A stretch of DNA of 64,000 nt from Auanema rhodensis. Taxonomy: Eukaryota; Animalia; Nematoda. Where the stretch lies: contig OZ059896.1 in the NCBI GenBank assembly GCA_964057225.1, positions 17,918,001 to 17,982,000 on the forward strand, written 5' to 3'. The notes below the pieces were generated by a model, which worked only from the letters and a program-made list of their open reading frames with translations, ran no database searches and was not told the origin of the DNA. The first letter of the stretch is position 1. The number at the start of each line of letters is the position of its first letter. A program made the position numbers and the translations under genes. This document shows, piece after piece, positions 1 to 64,000 of this stretch.

Positions 1-914
1 CTGAACCTGGTGTTTGCACTCATGGTTCCAGACATTTGTCTGAACTCAGAAGAAAGCTGCTCTACCGATGCCATTCAAGAATGCGAGATAATGAATTGAC
101 AAAAAATTTGAAGATAATTAGGGAGAAGGAAGGTTTAGAACGTGTCAAGAGAACCTTTTTAATCGATAAGACACATCACAGTTGAATTATTATCAATAGC
201 TCATGTTGTGGACGGACATGCATAGTTATACATATAACTCTACAAGATTCATATAACCTCCTTCCAATGAACCACAGATAAGCAATTATGCAACCCAGTT
301 ACAAATCATGCATGACGCACACTGTTAATGAAGCTTTAAAAACAACGTTTTACCATACTTCACAGTTTATCATACATATGCTCAAAAGTTATTTATGAAA
401 CCAATACTAATGAATAAAGAGCTTAGATTTTAAAAACAATATTTTTGGAACAGAGTATTTTTATCAAATGTTTATTATTATTACGTCAAATTAAGACACG
501 ATTAAAGTAGAATTGGTCTTGAAAACATTACTATTCTGAAACAGGGAACATGAAATGATCATTTCGCAAACACATATGATGTTTGTATCTATTAAGCCCT
601 CAATTCGAAAGCAATCCAAAACCAAATGTGAGTAGAGAATAATGCATTATGAGGATCAATAAGGGTATTTACAACCGAAAAAAGGTGATAAATAAGAAAG
701 AGCTTCAGCTCTAAGAGAATTCGGTAATTTAACTGAGGTAGGAAAATAACAATACATGGAGAAAAGCAGCTATGTTAAAAAAAGAAATTAATAGAATATG
801 CAACTGAAGAATGAACAAGTGCCATAAAATGAATGATAACCATATGGATGACTAATAGTATACCGGAGAAAAAAAAACTTTCAAAACATGCAATAATGTA
901 CAGGATATACATAT

Positions 915-3900
915 TTACCAGCGGGATTTTCGTGTCGTTGCCCGATTTAATTGCACATTTGTCGAACTTTGTTCTAAAAGGATCAATGGATAAGAAATAT
1001 TATTTTCAAACAATCGTTACCTCGCCGACTGACTGGTGGAGGGCAAACTGGTAACTGGGTAATTGGTGGAACTTCGTTATCTTGTTTCTTAGGTGAAAAA
1101 CCTATAAAAATAAGTTTAAAAAATTAAGGTTTTGATATATTACAACCTAACCCAAACTCTACAGCCAACCGATCTGCGATAGAGGGCCTTGGTGGTGGCT
1201 TTGGCTGTTCCTCTTCAGCCGCTTTACTCGGCCTCTGTAGTAATCTCAACTTAGACGAAGGCTGTGGTAGCGTCGCTTCTTCTGTTGGTGTAGCAATTTC
1301 TCCATAGATATCCTTTTTTAAAGCATCCACCGATTTTGCAGGTTCAGGAAGCGTGATTGGCATCAAGGTCGTCTGATTCTATATAACCACTTTTAGAGGA
1401 GGGGGAGGAAAGAAAATTCATACAGCTAAATTATCCATAGACGGAATAAAACCCCTCTGCTCTGTGCGAGGAGAATGACCAAGTTCTCCCGATGTAACAC
1501 GAGGTCTCAGTTTTCTATAATCTTCAAGACTAAGCCGTTTAGACTGAAAAAAAAAGAAGAAGCATAAATTCAAAAGTTTATTCAATGAAGTACCGTCTTT
1601 TGAGGTAGTTCTTCTACTTTACTCTTTGAGTCATCTTCTTCCAGTTTAAAATCTGTAAGCTCTTCTGTTACTGAGCCATCTTTGTGTGAAGTAGTAGGAA
1701 CACCTATAAATCAAAACAAGAATAAACAAAAAAAAATAGTATCAAGAGCACTTACCATCAGTGGAATTTGGTAACTCAAAAGGCGTTTCTCCCAGCTTTT
1801 TAAGCACTACCGTCGCAGAGCTCTGGAGTTGAGCTCTTAGCTCAGGGGAGTTCGTAGAATCTTGTGTTTCTGACTTTGCTTCCTCAGAGCAACTGAATCG
1901 TGTTGTTCTACGTCTTTTCTGTGGAGAATTCTGAACAGAAAACGACATTAACTCAAAAAGAAAAACATTTCATACCGAAGTTGTTGGGGTAACAGGTAAA
2001 ACATTAACAACAGTTTTAGCAGCAGCATTTTCAACGGTTTGTGCAGCATGTCTTCTGAGCCATTGTTTCTTTCCTGGGGCAGATGAAAAAGGAATTTCTT
2101 TTGGAGTAGACAGTGCGAACAATGGTGCTGATGTATCTAAGAATGATTACATGCATAGTTATGGTTCGGAAATAGCTTACTCTCTGAACCAGTCTTTTCT
2201 TTTTCACTCAATCTCTTTCTTAGAGTAGGTGTTTTATTGATCTCCATATCTTCCTCTCTCTTGACAACAGGACTTGTAACGAGCTCAGGATCGTCCTCCT
2301 TCTTACTACGACGTCTAGTTGGAGATTCGAAGCCATTTTTGCCAGTACTTTTACGTTTTTCTGCTGATTTAACTTCGATCTTTTTAGCTTTATTAGTTTC
2401 CATAAAAGCTAACTGAGCCTGAATCTTCTTATCTTCTCTACTCTTAAATCATTTATAACTTTTAAAACAAATTGAAAATAAAAACAACATACCGGTTTGT
2501 TTCTATCAGCAGGTAATGTATAATTTACGTCACTCTTATCCATTTCTTTAGCAGCTGATTTTCGGGTCGATCTCGTTAAAATAAGTTCTTCTTTCTATAG
2601 AATGATATAATCAATACTTATAAATTGAAAACGAAATGACAGACCTCCTCTTTGTCAGAATCTTTTTTGCTATCAGAAACGTTAACAGTTTCAACAGCAG
2701 TAGGCAATATATTAGATACTTCTTCTTCACTCTTTTCTTCTTTAACAGAACGAGGCGATTCGACTTCCACCAAAGGCTATAAGAAAAAATAACATACAAA
2801 AACACCAAAGCAAGAAAAGAAAAAAAAGCAAACCTTAAGCTCCTGCTTCGATTTGCGCCCTCTGCCTTTTGGTCGCCCTCTCTTATCACCTTTTTTCTCA
2901 TCCTCAGCGGTATTATCAGAATCCTTAAATATAAAAATTAGAAAAAAACAAAGGTGACAGCAAATTACCTTAATGTTACGATGCCCCAACACATAATTAT
3001 TGCCTGGTTGCAAAAATAGACAGCGATCTCCATCGATGCTGGCGTGTTGCTTACACCAACAATTCTCTCTCATATCATTCACAGCAGTATCAATATCGAA
3101 CGGTATGGTAATCTACAACAAAAACAACTTTCAATATTGAGAATTTTCAGATATTCAAACCTCAGTTCCATCCGCAATAGATTCATTAGCCACTAAGTAA
3201 AGATTGAGTTGTCCATTATTCAAAGAATGCTTAATAGACGTGTTCGGACGACAGCATCTGAGGTTTTCGTGTTAACGTATATATATATATATAAACCTAA
3301 GATCATACCTTCTCGCAAATCGACCTTCCCCGCCTATTTTACTAGCATCGATGCAAATATAGGAATCTTTATGAGAATCATCGGAAGATGATGACTGTAT
3401 TAATCCATCATACAAGACACAGAATCTTTGAAAGCCTTCTTTAGTTCTTTCATCTGGTAGCATAACGTTGCCAATATATTCAATAATTACTTGACCAGCT
3501 TTTACTTCGCGAGTAGCAACCAAACCTGACATACATTTAGTTTTATGTTTAGATTAATTAAAATACAAACCTTCAAGATCTGGTGCTACAATCATATTCG
3601 TGGCACCGTTCTCCAAAAAAACACTCAATTCTTTAAGGTCTGTTCCACTGTTAGGTGTAAGTTCCAGAAGTTGTCTTGCTCTTCGGCTTAGATTGTTCTT
3701 ACCAATCACTGTGTATTTCTTCGAGTAATTGTTAGGCATTTTATGAGTTCTAGATGGTGTGGGTATCTAAAACGTTTTCTATAATTAAAAAAGCTAGCTA
3801 TTTGATATTACCTTTCTAATAACTTCCTTATTACTAACAGAAGCCCGCCGACCTTTTCTGATCGGATGGTGGAAACCAAGCTTTTCCTGCAAGTAATCAT

Positions 3901-6741
3901 GAACAAAGAAGATCTTTAAAATATTTACTTGGATTTGAAGAGCTTGTTCTGTAGTGAACGGTAGCTTGCGAGGATCACAAATATCACACAACCATTTTTC
4001 AGGAAAACTGCTTTCATCATTAATACCATAGCACGGACCGTGTTGCCAAGAACTGAGATAACAAAAAATAAACGAATATAACTGAAAGAAACTTACTTGC
4101 AACGATCACAGCAAACTGTGAGTCCTAAACCGTGGGCAAGACCGCAAACGCATCGAGTAAACCAGGCATCCTATAATAGCGAAATTGCTAAACTACTTGA
4201 GACAAAGCTTTCTCTTACATCATCCTCGTCATCATCTACATGTTCTTGATCTTGATCTTTTGCACCAATATCAGGCTCGGGAACATACTTCTTCTCATGT
4301 TCTATTTCACTTTGCTCTTCAAAGAAAAAAAAATTAAAAAAAAAAAAAAAAAAAACATACTTCGTCGACCCCGCCCCTTAGTTACAGGAACTGGTGTCTC
4401 TATTTTGTTAGTTACTTTCCTGCCTTGTTGGTAAGAGAACCTTGAGTTATTATTAGTATTCCCCAAGCTTCCAAATGATGACACGTGATTATTGAAGTCG
4501 AGCTAAAATATACAGGATTAAAAGAAAAAGGAAATTTTGAATATCTTACATTTGTTCTCGTTGGTGACGCTCCAGGAGGCCTTAAGTGGATATCTTTTGG
4601 ATTAGAATAAGAAAGATTAAATGACTTTGTAGGTGACCCGTTTGTTGCATAAGCACTTTGTGGCGAAGACGAACCAATTGTTCCACTACTATTGCTCAAA
4701 GAATTTCTAGTTCTGCTCTAAAATTCAGAAAAATATTATCAATAATCAAGGCTCTAAATATTACATTAATATTTCCCCGCGGCCTGCCGCGCGCTCGTAT
4801 TGTTTCAAAAGGCACATATTCCGATCCTGCGGATGCAAGAACTTGACTATCTACAACCGGTCTCTCGTACAGTTTTTCCAATTCCTATAATTTATTTAAA
4901 TTGAATGAACTAAATGTGAAAACTAACTATTTGTTTAGTAACTGAAGCAATCTTCGCTTTAACCATTTCTGCGTTGGCATCTTCCAGCCTAGATGTAAAT
5001 TCTATCGATGCAGTATTTGGAGAAAGTGAAAAGTCAGATGACACCTGAAAAAAATAAGCAAATTAAGTCAATTTAAGAAAATTTTACTTTAGTTTGAATC
5101 TGTTTAGTATTATCTTCCATGATATTTTCTGGAAAAGAATGAGGATCAGATGCAGGCACATTAGGACGAGTCGGAGTATTCCGCTATAAACAAAGTTTAA
5201 ATTTCCTTCTATTAGCGTTCTACTTACCACAGGCACATTGGAGTTAGGGGCACTAATATTTATTTGTCTATGAGGAGGGACAGGCTTATTTGGAGGCATT
5301 TTTCGCTGCAGAGAGTTCGGGGTGGATATGAACATTGAGCCCCTAACATCTCCGCGAAGCGGTGAATGTGTGTGACCTACAGCACCATCCATAAAGTGAA
5401 CCTAGAATATGATGAATGAATTATATTCATTAAAACATTCTAAACTTGTTTTCTAGGCGATTGCATAGGGGATCTAAGTATTGTAGAACCAATCGAGGCG
5501 GAATCATCAGAATCATCACGTTTGGTACGAGAATCTTAAATAGGTACAATTATAAAAAAATGATAAATATATTGGCTAACTTCTTGGAGTTATGTTTCTA
5601 TTTCCACAAACAAGCATTGGTGCTGGAGCATTAGCCACCGCGGCTTGACTAGGATCAGCAGCATTGAACTGTGGAGCTGAAGCAGATTGCCTTGTAGGCG
5701 CCACACTACTATGTCGAAACTCTTGCAATCTAAACATAATGGTATTTTCTATTTCTCTAACGTTTAAAAACCTATGGGGTGGTTGATCAATCTTTCGAGG
5801 AGCAACAAGAAATTCTGATGATGTGCCTTGACTTACACCACTAGTCGATAATGTTCGTGGTCTATAGAATAACATTAGATTTAAAAAAAAAAAAATATAA
5901 TATACTTTGGCAAAGTTCCAGTACGAATAGTAGCGGCACGAACACCATCCCCAATAAAGTAATTACCAGGGCTAGTATTCCGGTTACCTGAGAATTGAGA
6001 GTGACCTTCGTGAAAGGTAGACGAATACTCCGCTGTAAACAAACACGACTAAGATATGTCAAACATCATATAGGCATACCCTTTCTGGTGGCCAATCTAA
6101 AACTAGGTTCGGACCTTCGGCGATCATCAACTTCACGAATTAAAGAGCCATGCCTGAATCAAAAAAAAATAATCCAGAATTTAAAAAAAATATAAAACCT
6201 ATTAATATCGCGCGATGTAACACGAGAATGAATTGCGGAATCTAAGAATTAATTTTAATTCAAAATAAATAGAAACAAATGACGTACCAGTTTTCTCAGT
6301 TAATGATATTCCATCTATTGTTTCAAATTTCTTTAACTCTTCAGGATTAGGTTTGTAGCGTTTTGCAGGATCAGGTACATCATAATTATGGTCCTCAAAA
6401 TGGAATCAGTAAAAAAAAAAAGAAAATGAAATTTCTCACAGAATAAGGCAAGCCCATATTCACATTATAATCGAGACCACCATTTTCATCATCATCAGAG
6501 TCGTCTAATCGAACCTGCAGATTATTAACATTAGCGATTGTAAATTATATTCTTTACCGTTTTAATTTCCTCTGATAAATCTGTTGGTACACTCGATATT
6601 CGAACTGGTCCCGTAGTTGAACAAGGCATATCATCAACCAAAACGTTATCAGCTAAATAAACCACAGTACTTAAAAAAGAAAAAAGAAAAATTACATTGG
6701 GCTTCATCTGCACAAGGATTTTGTTCAACTTCTTCAGACAT
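915..6741 (-). CDS. set-26: Multi-exon PHD-finger + degenerate SET-domain chromatin protein, SET-26/SET-9 (MLL5/KMT2E, SETD5, UpSET) family
   Basis: Manual splicing gives a start MSEEVEQNPCADEAQ (ATG 6741), then GLPYS|DHNY (HCF-binding-type motif), a PHD finger (TRCVCGLAHGLGLTVCCDRCNSWQHGPCYG...WLCDICDP), a SET domain (GLVATREVKAGQVIIEYIG...IDASKIGGEGRFARRCCRPN...EITIPFD), family-like motifs SREDKKIQAQLAF and KRLSLEDYRK, and a C-terminus ...TRKSRW* (TAA 917-915). set-9 and set-26 are paralogues in C. elegans, so the symbol denotes the orthogroup. Not every internal exon was checked. Confidence 0.85.
3040..3600 (-). other. SET domain (MLL5/SETD5-type, probably catalytically impaired), split over several exons
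   Basis: IIEYIG, IDASKIG, RFARRCCRPN (canonical RFINHSCxPN), EITIPFD (canonical ELxxDY), followed by a Cys-containing post-SET-like segment CWC...C. Boundaries approximate. Confidence 0.8.
3975..4170 (-). other. PHD finger split by one intron
   Basis: C4-H-C3 pattern CVC...CDRC...H..C...CDIC across exons ~4098-4170 and ~3930-4052. Confidence 0.85.
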
Positions 6742-6816
6742 TGTCAGACTATAAGCCGTAATTGAAAGGCAACGCTATCATCAAGAAGAGCTCAGGTATC
6801 GCCAGCGAGAAAAGAA

Positions 6817-6824
6817 CTAAAAAA
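6817..6824 (-). promoter_or_regulatory. Candidate trans-splice (outron) or 5'UTR acceptor for the set-26-like gene
   Basis: TTTTTTAG on the minus strand ~75 nt upstream of the ATG at 6741. Confidence 0.35.
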
Positions 6825-7334
6825 TACATCATGTTTAGCATGAAATCGAAACATAAAAAATAAACATTAACTAGAACAATTTTGAAAATTATTTTAAGTT
6901 TATAAAACAAATATAAGAAAATGGGAAACGTAATTTAAAAATATGCAAATATTTCCCAATATTATACAGTATTTAAAAAAATTTTTAATAATCACTATTC
7001 CGTGTAATTTAAAATTAATAAAAACAACTATTTTTATACGTATTTGAAACAGTATCTGTCCCAGCTTCCTTGGCAGACTTCCAACAGCCTTCGCGTGATT
7101 AATAGAGGTCCTAACACGATCGCACACTCGTTGAAAATTGGCGATAGTCCAAAGTTATCTTAGTTGAATAAAACTTAACTTTTTTAAAATTAAAATATTA
7201 TAACTATTCCGGTACGGTATTTTTGCATAACTTTCTCAAAAATCCGGTAATACAATAAATAAATAAAATTATTCTAGAAACAATCTAGGGCAGGAGTATT
7301 ATAATTATTACAAAATCTATCAAATTTATATAAA

Positions 7335-7340
7335 TTTCAG
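7335..7340 (+). promoter_or_regulatory. Candidate spliced-leader trans-splice acceptor of nol-10
   Basis: The consensus nematode acceptor TTTCAG directly abuts the ATG of the conserved NOL10 N-terminus (TTTCAG|ATGCAAGTC). Confidence 0.65.
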
Positions 7341-10300
7341 ATGCAAGTCTCAAAGGCTAATGATGTGAAGATATATAATTTAAGTTATGGAAAAAGTATA
7401 CCAGAAGTAAGATAAAACATTATTAAAAAGTATTGAAAATGTTTTTAGTGGATGAGCAGTGTTGCCCGTAGGAAATTAGAGAAAGGAAATATTGGTAGCT
7501 TAAAGATCGACTAATAATACTAATTTTGTAAAAAATTACAGATGTAAGACGTAGAATACAATTAATTCAAGATTTTGAAATGCCTGATATGAGTAATACC
7601 ATCAATTTCTCTCCTGATGGCCGTTATGTCTTTGCCACAGGTTTGGTAACGCATTTACTTTATTTGACGTACTAACTTAGGTAACTATAAACCCGTTGTT
7701 AAATGTTACGATTTAAACGATCTCTCTATGAAATTTGAACGTGGCATAGATACTGAAATTCATAAATTGATAGTTATTAGTGATGATTATTCAAAGGTAT
7801 TTCTATTGGCAACTGTTTATAAATTTGCATGTGTTGTTTTAGTTTATTATGTTACAAGATGAACGATATATAGAATTTCATGCAGCGTTTGGAAGATATT
7901 TCAGAATGAGGATGCCCAAATATGGTCGAGACATGGCCTTTTCCCGAGAGTGCAGTGACTTATACCTGTGTGGAACTGGGTAAATTAAGGTATAAATTGA
8001 AATTTTTATTGTATTTGTTGCAGCGATGAAATTTATCGTTTAAATCTGGAGCAAGGAGAATGGTTGACACCTCTTGTCAGTGGGTCTAAGGGAATTAATT
8101 GCTGTAAATTTGCAGAACAACATCAATTGTTTGTTTGTGGTGAGTATAGGTTATTCATTTCATTATGTGTTGTGGGTTAAGGAACATCGAGTGGTGTTGT
8201 CGAAGCTTGGGATCAACGTGATAAGAATAGATTAGGATTGTTGAACGTGTCGTCTTGTTTATCCGAGTATAACAAGTATATTTTTCCTTGTTTCTTCGTT
8301 TTCATATTAATTAATTTCAGTGGCAATATTAGTGAAATTACATCGATTTCTTTCAAGGATGCTCTTCATTTGGCAGTTGGTACTAGTACGGGTCAAGTAA
8401 GACTTCCAGAATAAATTTATTTTTATGTTTTTTATTTAAAGGTTGTTCTCTATGATATTCGATCCAGTCGCCCACTTCTAGTCAAAGATCATTATAACGA
8501 ATTACCAATTATAAAAATAGACTATGTAAAAAGGTAATTTGAATTTTATTATTCTATTTCTAGTTTTTTCTTTTCAGAGATGAGGGTGATTTAATTCTAT
8601 CTTTGGATAATCGAGTCTTGAAAATGTGGAATGAAGAAGATGGCTCCGCTTTCTCTGCTATTGAGAGTGATAATAAATTAGTCGATTTCAATCGTTATCC
8701 CGATTCTGGTATTTTTATTTCTTTCGATTAGATTATGTGTAGTATTCTCTAGGTTTAATTTTCTTTGCGAATGAGGCTCCTAGGATGCTGCAATATTTTG
8801 TACCGTCACTCGGCCAAGCTCCAAAATGGTGTTCATTCTTGGAGACAATCACCGAGGAATTAGAAGAATCCGAACAACAAACAGGTTTGTGGATTACATT
8901 TTTTCGAAAATACCGTTTTTTCTTTTGCAGTTTATGACGATTATAAGTTTGTTACCAAGCAACAACTGGAGGATGTTGGGTTGGCTCATCTTATTGGTAC
9001 TACTGTTCTACGAGCTTATATGCATGGTTACTTTATCAACGCCAAACTATATGCTAAAGCTCAAACCCTTACTCAACCATTTGCTTTCAAGAATTATAAA
9101 GATAGAAAGGTATTCGCATTACCATTCTTAATTTTTTTAAAAATTGCCATTTTGAATTGCAGATTCGTGATATTATGGATAAAGAGCGTGAAACTAACAT
9201 TGTTAAAGCTAAGAAAGATAATCTACCTAAGGTATGTTTACGATATTCTTTATTTGTTTAGTATATGTCTTTCTAGGTCAATAAAGAATTGGCTCTTCGA
9301 TTGCAAGGGAGTGCTGCTGCTTCTAAAAAGAAAGGCAAAAAGGTTCGATTAGCTAATTACTTTTTTTTAAATGTTTCTTTTTTTAGGAAACTTCGGCAGC
9401 TATTCTTAGTGATGATCGTTTCAAACAGCTCTTCCAATCTTCAGACTTCCAGGTTAATCCATTTCAAAGTTTTGTCTGTTTATTTAATTTCTCAGGTGGA
9501 TGAGGAAAGTGAAGAGTTCAAAAGAAGAGTGGGACAAAGGAAAGTCGTTGCTCAACCAGTGGACAATGAAAACGACAGTGATGTTGAAAGCGAACCGGAA
9601 GAATCCGAGGGAATGGTTAGTTTTTGCTTTCTGTAACTTGAGAAAAAATCAAAATGCTACTTAGGAGTTATCACTTCCAAATTACGATGATGAGAATCGA
9701 AACGATAATAATATGGATTCTGATTTGGATTCTGATTATGGCCATGATGAAGATGATAGCGCCAAGGTTTCTGACATTTCCTTATTCCTTTCTATCATAG
9801 TATATATCTTTAGGCTTTGGCTGCAAAAGAAAAGATGAAACGCATGAAGGAGAGGAAGGAAAGACAACGAGAAAAGTTCCTCAGAGACAAGGCAGCTGAA
9901 AAGGCTGAGAGGTATAGCTCGATATGTGGTATTTGGAATTATCCCTTTATTCCAGAGAGCGTCGCCAAGAAAATAAGCCCACTAAGTTCGTTCTTCATGA
10001 AATTACTCCCGGTGAAAGTAGTAAGAAATTCCTTGATGATGCTGTTATTGAAGATAAGAAGGTATAATTGTAATTTGATATCTTCTGATATTCTTGTTCG
10101 TTTTAGGCCAGCGTGGCAATGTTCAAGCGTAAACTTGCTGAAAATAAGAAGTCCATGAAGGAAAATATAACGGAAGATGCCTTTGGAGGAAAGTCTATGA
10201 CATTTACTTTAGAGAAAACCGGAAAGGATGGAAGAGCAGCTAAGGAGAAGCAGGAAAGGGTAATCCTAATAGAAATATTCGATGTGCATAAAATGTTTTT

Positions 10301-10411
10301 CAGAAAAATCATCAGAAAGAAAGAAAAGAGGTTGTACGAGCCACTACGGATGCCATAGCCCGAAAATTAAAAAAGCTTCCTAGAAATATAGGGGCAGTTA
10401 AAAAATTGTAA
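7341..10411 (+). CDS. nol-10: Nucleolar protein 10 (NOL10/Enp2; WD40 + NUC153, small-subunit processome), ~21 exons
   Basis: Spliced translation MQVSKANDVKIYNLSYGKSIPE|WMSSVARRKLEKGNI|DVRRRIQLIQDFEMP...GNYKPVVKCYDL...KFERGIDTE...SDDYSK...IYRLNLEQG...PSLGQAPKWCSFLETITEELEE...YDDYKFVT...LRAYMHGYFI...DDRFKQLFQSSDFQ|VDEESEEF matches recognisable NOL10 motifs. The last exon 10304-10411 ends GAVKKL*; AATAAA occurs near 10593. Confidence 0.93.
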
Positions 10412-13400
10412 AATTATTGTTGAAAAGAATTGTTATTGATATGCAAAAAGGTAGATTTGATACGTAGTGTTAACTGTAAGTTAACCTCTATTTATTTTTT
10501 TGTTCTGTTGTTGATCATTTTTTGTTTTGTTGTTGATTGCATATTTTGTTAAATGAAATCGTTTCAATATAATAATCATTTCAATTAAAAAAAATAAATA
10601 TATCACTTATATGTACAAAATTTTGGAGGCAATACAAGCGGTAGTTTTTACTTTATTCTTTATGTTTTTTTTTCAAGTTTACTCATAAGGAAATATATTA
10701 TGACAATAGCAACATTACGCTAAGAGTTACCAGCACAATTTTAATTTTTGAATGTTTTTAAAGTTCTCGTTAGAGAAATATTGAATCTCCAGAATCTCGA
10801 CAAAGAACGCTGCAAGCGAAGTGGAAGGGTGAAACTGCTCTGAGTGTTCCATCTTCAAGCAAAAGCTCAAAAAGATCTGAATAAAAGTTTCAACAAGTTA
10901 TAAAATTTTGCTATAAGCTCATTACTTCTTCATATGTGTGATTGAAAATTTAAATATGGAAATAAACTGTAAAATTATATTTTAATATGAAATGTTGTTA
11001 TGTTCTTGATGTTATATATTGTTTTAAATATAAAACTTTATTTTCTATTATTAACAATACATTCACCAGTGGGCAATGAATCACGGAAATGTATCAACTT
11101 GATGAGTTATGAAGAATGAAATCGATGACTTTTTCAAAAATTTTGAATTACAAGAGCAATAACTAAGAAAAGGAAAAACAAATTTGGATTGAGTGTAAAG
11201 GTTTTTGTTGATTGCTAGATAAGGGAGCTGTGATCGATGAGAAGAATCATGAGACTACTAGGTTGAAGTATAAGTTAAGCATAAAGCCATACTTGGAATA
11301 AGACTCGAAAAGAGAAGAAAAAGGAAAAAGAGAAGGGGAGAGAGGGAAAGAGGATGGAAGTTGAAAAACAGAAGAAAGAGACGCAAGCCTTCCTTTACCA
11401 TAGACGGTGCTTGTGTGGACGTCGTTGCAGCGAATCGATTCGACGCAAACCAACGGCTAGCTTCACCCAGCTGAATATTCAGCTTCTATTCGTCGACGCC
11501 ATCTAAGCTCATTCAACTTAGTCCATCGATAATTCGAACACCTCGCTGCTATATATTATTTCTGGGAGAAAACTGATATACGAAGAAGTAATTTCAGGAA
11601 AATAATGCTAATTATTCGTTCTAATCTATATAATTCGCTATGTTTCTCAGTTTTATCATATTTTTATATTTTTAAGTAAAGTGAAATTATAATTTTTGTA
11701 ATTTTGTTACATATATATGTATATAAATATGTATTCGCTTGCATTTTCTCTTTCTATGTCTGAATCTCCTGCTTTTTCTTGTAATATCCTTTTTGATTCC
11801 AAGTAAATGCACATACGTATCTCTCTCTCTCTGTAATTTTTTTTCCTGATCTGGTTTTTATTTCTCTCCTTCTCTCTATCCTTTTCTGAAAAAAATATTT
11901 CGAATGATTATTCAAAAAAAATTCAATTTTTGCTCTTTAAGGAGACAAAACTCTAAGCTATTTTCTGTTCATTAAACTTGTTTTGGTTGCATGAACTCCT
12001 TTTCTACTTTCGAACAAGCTTACTGGAGCGTTTGCCAATATATATCCGCTCAAATTTATAAACAAAACTATAAACAAGCCTTGATTGCAGTATAATTTTG
12101 CTTATAGTCATGCTGTCAGCTTCAGAAATATGGATATCTCAGATGCTTATTTTTTGATATTGATAGATTTTAGCTTTTTTTACTTATTTAGTCATCCTCA
12201 GTTCTTTGTTATAATGTGGATATGATATATGCTTTTCTTATGAGTTAATTGTCATCGAACCATTAGCTGCCATTGCATTGATTATAAAGCCAAGTGCTCG
12301 AAACACAGAGAAAAGGAAAAAAGAACGAGATAGAAGGAGGAGATGGAGGGATAGAGGGGGTTTAAAGCTGCCCAACTAGAGCCATTGGCAACCTATAGTC
12401 TGGTTCCTCCTCCTTCTGCATCACCATCATTATCGCCCTCTATTTCTTGACTTGACTTTTAGAAAGTTTTTTGAACACTAAATCTAAATATTTCATTGCT
12501 TTTGCATAGCTTCCGTTCTTTTCAACTTGCAATTCGGGTTTGACCCACTGTCTTTTCTAATACAATAAGAAATGGGTGCATAGAATGGACATATGCCTCA
12601 AGACCCAGAGGATCGATGAACTGACAGATGGGATAGCCCGGTGAATTGGGGGAGCTCCAAATTTGGTCAAGCAAATGTTCTAGCCCGGGACATTTACAAA
12701 GCATCTTGTTCTTCTGCAATATATCAAAAATAATAGTCGTATTGTCTTCAAATGACAATATGTTCCCAAAACCGTTTCATATTTTTCATTTTTCCTCTGG
12801 GTTGTTGAAGGTGTTTATGATACAATCTTGCTAGTACTAGTCAACACACTTCAAGAAAGATATATATAAAGAATACGTATATATTCTTTTTTTATAACAA
12901 AAAAGCATTTTAATTAAGCTACAATCGATTGAAAATGGCTTTTGTGCAAGTTTAAGCTGAAGCCATACGTGAAGGTAACAGATTATTACCTTATAGTTGC
13001 AACGTTCTGTTTATATATTCAAAACTTCCACCATGAATTAACTTGCAATTTCTTTGGTAATATGATTCGGATATTCATTTGATATATCAACTATGACGAA
13101 CTTCCAATCTTTTTGAATATAAACTTACAATTGCAAGAAAAGAACGAACGATTTTCTAATCCAATTTTTCAATTTTATGCCATTTCCTTCCGCATAGATC
13201 GTTATTTTCTGAAAATTTTAGATTATACTTTTATATATTACTGTTTCTTTTAATGTTTTCTAATAGATTTGTCTTTCAAATTAAAAAAACTTCTTGCTGT
13301 GGCCTTGCTTCTTAGAAATTTTTTCTGATTTTAACACGTTCTTTATCTCTGTTTGTATGCATGAAAATATCTTTTTACAATGCAAAAAAATCTCATATTC

Positions 13401-13737
13401 ATCGCAAGCGTCCAGCCAATACTCCCTTCTTCTTCCATCTTTCTTCCCGATATTCCGTATTCACATTCCTATTCGACTATATTAGTATGTCTTCCAAACT
13501 CATCATCTCTATATACTATTTATAACTTATTTTATTCATTTTTTCTGCATATTCTAACCTTCTTTTCAAGTTTTTTTTACCTCGGCGAATCAAGTGATGT
13601 TACAAGAATCAGCATAGTTGTATCTATTTCGTTTTTTTTGTCATTTCTAACCTCCATAAAATAAGAAATTGAAGATTATTACAGATTAATGTTTTCCTTC
13701 CATCATATAATCCTCATACCTCTCAAAACTTAGGATT

Positions 13738-16700
13738 ATGTCATCTTGGTTTTCGTATTTTACGTAAGTGCAATTAGATTTATTTTTTTAGTTTTATCCT
13801 TTCTTATATTTAAATTATTTACATTTTATCGATTTTTTAGTATTTTCATTGACTACCACAACTATTACTACTACTATTACTATCACTAATTACTTTGCTA
13901 ATTATTTCATTATTTAGTACTATATATTCAAAATTTATTCAAATTTTTTTTATATCTAACTTTGTATTAAAACTTCTAACTTTGAATGAGATATTTTGAA
14001 CTTCTTTATGATCTTTCTGTTTTCTGATTTTTTTAAAGATTATAACATATTTTATAATATGAAAGAAAAATTACAATTTTCATTGTTTTAATTTTTTATT
14101 CAATCATTAAACTTACCAAGAACTAAAATATTATTTTTCCATTCTATTTTAAGAGAAAATATCCTATTTTATGAACCTAAAAAGATATAATTATAATATT
14201 ATTATTTTAACTGTGAACATACTATTATTTTAAGCTACTATTTTATAAAAAACAACAAAATTGCTGTTTTAAAAGAAATTATTTCAATTATTCCTAAATT
14301 AACTTAGTAATTTATATAGATACACATACATTTCATGGAAATTTAGCACAAAAACTAGAAAAAAACTTTGTTTATTTGTTTGTTTACTCTTTCATTGTAG
14401 TAGACGTCTACCAGATGTACCGGAGAATGTAGAGGAAGAAGAACTAGCAGAAGAGCAGCATGCTCAATCTCCAACAGACCATGTAATTCTATTATATTCT
14501 TCGTTTTTACTAATTTCTGTGCAATTTTTAGTCACCTCCTCAAAGCTCTTCTGCTATACCCGGCCATCTGGAGTATGCAATGGATGAACTATCATTACAA
14601 CAGCGGGCTGCTATTGAAGAAGTCAGTTGCATTAAGAGAAAATATAACAGAAATTTACCCTTTTCCTACTTGTAGGTACTTCAAAGGGCTGAATCATCAC
14701 GTAAAGAAGCTCGGATAGTTATCGACAGCACACGTCTGAACAGATTAAAGAAAATTCCCAAAATGACGGCAGAATCTACTAGATCGTTTAGCGTTGAAGA
14801 CGCAAATATACGTGACAGTGACAGCGACGAGGAAAGGCAGAAACAGTTGATACAGATGGATTCCATACCTGAAAGTGAGTATATATGAAAGAAAGAGAGA
14901 AACGTGAATTTGAAATAGAGATAAACTGTTATAATGATATTTCAGGTGTTACTATTTCTGTGCTAGAAGTCGAAAGTACAAGTTTAACACCTGTACGAGA
15001 AAGATTAAAACATGAAGATAATGTTGAAACAGAAGAAGAAAAAATAGATGAAGAAAAAGGTATGAAAGCCATATATATATTCAAGTTGATAAACGAATAC
15101 GAATAAAATTTATAGAAATACCTCTAACTACAAGTATTGGCTCACGCATGAAGTTAATACGAACACATATAGCTCAATGGTTTAATTCACTTGATTATGA
15201 TGGCGATTATATGTCTCTTACAAATAATACGGGATATCAGGGTCTGTAAAGCAAATATATGAAATTATTTATCTTAACTTTTGATGTGCATAATTAACGA
15301 TTTAACAACACACGTTTTCAGATAAACGGATAAAAATTCAAGTATCACTTCAGCCTTTAGTTATGGATTATATAAATGCTCTTTCAAGCGGGATTGTTAT
15401 AGCTGCTACATTGGAATATTGTCAAAAAGCCTTAGAGGGTTCACCATTATTCAAAGCATACTGTCATGATTTATGCGAAACTATCTTTCAATTGGCGTAC
15501 AGCCAGCTTATACTTAGCTCCATCGATGATGAGAACATTCGCCAGCTTAATGGCTATTGCTCAAAGCTGGCATTAGACGTTATGGATACGGTTTATTTCA
15601 TAATACTTAATCGTACATTAGAAGATATTAGTTCACCTATGACAGAAATTCAGCAATTGAGTCAACTTCATCGATCACGTTCTTTTGTTAGTGCAGCAGA
15701 GTTAGAATCTGTAATCGAACGATTATCAGAAGATTTTGGTAAGCTTATATCTATAAAGGTCTTGCTAAATTTCACTTGCAGATGAGGAGGATTCTGTTTA
15801 TTCTTCAGTGAGTACTTCTTCTATTCTCTGTTATGAGGTATGATTATACAGATTTACAAAATATTTTTAAAGAGAATTGTCTTTGATTTAGGTACTTGCT
15901 GATTCGATTAATGAGCCAAATGAAGAAGAAATAGATAAAATTGATATTAATGAGTTCGATGAAGTCGTTAGCACGATATACGAACATCAACCGCTTGATC
16001 TACGGCGCTGCCTTCGCGATAATGTACTAGTAGAGCAATGGTCGGAGGAGCAAATTTTGATGATGGAAGAACATGCGATTTGTGAAAAGGCAGCAGTTGT
16101 AACACCTGAATCACAAGTTAAAGTCATTATTAGCCCCGCAACACCACTGACACCACCCCCGCGTCCACCACCTCCTCGCAACATTCAGTACTACTCCAGC
16201 GAAGAAGACTCCGAAGAACAATTATACGATTCAGGTTTGTTTCCTGAAGCTATATTTTCTGATATTTCACAAAACAACATCGAAAACGTTGACAATTACG
16301 GAATAGATGAAGATTCGACAAATGTTGTAGATGATAGCACGGACAATAGAACGAAGGACTATCAGAAAGCAATTGAAACAACGCAGGCAGAAGTTACATA
16401 TGTTCCAAAAGGTCAATGCTTCCCAAGCCAAACTTCAGTTGATAAGCCAGTTCCACCTCCACGTCCTCTACCACCTCAGGTTACCATCTCTGAAGATCAA
16501 GGTGATGACCGTTCCAGTGTTACATCTGGTGCTGACGTTGACAGAAGCTTCGATGCTTCTAGTTCTTTCGATCAGTATCCCGGACCATCAACATCTGAAA
16601 AGCCAAATGAAGAAGTAATCTCACTCTACCCAACTGATAAGCCAGAAGATCCTATAGCTTTAACCGAGGAAGAGCTACAATACCTTTCTCGAATTCAAAG

Positions 16701-19700
16701 ATTGGCCGAGGAAAGTGCGTTCGAGCAAGTTGTTCCACCTCCACGTCCTCTACCACCTCAGGTTACCATCTCTGAAGACCAAGGTGATGACCGTTCCAGT
16801 CATACATCTGGTGCTGACGTTGACAGAAGCTTCGACGCTTCTAGTCCATTCGATCAGTATCCCGGACCATCAACTTCTGAAAACCCAAATGAAGAAGTAA
16901 TCTCACTCTACCCAACTGAAAAGCCAGAAGATCCTATAGCTTTAACCGAGGAAGAGCTAGAGCATATTGCTCGAATTCAACGATTGGCAGAGGAAAGTGC
17001 GTTTGCGCAAATTGCTCCACCTCCACGTCCTCTACCACCTCAGGTTACTATCTCTGAAGACCAAGGTGATGACCGTTCCAGTCATACATCTGGTGCTGAC
17101 GTTGACAGAAGCTTCGAAGATTTAGTTGGGGCAGCCCCGACAGAAGAGATTCAAACAGACGACGTCGAAGAAACAGTCGTTGTGGGAACATCCGAGCCTA
17201 TTGATCTCACTCAAGACGAATTAGATTTTATTGTTGGAATTCAGCGATTGCCTAGCCAAACTTCTATTGATAAGCCAGTTCCACCTCCACGTCCTTTACC
17301 ACCTCAGGTTACCATCTCTGAAGACCAAGGTGATGACCGTTCCAGTCATACATCTGGTGCTAACGTTGACAGCAGCTTTGATACTTCTAGTTCATTCGAA
17401 CAGTATCCCGGACCATCAACTTCTGAAAACCCAAATGAAGAAGTAATCTCACTCTACCCAACTGAAAAGCCAGAAGATCCTATAGCTTTAACCGAGGAAG
17501 AGCTACAATACATTTCTCGAATTCAACGATTGGCAGAGGAAAGTGCGTTTGCGCAAATTGCTCCACCTCCACGTCCTCTACCACCTCAGGTTACCATCTC
17601 TGAAGACCAAGGTGATGACCGTTCCAGTCATACATCTGGTGCTGACGTTGACAGAAGCTTCGAAGATTTAGTTGTCGCAGCCCCAACAGAAGAGATTCAA
17701 ACTGACGACGTCGAAGAACCCGTCGTTGTGGGAACATCGGAGCCTATTGATCTCACTCAAGACGAATTAGATTTTATTGTTGGAATTCAGCGATTGCCTA
17801 GCCAAACTTCTATTGATAAGCCAGTTCCACCTCCACGTCCTTTACCACCTCAGGTTACCATCTCTGAAGACAAAGGTGATGACAGTTCTAGTGTTACATC
17901 TGGTGCTGACGTTGACAGAAGCTTCGAAGATTTAGTTGTCGCAGCCCCAACAGAAGAGATTCAAACTGACGACGTCGATGAACCCGTCGTTGTGGGAACA
18001 TCGGAGCCTATTGATCTCACTCGAGACGAATTAGATTTTATTGTTGGAATTCAGCGATTGCCTAGCCAAACTTCTATTGATAAGCCAGTTCCACCTCCAC
18101 GTCCTCTACCACCTCAGGTTACCATTTCTGAAGACCAAGGGGATGACCGTTCCAGTGTTACGTCTGGTGCTGACGTTGACAGAAGCTTCGACGCTTCTAG
18201 TTCATTCGAACAGTATCCCGGACCATCAACTTCGGAAAATCCAAATGAAGAAGTAATCTCACTCTACCCAACTGAAAAGCCGGAAGATCCTATAGCTTTA
18301 ACCGAGGAAGAGCTAGAGCATATTGCTCGAATTCAACGATTGGCAGAGGAAAGTGCGTTCGAGCAAGTTGTTCCACCTCCACGTCCTCTACCACCACAGG
18401 TTACCATCTCTGAAGACCAAGGTGATGACCGTTCCAGTCATACATCTGGTGCTGACGTTGACAGAAGCTTCGAAGATTTAGTTGTCGCAGCCCCAACAGA
18501 AGAGATTCAAACAGAAGACGTCGAAGAAACACTCGTTGTGGGAACATCCGAGCCTATTGATCTCACTCAAGACGAATTAGATTTTATTGTTGGAATTCAG
18601 CGATTGCCTAGCCAAACTTCTATTGATAAGCCAGTTCCACCTTCACGTCCTCTACCACCTCAGGTTACGATCTCTGAAGACCAAAGTGATGACCGTTCCA
18701 GTGTTACATCTGGTGCTGACGTTGACAGAAGCTTCGACGCTTCTAGTTCATTTGATCAGTATCCCGGACCATCAACTTCTGAAAACCCAAATGAAGAAGT
18801 AATCTCACTCTACCCAACTGAAAAGCCAGAAGATCCTATAGCTTTAACCGAGGAAGAGCTAGAGCATATTGCTCGAATTCAACGATTGGCAGAGGAAAGT
18901 GCGTTCGAGCAAGTTGTTCCACCTCCACGTCCTATACCACCACAGGTTACCATCTCTGAAGACCAAGGTGATGACCGTTCCAGTCATACATCTGGTGCTG
19001 ACGTTGACAGAAGCTTCGTAGATTTAGTTCTCGCAGCCCCAACAGAAGAGATTCAAACTGACGACGTCGATGAACCCGTCGTTGTGGGAACATCGGAGCC
19101 TATTGATCTCACTCGAGACGAATTAGATTTTATTGTTGGAATTCAGCGATTGCCTAGCCAAACTTCTATTGATAAGCCAGTTCCACCTCCACGTCCTCTA
19201 CCACCTCAGGTTACGATCTCTGAAGACCAAAGTGATGACCGTTCCAGTGTTACATCTGGTGCTGACGTTGACAGAAGCTTCGACGCTTCTAGTTCATTCG
19301 AACAGTATCGCGGACCATCAACTTCGGAAAATCCAAATGAAGAAGTAATCTCACTCTACCCAACTGAAAAGCCGGAAGATCCTATAGCTTTAACCGAGGA
19401 AGAGCTAGAGCATATTGCTCGAATTCAACGATTGGCAGAGGAAAGTGCGTTCGAGCAAGTTGTTCCACCTCCACGTTTTCTACCACCTCAGGTTACGATC
19501 TCTGAAGACCAAGGTGATGACCGTTCCAGTGTTACATCTGGTGCTGACGTTGACAGAAGCTTCGACGCTTCTAGTTCATTCGAACAGTATCCCGGACCAT
19601 CAACTTCGGAAAATCCAAATGAAGAAGTAATCTCACTCTACCCAACTGAAAAGCCGGAAGATCCTATAGCTTTAACCGAGGAAGAGCTAGAGCATATTGC

Positions 19701-22700
19701 TCGAATTCAACGATTGGCAGAGGAAAGTGCGTTCGAGCAAGTTGTTCCACCTCCACGTCCTCTACCACCACAGGTTACCATCTCTAAAGACCAAAGTGAA
19801 GATCGTTCCAGTGTTACATCTGGTGCTGACGTTGACAGAAGCTTCGAAGATTTAGTTGTCGCAGCCCCAACAGAAGAGATTCAAACTGACGACGTCGAAG
19901 AAACAGTCGTTGTGGGAACATCCGAGCCTATTGATCTCACTCAAGACGAATTAGATTTTATTGTTGGAATTCAGCGCTTGCCAAGCCAAACTTCTGTTGA
20001 TAAGCCAGTTCCACCTCCACGTCCTCTACCACCTCAGGTTACGATCTCTGAAGACCAAGGTGATGACCGTTCCAGTGTTACATCTGGTGCTGACGTTGAC
20101 AGAAGCTTCGACGCTTCTAGTTCATTCGAACAGTATCCCGGACCATCAACTTCTGAAAACCCAAATGAAGAAGTAATCTCACTCTACCCAACTGAAAAGC
20201 CAGAAGATCCTATAGCTTTAACCGAGGAAGAGCTACAATACATTTCTCGAATTCAACGATTGGCAGAGGAAAGTGCGTTCGAGCAAGTTGTTCCACCTCC
20301 ACGTCCTCTACCACCACAGGTTACCATCTCTAAAGACCAAAGTGAAGATCGTTCCAGTGTTACATCTGGTGCTGACGGGGACAGAAGCTTCGAAGATTTA
20401 GTTGTCGCAGCCCCAACAGAAGAGATTCAAACTGACGACGTCGAAGAACCCGTCGTTGTGGGAACATCGGAGCCTATTGATCTCACTCAAGACGAATTAG
20501 ATTTTATTGTTGGAATTCAGCGCTTGCCAAGCCAAACTTCTGTTGATAAGCCAGTTCCACCTCCACGTCCTCTACCACCTCAGGTTACCATCTCTGAAGA
20601 CAAAGGTGATGACAGTTCTAGTGTTACATCTGGTGCTGACGTTGACAGAAGCTTCGAAGATTTAGTTGTCGCAGCCCCAACAGAAGAGATTCAAACTGAC
20701 GACGTCGATGAACCCGTCGTTGTGGGAACATCGGAGCCTATTGATCTCACTCGAGACGAATTAGATTTTATTGTTGGAATTCAGCGATTGCCTAGCCAAA
20801 CTTCTATTGATAAGCCAGTTCCACCTCCACGTCCTCTACCACCTCAGGTTACCATTTCTGAAGACCAAGGGGATGACCGTTCCAGTGTTACGTCTGGTGC
20901 TGACGTTGACAGAAGCTTCGACGCTTCTAGTTCATTCGAACAGTATCCCGGACCATCAACTTCGGAAAATCCAAATGAAGAAGTAATCTCACTCTACCCA
21001 ACTGAAAAGCCGGAAGATCCTATAGCTTTAACCGAGGAAGAGCTAGAGCATATTGCTCGAATTCAACGATTGGCAGAGGAAAGTGCGTTCGAGCAAGTTG
21101 TTCCACCTCCACGTCCTATACCACCACAGGTTACCATCTCTGAAGACCAAGGTGATGACCGTTCCAGTCATACATCTGGTGCTGACGTTGACAGAAGCTT
21201 CGAAGATTTAGTTGTCGCAGCCCCAACAGAAGAGATTCAAACTGACGACGTCGAAGAAACAGTCGTTGTGGGAACATCCGAGCCTATTGATCTCACTCAA
21301 GACGAATTAGATTTTATTGTTGGAATTCAGCGCTTGCCAAGCCAAACTTCTGTTGATAAGCCAGTTCCACCTCCACGTCCTCTACCACCTCAGGTTACGA
21401 TCTCTGAAGACCAAGGTGATGACCGTTCCAGTGTTACATCTGGTGCTGACGTTGACAGAAGCTTCGACGCTTCTAGTTCATTCGAACAGTATCCCGGACC
21501 ATCAACTTCTGAAAACCCAAATGAAGAAGTAATCTCACTCTACCCAACTGAAAAGCCAGAAGATCCTATAGCTTTAACCGAGGAAGAGCTACAATACATT
21601 TCTCGAATTCAACGATTGGCAGAGGAAAGTGCGTTCGAGCAAGTTGTTCCACCTCCACGTCCTCTACCACCACAGGTTACCATCTCTAAAGACCAAAGTG
21701 AAGATCGTTCCAGTGTTACATCTGGTGCTGACGGGGACAGAAGCTTCGAAGATTTAGTTGTCGCAGCCCCAACAGAAGAGATTCAAACTGACGACGTCGA
21801 TGAACCCGTCGTTGTGGGAACATCGGAGCCTATTGATCTCACTCGAGACGAATTAGATTTTATTGTTGGAATTCAGCGCTTGCCAAGCCAAACTTCTGTT
21901 GATAAGCCAGTTCCACCTCCACGTCCTCTACCACCTCAGGTTACCATCTCTGAAGACAAAGGTGATGACAGTTCTAGTGTTACATCTGGTGCTGACGTTG
22001 ACAGAAGCTTCGAAGATTTAGTTGTCGCAGCCCCAACAGAAGAGATTCAAACTGACGACGTCGATGAACCCGTCGTTGTGGGAACATCGGAGCCTATTGA
22101 TCTCACTCGAGACGAATTAGATTTTATTGTTGGAATTCAGCGATTGCCTAGCCAAACTTCTATTGATAAGCCAGTTCCACCTCCACGTCCTCTACCACCT
22201 CAGGTTACCATTTCTGAAGACCAAGGGGATGACCGTTCCAGTGTTACGTCTGGTGCTGACGTTGACAGAAGCTTCGACGCTTCTAGTTCATTCGAACAGT
22301 ATCCCGGACCATCAACTTCGGAAAATCCAAATGAAGAAGTAATCTCACTCTACCCAACTGAAAAGCCGGAAGATCCTATAGCTTTAACCGAGGAAGAGCT
22401 AGAGCATATTGCTCGAATTCAACGATTGGCAGAGGAAAGTGCGTTCGAGCAAGTTGTTCCACCTCCACGTCCTCTACCACCACAGGTTACCATCTCTAAA
22501 GACCAAAGTGAAGATCGTTCCAGTGTTACATCTGGTGCTGACGTTGACAGAAGCTTCGACGCTTCTAGTTCATTCGAACAGTATCCCGGACCATCAACTT
22601 CTGAAAACCCAAATGAAGAAGTAATCTCACTCTACCCAACTGAAAAGCCGGAAGATCCTATAGCTTTAACCGAGGAAGAGCTAGAGCATATTGCTCGAAT

Positions 22701-25700
22701 TCAACGATTGGCAGAGGAAAGTGCGTTCGTGCAAGTTGTTCCACCTCCACGTCCTCTACCACCTCAGGTTACCATCTCTGAAGACCAAGGTGATGACCGT
22801 TCCAGTCATACATCTGGTGCTGACGTTGACAGAAGCTTCGAAGATTTAGTTGTCGCAGCCCCGACAGAAGAGATTCAAACTGACGACGTCGAAGAACCCG
22901 TCGTTGTGGGAACATCGGAGCCTATTGATCTCACTCAAGACGAATTAGATTTTATTGTTGGAATTCAGCGATTGCCAAGCCAAACTTCTGTTGATAAGCC
23001 AGTTCCACCTCCACGTCCTCTACCACCTCAGGTTACCATTTCTGAAGACCAAGGGGATGACCGTTCCAGTGTTACGTCTGGTGCTGACGTTGACAGAAGC
23101 TTCGACGCTTCTAGTTCATTCGAACAGTATCCCGGACCATCAACTTCGGAAAATCCAAATGAAGAAGTAATCTCACTCTACCCAACTGAAAAGCCGGAAG
23201 ATCCTATAGCTTTAACCGAGGAAGAGCTACAATACATTTCTCGAATTCAACGATTGGCAGAGGAAAGTGCGTTCGAGCAAGTTGTTCCACCTCCACGTCC
23301 TCTACCACCACAGGTTACCATCTCTAAAGACCAAAGTGAAGATCGTTCCAGTGTTACATCTGGTGCTGACGTTGACAGAAGCTTCGAAGATTTAGTTGTC
23401 GCAGCCCCAACAGAAGAGATTCAAACTGACGACGTCGAAGAACCCGTCGTTGTGGGAACATCGGAGCCTATTGATCTCACTCAAGACGAATTAGATTTTA
23501 TTGTTGGAATTCAGCGCTTGCCAAGCCAAACTTCTGTTGATAAGCCAGTTCCACCTCCACGTCCTCTACCACCTCAGGTTACCATCTCTGAAGACAAAGG
23601 TGATGAGAGTTCTAGTGTTACATCTGGTGCTGACGTTGACAGAAGCTTCGAAGATTTAGTTGTCGCAGCCCCAACAGAAGAGATTCAAACTGACGACGTC
23701 GAAGAAACAGTCGTTGTGGGAACATCCGAGCCTATTGATCTCACTCAAGACGAATTAGATTTTATTGTTGGAATTCAGCGCTTGCCAAGCCAAACTTCTG
23801 TTGATAAGCCAGTTCCACCTCCACGTCCTCTACCACCTCAGGTTACGATCTCTGAAGACCAAAGTGATGACCGATCCAGTGTTACATCTGGTGCTGACGT
23901 TGACAGAAGCTTCGATGCTTCTAGTTCTTTCGATCAGTATCCCGCACCATCAACTTCGGAAAAACCAAAAGAAGAAGTAATCTCACTCTACCCAAGTGAT
24001 AAGCCAGAAGATCCTATAGCTTTAACCGAGGAAGAGCTACAGCACATTGCTGAAATTCAAAGATTGGCCGAGGAAAGTGCGTTCGAGCAAGTTGTTCCAC
24101 CTCCACGTCCTCTACCACCTCAGGTTACCATCTCTGAAGACCAAAGTGAAGATCGTTCCAGTGTCACATCTGGTGCTGACGTTAACAGAAGCTTCGAAGA
24201 TTTAGTCGTCGCAGCCCCAACAGAAGAGATTCAAACTGACGACGTCGAAGAACCCGTCGTTGTGGGAACATCGGAGCCTATTGATCTCACTCAAGACGAA
24301 TTAGATTTTATTGTTGGAATTCAGCGCTTGCCAAGCCAAACTTCTGTTGATAAGCCAGTTCCACCTCCACGTCCTCTACCACCTCAGGTTACCATCTCTG
24401 AAGACAAAGGTGATGACAGTTCTAGTGTTACATCTGGTGCTGACGTTAACAGAAGCTTCGAAGATTTAGTCGTCGCAGCCCCAACAGAAGAGATTCAAAC
24501 AGACGACGTCGAAAAAACCGTCGTTGTGGGAACATCTCAGCCTATTGATCTCACTCAAGACGAATTAGATTTTATTGTTGGAATTCAGCGCATGCCAAGC
24601 CAAACTTCTGTTGATAAGCCAGTTCCACCTCCACGTCCTCTACCACCTCAGGTTACCATCTCTGAAGACTACGGTGATGACCATTCCAGTGTTACATCTG
24701 GTGCTGACGTTAACAGAAGCTTCGAAGATTTAGTTGTCGCAGCCCCGACAGAAGAGATTCAAACAGACGACGTCGAAGAAACAGTCGTTGTGGGAACATC
24801 CGAGCCTATTGATCTCACTCAAGACGAATTAGATTTTATTGTTGGAATTCAGCGCATGCCAAGCCAAACTTCTGTAGATAAGCCAGTTCCACCTCCACGT
24901 CCTGTACCACCTCAGGTTACCATCTCTGAAGACCACGGTGATGATCATTCCAGTGTTACATCTGGTGCTGACGTTGACAGAAGCTTCGATGCTTCTAGTT
25001 CTTTCGATCAGTATCCCGCACCATCAACTTCGGAAAAACCAAAAGAAGAAGTAATCTCACTCTACCCAAGTGATAAGCCAGAAGATCCTATAGCTTTAAC
25101 CGAGGAAGAGCTACAGCACATTGCTGAAATTCAAAGATTGGCCGAGGAAAGTGCGTTCGTGCAAGTTGTTCCACCTCCACGTCCTCTACCACCTCAGGTT
25201 ACCATCTCTGAAGACCACGGTGATGACCATTCCAGTGTTACATCTGGTGCTGACGTTGACAGAAGCTTCGAAGATTTAGTTGTCGCAGCCCCAAAAGAAG
25301 AGATTCAAACAGAAGACGTCGAAGAAACAGTCGTTGTGGGAACATCCGAGCCTATTGATCTCACTCAAGACGAATTAGATTTTATTGTTGGAATTCAGCG
25401 ATTGCCTAGCCAAACTTCTATTGATAAGCCAGTTCCACCTCCACGTCCTCTACCACCTCAGGTTACCATCTCTGAAGACCACGGTGATGACCATTCCAGT
25501 GTTACATCTGGTGCTGACGTTGACAGAAGCTTCGACGCTTCTAGTTCATTCGAACAGTATCCCGGACCATCAACTTCGGAAAATCCAAATGAAGAAGTAA
25601 TCTCACTCTACCCAACTGAAAAGCCGGAAGATCCTATAGCTTTAACCGAGGAAGAGCTAGAGCATATTGCTCGAATTCAACGATTGGCAGAGGAAAGTGC

Positions 25701-28700
25701 GTTCGAGCAAGTTATTCCACCTCCACGTCCTCTACCACCTCAGGTTACCATCTCTAAAGACCAAAGTGAAGATCGTTCCAGTGTTACATCTGGTGCTGAC
25801 GTTGACAGAAGCTTCGAAGATTTAGTTGTCGCAGCCCCAACAGAAGAGATTCAAACTGACGACGTCGAAGAAACAGTCGTTGTGGGAACATCCGAGCCTA
25901 TTGATCTCACTCAAGACGAATTAGATTTTATTGTTGGAATTCAGCGCATGCCAAGCCAAACTTCTGTTGATAAGACAGTTCCACCTCCACGTCCTCTACC
26001 ACCTCAGGTTACCATCTCTGAAGACCACGGTGATGACCGTTCCAGTCATACATCTGGTGCTGACGTTAACAGAAGCTTCGAAGATTTAGTTGTCGCAGCC
26101 CCGACAGAAGAGATTCAAACAGACGACGTCGAAGAAACAGTCGTTGTGGGAACATCCGAGCCTATTGATCTCACTCAAGACGAATTAGATTTTATTGTTG
26201 GAATTCAGCGCATGCGAAGCCAAACTTCTGTAGATAAGCCAGTTCCACCTCCACGTCCTCTACCACCTCAGGTTACCATCTCTGAAGACCACGGTGATGA
26301 CCATTCCAGTGTTACATCTGGTGCTGACGTTAACAGAAGCTTCGAAGATTTAGTTGTCGCAGCCCCGACAGAAGAGATTCAAACAGACGACGTCGAAGAA
26401 ACAGTCGTTGTGGGAACATCCGAGCCTATTGATCTCACTCAAGACGAATTAGATTTTATTGTTGGAATTCAGCGCATGCGAAGCCAAACTTCTGTAGATA
26501 AGCCAGTTCCACCTCCACGTCCTCTACCACCTCAGGTTACCATCTCTGAAGACCACGGTGATGACCATTCCAGTGTTACATCTGGTGCTGACGTTAACAG
26601 AAGCTTCGAAGATTTAGTTGTCGCAGCCCCGACAGAAGAGATTCAAACAGACGACGTCGAAGAAACAGTCGTTGTGGGAACATCCGAGCCTATTGATCTC
26701 ACTCAAGACGAATTAGATTTTATTGTTGGAATTCAGCGCATGCCAAGCCAAACTTCTGTAGATAAGCCAGTTCCACCTCCACGTCCTCTACCACCTCAGG
26801 TTACCATCTCTGAAGACCACGGTGATGACCGTTCCAGTCATACATCTGGTGCTGACGTTGACAGAAGCTTCGATGCTTCTAGTTCTTTCGATCAGTATCC
26901 CGCACCATCAACTTCGGAAAAACCAAAAGAAGAAGTAATCTCACTCTACCCAAGTGATAAGCCAGAAGATCCTATAGCTTTAACCGAGGAAGAGCTACAG
27001 CACATTGCTGAAATTCAAAGATTGGCCGAGGAAAGTGCGTTCGTGCAAGTTGTTCCACCTCCACGTCCTCTATCACCTCAGGTTACCATCTCTGAAGACC
27101 ACGGTGATGACCATTCCAGTGTTACATCTGGTGCTGACGTTAACAGAAGCTTCGAAGATTTAGTTGTCGCAGCCCCGACAGAAGAGATTCAAACAGACGA
27201 CGTCGAAGAAACAGTCGTTGTGGGAACATCCGAGCCTATTGATCTCACTCAAGACGAATTAGATTTTATTGTTGGAATTCAGCGCATGCCAAGCCAAACT
27301 TCTGTTGATAAGACAGTTCCACCTCCACGTCCTCTACCACCTCAGGTTACCATCTCTGAAGACCACGGTGATGACCGTTCCAGTCATACATCTGGTGCTG
27401 ACGTTAACAGAAGCTTCGAAGATTTAGTTGTCGCAGCCCCGACAGAAGAGATTCAAACAGACGACGTCGAAGAAACAGTCGTTGTGGGAACATCCGAGCC
27501 TATTGATCTCACTCAAGACGAATTAGATTTTATTGTTGGAATTCAGCGCATGCGAAGCCAAACTTCTGTAGATAAGCCAGTTCCACCTCCACGTCCTCTA
27601 CCACCTCAGGTTACCATCTCTGAAGACCACGGTGATGACCATTCCAGTGTTACATCTGGTGCTGACGTTAACAGAAGCTTCGAAGATTTAGTTGTCGCAG
27701 CCCCGACAGAAGAGATTCAAACAGACGACGTCGAAGAAACAGTCGTTGTGGGAACATCCGAGCCTATTGATCTCACTCAAGACGAATTAGATTTTATTGT
27801 TGGAATTCAGCGCATGCGAAGCCAAACTTCTGTAGATAAGCCAGTTCCACCTCCACGTCCTCTACCACCTCAGGTTACCATCTCTGAAGACCACGGTGAT
27901 GACCATTCCAGTGTTACATCTGGTGCTGACGTTAACAGAAGCTTCGAAGATTTAGTTGTCGCAGCCCCGACAGAAGAGATTCAAACAGACGACGTCGAAG
28001 AAACAGTCGTTGTGGGAACATCCGAGCCTATTGATCTCACTCAAGACGAATTAGATTTTATTGTTGGAATTCAGCGCATGCCAAGCCAAACTTCTGTAGA
28101 TAAGCCAGTTCCACCTCCACGTCCTCTACCACCTCAGGTTACCATCTCTGAAGACCACGGTGATGACCGTTCCAGTCATACATCTGGTGCTGACGTTGAC
28201 AGAAGCTTCGATGCTTCTAGTTCTTTCGATCAGTATCCCGCACCATCAACTTCGGAAAAACCAAAAGAAGAAGTAATCTCACTCTACCCAAGTGATAAGC
28301 CAGAAGATCCTATAGCTTTAACCGAGGAAGAGCTACAGCACATTGCTGAAATTCAAAGATTGGCCGAGGAAAGTGCGTTCGTGCAAGTTGTTCCACCTCC
28401 ACGTCCTCTATCACCTCAGGTTACCATCTCTGAAGACCACGGTGATGACCATTCCAGTGTTACATCTGGTGCTGACGTTAACAGAAGCTTCGAAGATTTA
28501 GTTGTCGCAGCCCCGACAGAAGAGATTCAAACAGACGACGTCGAAGAAACAGTCGTTGTGGGAACATCCGAGCCTATTGATCTCACTCGAGACGAATTAG
28601 ATTTTATTGTTGGAATTCAGCGCTTGCCAAGCCAAACTTCTGTTGATAAGCCAGTTCCACCTCCACGTCCTCTACCACCTCAGGTTACCATCTCTGAAGA

Positions 28701-31700
28701 CCACGGTGATGACCGTTCCAGTCATACATCTGGTGCTGACGTTAACAGAAGCTTCGAAGATTTAGTTGTCGCAGCCCCGACAGAAGAGATTCAAACTGAC
28801 GACGTCGAAGTAACCGGCGTTGTGGGAACATCCGAGCCTATTGATCTCACTCAAGACGAATTAGATTTTATTGTTGGAATTCAGCGCATGCCAAGCCAAA
28901 CTTCTGTAGATAAGCCAGTTCCACCTCCACGTCCTCTACCACCTCAGGTTACCATCTCTGAAGACCACGGTGATGACCATTCCAGTGTTACATCTGGTGC
29001 TGACGTTAACAGAAGCTTCGAAGATTTAGTTGTCGCAGCCCCGACAGAAGAGATTCAAACTGACGACGTCGAAGTAACCGGCGTTGTGGGAACATCCGGG
29101 CCTATTGATCTCACTCAAGACGAATTAGATTTTATTGTTGGAATTCAGCGCATGCCAAGCCAAACTTCTGTTGATAAGCCAGTTCCACCTCCACGTCCTC
29201 TACCACCTCAGGTTACCATCTCTGAAGACCAAGGTGATGACCGTTCCAGTGTTACATCTGGTGCTGACGTTGACAGAAGCTTCGATGCTTCTAGTTCTTT
29301 CGATCAGTATCCCGCACCATCAACTTCGGAAAAACCAAAAGAAGAAGTAATCTCACTCTACCCAAGTGATAAGCCAGAAGATCCTATAGCTTTAACCGAG
29401 GAAGAGCTACAGCACATTGCTGAAATTCAAAGATTGGCCGAGGAAAGTGCGTTCGAGCAAGTTGTTCCACCTTCACGTCCTCTACCACCTCAGGTTACGA
29501 TCTCTGAAGACCACGGTGATGACCATTCCAGTGTTACATCTGGTGCTGACGTTAACAGAAGCTTCGAAGATTTAGTTGTCGCAGCCCCAACAGAAGAGAT
29601 TCAAACAGACGACGTCGAAGAAACAGTCGTTGTGGGAACATCCGAGCCTATTGATCTCACTCAAGACGAATTAGATTTTATTGTTGGAATTCAGCGCTTG
29701 CCAAGCCAAACTTCTCTAGATAAGCCAGTTCCACCTCCACGTCCTCTACCACCTCAGGTTACCATCTCTGAAGACCAAGGTGATGACGGTTCCACTGTTA
29801 CATCTGGTGCTGATGTTGACAGAAGCTTCGAAGCTTTAGATGTCGCAGCCCCAACAGAAGAAATTCAAACAGACGACGTCGAAGAAACAGTCGTTGTGGG
29901 AACACCCGAGCCTATTGATCTCACTCAAGACGAATTAGATTTTATTGTTGGAATTCTGCGCATGCCAAGCCAAACTTCTGTTGATAAGCCAGTTCCACCT
30001 CCACGTCCTCTACCACCTCAGGTTACCATCTCTGAAGACCAAGGTGATGACGGTTCCAGTGTTACATCTGGTGCTGACGTTGACAGAAGCTTCGATGCTT
30101 CTAGTTCTTTCGATCAGTATCCCGGACCATCAACTTTGGAAGAGCCAAATGAAGAAGTAATCTCACTCTACCCAAGTGAAAAGCCGGAAGATCCTATAGC
30201 TTTAACCGAGGAAGAGCTACAGCACATTGCTGAAATTCAAAGATTGGCCGAGGAAAGTGCGTTCGTGCAAGTTGTTCCACCTCCACGTCCTCTACCACCT
30301 CAGGTTACCATCTCTAAAGACCAAAGTGAAGATCGTTCCAGTGTTACATCTGGTGCTGACGTTGACAAAACCTTCGAAGATTTAGTTGTCGCAGCCCCGA
30401 CAGAAGAGATTCAAACAGACGACGTCGAAGAAACAGTCGTTGTGGGAACATCCGAGCCTATTGATCTCACTCAAGACGAATTAGATTTTATTGTTGGAAT
30501 TCAGCGATTGCCTAGCCAAACTTCTATTGATAAGCCAGTTCCACCTCCACGTCCTCTACCACCTCAGGTTACCATCTCTGAAGACAAAGGTGATGACAGT
30601 TCTAGTGTTACATCTGGTGCTGACGTTAACAGAAGCTTCGAAGATTTAGTTGTCGCAGCCCCAACAGAAGAGATTCAAACAGACGACGTCGAAGAAACAG
30701 TCGTTGTGGGAACATCCGAGCCTATTGATCTCACTCAAGACGAATTAGATTTTATTGTTGGAATTCAGCGCATGCCAAGCCAAACTTCTGTTGATAAGCC
30801 AGTTCCACCTCCACGTCCTCTACCACCTCAGGTTACCATCTCTGAAGACCAAGGTGATGACGGTTTCAGTGTTACATCTGGTGCTGACGTTGACAGAAGC
30901 TTCGATGCTTCTAGTTCTTTCGATCAGTATCCCGGACCATCAACTTCGGAAAAGCCAAATGAAGAAGTAATCTCACTCTACCCAAGTGGAAAGCCGGAAG
31001 ATCCTATAGCTTTAACCGAGGAAGAGCTACAGCACATTGCTGAAATTCAAAGATTGGCCGAGGAAAGTGCGTTCGTGCAAGTTGTTCCACCTCCACGTCC
31101 TCTACCACCTCAGGTTACCATCTCTAAAGACCAAAGTGAAGATCGTTCCAGTGTTACATCTGGTGCTGACGTTGACAGAAGCTTCGAAGATTTAGTTGTC
31201 GCAGCCCCGACAGAAGAGATTCAAACAGACGACGTCGAAGAAACAGTCGTTGTGGGAACATCCCAGCCTATTGATCTCACTCAAGACGAATTAGATTTTA
31301 TTGTTGGAATTCAGCGCTTGCCAAGCCAAACTTCTGTTGATAAGCCAGTTCCACCTCCACGTCCTCTACCACCTCAGGTTACCATCTCTGAAGACCAAGG
31401 TGATGACGGTTTCAGTGTTACATCTGGTGCTGACGTTGACAGAAGCTTCGATGCTTCTAGTTCTTTCGATCAGTATCCCGGACCATCAACTTCGGAAAAG
31501 CCAAATGAAGAAGTAATCTCACTCTACCCAAGTGGAAAGCCGGAAGATCCTATAGCTTTAACCGAGGAAGAGCTACAGCACATTGCTGAAATTCAAAGAT
31601 TGGCCGAGGAAAGTGCGTTCGTGCAAGTTGTTCCACCTCCACGTCCTCTACCACCTCAGGTTACCATCTCTGAAGACCAAGGTGATGACCATTCAAGTGT

Positions 31701-34700
31701 TACATCTGGTGCTGACGTTAACAGAAGCTTCGAAGATTTAGTTGTCGCAGCCCCCACAGAAGAGATTCAAACAGACGACGTCAAAGAAACCGTTGTTGTG
31801 GAGAGTTCTTTCGAAACCACTGGAACCATTCAACCTAGCCAACCTAACCACCCTACTCTAGTTCCTCAAGTTACAGTTACCGAAGAACCTGAGGAAGTTC
31901 ACTCTAGTGCGACATCTGAAGCAGACGTTGACCGTAGCTTTGAAGCTGCAGGATCGTTCGAGCAGTACTACGAACGTTCATCTCCTATTCTCGCAGACGA
32001 AGAGGAAGAACCTGAGCTTGGATATGTTGTGGAGAAAGCCGTTGATGAATCTACTGAACTTACTCAAGAAGAACTTGATCATATTGCTCGTATTCAAAGA
32101 ATGGCAGCTGAAAGTTCCTTTGAAACCACTGGAACCATTCAACCTATTCAACCTATCCAACCTAGTCAACCTACTCTAGTTCCTCAAGTTACAGTTACTG
32201 AAGAAGCCGAGGAAGTTCACTCTAGTGCAACATCAGAAGCAGACATAGACCGAAGCTTTGAAGCTGCTGGATCGTTTGATCAGTACTACGAACGTTCATC
32301 TCCTATTCTCGCAGACGAAGAGGAAGAACCTGAGCTTGGATATGTTGTGGAGAAAGCCGTTGATGAATCTACTGAACTTACTCAAGAAGAACTTGATCAT
32401 ATTGCTCGTATTCAAAGAATGGCAGCTGAAAGTTCCTTTGAAACCACTGGAACCATTCAACCTATTCAACCTATCCAACCTAGTCAACCTACTCTAGTTC
32501 CTCAAGTTACAGTTACTAAAGAAGCCGAGGAAGTTCACTCTAGTGCAACATCAGAAGCAGACATAGACCGAAGCTTTGAAGCTGCTGGATCGTTTGATCA
32601 GTACTACGAACGTTCATCTCCTATTCTCGCAGACGAAGAGGAAGAACCTGAGCTTGGATATGTTGTGGAGAAAGCCGTTGATGAATCTACTGAACTTACT
32701 CAAGAAGAACTTGATCATATTGCTCGTATTCAAAGAATGGCAGCTGAAAGTTCCTTTGAAACCACTGGAACCATTCAACCTATTCAACCTATCCAACCTA
32801 GTCAACCTACTCTAGTTCCTCAAGTTACAGTTACTGAAGAAGCCGAGGAAGTTCACTCTAGTGCAACATCAGAAGCAGACATAGACCGAAGCTTTGAAGC
32901 TGCTGGATCGTTTGATCAGTACTACGAACGTTCATCTCCTATTCTCGCAGACGAAGAGGAAGAACCTGAGCTTGGATATGTTGTGGAGAAAGCCGTTGTT
33001 AAATCTACTGAACTTACTCAAGAAGAACTTGATCATATTGCTCGTATTCAAAGAATGGCAGCTGAAAGTTCCTTTGAAACCACTGGAACCATTCAACCTA
33101 TTCAACCTAGCCAACCTAACCACCCTACTCTAGTTCCTCAAGTTACAGTTACCGAAGAACCTGAGGAAGTTCACTCTAGTGCGACATCTGAAGCAGACGT
33201 TGACCGTAGCTTTGAAGCTGCAGGATCGTTCGAGCAGTACTACGAACGTTCATCTCCTATTCTCGCAGACGAAGAGGAAGAACCTGAGTTTGGATATGTT
33301 GTGGAGAAAGCCGTTGATGAATCTACTGAACTTACTCAAGAAGAACTTGATCATATTGCTCGTATTCAAAGAATGGCAGCTGAAAGTTCCTTTGAAACCA
33401 CTGGAACCATTCAACCTATTCAACCTATCCAACCTAGTCAACCTACTCTAGTTCCTCAAGTTACAGTTACTGAAGAAGCCGAGGAAGTTCACTCTAGTGC
33501 AACATCAGAAGCAGACATAGACCGAAGCTTTGAAGCTGCTGGATCGTTTGATCAGTACTACGAACGTTCATCTCCTATTCTCGCAGACGAAGAGGAAGAA
33601 CCTGAGCTTGGATATGTTGTGGAGAAAGCCGTTGATGAATCTACTGAACTTACTCAAGAAGAACTTGATCATATTGCTCGTATTCAAAGAATGGCAGCTG
33701 AAAGTTCCTTTGAAACCACTGGAACCATTCAACCTATTCAACCTAGCCAACCTAACCACCCTACTCTAGTTCCTCAAGTTACAGTTACCGAAGAACCTGA
33801 GGAAGTTCACTCTAGTGCGACATCTGAAGCAGACGTTGACCGTAGCTTTGAAGCTGCAGGATCGTTCGAGCAGTACTACGAACGTTCATATCCTATTCTC
33901 GCAGACGAAGAGGAAGAACCTGAGCTTGGATATGTTGTGGAGAAAGCCGTTGATGAATCTACTGAACTTACTCAAGAAGAACTTGATCATATTGCTCGTA
34001 TTCAAAGAATGGCAGCTGAAAGTTCCTTTGAAACCACTGGAACCATTCAACCTATTCAACCTATCCAACCTAGTCAACCTACTCTAGTTCCTCAAGTTAC
34101 AGTTACTGAAGAAGCCGAGGAAGTTCACTCTAGTGCAACATCAGAAGCAGACATAGACCGAAGCTTTGAAGCTGCTGGATCGTTTGATCAGTACTACGAA
34201 CGTTCATCTCCAATTCTCGGAGATGAAGAGGAAGAACATGAGCTTGGATATGTTGTGGAGAAAGCCGTTGATGAATCTACTGAACTTACTCAAGAAGAAC
34301 TTGATCATATTGCTCGTATTCAAAGAATGGCAGCTGAAAGTTCCTTTGAAACCACTGGAACCATTCAACCTATTCAACCTAGCCAACCTAACCACCCTAC
34401 TCTAGTTCCTCAAGTTACAGTTACCGAAGAACCTGAGGAAGTTCACTCTAGTGCGACATCTGAAGCAGACGTTGACCGTAGCTTTGAAGCTGCAGGATCG
34501 TTCGAGCAGTACTACGAACGTTCATATCCTATTCTCGCAGACGAAGAGGAAGAACCTGAGCTTGGATATGTTGTGATGAAAGCCGTTGATGAATCTACTG
34601 AACTAACTGAAGAAGAACTTGATCATATTGCTCGTATTCAAAGAATGGCAGCTGAAAGTTCCTTTGAAACCACTGGAACCATTCAACCTATTCAACCTAT

Positions 34701-37700
34701 CCAACCTAGTCAACCTACTCTAGTTCCTCAAGTTACAGTTACTGAAGAAGCCGAGGAAGTTCACTCTAGTGCAACATCAGAAGCAGACATAGACCGAAGC
34801 TTTGAAGCTGCTGGATCGTTTGATCAGTACTACGAACGTTCATCTCCAATTCTCGGAGATGAAGAGGAAGAACATGAGCTTGGATATGTTGTGGAGAAAG
34901 CCGTTGATGAATCTACTGAACTTACTCAAGAAGAACTTGATCATATTGCTCGTATTCAAAGAATGGCAGCTGAAAGTTCCTTTGAAACCACTGGAACCAT
35001 TCAACCTATTCAACCTAGCCAACCTAACCACCCTACTCTAGTTCCTCAAGTTACAGTTACCGAAGAACCTGAGGAAGTTCACTCTAGTGCGACATCTGAA
35101 GCAGACGTTGACCGTAGCTTTGAAGCTGCAGGATCGTTCGAGCAGTACTACGAACGTTCATATCCTATTCTCGCAGACGAAGAGGAAGAACCTGAGCTTG
35201 GATATGTTGTGGAGAAAGCCGTTGATGAATCTACTGAACTTACTCAAGAAGAACTTGATCATATTGCTCGTATTCAAAGAATGGCAGCTGAAAGTTCCTT
35301 TGAAACCACTGGAACCATTCAACCTATTCAACCTATCCAACCTAGTCAACCTACTCTAGTTCCTCAAGTTACAGTTACTGAAGAAGCCGAGGAAGTTCAC
35401 TCTAGTGCAACATCAGAAGCAGACATAGACCGAAGCTTTGAAGCTGCTGGATCGTTTGATCAGTACTACGAACGTTCATCTCCAATTCTCGGAGATGAAG
35501 AGGAAGAACATGAGCTTGGATATGTTGTGGAGAAAGCCGTTGATGAATCTACTGAACTTACTCAAGAAGAACTTGATCATATTGCTCGTATTCAAAGAAT
35601 GGCAGCTGAAAGTTCCTTTGAAACCACTGGAACCATTCAACCTATTCAACCTAGCCAACCTAACCACCCTACTCTAGTTCCTCAAGTTACAGTTACCGAA
35701 GAACCTGAGGAAGTTCACTCTAGTGCGACATCTGAAGCAGACGTTGACCGTAGCTTTGAAGCTGCAGGATCGTTCGAGCAGTACTACGAACGTTCATATC
35801 CTATTCTCGCAGACGAAGAGGAAGAACCTGAGCTTGGATATGTTGTGGAGAAAGCCGTTGATGAATCTACTGAACTAACTGAAGAAGAACTTGATCATAT
35901 TGCTCGTATTCAAAGAATGGCAGCTGAAAGTTCCTTTGAAACCACTGGAACCATTCAACCTATTCAACCTATCCAACCTAGTCAACCTACTCTAGTTCCT
36001 CAAGTTACAGTTACTGAAGAAGCCGAGGAAGTTCACTCTAGTGCGACATCTGAAGCAGACATAGACCGAAGCTTTGAAGCTGCTGGATCGTTCGAGCGGT
36101 ACTACGATCGTTCATCTCCTATTCTCGGAGATGAAGAGGAAGAACATGAGCTTGGATATGTTGTGGAGAAAGCCGTTGATGAATCTACTGAACTAACTCA
36201 AGAAGAACTTGATCATATTGCTCGTATTCAAAGAATGACAGCTGAAAGTTCCTTTGAAACCACCGGAACCATTCGACCTAGCCAACCTAACCACCCTACT
36301 CTAGTTCCTCAAGTTACAGTTACCGAAGAACCTGAGGAAGTTCACTCTAGTGCGACATCTGAAGCAGACGTTGACCGGAGCTTTGAAGCTGCAGGTTCGT
36401 TCGAGCAGTACTACGATCGTTCATCTCCTATTCTCGGAGATGAAGAGGAAGAACATGAGCTTGGATATGTTGTGGAGAAAGCGGTTGATGAATCTACTGA
36501 ACTAACTCAAGAAGAACTTGATCATATTGCTCGTATTCAAAGAATGGCAGCTGAAAGTTCCTTTGAAACCACTGGAACCATTCAACCTAGCCAACCTAAC
36601 CACCCTACTCTAGTTCCTCAAGTTACAGTTACTGAAGAAGCCGAGGAAGTTCACTCTAGTGCGAAATCTGAAGCAGACATAGACCGAAGCTTTGAAGCTG
36701 CTGGATCGTTCGAGCAGTACTACGATCGTTCATCTCCTATTCTCGGAGATGAAGAGGAAGAACATGAGCTTGGATATGTTGTGGAGAAAGCGGTTGATGA
36801 ATCTACTGAACTAACTCAAGAAGAACTTGATCATATTGCTCGTATTCAAAGAATGGCAGCTGAAAGTTCTTTTGAAACCACTGGAACCATTCAACCTATT
36901 CAACCTATCCAACCTAGTCAACCTACTTTAGTTCCTCAAGTTACAGTTACTAAAGAAGCCGAGGAAGTTCACTCTAGTGCAACATCTGAAGCAGACGTTG
37001 ACCGGAGCTTTGAAGCTGCTGGATCGTTCGATCAGTACTACGAACGTTCATCTCCTATTATCGAAGACGAAGAGGAAGAACATGAGCTTGGATATGCTGT
37101 GGAGAAAGCCGTTGATGAATCTGCTGAACTAACTCAAGAAGAACTTGATCATATCGCTCGTATTCAAAGAATGGCCGCTCAGAGTTCTTTCGAAACCACT
37201 GGAATCATTCAACCTATTCAACCTAGCCAACCTAACCACCCTACTCTAGTTCCTCAAGTTACAGCTACCGAAGAAGACAAGGAAGTTCACTCTAGTGCAA
37301 CATCTGAAGCAGACTTTGACCGGAGCTTTGAAGCTGCAGGATCGTTCGAGCAGTACTATGATCGTTCATCTCCTATTATCGGAGACGAAGAGGAAGAACA
37401 TGAACTTGGATATGTTGTCGAGAAAGCTGTTGATGAATCTGCTAAACTTACTCAAGAAGAACTTGATCATATCGCTCAAATTCAAAGAATGGCCGCTCAG
37501 AGTTCTTTCGAAACCACTGGAACCATTCAACCTATTCAACCTATCCAACCTAACCACCCTACTCTAGTTCCTCAAGTTACAGCTACCGAAGAAGACAAGG
37601 AAGTTCACTCTAGTGCAACATCTGAAGCAGACATTGACCGAAGCTTTGAAGCTGCAGGATCGTTCGAGCAGTACTACGATCGTTCATCTCCTATTCTCGC

Positions 37701-40700
37701 AGATGAAGAGGAAGAACATGAGCTTGGATATGTTGTGGAGAAAGCTGTTGATGAATCTGCTAAACTTACTCAAGAAGAACTTGATCATATCGCTCAAATT
37801 CAAAGAATGGCCGCTCAGAGTTCTTTCGAAACCACTGGAACCATTCAACCTATTCAACCTATCCAACCTAGTCAACCTACTCTAGTTCCTCAAGTTACAG
37901 TTACTCAAGAAGCCGAGGAAGTTCACTCTAGTGCAACATCCGAAGCAGACGCTGACCGAAGCTTGGAAGATGGAGATTCGTTCGATCAGTACTACCATCG
38001 TTCATCTCCTATTATCGGAGACGAAGAGGAAGAACATGAACTTGGATATGTTGTGGAGAAAGCGGTTGATGAATCTACTGAACTTACTCAAGAAGAACTT
38101 GATCATATCGCTCAAATTCAAAGAATGGCCGCTCAGAGTTCTTTCGAAACCACTGGAACCATTCAACCTATTCAACCTATCCAACCTAGTCAACCTACTC
38201 TAGTTCCTCAAGTTACAGTTACTCAAGAAGCCGAGGAAGTTCACTCTAGTGCAACATCTGAAGCAGACGCTGACCGAAGCTTGGAAGATGGAGATTCGTT
38301 CGATCAGTACTACCATCGTTCATCTCCTATTATCGGAGACGAAGAGGAAGAACATGAACTTGGATATGTTGTGGAGAAAGCGGTTGATGAATCTGCTGAA
38401 CTTACTCAAGAAGAACTTGATCATATCGCTCAAATTCAAAGAATGGCCGCTCAGAGTTCTTTCGAAACCACCGGAACCATTCAACCTAGCCAACCTAACC
38501 ACCCTACTCTAGTTCCTCAAGTTACAGTTACCGAAGAACCTGAGGAAGTTCACTCTAGTGCGACATCTGAAGCAGACGTTGACCGGAGCTTTGAAGCTGC
38601 AGGTTCGTTCAAGCAGTACTACGATCGTTCATCTCCTATTCTCGGAGATGAAGAGGAAGAACATGAGCTTGGATATGTTGTCGAGAAACCCGTTGATGAA
38701 TCTGCTGAACTAACTCAAGAAGAACTTGATCATATTGCTCAGATTCAAAGAATGGCCGCTCAGAGTTCTTTCGAAACCACTGGAACCATTCAACCTATTC
38801 AACCTATCCAACCTAGTCAACCTACTCTAGTTCCTCAAGTTACAGTTACTCAAGAAGAACCTGAGGAAGTTCACTCTAGTGCGACATCTGAAGCAGACGT
38901 TGACCGGAGCTTTGAAGCTGCAGGTTCGTTCGAGCAGTACTACGATCGTTCATCTCCTATTCTCGGAGATGAAGAGGAAGAACATGAGCTTGGATATGTT
39001 GTGGAAAAAGCCGTTGATGAATCTACTGAACTAACTCAAGAAGAACTTGATCATATCGCTCAAATTCAAAGAATGGCCGCTCAGAGTTCTTTCGAAACCA
39101 CTGGAACCATTCAACCTATTCAACCTATCCAACCTAGTCAACCTACTCTAGTTCCTCAAGTTACAGTTACCGAAGAAGACAAGGACGTTCACTCTAGTGC
39201 GACATCTGAAGCAGACGTTGACCGGAGCTTTGAAGCTGCAGGTTCGTTCGAGCAGTACTACGATCGTTCATCTCCTATTCTCGGAGATGAAGAGGAAGAA
39301 CATGAGCTTGGATATGTTGTGGAAAAAGCCGTTGATGAATCTACTGAACTAACTCAAGAAGAACTTGATCATATCGCTCAAATTCAAAGAATGGCCGCTC
39401 AGAGTTCTTTCGAAACCACTGGAACCATTCAACCTATTCAACCTATCCAACCTAACCACCCTACTCTAGTTCCTCAAGTTACAGCTACCGAAGAAGACAA
39501 GGAAGTTCACTCTAGTGCAACATCTGAAGCAGACGTTGACCGAAGCTTTGAAGCTGCAGGATCGTTCGATCAGTACTATGATCGTTCATCTCCTATTCTC
39601 GCAGATGAAGAGGAAGAACATGAGCTTGGATATGTTGTGGAGAAAGCTGTTGATGAATCTGCTGAACTTACTCAAGAAGAACTTGATCATATCGCTCAAA
39701 TTCAAAGAATGGCCGCTCAGAGTTCTTTCGAAACCACTGGAACCATTCAACCTATCCAACCTACTCTCGTTCCTCAAGTTACAGTTACTCAAGAAGAACC
39801 TGAGGAAGTTCACTCTAGTGCAACATCTGAAGCAGACTTTGACCGGAGCTTTGAAGCTGCAGGATCGTTCGAGCAGTACTATGATCGTTCATCTCCTATT
39901 CTCGCAGATGAAGAGGAAGAACATGAGCTTGGATATGTTGTGGAGAAAGCTGTTGATGAATCTGCTGAACTTACTCAAGAAGAACTTGATCATATCGCTC
40001 AAATTCAAAGAATGGCCGCTCAGAGTTCTTTCGAAACCACTAGAACCATTCAACCTATTCAACCTAGCCAACCTAACCACCCTAGTCTAGTTCCTCAAGT
40101 TACAGTTACCGAAGAAGACAAGGAAGTTCACTCTAGTGCAACATCAGAAGCAGACGTTGACCGAAGCTTTGAAGCTGCAGGATCGTTCGATCAGTACTAT
40201 GATCGTTCATCTCCTATTCTCGCAGATGAAGAGGAAGAACATGAGCTTGGATATGTTGTGGAGAAAGCTGTTGATGAATCTGCTGAACTTACTCAAGAAG
40301 AACTTGATCATATCGCTCAAATTCAAAGAATGGCCGCTCAGAGTTCTTTCGAAACCACTGGAACCATTCAACCTATCCAACCTACTCTCGTTCCTCAAGT
40401 TACAGTTACTCAAGAAGAACCTGAGGAAGTTCACTCTAGTGCAACATCTGAAGCAGACATTGACCGAAGCTTTGAAGCTGCAGGATCGTTCGATCAGTAC
40501 TATGATCGTTCATCTCCTATTCTCGCAGATGAAGAGGAAGAACATGAGCTTGGATATGTTGTGGAGAAAGCTGTTGATGAATCTGCTGAACTTACTCAAG
40601 AAGAACTTGATCATATCGCTCAAATTCAAAGAATGGCCGCTCAGAGTTCTTTCGAAACCACTGGAACCATTCAACCTATTCAATCTAGCCAACCTAACCA

Positions 40701-43700
40701 CCCTACTCTAGTTCCTCAAGTTACAATTACTCAAGAAGAACCTGAGGAAGTTCACTCTAGTGCAACATCTGAAGCAGACGCTGTCCGAAGCTTGGAAGAT
40801 GGAGATTCGTTCGAGCAGTACTACGAACGTTCATCTCCTATTCTCGCAGATGAAGAGGAAGAACATGAGCTTGGATATGTTGTGGAGAAAGCTGTTGATG
40901 AATCTGCTGAACTTACTCAAGAAGAACTTGATCATATCGCTCAAATTCAAAGAATGGCCGCTCAGAGTTCTTTCGAAACCACTGGAACCATTCAACCTAT
41001 CCAACCTACTCTCGTTCCTCAAGTTACAGTTACTCAAGAAGAACCTGAGGAAGTTCACTCTAGTGCAACATCTGAAGCAGACATTGACCGAAGCTTTGAA
41101 GCTGCAGGATCGTTCGATCAGTACTATGATCGTTCATCTCCTATTCTCGCAGATGAAGAGGAAGAACATGAGCTTGGATATGTTGTGGAGAAAGCCGTTG
41201 ATGAATCTACTGAACTAACTCAAGAAGAACTTGATCATATTGCTCGTATTCAAAGAATGGCCGCTCAGAGTTCTTTCGAAACCACTGGAACCATTCAACC
41301 TATTCAATCTAGCCAACCTAACCACCCTACTCTAGTTCCTCAAGTTACAGTTACTCAAGAAGAACCTGAGGAAGTTCACTCTAGTGCAACATCTGAAGCA
41401 GACGCTGACCGAAGCTTTGAAGCTGCAGGATCGTTCGATCAGTACTATGATCGTTCATCTCCTATTCTCGCAGATGAAGAGGAAGAACATGAGCTTGGAT
41501 ATGTTGTGGAGAAAGCTGTTGATGAATCTGCTGAACTTACTCAAGAAGAACTTGATCATATCGCTCAAATTCAAAAAATGGCAGCTCAGAGTTCTTTCGA
41601 AACCACTGGAACCATTCAACCTATCCAACCTACTCTAGTTCCTCAAGTTACAGTTACCGAAGAAGACAAGGACGTTCACTCTAGTGCGACATCTGAAGCA
41701 GACGTTGACCGGAGCTTTGAAGCTGCAGGTTCGTTCGAGCAGTACTACGATCGTTCATCTCCTATTCTCGGAGATGAAGAGGAAGAACATGAGCTTGGAT
41801 ATGTTGTGGAGAAAGCCGTTGATGAATCTACTGAACTAACTCAAGAAGAACTTGATCATATTGCTCGTATTCAAAGAATGGCCGCTCAGAGTTCTTTCGA
41901 AACCACTGGAACCATTCAACCTATTCAACCTATCCAACCTAGTCAACCTACTCTAGTTCCTCAAGTTACAATTACTCAAGAAGAACCTGAGGAAGTTCAC
42001 TCTAGTGCAACATCTGAAGCAGACGCTGTCCGAAGCTTGGAAGATGGAGATTCGTTCGAGCAGTACTACGAACGTTCATCTCCTATTCTCGCAGACGAGG
42101 AGAAAGAACATAAGCTTGGATTTGTTGCGGAGAAAGCCGTTGATGAATCTGCTGAACTTACTCAAGAAGAACTTGATCATATCGCTCAGATTCAAAGAAT
42201 GGCAGCTGAAAGTTCCTTTGAAACCACTGTAACCATTCAACCTTGTCAACCTATCCAACCTACTCTCGTTCCTCAAGTTACAGTTACCGAAGAACCTGAG
42301 GAAGTTCACTCTAGTGCAACATCTGAAGCAGACGCTGACCGAAGCTTGGAAGATGGAGATTCGTTCGAGCAGTACTACGAACGTTCATCTCCTATTCTCG
42401 CAGACGAGGAGAAAGAACATAAGCTTGGATTTGTTGCGGAGAAAGCCGTTGATGAATCTGCTGAACTTACTCAAGAAGAACTTGATCATATCGCTCAGAT
42501 TCAAAGAATGGCAGCTGAAAGTTCCTTTGAAACCACTGTAACCATTCAACCTTGTCAACCTATCCAACCTACTCTCGTTCCTCAAGTTACAGTTACCGAC
42601 GAAGCTGAGGAAGTTCACTCTAGTGCAACATCTGAAGCAGACGCTGTCCGAAGCTTGGAAGATGGAGATTCGTTCGATCAGTACTATGATCGTTCATCTC
42701 CTATTCTCGCAGACGAGGAGAAAGAATATGAGCTTGGATTTGTTGCGGAGAAAGCCGTTGATGAATCTGCTGAACTAACTCAAGAAGAACTTGATCATAT
42801 CGCTCAGATTCAAAGAATGGCAGCTGAAAGTTCCTTTGAAACCACTGTAACCATTCAACCTTGTCAACCTATCCAACCTACTCTTGTTCCTCAAGTTACA
42901 GTTACTGAAGAAGCCGAGGAAGTTCACTCTAGTGCGACATCTGAAGCAGACGTTGACCGGAGCTTTGAAGCTGCAGGTTCGTTCGAGCAGTACTACGATC
43001 GTTCATCTGCTATTCTCGCAGACGAGGAGAAAGAATATGAGCTTGGATTTGTTGCGGAGAAACCCGTTGATGAATCTGCTGAACTAACTCAAGAAGAACT
43101 TGATCATATCGCTCAGATTCAAAGAATGGCAGCTGAAAGTTCCTTTGAAACCACTGTAACCATTCAACCTTGTCAACCTAACCACCCTACTCTAGTTCCT
43201 CAAGTTACAGTTACTGAAGAAGCCGAGGAAGTTCACTCTAGTGCGACATCTGAAGCAGACGTTGACCGGAGCTTTGAAGCTGCAGGATCGTTCGATCAGT
43301 ACTACGATCGTTCATCTCCTATTCTCGCAGACGAGGAGAAAGAATATGAGCTTGGATTTGTTGCGGAGAAACCCGTTGATGAATCTGCTGAACTAACTCA
43401 AGAAGAACTTGATCATATTGCTCGTGTAGAGCAACTAGCCGATGATACTATGTTTATGGATATTATGAGTGATGAAAAAATAACTGTGATTGAAAATATA
43501 AGACACAATAGCAATCTTAGGCCAGAAATGGTAGTTAACACTGATCATCTGAATATTAATCAGCATAGCCATGTTGAAGATAGCAAACATATTTATGATC
43601 TTGCCGAAATGTTCTCAAAACGATACGAGGAAGCGGAAAGAAATTCACGTGGACGACCGGTTTCTTCAAAGAGCTGGAGTGTTTGCCAAAACATAGAAAG

Positions 43701-46700
43701 TAGCAAGGATTCTGTTGGTAAATCTTCTAGTTTACCACATGGCTATAGAAGAACTTCTGTTGTTTATTCTTCATGTGTAAAGTCTTCTGATTATCTTGAT
43801 AGTGAAAATATCAGAAGCCATTCAATGACACTTCAGAAATCAGATAAAGATATCTTACGTAGAGAAAGTAGTGTTCATGTTGTTTATACGGATCATTCAC
43901 TACGAGCATCTCAATCATCACACCAATGTGATGATGAAGATGATGTTGACAAAATCATATCGAACACTAATGAAGGATTTGTTCCGAAAGAGAATGCTTT
44001 CTTATTACTTTGGGATGAGATTGGTACTGTGGATCAGGATACAACTCCGAAGGTATCACCAACAGTTTTACGTCGTTCGCTTAGTGACATAGTAATCGAT
44101 GCTCTTGAGCCTCCTATGGAATCATTACGAGCTTCGTACAGTGCTAACTGCGTGAATAAGACATGTGATGCCTGTCGTATAGCTCATAATGCGTTTGAAA
44201 GTTGTGAACAACATAGCTATATAGATAGTAAAGATTTGCTATGTAATGTGGATTTCTTATGTCGCTTGAACTTTGCTGCGAATCGTCTGACTGAAGATAT
44301 TGCGGAAATAGCTGGCAGGGAGTTGCAAGCTTACTATCGAGCACAGTCGAATCCACGAGCTCGATATTTCTCGGACAATCGCTATGCTGGTAAATCAGAA
44401 CAAGAAAGTGACAGTGAAGAAGATACTAGAATTAAGTAAGTTTTATAAATATTAATTTCCATGTTTGTCCAGATAATTAAGATGTTCAAGTTGTTTCCTC
44501 TACAATCTGGCCATAAATATATTTATATTTATTTATTATTTCAGACGTGATATATCTGCTGCAGCTGCTGCTGTTGCTGCTTCTACAACAACAGAAGCAA
44601 CTCCTTTTGGATTATTTTCATTCTTTTCACCAAAGAGAAGCATTTCTGAACGACCACGATCTGCTTTGTCATTTTTATCTGGTCCAGAAAGAAGACCTCG
44701 TAAACAATCTGATGAAAAACCAGACTTTATGCAACTTCTACGAAGGTAATATCATTCAATGTATTATTATATCAATTAAATATGTATGCTTCAGATCATC
44801 AAGAGCTGAAGCTCGTGGTTCGATTGATAGCACTGTTCGAATACCGGATGATGCACTACAAGGATTATCAGATCAAGAACGTGAGCATATCATGAGCGTA
44901 TTGAACAAATCTGCCCGCTCTCCATCTGTATCACGACGACCATCATCTGTTCTTCAAACCGTACCAGATCTCGAAAAACTTTCACAAGCTGAAAGAGAAC
45001 ATATTCAAAGTGTTTTGGAGAAGGCTGAGAAGAAACCATTGCCATTCATGATTCCAGTTCAAACACATGCCAAACGATTCAGTCGTGGAGAATCAATACA
45101 AACTGAAGCAACCGAACCATACTCTGGTGCATCAACTAATTCAAATTGCAGTGTTGATGTAGTTGACTCAAAACCATTAACTCAATTATCTACAACATAT
45201 GCTTTGGAAACACCACAAATTGATCTATCAAAACACGAAACTCCAATTCTTGTTGGAACACCAGATAGGGAAGATGTAGAAGATTACACACCTACAGAGA
45301 TGGAACCAGAAATGTTAACCAATCCTGATCAAAAAACTTCTGGATACAAAGCTACTCCGCCACCTCCTATCGATATCCAAACAGCTACACCTCCACTAAC
45401 AGCTCGTTCAGATTCATCAAAGCCAACTTCTGCTTCATCATTTGGTTTCCAAACACCATCATTTGGAGGAATCAAATCATTTTTCGGAAAAGCATCGCAA
45501 CAAGTTAAAAATGCTGCCGATCAGTTTTCAAAGGAAACAAGTGGAACAGATATACTTCGTGCTCCTACACAAAAGCCGTCAAATGAGCCCACATCACAAA
45601 TAACTGATGAAGAGATGAGACACATACAAGAAGTGCTTCAGAAGGCTGAGCAATCTTTGATGAGATCATCTGTACCTGATGTGCCTGTTATACCATCAAA
45701 ACTTCCTTTGACTGATGATGAGTTACACCATATTCGAAAAATTAATGAACAGGCCGAACGTGAGCTTATGGCAATGAACAAATCGAAGAAAGAGGATCAT
45801 GAAGTTCATTCGTCAAAGATTCAAAGCTCTGATGGTTCTCCACAGGAACTCACTCAGGAAGAACTTGATCATATCATGAGAATTGCTCAAATGGCGGAAG
45901 ATGACTCATTTACTCCTCAATTTGGTCAGAAGGCCATACTTTCTCAACCGATTCAACCAAAATCTGTATCAACCTTAGACAGATACGCACATGATCTCAC
46001 AGACGAAGAACTTGATCATATTTCTAGAATACAGGAGATGGCTGATGCTGAGGTGATGATGCCAGTTCAAAAGAAAGCTCTACCAAAAACACCTGAGCCT
46101 GTTGTTCCTGAACTGTCACAAGAAGAACTTGATCATATTCGAAGAATTCAAGAAAGGGCTGATGCTGAGTTAACCGAAGCCGTTCAATCTAAGGTACGGC
46201 CTATTCCAAATCCAAAGCCGGAGAGCATTGAGTTAACACAAGAGGAGCTTGACCACATCCGTCGTATTCAAGAAATGGCTGATACAGAGTTAACAATATC
46301 ATCTTCTAGTGTTTTCAAGACGATGCTGCCAACGCAGACACCAGTTCCAGACTTATCGCAGGAACAAATTGATCATATTCGTCGAGTTCAGGAGATGGCT
46401 GACGCACAGTTGAGTATGCCCTCTGGGCCTATTTTCCAATCAACGCCTACACCTGTGCCTCAAGAACCTGAACTATCACAAGAAGAAATTGATCATATTC
46501 GTCGAATCGCAGAGATGGCTGACGCACAGTTGAGTATGCCTTCTGGGCCTATTTTCAAATCAACGCCTACACCTGTGCCTCAAGAACCTGAACTATCGCA
46601 AGAAGAAATTGATCATATCCGTCGAGTTCAGGAGATGGCTGACGCACAGTTGAGTATGCCTTCTGGGCCTATTTTCAAATCAACGCCTACACCTGTGCCT

Positions 46701-49700
46701 CAAGAACCTGAACTATCACAAGAAGAACTTGATCATATTCGTCGAATCGCGGAGATGGCTGATGCTGAGTTTACTATTCCAGCTCCAGCAAGACCAACTC
46801 AATCTTCAGAATTATCTGCAGAAGAGTTAGCTCATATCCGTGGCATACAAGAAATGGCTGATTCAGAATTCAGAATGCCTTCTGTCAAACATGCTGAACC
46901 AATTACTCAAGTTCCAGATATGTCAGAAGAAGAATTAGAGCACATTCTTCGTATTCAAGAAATGGCGGAAGCAGATCTTCAGTCAACGTTTGTCAAATCA
47001 CCGGCCCAATATACTAATGTTACTGCTGAAGAACTTGCTCACATTGAACGTATTCAACGATTAGCTGATACCGAAGTCATGTCTTCTGAACCACAATTCA
47101 TGAGACACTTGTCGGAATCACCATATTCATCAGCTGATGAGCAACTTCAATCGTCTCTATCCGAATATTCGGATGATTTAGAAGCTTCAATGGAACCTTA
47201 TAACGTTGTTTCTAATAATATGGAACCTCAGTATAATCTAACTCAAGAAGAGCTTGAACATATCCGACATATTTCTGAGCTTGCTGACCTAGATTCACGA
47301 AAGCCATCAGCGATACCCCAACCACGCATGCCGTCTGACACACCGCAATTAAGTTTGGAAGAACTAGAGCATATTAAGCGCATTGCTTCTCTAGCAGATC
47401 AAGACATGATACTTACATCTGGAGCAATGGCTGCAACTCAGCCATACACTGCTACTGCTAGCAACGAGTGGAATGAACCTCACTTGCCTGAAGCAAATTC
47501 TGCAATGGAACACTACTATGCTGCAGACAAACAGGATCTCCGCTCGGAAACTATCGATGTAGAGCATACTAAGCTGAATAAGCTTTTGGTTGAAGTTGGC
47601 TCTCAAGATTTCGTGTTAGATGTTGAGCAGGGCATTCCTGCATCATCTGAAATGACTTTGCCAGATACTGCTGTTCGTACAGATGCTGATATTGAAGATG
47701 TTCTGTCGCCCATGCATTATGTTTCGCAACATGAAGATGACTACAGTGATGCGTCAAGCCGTGAACGTGGCAGTAAATCTCTACCAAGTGCTCGTTCAAG
47801 TGATTTCGATATCAAATCAGTTGATGAGATGAGACAAGAAATGAAATCGAACATTGGACATTGGTATGAAGAGCAATTATCATTTATGAAGGAGACAATT
47901 CAAGATGAAGAAGCAAACAGCGATATCATTGAGAATGAAAGTATGTCTACTGGAAATTTTTTTTTTATCCTAAAACTTTATTTTCAGATGCTGTACAAGC
48001 AGCTGAAGATGAAGATATATGGGGAGGAATGGTTGAAGATGATATGTTATCACTTGGTGATATGAAGACTCGTCTATCTCCTGAGATGGTGGATTATTCT
48101 AACAACGTGTTACCGTCAGGTATAACTTGTTAAATATTTTAATTATAATAATAGCTATATAATGAAAATAGCGTTTCAAGACCAATTTTTTTTGTTTTGA
48201 AACCCATAAAATTTTTGTTGAAATATTAGTATAGACATGATGTGTTTAAAAACAAGAGTGTCAACTTCATCTACATCTTTGTCTATATTAGAGACGGAGA
48301 AAGGTCGTCTAGAATAGAAAAAGTAGAAAGAGAAAGAATGAAAGCATGAGAAAGAGAGATTAAAGAAAGGAAAACGAGAGTATAGCCCAAGTAACAACAT
48401 CAACTCAATTCAAATTCTCTCACACATTTTGTTTGATTTTCATATGTTTCAAATGGAAAAGAAGAACTACATATTAAGTTACATCATTTCCCGTTTCCGT
48501 CTTTATCTTTTTCGGAGAAATAAAAATATATACTTATATTCTATAATCTATATATATATATATATAATATATTCCATATAATCTAATATTTTTAACAAAA
48601 AATATTAGTAAAATATTAAATTTAAATGTTTTTTTAGCCCTTAAATTACTTTGATAGTCTTTTCTCTTTTTAATTAAATTATTTAAATTATATTAAACTT
48701 TTACTAAAATCTATAGTTTTAACTTTGAAACATCAAGAATCTTTTATGAACTTTATCTTTAAACCTTTTAATATAAAACTTAAAATAGTAATTCTATTTA
48801 ATGATATATGTACTAACTATATATATATAATATATAAAATTAATTTAAATGAACATTTTCATTTAAGAATAATTGAATCTAAAGAAGAATAAAAAAAAAC
48901 TTCTGAATTAATAATTTAGCTTTAAAGATAATAAATCAAAATCATATTATAACAAGATTGAAGATTTTACTTTGAATTATTTGAAGATTTCAATATTTTT
49001 TTGACAAAGATATACATGTATGTTTCGTTATATGTATATATATATAATTATATATATATATATATATATATGTTTATCTTTGCTTTTTTGTGTTAAAACT
49101 ATCAAGAAAAAATAATTTTCCATTTAAAGTAGTCTCTGCTACTTCTCTCCTTCTCCTGTAATTATATTGAACTGCCGATCAACATCGTGTGTGATGCGTT
49201 ATTGCTCTCATCTAGAGCTTAGCTTCAGCTCATCTGATTTGTGGTCAAGGGGCTGGAGCGAAGGAGAAGCGAAGAAAGACGATGGCCTGACATGAGTTGA
49301 GAACTAAGTCATATCAGTTTGGAATAACAACATGCCAATGGCTATATCTAGCTTCCAAGCGGCTATTCTTCTTAGACGACGCCTGAAACAAAGCTTCTCG
49401 CTCATTGATTCTGCTTATAGCACTTGAAAAGCTTGAAAAGTCAAATTTGTATTCTCGTTCTCATGCTAATTTGCATACAGAATGACATGACATACAAACG
49501 TTGTCTAGTATAAAAGCTTGATATGATTTTGGGCTTCAAATTCAAATTCAAATTTTTTTTAATATTTTTGTAAAAATAAGAGAATATAAAAAACATATTT
49601 TATTTACAAAATAAAACAAAACAAACAATAATAATACAAAAAAAAGTTTTCTACAAAATTTATTTTAGTATATTGATTATCAAATAATATTATTTTAAAT

Positions 49701-49837
49701 TCAAAGCTGTCACTCATTCAGCTTGCCTTGCGTGCTTGCATCTCCAATTTTTTCAAAATTTGTCAAAAATGCAATGGTCGAAACATATCCGGAACACTTA
49801 TAGAGCCCGTAGTTCTTTCTTGCTATATGAATCCTCA

Positions 49838-49885
<48 letters not shown>

Positions 49886-50444
49886 TCCAGAGATATAGGA
49901 GTGTTAGACCTTCAGCATGCATTTACAAAATGCATTTCAAAAACGAAAACACTGCCTTCTGTTTTCTAGCTAGTAAAGCTTCGGCATAATCTGAATGCTC
50001 AGTTGATTTTCATGGACTTCTTGAGTCTAAATAGTTCTAATTATTGGCCAGCAGATGAAAAATGAGGGGAAAGTTAACAAAAAAAATAATAAAAGATAGG
50101 AATAAATATAATTTTCAATAATAATAATAAGTTTGTATGAAAAAAGAACCTTAAATTTGCTTGAAATGGTCTTCAAAATTATTGAAAATAACAAAAAAAT
50201 TTTTAATTTCTTCTGATTTTTTATAAAAAAAAATGAAATAAAGCTGGCTATTCTATTACTTGCTTTCATCCATGAAATAAAGTAAAATCTCACATTTCAT
50301 TTCTCAAATTTATTCAGAAGAAAAAAAAGAAGAAAAAGATATGAAAATTACATGATCGTCTATGAAGGATCATGCTTCCAAAGTAAAAAAGGAAAAACGA
50401 GTCAAATTTCCTTTCTAAAAAATGAATAAAGAAAGAGAGAAACG

Positions 50445-50480
<36 letters not shown>

Positions 50481-53400
50481 TAGAGAGAAGAGCCAATTCA
50501 TATAAGGATGATCTATCCTTTTGAAAATGAATTACTCTATATGTGTATACTTGGCTTAATATACGCACAGCCAGATGTTCAACTGTCAATATCTTTGTAA
50601 TATTCCATAAGATAATTCCGACCATCTTTGAAAGAAGGGTGTGAAACTGCATTTGCTGCATCATCTCATCTCTCCTTCATGTACGAAATGTTTCATCTAA
50701 TCAAGCTGGACAGCAGTAACCTCACTGCCAGCCTATACTATATGTCATGAGCTTCAAGGCCAGATGTCCTTTAGATTAAATTAAATATAATAATAACAAT
50801 AATAAAATATAAATATTTATATTTGCATAAACAAAAATATAAAAAAAACAAATTATTTTTTAAAAAAATATTCACAGATATATTTTTTAAAAAAGTTGTT
50901 CATAATCAGCATTAAGAAACGAGCATATCTGTAAAGTGCTTGTTATGAAAAAAAACTCAAAAAACACAACATTTTCTTGATACAAACAGGAGAAAAACTC
51001 AAAAAAAAAATAAACCTATATGAAAAGTGGTTAAAAAACCTTCACTATTCTTCTATTTTCAACAAAATAAATACATAAATGTTTATTTTTTTTTGTTAAA
51101 ATAAGACATAATATGGAATATATTTACATATCTGAATGTATACTTTTAGGTGAATCGATGTCCGCAAGCTATGCTGAGGCTGCTGCTAGTAGTGGTAGTG
51201 GTTCCAATAGCAATAGCCATACGAGGCTTGGTCTGCTCCCCTCGTTTATCGATCATAGTCCTCCTTCTCCTTCTGTTTCTCTTGCACAGCCTCATCCGCC
51301 GTCCACTGCTTTTTCCGCTTCTACTGCTGCTTCTACTGCTCCTCCTTCTTCTCTTGCTGCTGCTTCTACTTTGACGTCCTCGACGTCGTCTATTACACGT
51401 ATTACATCTGAATCTGGCACATCGACGTCATTCCCATCAACAGCTCCTTCACGTGTATTAAATATGTTCTCGACATCATCTAAGCCGTCTACATCATTCG
51501 GTTTTGCTAGTTTTGGTAAATTTGCAAGTGGAGCAATTCAGAAGGTGATTTATAATATTTGTTTATTTGACCTTTTATTTATTTTTTTCTATAAATCAAT
51601 TCATATTTTTCAATTTCCCTCCATTAAAGTCATTCAATAAATTTCTTTGAGTACTTGAACTTTCCTTCCCCATTATGTACTCTTTCGAATTCAATTTTTT
51701 TCATATTCCCATTCCTTTTTCCTTTTTTTTTTTATTTTAGAAAATAAAAAAAAGAATTACAACAAATTTTATTTTTGATTATGATAAATATTTTTTTCTT
51801 CTAGGCTAAGCAAGCCGGTGAACAACTTCAAGCAGCCGTAGATTTAGCTCCTCAGCCTAGCACTAGTAGTAGTTATCAGGTTTGTTTATGTTTTCTTCAT
51901 GCTTATCCATATATGAATATAAGCAATAATTTACTTTTTATTCTTCATTTCCTTTCTTTTTTTATTTTTATTTGCTTTCAACTTACCTTATTTTCTTTTT
52001 CATTGTTCTTTTTCAGTTTATTTATAATCGTAAATCAGCTAATTCTAAGTAATTCATGATAAAATTTTGATTTTTTTCAACATAAAAAGACTTTTCAAAT
52101 TTAGTATTTATATTTTTTTGAATAAGAAATTGTTTCTTTTTCATTTAAGAATCCTTTTTTTGATTATTTTTATCAAACCTATAGTAATGTATTATCTAAC
52201 AACTAAATATAATTTATATTTTAAAGAAATTTTTCTCATTTTCTTCTTCTTTTCATATTTTATAAACTAAACTTGAATTTTGATTATATTATATTTGATT
52301 GTTTTCTAATTTTTTTATTTTTTTTTCCAAAATTTTCAATATTTACTTTTTTTACTTTAATTAATCCGAAATAACACCAAAATTTGTGAAGAAAAAGGAA
52401 TTTTCTAAGTATTATTTTGGATGAAATTCATTAGTTATTACCTGATTCGCGGAAATTTTTGTTTTTCCATTTTTTTTGGCTTGTAAATTCAAAGACATAG
52501 TAGCTATTTGATTCCATTAATACTAAAATATTTTAAAAAGAAATAAGTTTTAACGTGATCATCATTTTGAAAAAATTTATTTTCGTTTGAAAACTTTATA
52601 AAATATCCTCAGGCGTTCTTTTCTTCATCGTACATCAATGAAGTAACACTCTGCGATGCTTCTACTTTTATAACAATCAAACTCAAAGTTTAAATAATTA
52701 ATTTTATATAATTCTATATAACTATATAAAAATTATTTTTTAATTATTATATAAATATTCATCGTATATATATACAAACATACATTTACATACATGCATC
52801 TATGTATGTACGTGTATGTTTCATCTTCTGTTCGTATAAATGTTTCAAACATCCTGCTCAACTCACTGCTTCCTCTATTTCTTGCCACCCCGTTGATTTG
52901 ATTTTACTATTGCTTTTCCGTTTTTTTTATACATTTTCTCTTCACTAAACTATAGTTGTGAGGAGTGCAGTGAACTAATGAAACATTATTTGTTTTTCAT
53001 TATGTAAGTTCATTCTTTTGGAAGAATTTTCCAACTTTTTCTTTTAATTTATCGTAACTATATTCTGCTATTCAATATATTCTCAAGTTTACATTTCAAA
53101 CTAGTTGAAATTAGCTATATTATAGTGAAGCTTATAAAATAGAAATACGAAAATCAAATGATGAATCTTTTTTTTTGTTAACTCACTAGATTAAGTTTGA
53201 CAAGCGGCAACAAGCTTCCAATATGAAAATTTTAACGGTTTGCTCAATTACCCAAAAAAAGAAGAAAAAAAAAAGAATAGTATTGTTGTCTTTTTCTGTT
53301 TATATTTACGTAATAGCAGATTTCCGAATAGCATGTTGTCGTACTCTAATGGACAAACTCGATTACCGCTCGCCCAATTTCTGTCTTTCGCTTATAGCCG

Positions 53401-56400
53401 TTTCTCACGAATTATATTGGTTGAGAGAGAAAAGAATGCAGAGAGAGATTGAAGAAAGAGAGAGAGAGAGGTAGCTAGGAAAAGAAAAGAAGTAAGGTAG
53501 TTAGAAAGAAAGAAAGAGAGAAAAACTTTGATCATAAGGAAGAAGCTGGCCAAGACGAAGGGATAAAGCTTGGAACGGCTCATATACGTATCATCATCAT
53601 CTTTCCATCCTACTTACTCCTTCTCTTCTCCATTTTCCGCTTCTAGAATTCTCTTCATGTCTTCCTTACTGAGGTTAATACACGTTAGTTTGAAAGACTT
53701 AAAGGATAGTGTGTTATAACATCAAAGTCTGCTTTTAGTTTTTTTCTATTTCTTCTGATATTCTTTTGTTTTTTTTAATCAATAATCATATTTTCAATAT
53801 ATTTATTGATTTTCTTTTTTTTTCAAAATCTAATATGTAAAAGTTAATATATAAAGAAATATTTAACATTTTATGTATATTTAACATACATATACACAGT
53901 TGTATGTGTATATCTTGTTCATCTTCCCATTCGGCTTCAAGCAGGAAAATTGCTTAGAAGAGAATGATTCATGTTGTCCCGGAGCCTGGCTCCTTGGCTT
54001 CTTTCGAGACCCATGGGCACTGAATGAAGTAGTCGATCTGAATGGCCACCCAAGTCGGCTTCCGGAGTAGATGTCAACAGAAGAAAAGAGAAAGAACTTA
54101 GATGCTATGCTTCTCTGCATCCTTTGTATCATTTCCTTGTTTTTTGTCATAGAAAAAACAGCTCAATTCGTGTCATTGTCGTTTTCTCTCGATATTGGTC
54201 AGTCAAAATTTGAAAATTTTTACATAAAAATCTTTTTCAAAAAGAAATTATGCTTTCTGATTTATAAATAAAGGAAAAGATGAGAAGAATTCAAATAAAT
54301 TTATTATAAATCATCAAAAACTTGAACATCTCTCTCTATCCATCATATTTTCTATTATACGATATTACTTCTATAATGTATCTTTACTTCATTCTCTCTC
54401 ATCTTAGCTTCTTACTTTCATACTCTGAATCATTCAACCCTCTCGGACTCACTTCAAATTTTCTCATTACTTTCAGACTATGAGTCATTACATTCCAGTT
54501 TGATACATCATTCTTTCAGAATCTGGTGACAAGCTCAACGACAGTAGTTCCTAGTAGTACTAGCAGAGTAGAAGGATTAGATGATTTGACTGAGGAGGAG
54601 CGGATGAAGATTGAAGCTGTGATGGCCTGTGCTCAGCTTGACGAACAACAGGCCAGCAGTTCGACTAGCGATATATCACATATGAATCAGTCACAAACTA
54701 GGAATATTTCAAATACAAGGTGAAATCTATTCTAAGATTCATTTTTCATTTTTTTTTGTTTTTTCCAGCTCAACAATTGGTCATATTGCTCAAGCATCAT
54801 CATCTAAATCGCCTAATATTTCTAATAGTAATAGTAATTATAGTAAATATATTGATGATGACGATGTAGCAAGCAATATTCCATCGGAGCTAGCTCATCT
54901 ACCACCGGAAGAACGAGAACAAATCTTGAGGGTTATGAGACAAGCAGAAGATGAAGGAATCATTGCGGATACACATTCGACAAATCCGTTTGCACCCTCA
55001 CCTACACCATCTATGGGAGCCTGGCAGAGTAGCATTCTACCATCAACGTCAACCCATTCCGTAGCTTCACACCATTCACAAGTTCCACAGATTAGTAGCA
55101 GGTAAATTAATAATTTTCATATTGTATTGATTATTATACATATAACTATATTGGAATTGATCTATAATAGTGAATATTTCAGTACGGTTCAAACTGGATT
55201 AGAAGGCTTATCATGGGAAGAACAAGAGAAAATCATGAGAGTTATGGCAGAAGCCGAAATGATGAACATGCCAGCAGCAGATCAACGATCGGTTATGCCA
55301 TCTATGCCTGTAACGTCATCGAAACCAGTCAACATCAGTACAACAAACTCTCAACCATCAACGCTGCCAATTCATGTTTCATCTCAGTAAGTTATGATTT
55401 CCTATATCTAATACTAACTTTCTCAATTATAGGTCCGAAATTCCTCCTGGACTTGAAGATCTCTCGGAAGAAGAGCGAAATAAGATTCTTGCTGTAATGG
55501 CTGAAGCAGAAAAGTTTGCCACGCCTTCAATGGTTCCCACGCCGTCAGGCGTTAGCAACATGATTCCATCGTCATCTCAGCCCGTAGTGCCAGTATCTTC
55601 AACACCATCTATTAGTAGCCGGTATGTTATTTGAAAGCCTCAACATATTGCTTTATGAAGAAGAATATTTATCTTCCGTTTTCAGAGAAATGGAGCCAAC
55701 GACGGCATCATCAAGAGTTGCTCCTGCACCTATTCCATCATCCGCAGAGCCGGATATGCTAAGCGGCATGTCTGATCTTACAGACGAAGAGAGGGAAAAG
55801 ATTCTTCGAGTTATGGCTGCCAGCCAAGCTGACGATTTCTCATCCATTACTGTAGCAAGTTCTGCACGTCCAGATGTAGGATTCCGTGGAGATGAGAGTG
55901 AAATAGCTACAACCAGCGCTCCATCATTCCGATATTATGAGAACCCAGACGAAGATGCTACCTACACAGACGAAGTACTTCCACAAGAAGAGGATCGTTC
56001 GCGTACCACTGAAGTTGAACGTGACTTCTTATCAGAATGGGATATGCCTCGTATAACATCAGAAACGGTTTCTGAGAGCCATATTTCCAGGTAAAAATAA
56101 GTTTTGATATTATATTTAACATCTATATGTGCATTTAGTTATGATGAAGAAGAACATATGAGACCAAGATCAAACTCCCAACAACCATCAACCTCTGTAA
56201 CATCGACCCCAACAGAGTATGTTTCATTCATATAATTAAAGTTGATTGAAATTAATTAAAATTGTTTTTTCAGGTACACTGTTAATAATTCTGATATGAT
56301 CAAATCAGGTAAATATAGCTATTTCATTTATTTATTAATTTATTTTTAAATGTTTAATATTCTATAATATACGTGATCATACTAAATTTATATTTTGATT

Positions 56401-59400
56401 TAGCTGATAAACCTAGTTGGAATGAATCGTCTGCTCAAATTACTAGTACATGTTCAACAATACCTAGTACATCTACATGTATGTTTCACAATTTATATAT
56501 ATTACTAAAGCGATGAAAGTTCAATAATTAATTTTTTCTTTTTTCAAATAACAAAATAGTTATAACTATCATAATTCAACAGAAAAGTTTTCTTATCTTA
56601 CAGGCTTGTAAGTAAGCATTTCTTAATATTTATGTTATTTTTATTATTATTCATCTTGATTTCATTTTTTCTTTTTGAGCTACTAAGATTATTGCAAATA
56701 TTCTCTATCCAACTAATTTTCTTTTACTTCTACTCCTTTCGATAAACTTTTTTTTCGACTTTACTCAATTAGCTTAATGGACAAGTAAGGGTGGCAACTG
56801 AGGCACCTACTCTAGAACGTTAGCATACTGAGAAGACCATGAAGTAGCATTCAGACTTAAACCTCATCTTCTAACAATTTTTTCTGAATCTTTTAACTTG
56901 AATAAGCTTTTTTACTTTATACTTAGTCTCAAACATAATTTCCTTCCTAGAAGATCAGTTGATCATTATTATTTCTTTTATTTGCAATGAATTACTCTGC
57001 TTTTCAGATTCAACTACTAGCCCTGTAATATCGTCTTCTACTGTTATCACTAGTATTTCAACATCACCAGCTGTATCCACAACTCCATCGAACGCTTTTG
57101 ATCGAACGTCTATGCGCCAGCCATCAGTAGCTTCATCTAGTGGATGGGAATCTGGCTATGGCACAACATCAACCTCATTTGATCGCGAACTGGCGAACAT
57201 GGAAAGAGTATGTTGACATTTGAAATACAGAATTAGAAATAAGAAAAATTACAAATAAACCAAAAAAAATTTTTTTTCTTGCTTTCGGGTGTGAAAAAGA
57301 GAATTTTTTGATTGAACAACGTTGAAACGGATAGACAATGCGTTGTGAAAACATCCTTTTCCCGTCTGAAATGAACTGAAATGTGATCTGTCTTCAAGAG
57401 AAGCTTACTTAACCAGTCAGTCCCTGAATAGAAAAAATGATTTTTTTAGAATTTAAATAGCAAAATATGATTCTCACTAGCACATTACTCATCTAAGAGT
57501 ATTCCAGGCTGACAAACTATCTGGATTGTTGGAAGATCGAAGTGAACCACGTGAAGGAGCCCGATCGAGAAGTGAATCTCGACGTGATGATGAAACCAGA
57601 GGCGACGATCTCGACTTCACTTATTCAGATCAGAGGTTTATTAGCTTCGAGAATTTAGCGGCTAGTCAATCTTCAATGTACGTTCAAATCGTTTCACTCT
57701 CATATCTTTTATTTTATTTATTTTTAATTTAACTACATACAACTAGTTATCTAGCAAATTTTTTTTGATTTCATTTCTTTATTTAAATTTTTGAAATAAT
57801 TTGCTTTTTCAATCTTTTTTTTTCTTCTTTTTATTTTTAATTTGAAAATTATAAAATAGATAATTTACAAACAAAATTTATTTATATCTACTACTCTTTT
57901 TCAAAAACAATTTTTTTAACTCCTTCCTGTGTATTTCTCTTTTCTTCGAAAAAAAAAAATGAAGCAAAGTTATATATCTGACTAAAACAAGGAGAGTGGT
58001 ATCGAGTAACGTGCATCGAAATTTGTTTGTGCTTTCTTAGTTTTTTTTTTTTTTTTAGTTTTTTTTATTTAATCTTAGTTTATGTAGATATGTAGAAATA
58101 GTAACTTGTAGTATTAGTTTTAGCTTTTATGAGTATTGATTACTTTGAATTTTTAATTTTTTTATTTAAATAATTTATTTGAATTCTAGGTATGAAATAA
58201 CACCTCATGATGACAAAAGCTTCACAGTCGATGCTGTTGAAATGAAAATTGATTCACCTGAGGTTCTTAATTAACCATCTTTGACTCATGTTATTCATTT
58301 AATGATTCAGAATATGTGGTCGAATTCGCGTCAACCTATGTGGACGACTGTGTTTGAAGCTGATGAGGCTGAACAACCATGTAATGAAGTATTCGATTCC
58401 ATCAATTCAAACAGACCAGCAGTACGATCGAAGCCATTTGTAACACCAAGTGATAACTCTGGCAGTACATCAGCAACATCTCAATCCGTACAGGGACGAA
58501 ATCGCTTCACATCAGCACAATCACCATCAAGTATGATGAAAATCTATTGAGCTTTCCATATATTTTTCCTCATCTTCAATCTTCAGATATGGTTACAATG
58601 GAAGATATCATGAGTGATTTTAGTAAAGATTCCGGAGAATTACAAGAAATTGAATTTGATTCAACGCCCATCTCCCGTACTCAGACTTCCACAACAAAAA
58701 CAACATCAAATCAATGGGTAAGCTTGATACTCTACCGAATTATCCAACTTTTCTGTTTCAGACGCCTATGGGAGTGCCAGAAACTATATCTCAAAAAGCT
58801 TCAATATCATCAAAACAATCAAAGAAAACACCTGAGATTATGATAACTGTACATGATGATAGTGAAGAAGAAGAAAGTGGCAGTGAAGACGATGATGAAT
58901 ATCCTGATAAGGTAAAAAAGCTTTATCTATACACACATATATCATTATTTCATATATAGGTTGTTGCTGCACCAACAGCTCCAACACCATCATATGAAGA
59001 TGTTGAACGAGAACGTGAACTACAAGAGCAATTTGGAAAAGAAGTTTTACAACAGATTCAAGCATTCGGTGAAGCAGCTGATGATGAGTTTGATGTAAAA
59101 TGGGCTAAGACATCCATGTCCAAACGTCTACCACCTCTGGTATGCTACATACATAGTATAGTTAATATGATTTATATATTCTTATTATAGAATATGAATG
59201 ATGTCGATAATCAATTACCAACATTAGATTCAACAGAAATGTCATCACAGGTTGGTTTCTGTTATGAATTTGTTTGAAATGATTCAAAAGAAATATTTTC
59301 AGAAAGGTTCTGATGTTCTTGATTTATCTCAAGGAAATATGGTTGTAATGAACATGCGTAATCCATTCTTAGATTCTCCAGAAGATGAAGATGTGGTATG

Positions 59401-61423
59401 ATTTCTACGTTTCATATGAAATTATTTATTTATTATTATTTCAGACAATTGATATGGAAGAAGTAGATTATTCTGAAGCTGCACGATTCTATCAAGCTCA
59501 ACAATCATTGGCTGCTCATCGTCCAGGACCTGTATATACAATTCCAGAAGATGAGAGCGAAGATGATGGAACTATTGAGAATCCAGATAGTAGAATCAAT
59601 GGTTTGATTTGAATTGACAGATAAATTTTTATGAAAATTCTGAATTTAGCCCGTGAAAAGAAGAGACGAAATGCTCGGAATGTAGCTGAAGCTTTGATCC
59701 ATATGTATGATGATCGAATAAGTCAAAATGATCCTCTTATTACTGGTAAACTTTTATTTATTTTGAAATATCAATATGACATGTTGCAGGTAAATCAATT
59801 GGTGGAATACCATCATCAACTAGCTCATATGCTTCATCTACTCCTTTCTCAGTAACAACATCGACACCTTCGGCAATTGATACGATAGATTCAACTACAT
59901 CAACATCTATCTATACATCATCATATCTATTCTCAACAGCTCCATTCATGCTCCCTACAGAGCCAACAACTACATATACAACACCGAAATCTCAGCCACA
60001 GCCACCATCTACAACATCATCAACATCTCAATCTGCTGCAATCAATTCATCAATTGATAAAACATTAAATGATATTAATGAATTGGTAATAAGATTTTTT
60101 TATTATTTCCAACTTTATAAGCATATTTTCAGCTTAATACATGCGCTGTTTATACATCTCAAACAACTAAACCAAATCTTCTTTGTTATGATCAATCAGC
60201 TTTCCAGAAACAATCTACAATATCAGCCGGTAATACCTTAAACTTTGTAAAAACGACATTCATTGATTAAAAAGTTAGAAAACCTGATGTTTCAAGTACT
60301 AAGCTTAAGCCAACTCAACTCATTTTAACCTATCTGTTTAAAGCAGTTAAAATGGAAACAAAGAGTAGGTCATGATGACCTTCTCTCTCTTTGCCTTTTC
60401 TCTTTATTTTGGAGAAAAAGTGAAATAGAAAAAAGGAAAAAAATGGTAAAACATATCCATATTCTTGTTGAAAACCAGATCACAAAGACTGGGGCGTTGT
60501 TAATTTGTCTATGGTCTCTGTGCCTAATTTCGTTAAGCTGCTTCGAAAATGTAGTTGTCGTGCCTCTATATGGGTGTAACTGTGTGCTGTCAGAGCATGT
60601 AGCAAACGATATGAACATGCTCCTGCAAGTACATATACTTTTTTAATTATCTCTATCACTTATATGATGATAATTCACAATTAAATATTGTTTATTCAAT
60701 AAAATGACGATGATGTTTCAAACGGGGAAACAGCGAAATCATTATAAGATTTGCAAATTAATCGTATGTTTCAACCAATATCTATTTCAATTTGCTATTT
60801 CAGATATAACTGACAAATCCATTGGAGCCATTTCTGGCTTCCAATCTGAATCAGCGACATCATTTACAACAGCAACATCTACAGCCGTCACCTCAACAAC
60901 GATGACGACTACAAGCCCCAGTATTATGTCAACTTCAAACATGGAGCTGATAAGAGCAATACCAGAAATGACTTTAACATCTATTGAAAGTGTTACGACC
61001 TCATCTTCACCAATGCCAGTATTATCAACTGTTGATACAGCTCAGGCAGCAGCAGCTGCCGGCAAGCTACCGATCCCATATCCAGGCACACTCGGAGGCT
61101 CTTTGTTAGCTAATGCATCGTCAACCAGCTCAGACATGGAATCGCCAAGGTTTGTTAGCCAAATTGCTTCAAATTGCTCTAAAACGATGGATTTCAGAGG
61201 CTTACGTCGTTCACCTGGCATGATTCTTCCACCATCGAATATTGGCGATGTGATCCAAAAGAGTGGTTAGTGAAACTATTCTTTTCTTTGAAAACTTTTT
61301 TTTATGAATTCATAAATGAAAAGCTAATTTGAACTGATTTCAGAACATCCAGATATATCATCATCACCTCATACATTAGATCAATTAAATACAACATTTA
61401 AATGGATAACAGATGCTAAAGAG
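13738..61423 (+). CDS. cla-1: Giant multi-exon active-zone scaffold, Clarinet long isoform (CLA-1L)-like; probably 3'-incomplete (PDZ/C2 region not in window)
   Basis: An in-frame exon chain runs from MSSWFSYFT (13738-13763) through exons starting at 14401, 14532, 14676, 14946, ~15116, 15322 and 15782, the giant exon 15892-44435, 44545-44745, 44795-47940, 47988-48119, 51150-51544, 51805-51879, and from 54520 on to 61344-61423, giving roughly 12,500 aa. It contains repeated Piccolo/RIM N-terminus-like helices (LDDLTEEERMKIEAVM, LAHLPPEEREQILRVM, LEDLSEEERNKILAVM) and a huge acidic repetitive N-terminal region, as known for C. elegans CLA-1L. The diagnostic PDZ and C2 domains are not visible, so identity rests on architecture and motifs. 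Confidence 0.75.
15892..44435 (+). CDS. cla-1: Single 28,544-nt coding exon of the cla-1-like gene (contains the 9460-aa ORF)
   Basis: The acceptor TTTAG|GTACTT at 15891/15892 is in the same frame as ORF 16057. The donor AA|GTAAGT lies at 44435/44436, so the ORF's TAA is inside the donor. Splicing to TTTCAG|A at 44545 continues in frame (K-RDISAAAAAV). Confidence 0.85.
16423..31800 (+). repeat. Coding tandem array 1: mosaic of 22 A units (282 bp/94 aa), 34 B units (264 bp/88 aa) and one truncated B
   Basis: Units share PPPRPLPPQVTISEDQGDDRSSVTSGADVDRSF, then continue as A (DASSSFEQYPGP...LTEEELEHIARIQRLAEESAFEQVV) or B (EDLVVAAPTEE...LTQDELDFIVGIQRLPSQTSVDKPV). 22x282 + 34x264 = 15,180 bp, exactly the distance from the first PPP codon (16453) to the last (31633). 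Confidence 0.97.
31801..43425 (+). repeat. Coding tandem array 2: 37 C units of 300-321 bp (modal 318 bp/106 aa)
   Basis: Unit ESSFETTGTIQPIQPIQPSQPTLVPQVTVTEEAEEVHSSATSEADIDRSFEAAGSFDQYYERSSPILADEEEEPELGYVVEKAVDESTELTQEELDHIARIQRMAA. Starts at 31801, 32110, 32428 ... 43135. Length variants are 300, 303, 309, 318 and 321 bp. Confidence 0.97.
44795..47940 (+). CDS. cla-1: Second large exon (3146 nt) of the cla-1-like gene with 17 diverged LxxEELxHIxxI helices
   Basis: Acceptor TTCAG at 44794 and donor A|GTATGT at 47940. It forms the bulk of ORF 44547-48065. Confidence 0.8.
46351..46765 (+). repeat. Coding 120-bp (40-aa) tandem repeat, ~3.5 copies
   Basis: ELSQEEIDHIRRxxEMADAQLSMPSGPIFxSTPTPVPQEP-type units starting at 46351, 46471, 46591 and 46711. 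Confidence 0.9.
49049..49071. repeat. (TA)n microsatellite (intronic)
   Basis: Direct reading; ~11 units with a further interrupted TA run immediately upstream. Confidence 0.85.
49841..49880. repeat. (TC)20 microsatellite (intronic)
   Basis: Direct reading. Confidence 0.95.
50451..50476. repeat. (GA)13 microsatellite (intronic)
   Basis: Direct reading. Confidence 0.92.
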
Positions 61424-61928
61424 GTATTTTTATTTATAAATATTTTTCATTTCTCTCCCTTTCACCCCCAATCCAAAAAAAAACTCGACAAAACTAAAAA
61501 AATAAAAATAAAGTTTATTATAAACACAAAATATATGTATATTCATTATATATTATTAATTTTATTTGAAAGAAAATAAAAAAAAAACAAATACTTCATT
61601 CTATTTTTTGATATTGAAAATAATTTTTTTTTTGTTTTCCGACTAAAACAATAAGAAGAAAAAAAATATAAATATAAACTAAATTTATTAAAAATTAATG
61701 AAAACACATCATTGAAATAAAGGAAATTATGGAAACCAATAGCTTACAAGAATATTATTTTAAGTTGATGAAAATCAAAAGTGATGATACATCTGAGTAT
61801 ATTGGATGTGTTTTCCAAAACGTTCTCATCAAAATCTGGTTGCTACTGCTTCTGTTCTGCTAATACAAACTTTTATAATAACCTTTCTTGTTTTACAGTA
61901 GAGATGAGACCAAGGCAAATAGCTGCAA

Positions 61929-61976
61929 TCTCTCTCTCTCTCTTTCTCACTCTCTCTCTCTCTCTATCTCTATCTA

Positions 61977-62014
<38 letters not shown>

Positions 62015-62025
62015 CCTCTCTCTCA
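61929..62025. repeat. Compound (TC)n/(TATC)n microsatellite
   Basis: Direct reading; ~95 nt interrupted TC/TATC tract. Confidence 0.9.
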
Positions 62026-64000
62026 CTTATTCCCTGTCTTCTTCATATATTGCCCCTTCTTTATCCAATTTTCTTTTTCAATTTTTCTCTTTAGATATAG
62101 AGCATTGATGGCTCTCTCAGAATTTCCTTAAGTTTCTGAGATTTGTCTCAAGTTGAAACTAGAAAATTGACTCACATCTGCTAGGTCTATCACTATACAT
62201 CTTAACTAAGCATGTTATATGACCGAATGGGTGACTCAAGTTCCAATTGAGATAGATACCCTACGGCATCTTACAGCTGAAACACAATGTCCATAGGGAG
62301 ATCAAGTTGAAACATCAAAGAGAGCATCAAGTTAGCTTACATCATGTAGTATATCAACTACAACGAAGACATTGTGAGAAATGAGAAGAAGAATTAGGTG
62401 GAATATATCTTCAAATTGATTTTCTTTCAGAGGAATACGTTATTTATTGTATTTAGAAATAGATTATGTATTTCTTAATTTCCTTTATATTTCCTTTTAA
62501 AAAATTTTTCTCGTTTGTTTGCTTATCTACGTTATAACCTTTAACACCACCCCTTCTATTACCCCCTTCCCCTCCTCTTGCTCGGGTTCGCTCTTTCAAT
62601 CAGAAATTTCATTTATTCATTTTCATTCATCAACTTTTATTTTCTGTAGCTTAAGACATGACCCACATATGGTTCGATAAAGGACATCGCAATTGGAACC
62701 CGTGGTGGTGGGTGCCGTAGAGACTACGCTAACCTCACTTCTTCTTTTCTATCTTACTTCCTTACTCTCCCCTTGATCTCACACGTCTATTCTTCCTCTT
62801 GTCGCAGCCAACACCATTTTCTTCATCTTTCCCTTCTCTTTCTCTTCTTTCCTTTTTAGCTTCATAATGTTTCTCCTCTTTCTCTTTTAATCTCTAGTTT
62901 TCACATGCCCTCCTGCACTATTCTCTTTTCTCTCGCGATCCCTTGACTTTTCTTTCAACTTCTCTTTTTTTCTTTTCTGCTTTTCACAATCTCTCTAAGT
63001 TTCTGCTTCTCTCATTCACTCACTCTCATTCCTTTCCTGGGTACTAAACTAAGAGAGAGCCCAACGAGGAATATATAGAAAGAAGAAGAAAGAAAGAAAG
63101 AGAGAGAGAAAAAAAAATAAAAAGAGCAAAGAGATCAAAATAAAGAGAGAGGGAAAAGATACAGGAAAAATCTATGACTACAGGAGACAAAACAGAGAGA
63201 AAGGAATGTAAACCCAGAGGGAAATCAGAGCACAAAAGGAAAAAGAGAAAAAGATTTCAAATATATTGGAATCTGTCATACTCATTAAGATTACTCAAAT
63301 CAAATACTTTGCAAAAAGTATTTGAGATTCTGAAATACATGAGGTAAATGAGAGTCAAATTGATCACTCTTTTCGTATCAAACATAGAGTAATGATCAAA
63401 TAAAATCTGTGAACAACTCCTGTACTCAGTTTCTGCCTAATATGTTTCTAAAAAAATTCTGGAGCAATTCAAATATACCAGAGTATACTAGATGAACCAT
63501 CATATGAGCAGCTTCCTCTCTCTCTCTTTTTCTCTCTCTACCCGAGTTCTCTCTATGCCCACTCTCCTACGTCTGTCTTCCGCAGCGTCTTTCATACTCA
63601 TCTATCCATCCATTACATTTCATTCGGCTTCAGTCTGCTATTCAGACTAGCCAACTGCTGGTTTCCCATATATGTATGGGCAGCTTGAGACTAGTGTGCC
63701 AGCGAGTCCACGACGTCGGCGATTCCTCTCTCTCTAGCTCTCTTCTTATCCCTTATACATACTACACATTCATCCTCTCTACGTTCATTGGACCAGATAG
63801 ACAGAGCATACGAGAGAGAAAGAAGAAGAAATAGAGAGGCTGAGAAGCAGGGAGATGCAGAGAGCATTGGTCTGTGCATGTGCATTGGTCGAAGGGGGGT
63901 AACGCCTCCTACTCTTGCTTTCTATTACTTGATCCTCTGTCTCTCTAGACATCCTTCTTCTATTCTCTCTCCACTTCCCCTCTCTCTCCTCCCTTTCTCC

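What the first reader, a model, noticed from the sequence alone, without database searches (positions are those of the whole stretch)
16453..43215. About 90 calcineurin-docking-like PxIxIT motifs, one per repeat unit: candidate multivalent phosphatase scaffold
The best-conserved element across all three unit types is PQVT(I/V)(S/T): PQVTIS in all 57 array-1 units and PQVTVT/PQVTIT in most of the 37 array-2 units (three read PQVTAT). It fits the calcineurin PxIxIT consensus (NFAT PRIEIT, dynamin Ixb PRITIS) and is followed by acidic residues and a Ser/Thr cluster (SSxTSxAD..RSF) that could be the substrate. Together with the AKAP-like helices, this suggests an AKAP79-like PKA plus calcineurin scaffold at a presynaptic site with very high valency. 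I know of no prior description; it is a motif-level inference.
Basis: inference. Interest (0 to 1): 0.85.

Follow-up and report, generated by a model that had tools for sequence, protein, structure and literature searches.

The report
Repeat motif in worm synapse giant
All 94 repeat units of the giant nerve-terminal protein Clarinet (CLA-1L) carry a short PQVT motif that resembles a calcineurin docking site, but related worms lack it, and a better-conserved docking-type site lies elsewhere in the same gene.

Summary
Observation confirmed exactly. The 9460-codon open exon (16057-44439, +) holds 94 tandem units, and each has PQVT at the same place: PQVTIS x57, PQVTVT x32, PQVTIT x2, PQVTAT x3. 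By the literature this is the repeat region of C. elegans cla-1 long isoform.

Interpretation partly supported.
- For: on the published calcineurin PxIxIT scoring matrix, array 2 scores about 23 and array 1 about 19.4, against a cut-off of about 18.9. The sites are predicted disordered. PQVT shows only synonymous codon changes across the 94 copies.
- Against: the motif lies in the variable linker of the unit. One unnamed species has PSIEIH there, which is compatible with chance.
- Against: the free positions Q2 and T4 never change, yet key position 5 can be Ala. The exon has no LxVP motif.

By-product: a spliced exon at 58762-58911 encodes PEIMIT. This canonical P-x-I-x-(I/V)-T is kept in 12 nematode species and resembles the calcineurin-binding peptide of human Piccolo. 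It is the better docking candidate. I put the repeat motifs binding calcineurin at about 0.2-0.25.

The parts
16057..44439 (+). Single open frame of 9460 codons, the giant exon specific to the long isoform of cla-1 (Clarinet). The true splice acceptor lies somewhere before the first unit and was not mapped.
   Evidence: identified from PMC5728718 and PMC12402934
16474..31863 (+). Array 1: 57 units of 88 or 94 aa, each starting PQVTIS and each preceded by PPPRPLP. Unit 57 (31654-31863) is a 70-aa hybrid with an array-2 tail.
31864..43425 (+). Array 2: 37 units of 100-107 aa, starting PQVTVT (32), PQVTIT (2) or PQVTAT (3), each preceded by ..QPTLV. The last motif is at 43198-43215.
16474..16491 (+). 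First PQVTIS hexapeptide, an example of the array-1 motif. The 12-mer PLPPQVTISEDQ has a matrix score of 19.35.
31864..31881 (+). First PQVTVT hexapeptide, an example of the array-2 motif. The 12-mer TLVPQVTVTEEP/A scores 22.8-23.1.
16453..16473 (+). Proline block PPPRPLP. With the preceding PV it reads PVPPPR, a class II PxxPxR pattern. This block, unlike PQVT, has counterparts in other Caenorhabditis and in strongylid units.
   Evidence: the SH3-ligand reading rests on inspection only
58762..58911 (+). Small spliced exon outside the finding. It encodes ..KKTPEIMITVHDDSEEEESGSEDDDEYPDK.
   Evidence: Splice joints 58716>58761 and 58909>58958 (GT..AG) appear in contigs of 4 runs from one study; translation
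58831..58848 (+). PEIMIT, a canonical single-copy PxIxIT-type motif with matrix score 24.7. P, I, (I/V) and T are kept in 12 nematode species while the x positions vary.
58960..59138 (+). Next exon, VVAAPTAP..GKEVLQQIQAFGEAADDEFDVKW: the conserved helix that follows the PEIMIT site.

Best explanation
[quoted passage not shown] Each of its 94 tandem units has one short helix (LTxEELxHIxxIQR) flanked by disordered sequence. The parts of the unit shared with other nematodes are the helix, a proline block (PPxRP, in Caenorhabditis and strongylids), the Ser/Thr-acidic block SSATSGAD..SF(D/E) and YERSSPLL. PQVT(I/V)(S/T) sits in the variable linker between the proline block and the SSATSGAD block. 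It arose in the C. elegans lineage and was copied with the unit. Selection appears to have held it since arrays 1 and 2 diverged. My committed reading is that it is a lineage-specific short linear motif and not the protein's conserved calcineurin anchor. It is a real sequence match to weak PxIxIT peptides. However, what is kept is P-Q-V-T itself rather than P-x-hydrophobic-x-hydrophobic-(S/T). This points more to another partner or role than to calcineurin, for example an extension of the adjacent proline ligand, or a CK2-type [ST]-E-acidic phospho-acceptor segment. If CLA-1 docks calcineurin (TAX-6), the site best supported by sequence is the single PEIMIT in the exon at 58762-58911; by its position in Steinernema isoforms this site probably also lies in the medium isoform. 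The repeat motifs would then be at most low-affinity accessory sites that add avidity in C. elegans. Shown here: the counts, position, matrix scores, predicted disorder, codon pattern, absence from orthologues, and conservation and splicing of PEIMIT. Inferred: any binding partner.
For: Counts and spacing. Gene identity. Unit anatomy across 12 lineages, with the motif in a linker of variable length and sequence. No PQVT in 45 relatives, and no regex match in the modal units of C. nigoni, C. briggsae, C. japonica, C. bovis, Cooperia, Ostertagia, two Steinernema, Bursaphelenchus or P0011; the 145-aa Haemonchus unit was not among the scored units, but its linkers have no regex match either. Species names. 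Codons over 94 copies: P is CCT 86 / CCA 8; Q is CAG 57 / CAA 37; V is GTT 94; T is ACC 49 / ACA 37 / ACG 7 / ACT 1. These changes are synonymous only. Position 5 is I 59 / V 32 / A 3 and position 6 is S 57 / T 37, and the next residues vary freely. Array 1 versus array 2 consensus: PQVT has 2 synonymous and 0 non-synonymous changes, against 18 and 50 unit-wide. No LxVP in the exon. PEIMIT conserved, with invariant P, I, T and variable x positions, scoring 20.7-29.7 in 11 of 12 species. Exon spliced as predicted. Both kinds of site fall in coil regions of AF2 models.
Against: The repeat motifs do pass the published matrix: about 23 for array 2 and 19.4 for array 1, against a cut-off of about 18.9. 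Array 2 closely resembles validated binders, namely RTN1 DTVPTVTVSEPE and TRESK EAVPQIIISAEE. It has the favoured hydrophobic residue at position -1. [quoted passage not shown], so absence from orthologues is not decisive. Those authors also note that multivalent SLiM interactions often combine one consensus motif with degenerate variants. One other species, P0010, has PSIEIH (19.9) in the same linker. No alternative partner was tested; the SH3 and CK2 readings rest on inspection only.
Confidence: 0.55

Rival explanations
1. One reading: the roughly 90 PQVT(I/V)(S/T) sites are functional calcineurin PxIxIT docking sites. This would make CLA-1L a very high-valency scaffold or sponge for TAX-6 around the active and periactive zone, possibly cooperating with the conserved PEIMIT anchor.
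For: The sites pass the regex and the published matrix. The context is disordered (PMC12402934). The chance of the observed score in shuffled units is 0.5-5 %. There is codon-level constraint. TAX-6 uses PxIxIT docking in C. elegans via RCAN-1. TAX-6::GFP puncta co-localise with CLA-1. Human Piccolo carries a calcineurin-binding PxIxIT peptide, and BSN, PCLO and RIMS are predicted targets. Bassoon loss disturbs calcineurin and PKA activity.
Against: The motif is absent from orthologous repeats in 10 of 11 other lineages. The x positions Q2 and T4 are frozen, yet position 5 takes Ala in 3 units, where the score falls to 13.9. Array 1 is borderline because it has Asp at matrix position 11, and 12-14 of its 57 units fall below the cut-off. 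Position 3 is Val, not Ile. There is no LxVP. In the human proteome 21,791 sites match the regex, and the authors say these are almost exclusively non-binders. The match was found post hoc, out of many possible motif classes.
Confidence: 0.22
2. PQVT has no function of its own. Its uniformity would reflect recent amplification and homogenisation of the arrays by unequal crossing-over or gene conversion, and the PxIxIT resemblance would be coincidence.
For: Units within a class are nearly identical, and many other columns also show no non-synonymous variants. The 88-aa and 94-aa units share identical first 26 codons. A shuffled unit yields a loose regex match in 19-38 % of trials. The motif is lineage-specific.
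Against: PQVT supplies four of the only seven invariant columns, and the only contiguous run, in the 94-unit alignment. It shows several synonymous variants and no amino-acid change, while the residues immediately after it vary freely. It is retained between arrays 1 and 2, which differ by a non-synonymous change at 50 of 94 aligned codons.
Confidence: 0.2

Closest known systems
PxIxIT calcineurin-docking short linear motifs (NFATc1/2 PRIEIT, RCAN1 PSVVVH, TRESK PQIIIS, RTN1 PTVTVS, dynamin-1xb PRITIS)
   Same: The core is P-x-(V)-x-(I/V)-(S/T) in a disordered, cytosolic, acidic context. The scores lie in the range of weak validated sites: RCAN1 scores 23.5 against about 23 for array 2. Array 2 has Val at position -1.
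   Different: Position 3 is Val rather than Ile. The x positions are frozen and position 5 can be Ala. The motif is not conserved in orthologues. It is present in about 90 copies per protein. No binding data exist.
Human Piccolo peptide LSIPDVKITQHF (residues 2056-2067) and Bassoon RVIPDVRVTQHF
   Same: These are giant active-zone scaffolds. The Piccolo peptide was recovered in the calcineurin phage-display screen and used as a validated PxIxIT. The nematode single-copy site follows the same P-(D/E)-(V/I)-x-(I/V)-T-x-H pattern, for example TPEIMITVHD and PPEIKVTVHD.
   Different: The resemblance concerns the PEIMIT site, not the repeat motif. Homology between the nematode and vertebrate sites was not tested, and no human sequence was fetched.
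AKAP79/AKAP5 (PIAIIIT), a PKA plus calcineurin anchoring scaffold
   Same: It shares the concept of a scaffold that holds calcineurin through a PxIxIT-type site without being its substrate.
   Different: AKAP79 has one high-affinity site and a defined RII-binding helix. Here the PKA-binding helix is untested, and the repeat sites would be many and weak.
AHNAK / AHNAK2
   Same: These are giant repeat proteins with several PxIxIT matrix hits inside their repeat units in the published human list.
   Different: They are unrelated in sequence, are not synaptic, and their hits are likewise unvalidated.
Pfam DUF6619 and DUF7443
   Same: The array-2 units match both families. DUF6619 gives E 1.3e-15 and covers YERSSP to the helix. 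DUF7443 covers the helix.
   Different: Both are families of unknown function. Neither match covers the PQVT linker.

Membership tests
PxIxIT calcineurin-docking motif (repeat PQVT sites) | Core fits P[^PG][ILVF][^PG][ILVF][^PG] | tested here: met
   91 of 94 units fit; the three PQVTAT units fail
PxIxIT calcineurin-docking motif (repeat PQVT sites) | 12-position matrix score at or above the published p<=1e-4 cut-off (about 18.9) | tested here: met
   Array 2 scores 22.8-27.1 in 34 of 37 units. Array 1 scores 19.35-20.0 in 45 of 57 units, two more sit at 18.89, and ten score 15.9-17.6
PxIxIT calcineurin-docking motif (repeat PQVT sites) | Lies in an accessible, intrinsically disordered, cytosolic region | tested here: met
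   In the AF2 single-sequence model of units 55-58, all four sites are coil with pLDDT below 50 and only the helices are confident. This agrees with PMC12402934
PxIxIT calcineurin-docking motif (repeat PQVT sites) | Constraint falls on positions 1, 3, 5 and 6 while the x positions are free; motif kept in orthologues | tested here: not met
   Q2 and T4 are invariant while position 5 is I/V/A. The motif is absent from orthologous repeats of 10 of 11 other lineages. Conservation is supportive rather than strictly defining
PxIxIT calcineurin-docking motif (repeat PQVT sites) | Binds the calcineurin A docking groove; competed by PVIVIT; lost in NIR-type groove mutants | not testable with these tools
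   Needs a binding assay. A complex prediction could not be submitted
Calcineurin substrate | An LxVP motif in addition to PxIxIT | tested here: not met
   There are zero L.[VLI]P matches in the 9460-residue exon. Other exons of the gene were not scanned
PxIxIT calcineurin-docking motif (single PEIMIT site, 58831-58848) | Regex, matrix score, conservation of P1/I3/(I/V)5/T6 with free x positions, non-globular context | tested here: met
   The score is 24.7. Twelve species were aligned and P, I, T are invariant. The site is coil, ahead of a conserved helix, in an AF2 model built from an alignment. The exon is spliced. Binding itself was not testable
AKAP79-like PKA plus calcineurin scaffold | Amphipathic helix that binds the PKA R-subunit docking domain | not tested
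   This belongs to a separate first-reader note (s1-401565). Nothing here bears on it, except that the repeat helices match DUF7443 and one non-repeat helix in the next exon weakly matches the first helix of FYVE_2

The most novel reading that the evidence does not exclude
In the C. elegans lineage, CLA-1L has added about 90 weak PxIxIT sites to an ancient single calcineurin anchor (PEIMIT). This would create a high-valency reservoir that concentrates TAX-6 between the active zone and the periactive zone. It would tie Ca2+-dependent dephosphorylation to vesicle clustering and ATG-9 sorting.
Probability: 0.15. Interest if true: 0.75.

Novelty: new member of a known kind. Interest (0 to 1): 0.45.

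Why it matters
The repeat region makes up much of CLA-1L and is called the most enigmatic part of the protein; no binding partner is known for it. This work identifies which parts of the unit are ancient: the helix, SSATSGAD..SF, YERSSPLL and, in Caenorhabditis and strongylids, the proline block. It also shows that PQVT is a C. elegans novelty, which helps choose what to mutate. The conserved PEIMIT site gives a concrete, cheap test of whether an active-zone scaffold anchors calcineurin in worms. Such an anchor is suggested for vertebrates by the Piccolo peptide and the Bassoon phenotype. It could explain why TAX-6 puncta sit at CLA-1-marked active zones.

Tried and rejected
- Pfam scans of the units and flanking exons gave only DUF6619 and DUF7443, plus sub-threshold noise.
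- The look-up of encoding contigs for P0010, the one other species with a PxIxIT-like repeat linker, found no record, so its species stays unknown.
- The third homologue search, with 1052 aa of the arrays, returned only the C. remanei non-repeat fragment. No sister species closer than the briggsae/nigoni group could therefore be examined, and C. inopinata was not found.
- A second matrix hit in the next exon (PQIDLS, nt 45204, score 20.2) is not kept in C. brenneri or C. japonica, so I dropped it as chance.
- I considered several other motif classes by inspection only, from memory and not as tests, and set them aside. These were the LC8 TQT-type motif (Pro at -1 does not fit), HP1 PxVxL (Q at position 2, and nuclear), the SUMO-interaction motif (too few hydrophobic residues) and the composite LxVPxIxIT (array 2 reads T-L-V-P, so the Leu is one place off).
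- The P0010 motif could be read as independent support, but 11 shuffled non-elegans units give an expected 0.26 passing motifs and P(at least one) = 0.23, so it adds little.
Full report
WHAT IS THERE

The window holds one open frame of 9460 codons at 16057-44439 on the + strand, with raised G+C (0.42-0.47 against about 0.31 in the flanks). Tandem Repeats Finder reports two arrays: 17016-31801 (period 264, with 282-bp variants) and 31824-43425 (period 318). Spacings are 88 or 94 aa in array 1 and 100-107 aa in array 2, with one 70-aa hybrid at the junction, so every unit carries the motif.

[quoted passage not shown] It is described with a 282-bp unit, as predicted coil interrupted by helices, and with no known partner (PMC5728718; PMC12402934). 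Neither paper mentions calcineurin. A search for cla-1 together with calcineurin or tax-6 found no docking claim.

IS THE MOTIF SPECIAL WITHIN THIS PROTEIN?

Yes, moderately.
- In an alignment of all 94 units only seven columns are invariant. P, Q, V, T are four of them and the only contiguous run.
- The codons show synonymous variation with no amino-acid change. P is CCT 86 / CCA 8. Q is CAG 57 / CAA 37. T is ACC 49 / ACA 37 / ACG 7 / ACT 1.
- Position 5 is I 59 / V 32 / A 3 and position 6 is S 57 / T 37. The following residues vary freely.
- Between the array-1 and array-2 consensus units, PQVT has 2 synonymous and 0 non-synonymous changes. The unit-wide figures are 18 and 50.
- The 88-aa and 94-aa unit types share identical first 26 codons. 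For this motif there are therefore two independent classes, and effectively one ancestral event.

DOES IT FIT PxIxIT?

I took the 12-position matrix and its 33 training peptides from the supplement of Wigington et al. (bioRxiv 10.1101/632547). My transcription reproduces 12 published scores to within 0.02.
- Array 2 (TLVPQVTVTEEA/P) scores 22.8-23.1, up to 24.4, and 27.1 for PQVTIT.
- Array 1 (PLPPQVTISEDQ/H) scores 19.35-19.7.
- PQVTAT scores 13.9.
- In the published human list, 19.32 corresponds to p = 8.64e-5 and 19.0 to 9.7e-5, so the authors' p<=1e-4 filter sits near 18.9. A score of 23.4-23.5 corresponds to about 1.4e-5.

Array 2 therefore passes comfortably, in the range of RCAN1 PSVVVH. 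Array 1 passes narrowly. Overall 79-81 of 94 sites pass.

Array 2 resembles the validated RTN1 (PTVTVS) and TRESK (PQIIIS) peptides. It also has a hydrophobic residue at -1, which is favoured. An AF2 model of units 55-58 puts all four motifs in low-confidence coil, and only the helices are confident.

The caveats are:
- The same paper counts 21,791 loose-regex matches in the human proteome and says they are almost exclusively non-binders.
- Shuffled units pass the cut-off in 2-6 % of trials. They reach the observed score in 3-5 % (array 1) or 0.5 % (array 2).
- The match was noticed post hoc, out of many motif classes.

CONSERVATION

Two searches gave 45 related proteins, all from nematodes where a source names the species. 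The named species include C. nigoni, C. briggsae, C. japonica, C. bovis, C. remanei, Cooperia, Ostertagia, Haemonchus, Teladorsagia, Ancylostoma, two Steinernema and Bursaphelenchus. None contains PQVT.

Aligning the modal unit of each lineage shows shared blocks:
- the helix LTxEE(L/I)xHIxxIQ..AE.SSFE;
- the proline block PPxRP (Caenorhabditis and strongylids);
- SSATSGAD...SF(D/E);
- YERSSPLL.

PQVT(I/V)(S/T) falls in the linker between the proline block and the SSATSGAD block. That linker differs in length and sequence in every lineage. Examples are PPVPIRMATQDEPVIVTEAHEEE in C. nigoni and PPVPARLPTVDEPVAIQKQLTEHDE in C. japonica. These linkers have no regex match.

One protein of unknown species (P0010) has PSIEIH (19.9) in the same linker, five times. 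Eleven shuffled non-elegans units give an expected 0.26 passing motifs, with P(at least one) = 0.23, so this adds little.

Two further points count against docking or substrate function:
- The x positions Q2 and T4 never change, while key position 5 tolerates Ala.
- The 9460-residue exon contains no L.[VLI]P at all.

The Ser/Thr cluster proposed as the substrate is the most widely conserved element of the unit. It is present in lineages that have no PxIxIT-like motif.

A BETTER SITE IN THE SAME GENE

Scanning the forward frames outside the arrays gave KKTPEIMITVHD (score 24.7) at nt 58822.
- It lies in a 150-bp exon, 58762-58911, with a TTTCAG acceptor and a GTAAAA donor.
- Spliced contigs from four public runs (one study) join 58716>58761 and 58909>58958 at 100 % identity. 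This confirms the exon and its junction to the next one at 58960.
- Orthologous segments were found in C. brenneri, C. japonica, Steinernema (two species plus one unnamed relative), two Aphelenchoides, Setaria digitata, Panagrolaimus, Halicephalobus and Parastrongyloides.
- In the 12-species alignment P, I and T are invariant and position 5 is I or V. The x positions vary (E/A/M/V and T/K/M). The upstream flank is unalignable. Scores are 20.7-29.7 in 11 of 12 species.
- An AF2 model built from the alignment places the site in coil, with locally raised confidence, ahead of a conserved helix.

This is the conservation signature expected of a true PxIxIT. It also follows the same P-(D/E)-(V/I)-x-(I/V)-T-x-H pattern as the human Piccolo peptide, which was recovered in the calcineurin phage-display screen and used as a validated site. 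Bassoon has a paralogous predicted site.

Published context:
- Endogenous TAX-6::GFP puncta co-localise with CLA-1 at active zones of DD neurons (bioRxiv 10.1101/2022.11.29.518248).
- TAX-6 uses PxIxIT docking with RCAN-1 (PMC5125939).
- The human calcineurin network paper lists BSN, PCLO, RIMS1 and RIMS2 as predicted targets.
- Bassoon loss alters calcineurin and PKA activity (PMC9346490).

VERDICT

My estimates for the repeat motif:
- functional multivalent calcineurin docking: about 0.2-0.25;
- a constrained, lineage-specific motif with another partner or role: about 0.55 (this is my best explanation);
- a hitch-hiking sequence with no role of its own: about 0.2.

The idea that Clarinet anchors calcineurin becomes more credible, but through PEIMIT, which is outside the finding's coordinates. 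Nothing here shows binding. The decisive experiments are simple peptide pull-downs with PVIVIT competition, and an endogenous PEIMIT mutant imaged for TAX-6.

LIMITS

- C. elegans CLA-1L itself was not returned by the protein searches, so I could not compare the window's arrays with the reference protein.
- No species closer than the briggsae/nigoni group had an assembled array.
- Alternative partners (SH3 domains, CK2) rest on inspection only.
- The AF2 model of the units used a single sequence.

Noticed in passing
window 58762-58911 (motif 58831-58848), next exon 58960-59138: A single-copy canonical PxIxIT, PEIMIT (matrix score 24.7), lies in a small spliced exon. It is followed by an acidic/Ser run, DDDEYPD and a conserved helix. 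P-x-I-x-(I/V)-T is kept in 12 nematode species of clades III-V, with variable x positions. The pattern resembles the calcineurin-binding peptide of human Piccolo. I found no description of it in the literature searched.
   Followed up: yes
window 16057-44439: The open exon alone has 9460 codons and about 27 kb of repeats (57 + 37 units). The literature gives CLA-1L as 8922 aa in total, with a repeat region of about 4000 aa / 12 kb, or '23 tandem 94-aa repeats'. The arrays in this window are therefore roughly twice the published size. Either the reference arrays are collapsed or this is another assembly or strain. I did not resolve which.
   Followed up: partly
every unit, e.g. window 16453-16755; relatives P0001-P0015: The shared parts of the unit are the helix LTxEE(L/I)xHIxxIQ..AE.SSFE, SSATSGAD...SF(D/E), YERSSPLL and, in Caenorhabditis and strongylids, a proline block. 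In most Caenorhabditis and P0010 the proline block reads as a class II PxxPxR pattern (PVPPPR, PPVPIR, PPVPAR, PPPPMR, PPPPQR). In array 1, RPLPPQV also overlaps the PQVT motif. This could be a multivalent SH3-ligand array; that reading rests on inspection only.
   Followed up: partly
window 44547-45299 (e.g. LSQAEREHIQSVLEKAE) and the repeat helices: The many L(S/T)xxE(R/L)xxIxxV/I..AE helices match Pfam DUF7443. One of them gives a faint hit (E 0.43, 11 bits, far below threshold) to positions 2-20 of FYVE_2. From memory, that is the first helix of the rabphilin/RIM-type Rab-binding domain. This is only a lead: the helices may be Rab-effector-like rather than AKAP-like.
   Followed up: partly
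window 31654-31863: Unit 57 is a 70-aa hybrid, with an array-1 head (PQVTIS..EDLVVAAPTEEIQTDDV) fused to an array-2 tail (SSFETTGTIQPSQPNHPTLV). It marks the junction of the two arrays.
   Followed up: no
window about 45360-45380: PPPPIDIQ aligns with PPPIAIS in C. brenneri and C. japonica. This is a second conserved P-x-I-x-I-like stretch, but it has Pro at an x position, which the published regex excludes.
   Followed up: no
window 45204-45239: LETPQIDLSKHE scores 20.2 on the PxIxIT matrix but is not kept in C. brenneri or C. japonica. It is probably a chance match, and it illustrates the background rate in this protein.
   Followed up: yes
window 46354-46762: A further short tandem array (120-bp unit, 3.4 copies) encodes SQEEIDHIRRMQEMADAQ-type helices in the next exon. 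It has no PQVT-like motif.
   Followed up: no

What the first reader, a model, noticed from the sequence alone, without database searches (positions are those of the whole stretch)
14580..55830. About 116 copies of a Piccolo/RIM N-terminus-like helix along one protein
One helix family recurs throughout: 1 copy near the N-terminus (DELSLQQRAAIEE|VLQRAE), 56 in array 1, 37 in array 2, 17 in the 44795-47940 exon, and 5 downstream (e.g. LEDLSEEERNKILAVMAEAE). The downstream copies closely resemble the DLSxLxEEERxxIxAVM helix at the N-termini of RIM and Piccolo, which in RIM forms part of the Rab3-binding region. The series EEERxxI -> EREHI -> EELDHI suggests the repetitive region is an amplified version of this helix, possibly a polyvalent vesicle tether or self-association module.
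Basis: partly seen in the sequence, partly recalled or inferred. Interest (0 to 1): 0.75.

Follow-up and report, generated by a model that had tools for sequence, protein, structure and literature searches.

The report
Amplified RIM/Piccolo-type helix in Clarinet
This is a roundworm's giant synapse-scaffold gene clarinet (cla-1), and the short helix it repeats 116 times is statistically the same motif that opens the Rab3-binding helix of RIM and rabphilin and sits at the start of Piccolo, a link the clarinet papers I could search do not make and which gives a testable idea of how this protein gathers synaptic vesicles.

Summary
Observation confirmed. The + strand carries 116 copies of one helix motif (L-S/T-x-E-E-x-x-x-I-x-x-V/I-x-x-x-A): 1 N-terminal, 56 + 37 in two tandem arrays inside one 9460-codon exon, 17 in the next exon, and 5 in single small exons. 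There are none on the minus strand.

The gene is the orthologue of C. elegans cla-1 (clarinet, tag-80). A PDZ-like exon pair and a C2 domain lie downstream, 22 array units have the 94-aa length reported for the C. elegans repeat, and related proteins carry the name Tag-80.

A profile of the eight "EER-type" copies was searched three ways:
- All solved structures: rabphilin-3A ranks first, at the start of its Rab-binding helix, followed by Slp2-a and melanophilin.
- The worm's own 181-Mb genome: the UNC-10/RIM N-terminal helix is the best non-self hit (E 0.02).
- 1.84 billion proteins: RIM-type N-termini and FYVE_2 (Rab-binding domain) proteins are hit at E 1e-4 to 1e-5, each at the first positions of that domain.

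Array-type copies link to the EER-type copies (hhalign P 1e-6) but are only marginally RIM-like themselves.

Function is not shown. The helices are about 17 residues against 34 in rabphilin, there is no zinc finger or SGAWFF element, and Piccolo, which has the same motif, did not bind Rab3A. No other scan note I found covers this repeat.

The parts
13738..13761 (+).
   Evidence: A pattern search of the window matches the N-termini MSSWFSY… / MASWFNY… of the orthologues P0050, P0140 and P0133. The exon end is inferred, not mapped.
14580..14621 (+). First half of the N-terminal helix copy (MDELSLQQRAAIEE), followed by a GT donor; the intron is phase 0.
   Evidence: The orthologues have the same helix uninterrupted, for example …LTSEQRERIEQVLQRAEASRKEARV… in P0140.
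14676..14873 (+). Exon carrying the second half of the N-terminal helix (VLQRAESSRKEARIVIDSTRLNRLK…).
   Evidence: AlphaFold2 on this exon alone gives a helix over residues 2-25. It is 48% identical over 67 residues to Mesorhabditis P0140 residues 121-186, E 4e-11. PDB and Pfam give no Rab-effector match for this half.
16057..44439 (+). Giant exon: an open frame of 9460 codons holding both arrays and a unique 360-residue tail.
16453..31823 (+). Array 1: 56 units in irregular order, 22 of type A (94 aa, helix LTEEELEHIARIQRLAEESAF) and 34 of type B (88 aa, truncated helix LTQDELDFIVGIQRLP). Every unit has PPPRPLPP and …SSVTSGADVDRSF.
   Evidence: TRF; unit spacing and order; unit consensus sequences; motif counts.
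31824..43467 (+). Array 2: 37 units of about 106 aa (helix LTQEELDHIARIQRMAAESSF), 93% alike, without the PxxP motif.
44796..47939 (+). Exon with 17 divergent helix copies. The first three are EER-type (…LSDQEREHIMSVL…, …LSQAEREHIQSVLEKAEKK…, …ITDEEMRHIQEVLQKAE…) and the rest are EELDHI-type. The linkers differ in sequence and length.
   Evidence: The exon ends are approximate.
54562..54660 (+). EER-type copy 1 (…GLDDLTEEERMKIEAVMACAQ…), in its own small exon.
54875..54973 (+). EER-type copy 2 (…LAHLPPEEREQILRVMRQAEDEG…), in its own small exon.
55184..55282 (+). EER-type copy 3 (…GLEGLSWEEQEKIMRVMAEAE…), in its own small exon.
55437..55535 (+). EER-type copy 4 (…PPGLEDLSEEERNKILAVMAEAEKF…). 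It is the closest copy to the Piccolo/Rim motif, with 11 of 19 positions identical to DLSQLSEEERRQIAAVMSR.
   Evidence: AlphaFold2 gives a helix over residues 11-27.
55753..55851 (+). EER-type copy 5 (…MSDLTDEEREKILRVMAASQ…), in its own exon.

Best explanation
The window holds the long-isoform part of the nematode active-zone gene cla-1 (clarinet, formerly tag-80), in a species other than C. elegans whose repeat region is two to four times larger than published C. elegans counts.

One short amphipathic, acidic helix recurs 116 times. It has an L-S/T N-cap followed by E-E-x-x-x-I-x-x-V/I-x-x-x-A. It is the same motif as the first half of helix alpha-1 of the Rab-binding domain of RIM/UNC-10, rabphilin and the Slp/melanophilin family. 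It is also the same as the 19-residue N-terminal motif shared by Rim and Piccolo.

The most likely history (inferred): a RIM/Piccolo-like ancestor carried this helix next to a zinc finger. The nematode lineage lost the zinc finger and multiplied the helix, first by exon or segment duplication (EER-type copies, then EELDHI-type copies), then by tandem amplification of 88-106-residue units.

The most likely mechanism (inferred, not shown): each 15-25-residue helix is a weak docking site displayed on long acidic disordered linkers. The many copies give avidity for a partner on synaptic vesicles, which lets CLA-1L hold vesicles around the active zone. The leading candidate partner is GTP-bound RAB-3 or RAB-27/AEX-6.

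My odds:
- The gene is cla-1: 0.95.
- The EER-type copies are homologous to the RIM/rabphilin alpha-1 start: about 0.8.
- The array copies derive from the same helix: about 0.85.
- The short copies bind a Rab directly: about 0.2-0.25.
- The long N-terminal copy binds a Rab directly: about 0.35.
For: Gene identity:
- A C2 domain lies downstream (PF00168, 9e-14), and PDZ-like exons are visible by eye.
- 22 units have the 94 aa / 282 bp length published for C. elegans (PMC5728718 and PMC12402934).
- Multi-copy relatives are nematode proteins, including 'Tag-80' of Aphelenchoides. P0146 carries PDZ and C2. That tag-80 is the earlier name of cla-1 is my own knowledge; PMC5633380 calls tag-80 the piccolo/aczonin orthologue.

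Motif identity:
- The profile A2 (8 EER-type copies) against 177,635 PDB sequences ranks rabphilin-3A 1ZBD_B first (E 0.0079, chain residues 8-30). Five Slp2-a SHD1-Rab27A fusion sequences follow (E 0.05-0.08), and melanophilin is at E 1.5.
- A2 against the worm's own 181-Mb genome in six frames gives the UNC-10 N-terminal exon as best non-self hit (E 0.0225, 22.3 bits). I identified that exon as unc-10.
- Targeted scores are 23.7 bits for UNC-10, 15.6 for RBF-1 and 13.7 for a third FYVE_2 gene.
- A2 against 1.84 billion proteins hits P0094 (E 1.1e-4), whose next exon is a RIM-type zinc finger. It also hits P0074, 'RIMS2-like' of Schistocerca (E 1.5e-5), and P0112 (E 3.5e-4). In both, Pfam FYVE_2 starts at the matched helix (profile positions 1-2).
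- hhalign gives A2 against own Rab-binding helices P 4.2e-7, and A2 against array-type copies P 9.8e-7.

Folding and conservation:
- AlphaFold2 predicts a helix.
- EER-type copies and the N-terminal copy are kept from Plectus to Steinernema, Anisakis and Onchocerca. In the 17-copy exon the helix is kept while the linkers diverge.

Function, from the literature:
- CLA-1L is needed for vesicle clustering and colocalises with RAB-3 (PMC5728718).
- RIM helix a1 is sufficient for Rab3A binding (PMC1472246).
- SHD1 alone binds Rab27A (PMC9120966).
Against: - Only the first 16-23 residues match. The predicted helix is 17 residues, against a 34-residue helix in rabphilin and 37 in JFC1 (PMC2018616).
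- Melanophilin residue R35, needed for Rab27A binding, lies 25 residues after the LT anchor. In 115 of the 116 copies that position is beyond the helix.
- There is no SGAWFF-like element and no RIM-type double zinc finger in the window, the downstream DNA, or eight orthologues.
- Pfam FYVE_2 does not hit any piece of the window.
- The reciprocal genome search with the worm's own three Rab-binding helices returned only themselves. Only three candidates were scored, so this is a weak negative.
- The second half of the N-terminal helix has no Rab-effector match.
- Holo-aczonin (Piccolo), which has the same motif, was not pulled down by Rab3A-GTPgammaS (PMC2164979).
- The mixed profile A1 finds ribosomal uS13 first in the PDB.
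- The library search also returns repeat proteins that look bacterial and carry a similar motif (for example P0040, P0065). The motif can therefore arise independently.
- Within the arrays, the ratio of non-synonymous to synonymous variant codons is only slightly lower in the helix (0.42-0.52) than elsewhere (0.52-0.78), on small counts.
Confidence: 0.55

Rival explanations
1. The helices do not bind Rabs. They are 'stickers' that associate with each other, or with a non-Rab partner shared with Piccolo, inside a long acidic disordered chain. This would drive condensate formation or set the reach of CLA-1L from the dense projection to the periactive zone.
For: Hunt et al. 2025 (PMC12402934) model C. 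elegans units as a central helix flanked by disordered tails. AlphaFold 3 packs the helices side by side in their model. Piccolo has the motif but did not bind Rab3A. The helices are half the length of a Rab-binding helix. The units also carry other conserved short motifs (PPPRPLPP, TS[GE]AD) that could be the real binding sites (the PxxP idea is in PMC12823496).
Against: Nothing here shows self-association. The helices are strongly acidic, which does not favour packing against each other. The best-conserved positions are exactly those conserved in Rab-binding helices.
Confidence: 0.3
2. The likeness to RIM, Piccolo and rabphilin is convergence. L-S/T-x-E-E is a common helix capping box followed by a generic amphipathic pattern, and the repeats are simply an expanded spacer with no specific partner.
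For: The mixed profile's best PDB hit is ribosomal uS13, 'ELTQEELERIVQIMQ'. The library search also returns bacterial-looking repeat proteins with a similar motif. The match is short. Pfam gives no FYVE_2 hit in the window, and the reciprocal search was empty. Wang et al. 1999 read Piccolo's own repeats as spacers.
Against: Three independent unbiased searches put Rab-effector alpha-1 helices at the top, always at the first residues of the domain. The gene is already a RIM/Piccolo relative through its PDZ and C2 domains. The L-x-x-L upstream of the cap is shared with UNC-10 and Piccolo. The motif has been kept across distant nematodes while the linkers changed.
Confidence: 0.15

Closest known systems
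C. elegans CLA-1L (Clarinet, tag-80) repetitive region
   Same: Same gene family and layout: a giant N-terminal tandem repeat, then PDZ and C2 domains. The 94-aa / 282-bp unit with a central helix flanked by acidic disordered sequence is the same, and PxxP motifs are present (PMC5728718, PMC12402934, PMC12823496).
   Different: This species has 93 array units of three kinds (94, 88 and about 106 aa), against 23 tandem 94-aa repeats or an about 4000-residue repeat region reported for C. elegans. The cla-1 papers I could read state that nothing outside PDZ and C2 resembles vertebrate or other active-zone proteins. They do not mention the helix-to-RIM/Piccolo link or the EER-type copies.
RIM / UNC-10 N-terminal helix a1 (Rab3-binding)
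   Same: The motif L-S-x-L-S/T-x-E-E-R-x-x-I-x-x-V-M/L is the same. The profile scores 22-24 bits on this worm's own UNC-10 and is its best non-self hit genome-wide.
   Different: The RIM helix is long, sits next to a double zinc finger and an SGAWFY element, and occurs once at the N-terminus. Here the helix is about 17 residues, lacks those partners and occurs 116 times.
Piccolo/aczonin N-terminal 19-residue motif (DLSQLSEEERRQIAAVMSR; Wang et al. 1999)
   Same: 11 of 19 positions are identical with the copy at 55437-55535. Piccolo is also a giant PDZ-C2 active-zone scaffold, and its motif is likewise not followed directly by a zinc finger.
   Different: Piccolo has a single copy near its N-terminus, and Piccolo keeps two zinc-finger pairs elsewhere. 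Its motif has no known function, and holo-Piccolo did not bind Rab3A.
Rabphilin-3A Rab-binding domain and Slp/Slac2 SHD1 (Pfam FYVE_2, PF02318)
   Same: These are the top PDB hits of the EER-type profile, aligned at the first residues of helix alpha-1. JFC1/Slp1 and Slp2-a show that the helix can work without a zinc finger.
   Different: Those helices have 34-37 residues and need residues in their second half (melanophilin D25 and R35), plus an SHD2/SGAWFF-type element for full affinity. None of that is present here.

Membership tests
CLA-1 / Clarinet (tag-80) orthologue | [quoted passage not shown] | tested here: met
   C2: PF00168, 9e-14 on L006:1-183, plus 0.015 on L004:9837-9944. PDZ: two exon pieces at L004 8672-8957 read as RIM/Piccolo-like PDZ by eye, but Pfam did not score the split pieces. 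The orthologue P0146 has PDZ (3.6e-6) and C2 (1.2e-21).
CLA-1 / Clarinet (tag-80) orthologue | Large N-terminal tandem repeat with a 282-bp / 94-aa unit, each unit holding a central helix. | tested here: met
   22 units of exactly 94 aa, plus 34 of 88 aa and 37 of about 106 aa. Helix predicted. Published unit length.
CLA-1 / Clarinet (tag-80) orthologue | Sequence relatives that are named or recognisable as cla-1/tag-80. | tested here: met
   Multi-copy hits are nematode proteins, including 'Tag-80' and 'BMA-TAG-80 isoform a' of Aphelenchoides besseyi. The N-terminal exon is 48% identical to Mesorhabditis P0140 (E 4e-11). I did not fetch the C. elegans protein itself.
Rab-binding domain of RIM/rabphilin/Slp (Pfam FYVE_2, PF02318) | N-terminal signature of helix alpha-1 (L-S/T-x-E-E-x-x-x-I-x-x-V). 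| tested here: met
   Met for the EER-type copies. Only marginal for array-type copies. The Pfam model itself does not reach any piece of the window.
Rab-binding domain of RIM/rabphilin/Slp (Pfam FYVE_2, PF02318) | Long alpha-1 helix (about 34-37 residues), including the second half that carries Rab-contact residues. | tested here: not met
   The predicted helix is 17 residues. A proline or glycine ends most copies 15-25 residues after the cap. The N-terminal copy may reach about 36 residues if it is continuous across the exon junction (the joined form was not modelled), but its second half matches no Rab effector.
Rab-binding domain of RIM/rabphilin/Slp (Pfam FYVE_2, PF02318) | Double Cys4 zinc finger after alpha-1. 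| tested here: not met
   The pattern search found none in the window, the downstream loci, or eight orthologues. This agrees with PMC12823496.
Rab-binding domain of RIM/rabphilin/Slp (Pfam FYVE_2, PF02318) | SGAWFF / SHD2-type second element. | tested here: not met
   No [ST][GL]xW[FY][FY] in the window, the downstream loci, or the orthologues.
Rab-binding domain of RIM/rabphilin/Slp (Pfam FYVE_2, PF02318) | GTP-dependent binding to Rab3, Rab27 or Rab8. | not testable with these tools
Rim-Piccolo N-terminal 19-residue motif (Wang et al. 1999) | Sequence D-L-S-x-L-S/T-E-E-E-R-x-x-I-x-A-V-M. | tested here: met
   11 of 19 positions identical with the copy at 55437-55535, compared by eye with the motif printed in PMC2164979. 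The profile hits RIM N-termini.
Rim-Piccolo N-terminal 19-residue motif (Wang et al. 1999) | A single copy close to the N-terminus of the protein. | tested here: not met
   One copy is near the N-terminus (14580-14750). The 115 others are internal, and the most Piccolo-like ones lie in exons at 54.5-55.9 kb.

The most novel reading that the evidence does not exclude
CLA-1L is a polyvalent Rab effector of a new kind. More than a hundred zinc-finger-less mini Rab-binding helices each bind RAB-3-GTP or RAB-27-GTP weakly. Strung on an acidic disordered chain, they capture and cluster synaptic vesicles by avidity. The same logic may explain the unexplained N-terminal motif of Piccolo, and of insect proteins annotated RIMS2-like that may be Fife.
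Probability: 0.2. Interest if true: 0.85.

Novelty: new variant of a known kind. Interest (0 to 1): 0.62.

Why it matters
The repeat region of CLA-1L is repeatedly called enigmatic. The founding paper states that it has no homology to vertebrate proteins, and that nothing outside PDZ and C2 links clarinet to other active-zone proteins.

The repeated helix is the RIM/rabphilin-type alpha-1 start and the Rim-Piccolo N-terminal motif. That result does three things:
- It ties clarinet to the Piccolo/RIM family through a third shared element.
- It names concrete candidate partners for vesicle clustering: RAB-3 and AEX-6/RAB-27.
- It points to specific residues and exons to mutate.

The work also shows that the EER-type copies and the long N-terminal helix are kept across distant nematodes. 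Copy number differs widely between species, so the repeat number is an evolvable property of this scaffold.

Tried and rejected
- **Pfam on ten pieces of the window and on the N-terminal exons.** There was no FYVE_2 hit. The apparently significant hits (DUF7443, DUF6619, BOP1NT, FumaraseC_C and others) each recur once per repeat unit and are summed chance matches. DUF7443 has no other site in this genome, and its only control-genome signal is in Methanosarcina. The same artefact appears in the orthologues, for example YecM and Bac_small_YrzI.
- **Mixed profile A1 against the PDB.** It found ribosomal uS13 and no Rab effector, so I split the copies by type.
- **Reciprocal genome search with the worm's own three Rab-binding helices.** It returned only self hits, and only three candidates were scored.
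- **N-terminal second exon.** BLASTP against the matching rbf-1 exon gave no alignment. Against the PDB it gave only chance kinesin hits at E 0.6-1.4. The by-eye likeness (VL..AE.SR) and the shared phase-0 intron position with rbf-1 therefore stay a lead, not evidence.
- **Variant-codon counts within the arrays.** The helix is only slightly more constrained than the rest, on small counts, so this does not decide anything.
- **Contigs around P0077.** No domain was found nearby, and that cluster of single-copy N-termini stays unidentified.
- **Earlier notes of the scan.** Nothing was found on unc-10 or clarinet.
- **Papers not held.** Wang et al. 2001 (J Biol Chem, on the Rim1 helix) and Dulubova et al. 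2005 could not be read.
- **Tool failures.** The atlas call failed on protein length. The script machine was lost, so later steps used the other tools.
- The N-terminal helix across its intron and any spliced CLA-1 model were neither folded nor searched.
- **Human DNA.** No contig looked human.

Full report
**What is in the window.** Base composition shows a GC-rich block from about 16 to 48 kb inside AT-rich DNA. Tandem Repeats Finder reports two huge arrays: 17016-31801 with period 264 and 54.6 copies, and 31824-43425 with period 318 and 36.8 copies. Both lie in one open frame, 16057-44439, of 9460 codons. A second open frame, 44547-48065, follows. The translations show a repeated unit with a proline-rich or Q/P-rich start, an acidic Ser/Thr block, and a helix-like stretch LT-EEL-HI-RIQR-A.

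**Checking the count.** A motif pattern run on six frames gives 113 hits on the + strand and none on the minus strand. After I widened it to take in three downstream copies seen in the ORF list, it gives 116. The breakdown is:
- 1 N-terminal copy;
- 56 in array 1;
- 37 in array 2;
- 17 in the 44796-47939 exon;
- 5 copies, each in its own small exon, between 54.5 and 55.9 kb.

Array 1 is a mosaic of 22 type-A units (94 aa) and 34 type-B units (88 aa, helix cut short by a proline). Array 2 has 37 type-C units of about 106 aa. Each array unit also carries a conserved …SSxTS[GE]ADxDRSF… block. Types A and B carry PPPRPLPP as well (57 copies of that motif, and 92 of T[SE][GE]AD).

AlphaFold2, run on the copy at 55437-55535 with 28 copies as its alignment, gives a 17-residue helix with pLDDT 86.

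**Which gene it is.**
- About 18 kb downstream on the same strand there are PDZ-like exons (seen by eye) and a C2 domain (PF00168, 9e-14).
- The 94-aa / 282-bp unit is the one published for C. elegans CLA-1L (PMC5728718; PMC12402934).
- A note of this scan places lin-66 32 kb beyond the window's end. I did not test that.
- A profile search of 1.84 billion proteins returns multi-copy relatives from Steinernema, Bursaphelenchus, Aphelenchoides (named Tag-80), Mesorhabditis, Heterorhabditis, Nippostrongylus, Pristionchus, Plectus, Anisakis, Onchocerca and Syphacia.
- One of these relatives has PDZ plus C2, and another has C2.
- PMC5633380 calls tag-80 the C. elegans piccolo/aczonin orthologue. 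That tag-80 is the earlier name of cla-1 is my own knowledge.

The genome is 181 Mb, so this is not C. elegans.

The true first coding exon appears to be at 13738 (MSSWFSYF). It matches the orthologues' N-termini.

**Testing the resemblance to RIM and Piccolo.** Pfam alone sees nothing. There is no FYVE_2 hit on any piece, and the hits it does list are chance matches summed over the repeats.

A profile of 28 diverse copies (A1) finds ribosomal uS13 first in the PDB, and no Rab effector.

A profile of the eight EER-type copies (A2: the five downstream copies plus the first three of the 17-copy exon) behaves very differently:
- Against 177,635 PDB sequences, the top hit is rabphilin-3A (1ZBD_B, E 0.0079), aligned at the first residues of its Rab-binding helix. 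The next five are Slp2-a SHD1-Rab27A fusion sequences (E 0.05-0.08), and melanophilin follows at E 1.5.
- I located the worm's own Rab-effector genes. The FYVE_2 family search found a rabphilin-like gene and a third gene. A back-translated pattern found unc-10.
- A2 scores 23.7 bits on the UNC-10 N-terminal exon, 15.6 on the partial RBF-1 exon, and 13.7 on the third gene. These E-values are for short exon peptides and three chosen targets.
- In an unbiased six-frame search of the whole 181-Mb genome, the best hit after the eight training copies is the UNC-10 helix (E 0.0225, 22.3 bits).
- In the 1.84-billion-protein library, significant single-copy hits include P0094 (E 1.1e-4). Its next exon reads …CDICQKVKFADGIGHACNFC…, a RIM-type zinc finger like UNC-10's.
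- P0074, named 'regulating synaptic membrane exocytosis protein 2-like' in a grasshopper, is hit at E 1.5e-5. P0112 is hit at E 3.5e-4. In both, Pfam FYVE_2 begins at the matched helix, at profile positions 1-2.
- Wang et al. 1999 report a 19-residue motif, DLSQLSEEERRQIAAVMSR, as the only similarity between Piccolo and Rim outside the zinc finger, PDZ and C2 modules. The copy at 55437-55535 is identical to it at 11 of 19 positions, counted by eye.

**Are the array helices the same family?** Profile-profile comparison gives:
- EER-type against EELDHI/array-type: 91% probability, P 9.8e-7, over 28 columns;
- EER-type against the worm's own Rab-binding helices: 93%, P 4.2e-7;
- array-type against Rab-binding helices: only 42%, P 2.6e-4.

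The array copies taken alone are not specifically RIM-like.

**The N-terminal copy.**
- It reads …DELSLQQRAAIEE | VLQRAESSRKEARIVIDSTRLNRLK…, split by a phase-0 intron.
- The second exon alone folds as a helix over residues 2-25. If the helix is continuous across the junction, it would have about 36 residues, the length of a real Rab-binding helix.
- The copy is conserved in the orthologues, where it is uninterrupted (48% identity, E 4e-11 to P0140).
- The worm's rbf-1 has an intron at the same position (…EHIRQ | VLAKAEESRLKE…).
- However, BLASTP finds no alignment between those two exons, and the second half matches no Rab effector in the PDB.

**How it may work.** Shown here:
- a conserved short amphipathic acidic helix;
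- its display in more than 100 copies on acidic disordered linkers;
- its identity with the start of helix alpha-1 of Rab-binding domains.

From the literature:
- RIM helix a1 is sufficient for Rab3A binding (PMC1472246).
- SHD1 alone binds Rab27A (PMC9120966).
- CLA-1L clusters vesicles and colocalises with RAB-3.

Against a canonical mode:
- the rabphilin helix has 34 residues (PMC2018616);
- melanophilin needs D25 and R35, and R35 would fall beyond the helix in 115 of the 116 copies;
- there is no zinc finger and no SGAWFF;
- holo-Piccolo was not pulled down by Rab3A.

I therefore favour multivalent, individually weak docking helices of RIM/Piccolo ancestry. A vesicle Rab is the leading but unproven partner, at about 0.2-0.25 for the short copies. 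The main rivals are self-association or another partner, and pure convergence.

**Novelty.** The gene, its repeats and the helix in each repeat are known. The cla-1 papers I could search state that the region has no homology outside PDZ and C2. They mention PxxP motifs and the lack of a zinc finger, but not this link. Two further searches found nothing on it.

New here are:
- the statistical link to the RIM/rabphilin/Slp alpha-1 start and the Rim-Piccolo motif;
- the distinct EER-type exons and the long N-terminal helix, conserved across nematodes;
- the size of the expansion in this species.

No contig looked human. No step needed referral.

Noticed in passing
window 16453-43467 (every array unit): A second conserved short motif sits in each unit, …SSxTS[GE]ADxDRSF…, with 92 matches to T[SE][GE]AD in the giant exon. 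The same TSGAD/TEGAD motif recurs in the orthologues: 38 in Steinernema, 24 in Bursaphelenchus, 20 in Aphelenchoides, 10 in Mesorhabditis and 5 in Plectus. Its function is unknown. It may be as important as the helix.
   Followed up: partly
window 16453-31823 (array 1): There are 57 copies of PPPRPLPP (class II SH3-ligand-like, PxxPxR), one per type-A or type-B unit and none in array 2. This is about three times the roughly 20 PxxP motifs reported for C. elegans CLA-1L (PMC12823496).
   Followed up: partly
window 45441-45540 and 51497-51560: F-G-F glycine/serine motifs (…SSFGFQTPSFGGIKSFFGKASQ… and …STSFGFASFGKFASGAIQK…) recur in the orthologues (P0003 and P0140: …GGFGFGKLGALGG…; P0002: …KTFGFAPKLFG…), just upstream of the EER-type copies. 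From memory, Piccolo has a similar FGFG stretch. I did not check that.
   Followed up: partly
window 13738-13761: Probable true first coding exon (MSSWFSYF), conserved with the orthologues' N-termini.
   Followed up: partly
window 14621/14676 and L001 1043/1088: The intron inside the N-terminal helix of cla-1 (…IEE|VLQRAE…) is at the same motif position and phase as an intron in this worm's rabphilin-like gene (…IRQ|VLAKAE…). BLASTP sees no alignment between the second exons, so this is only a lead for common ancestry.
   Followed up: partly
P0002 and P0004 (unnamed proteins of 973 and 798 residues from sequencing-run assemblies): These have 9-11 copies of …DLSGLSxEExxKILSVMxKAE… spaced about 90 residues apart. 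Their N-terminus, MFKRLIGG…, recalls that of the Plectus orthologue (MSDMLRRFVGG…). The source organism is unknown, so multi-copy arrays of this helix may exist outside the named nematodes.
   Followed up: no
P0077 cluster and about 15 similar short proteins (L010 5253-5642): This is a family of single-copy N-termini, …PDVDMSHLSEEERMLIESVMAKAQMEE…, hit at library-wide significance. A grasshopper protein with a similar N-terminus is named 'RIMS2-like'. These may be insect Fife or RIM N-termini. No zinc finger was found within 10 kb.
   Followed up: partly
L003 (G000:C3:18736199-18736366, minus strand): A third gene in this genome has a Rab-binding-type helix (…LKGLSLEEQRQIRPVLERDLEFQRREKERLQ…) followed by Cys-rich exons. 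I did not identify it further.
   Followed up: no
window 44164-44214: A Cys/His cluster, CDACRIAHNAFESCEQH, lies in the unique tail of the giant exon. The pattern was not found in eight orthologues, so it is probably not a zinc site.
   Followed up: partly
window 31954-33153 and orthologues: Pfam gives seemingly strong but false hits on these repeats (DUF6619 1.5e-16, BOP1NT 1.4e-9, YecM 1.5e-51 on P0001). Weak per-unit matches are summed into a large score. This is a trap for automatic annotation of such proteins.
   Followed up: yes
literature, C. elegans tag-80 exon: The repeat exon of C. elegans tag-80 is among the most abundant sources of extrachromosomal circular DNA (PMC5633380). That is a plausible route for the large copy-number differences between species.
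   Followed up: no
window 15363-15785: A unique helical N-terminal exon lies here. Another note of the scan (s1-401565) reads it as AKAP-like helices. Pfam gives nothing significant, and I did not evaluate it.
   Followed up: no
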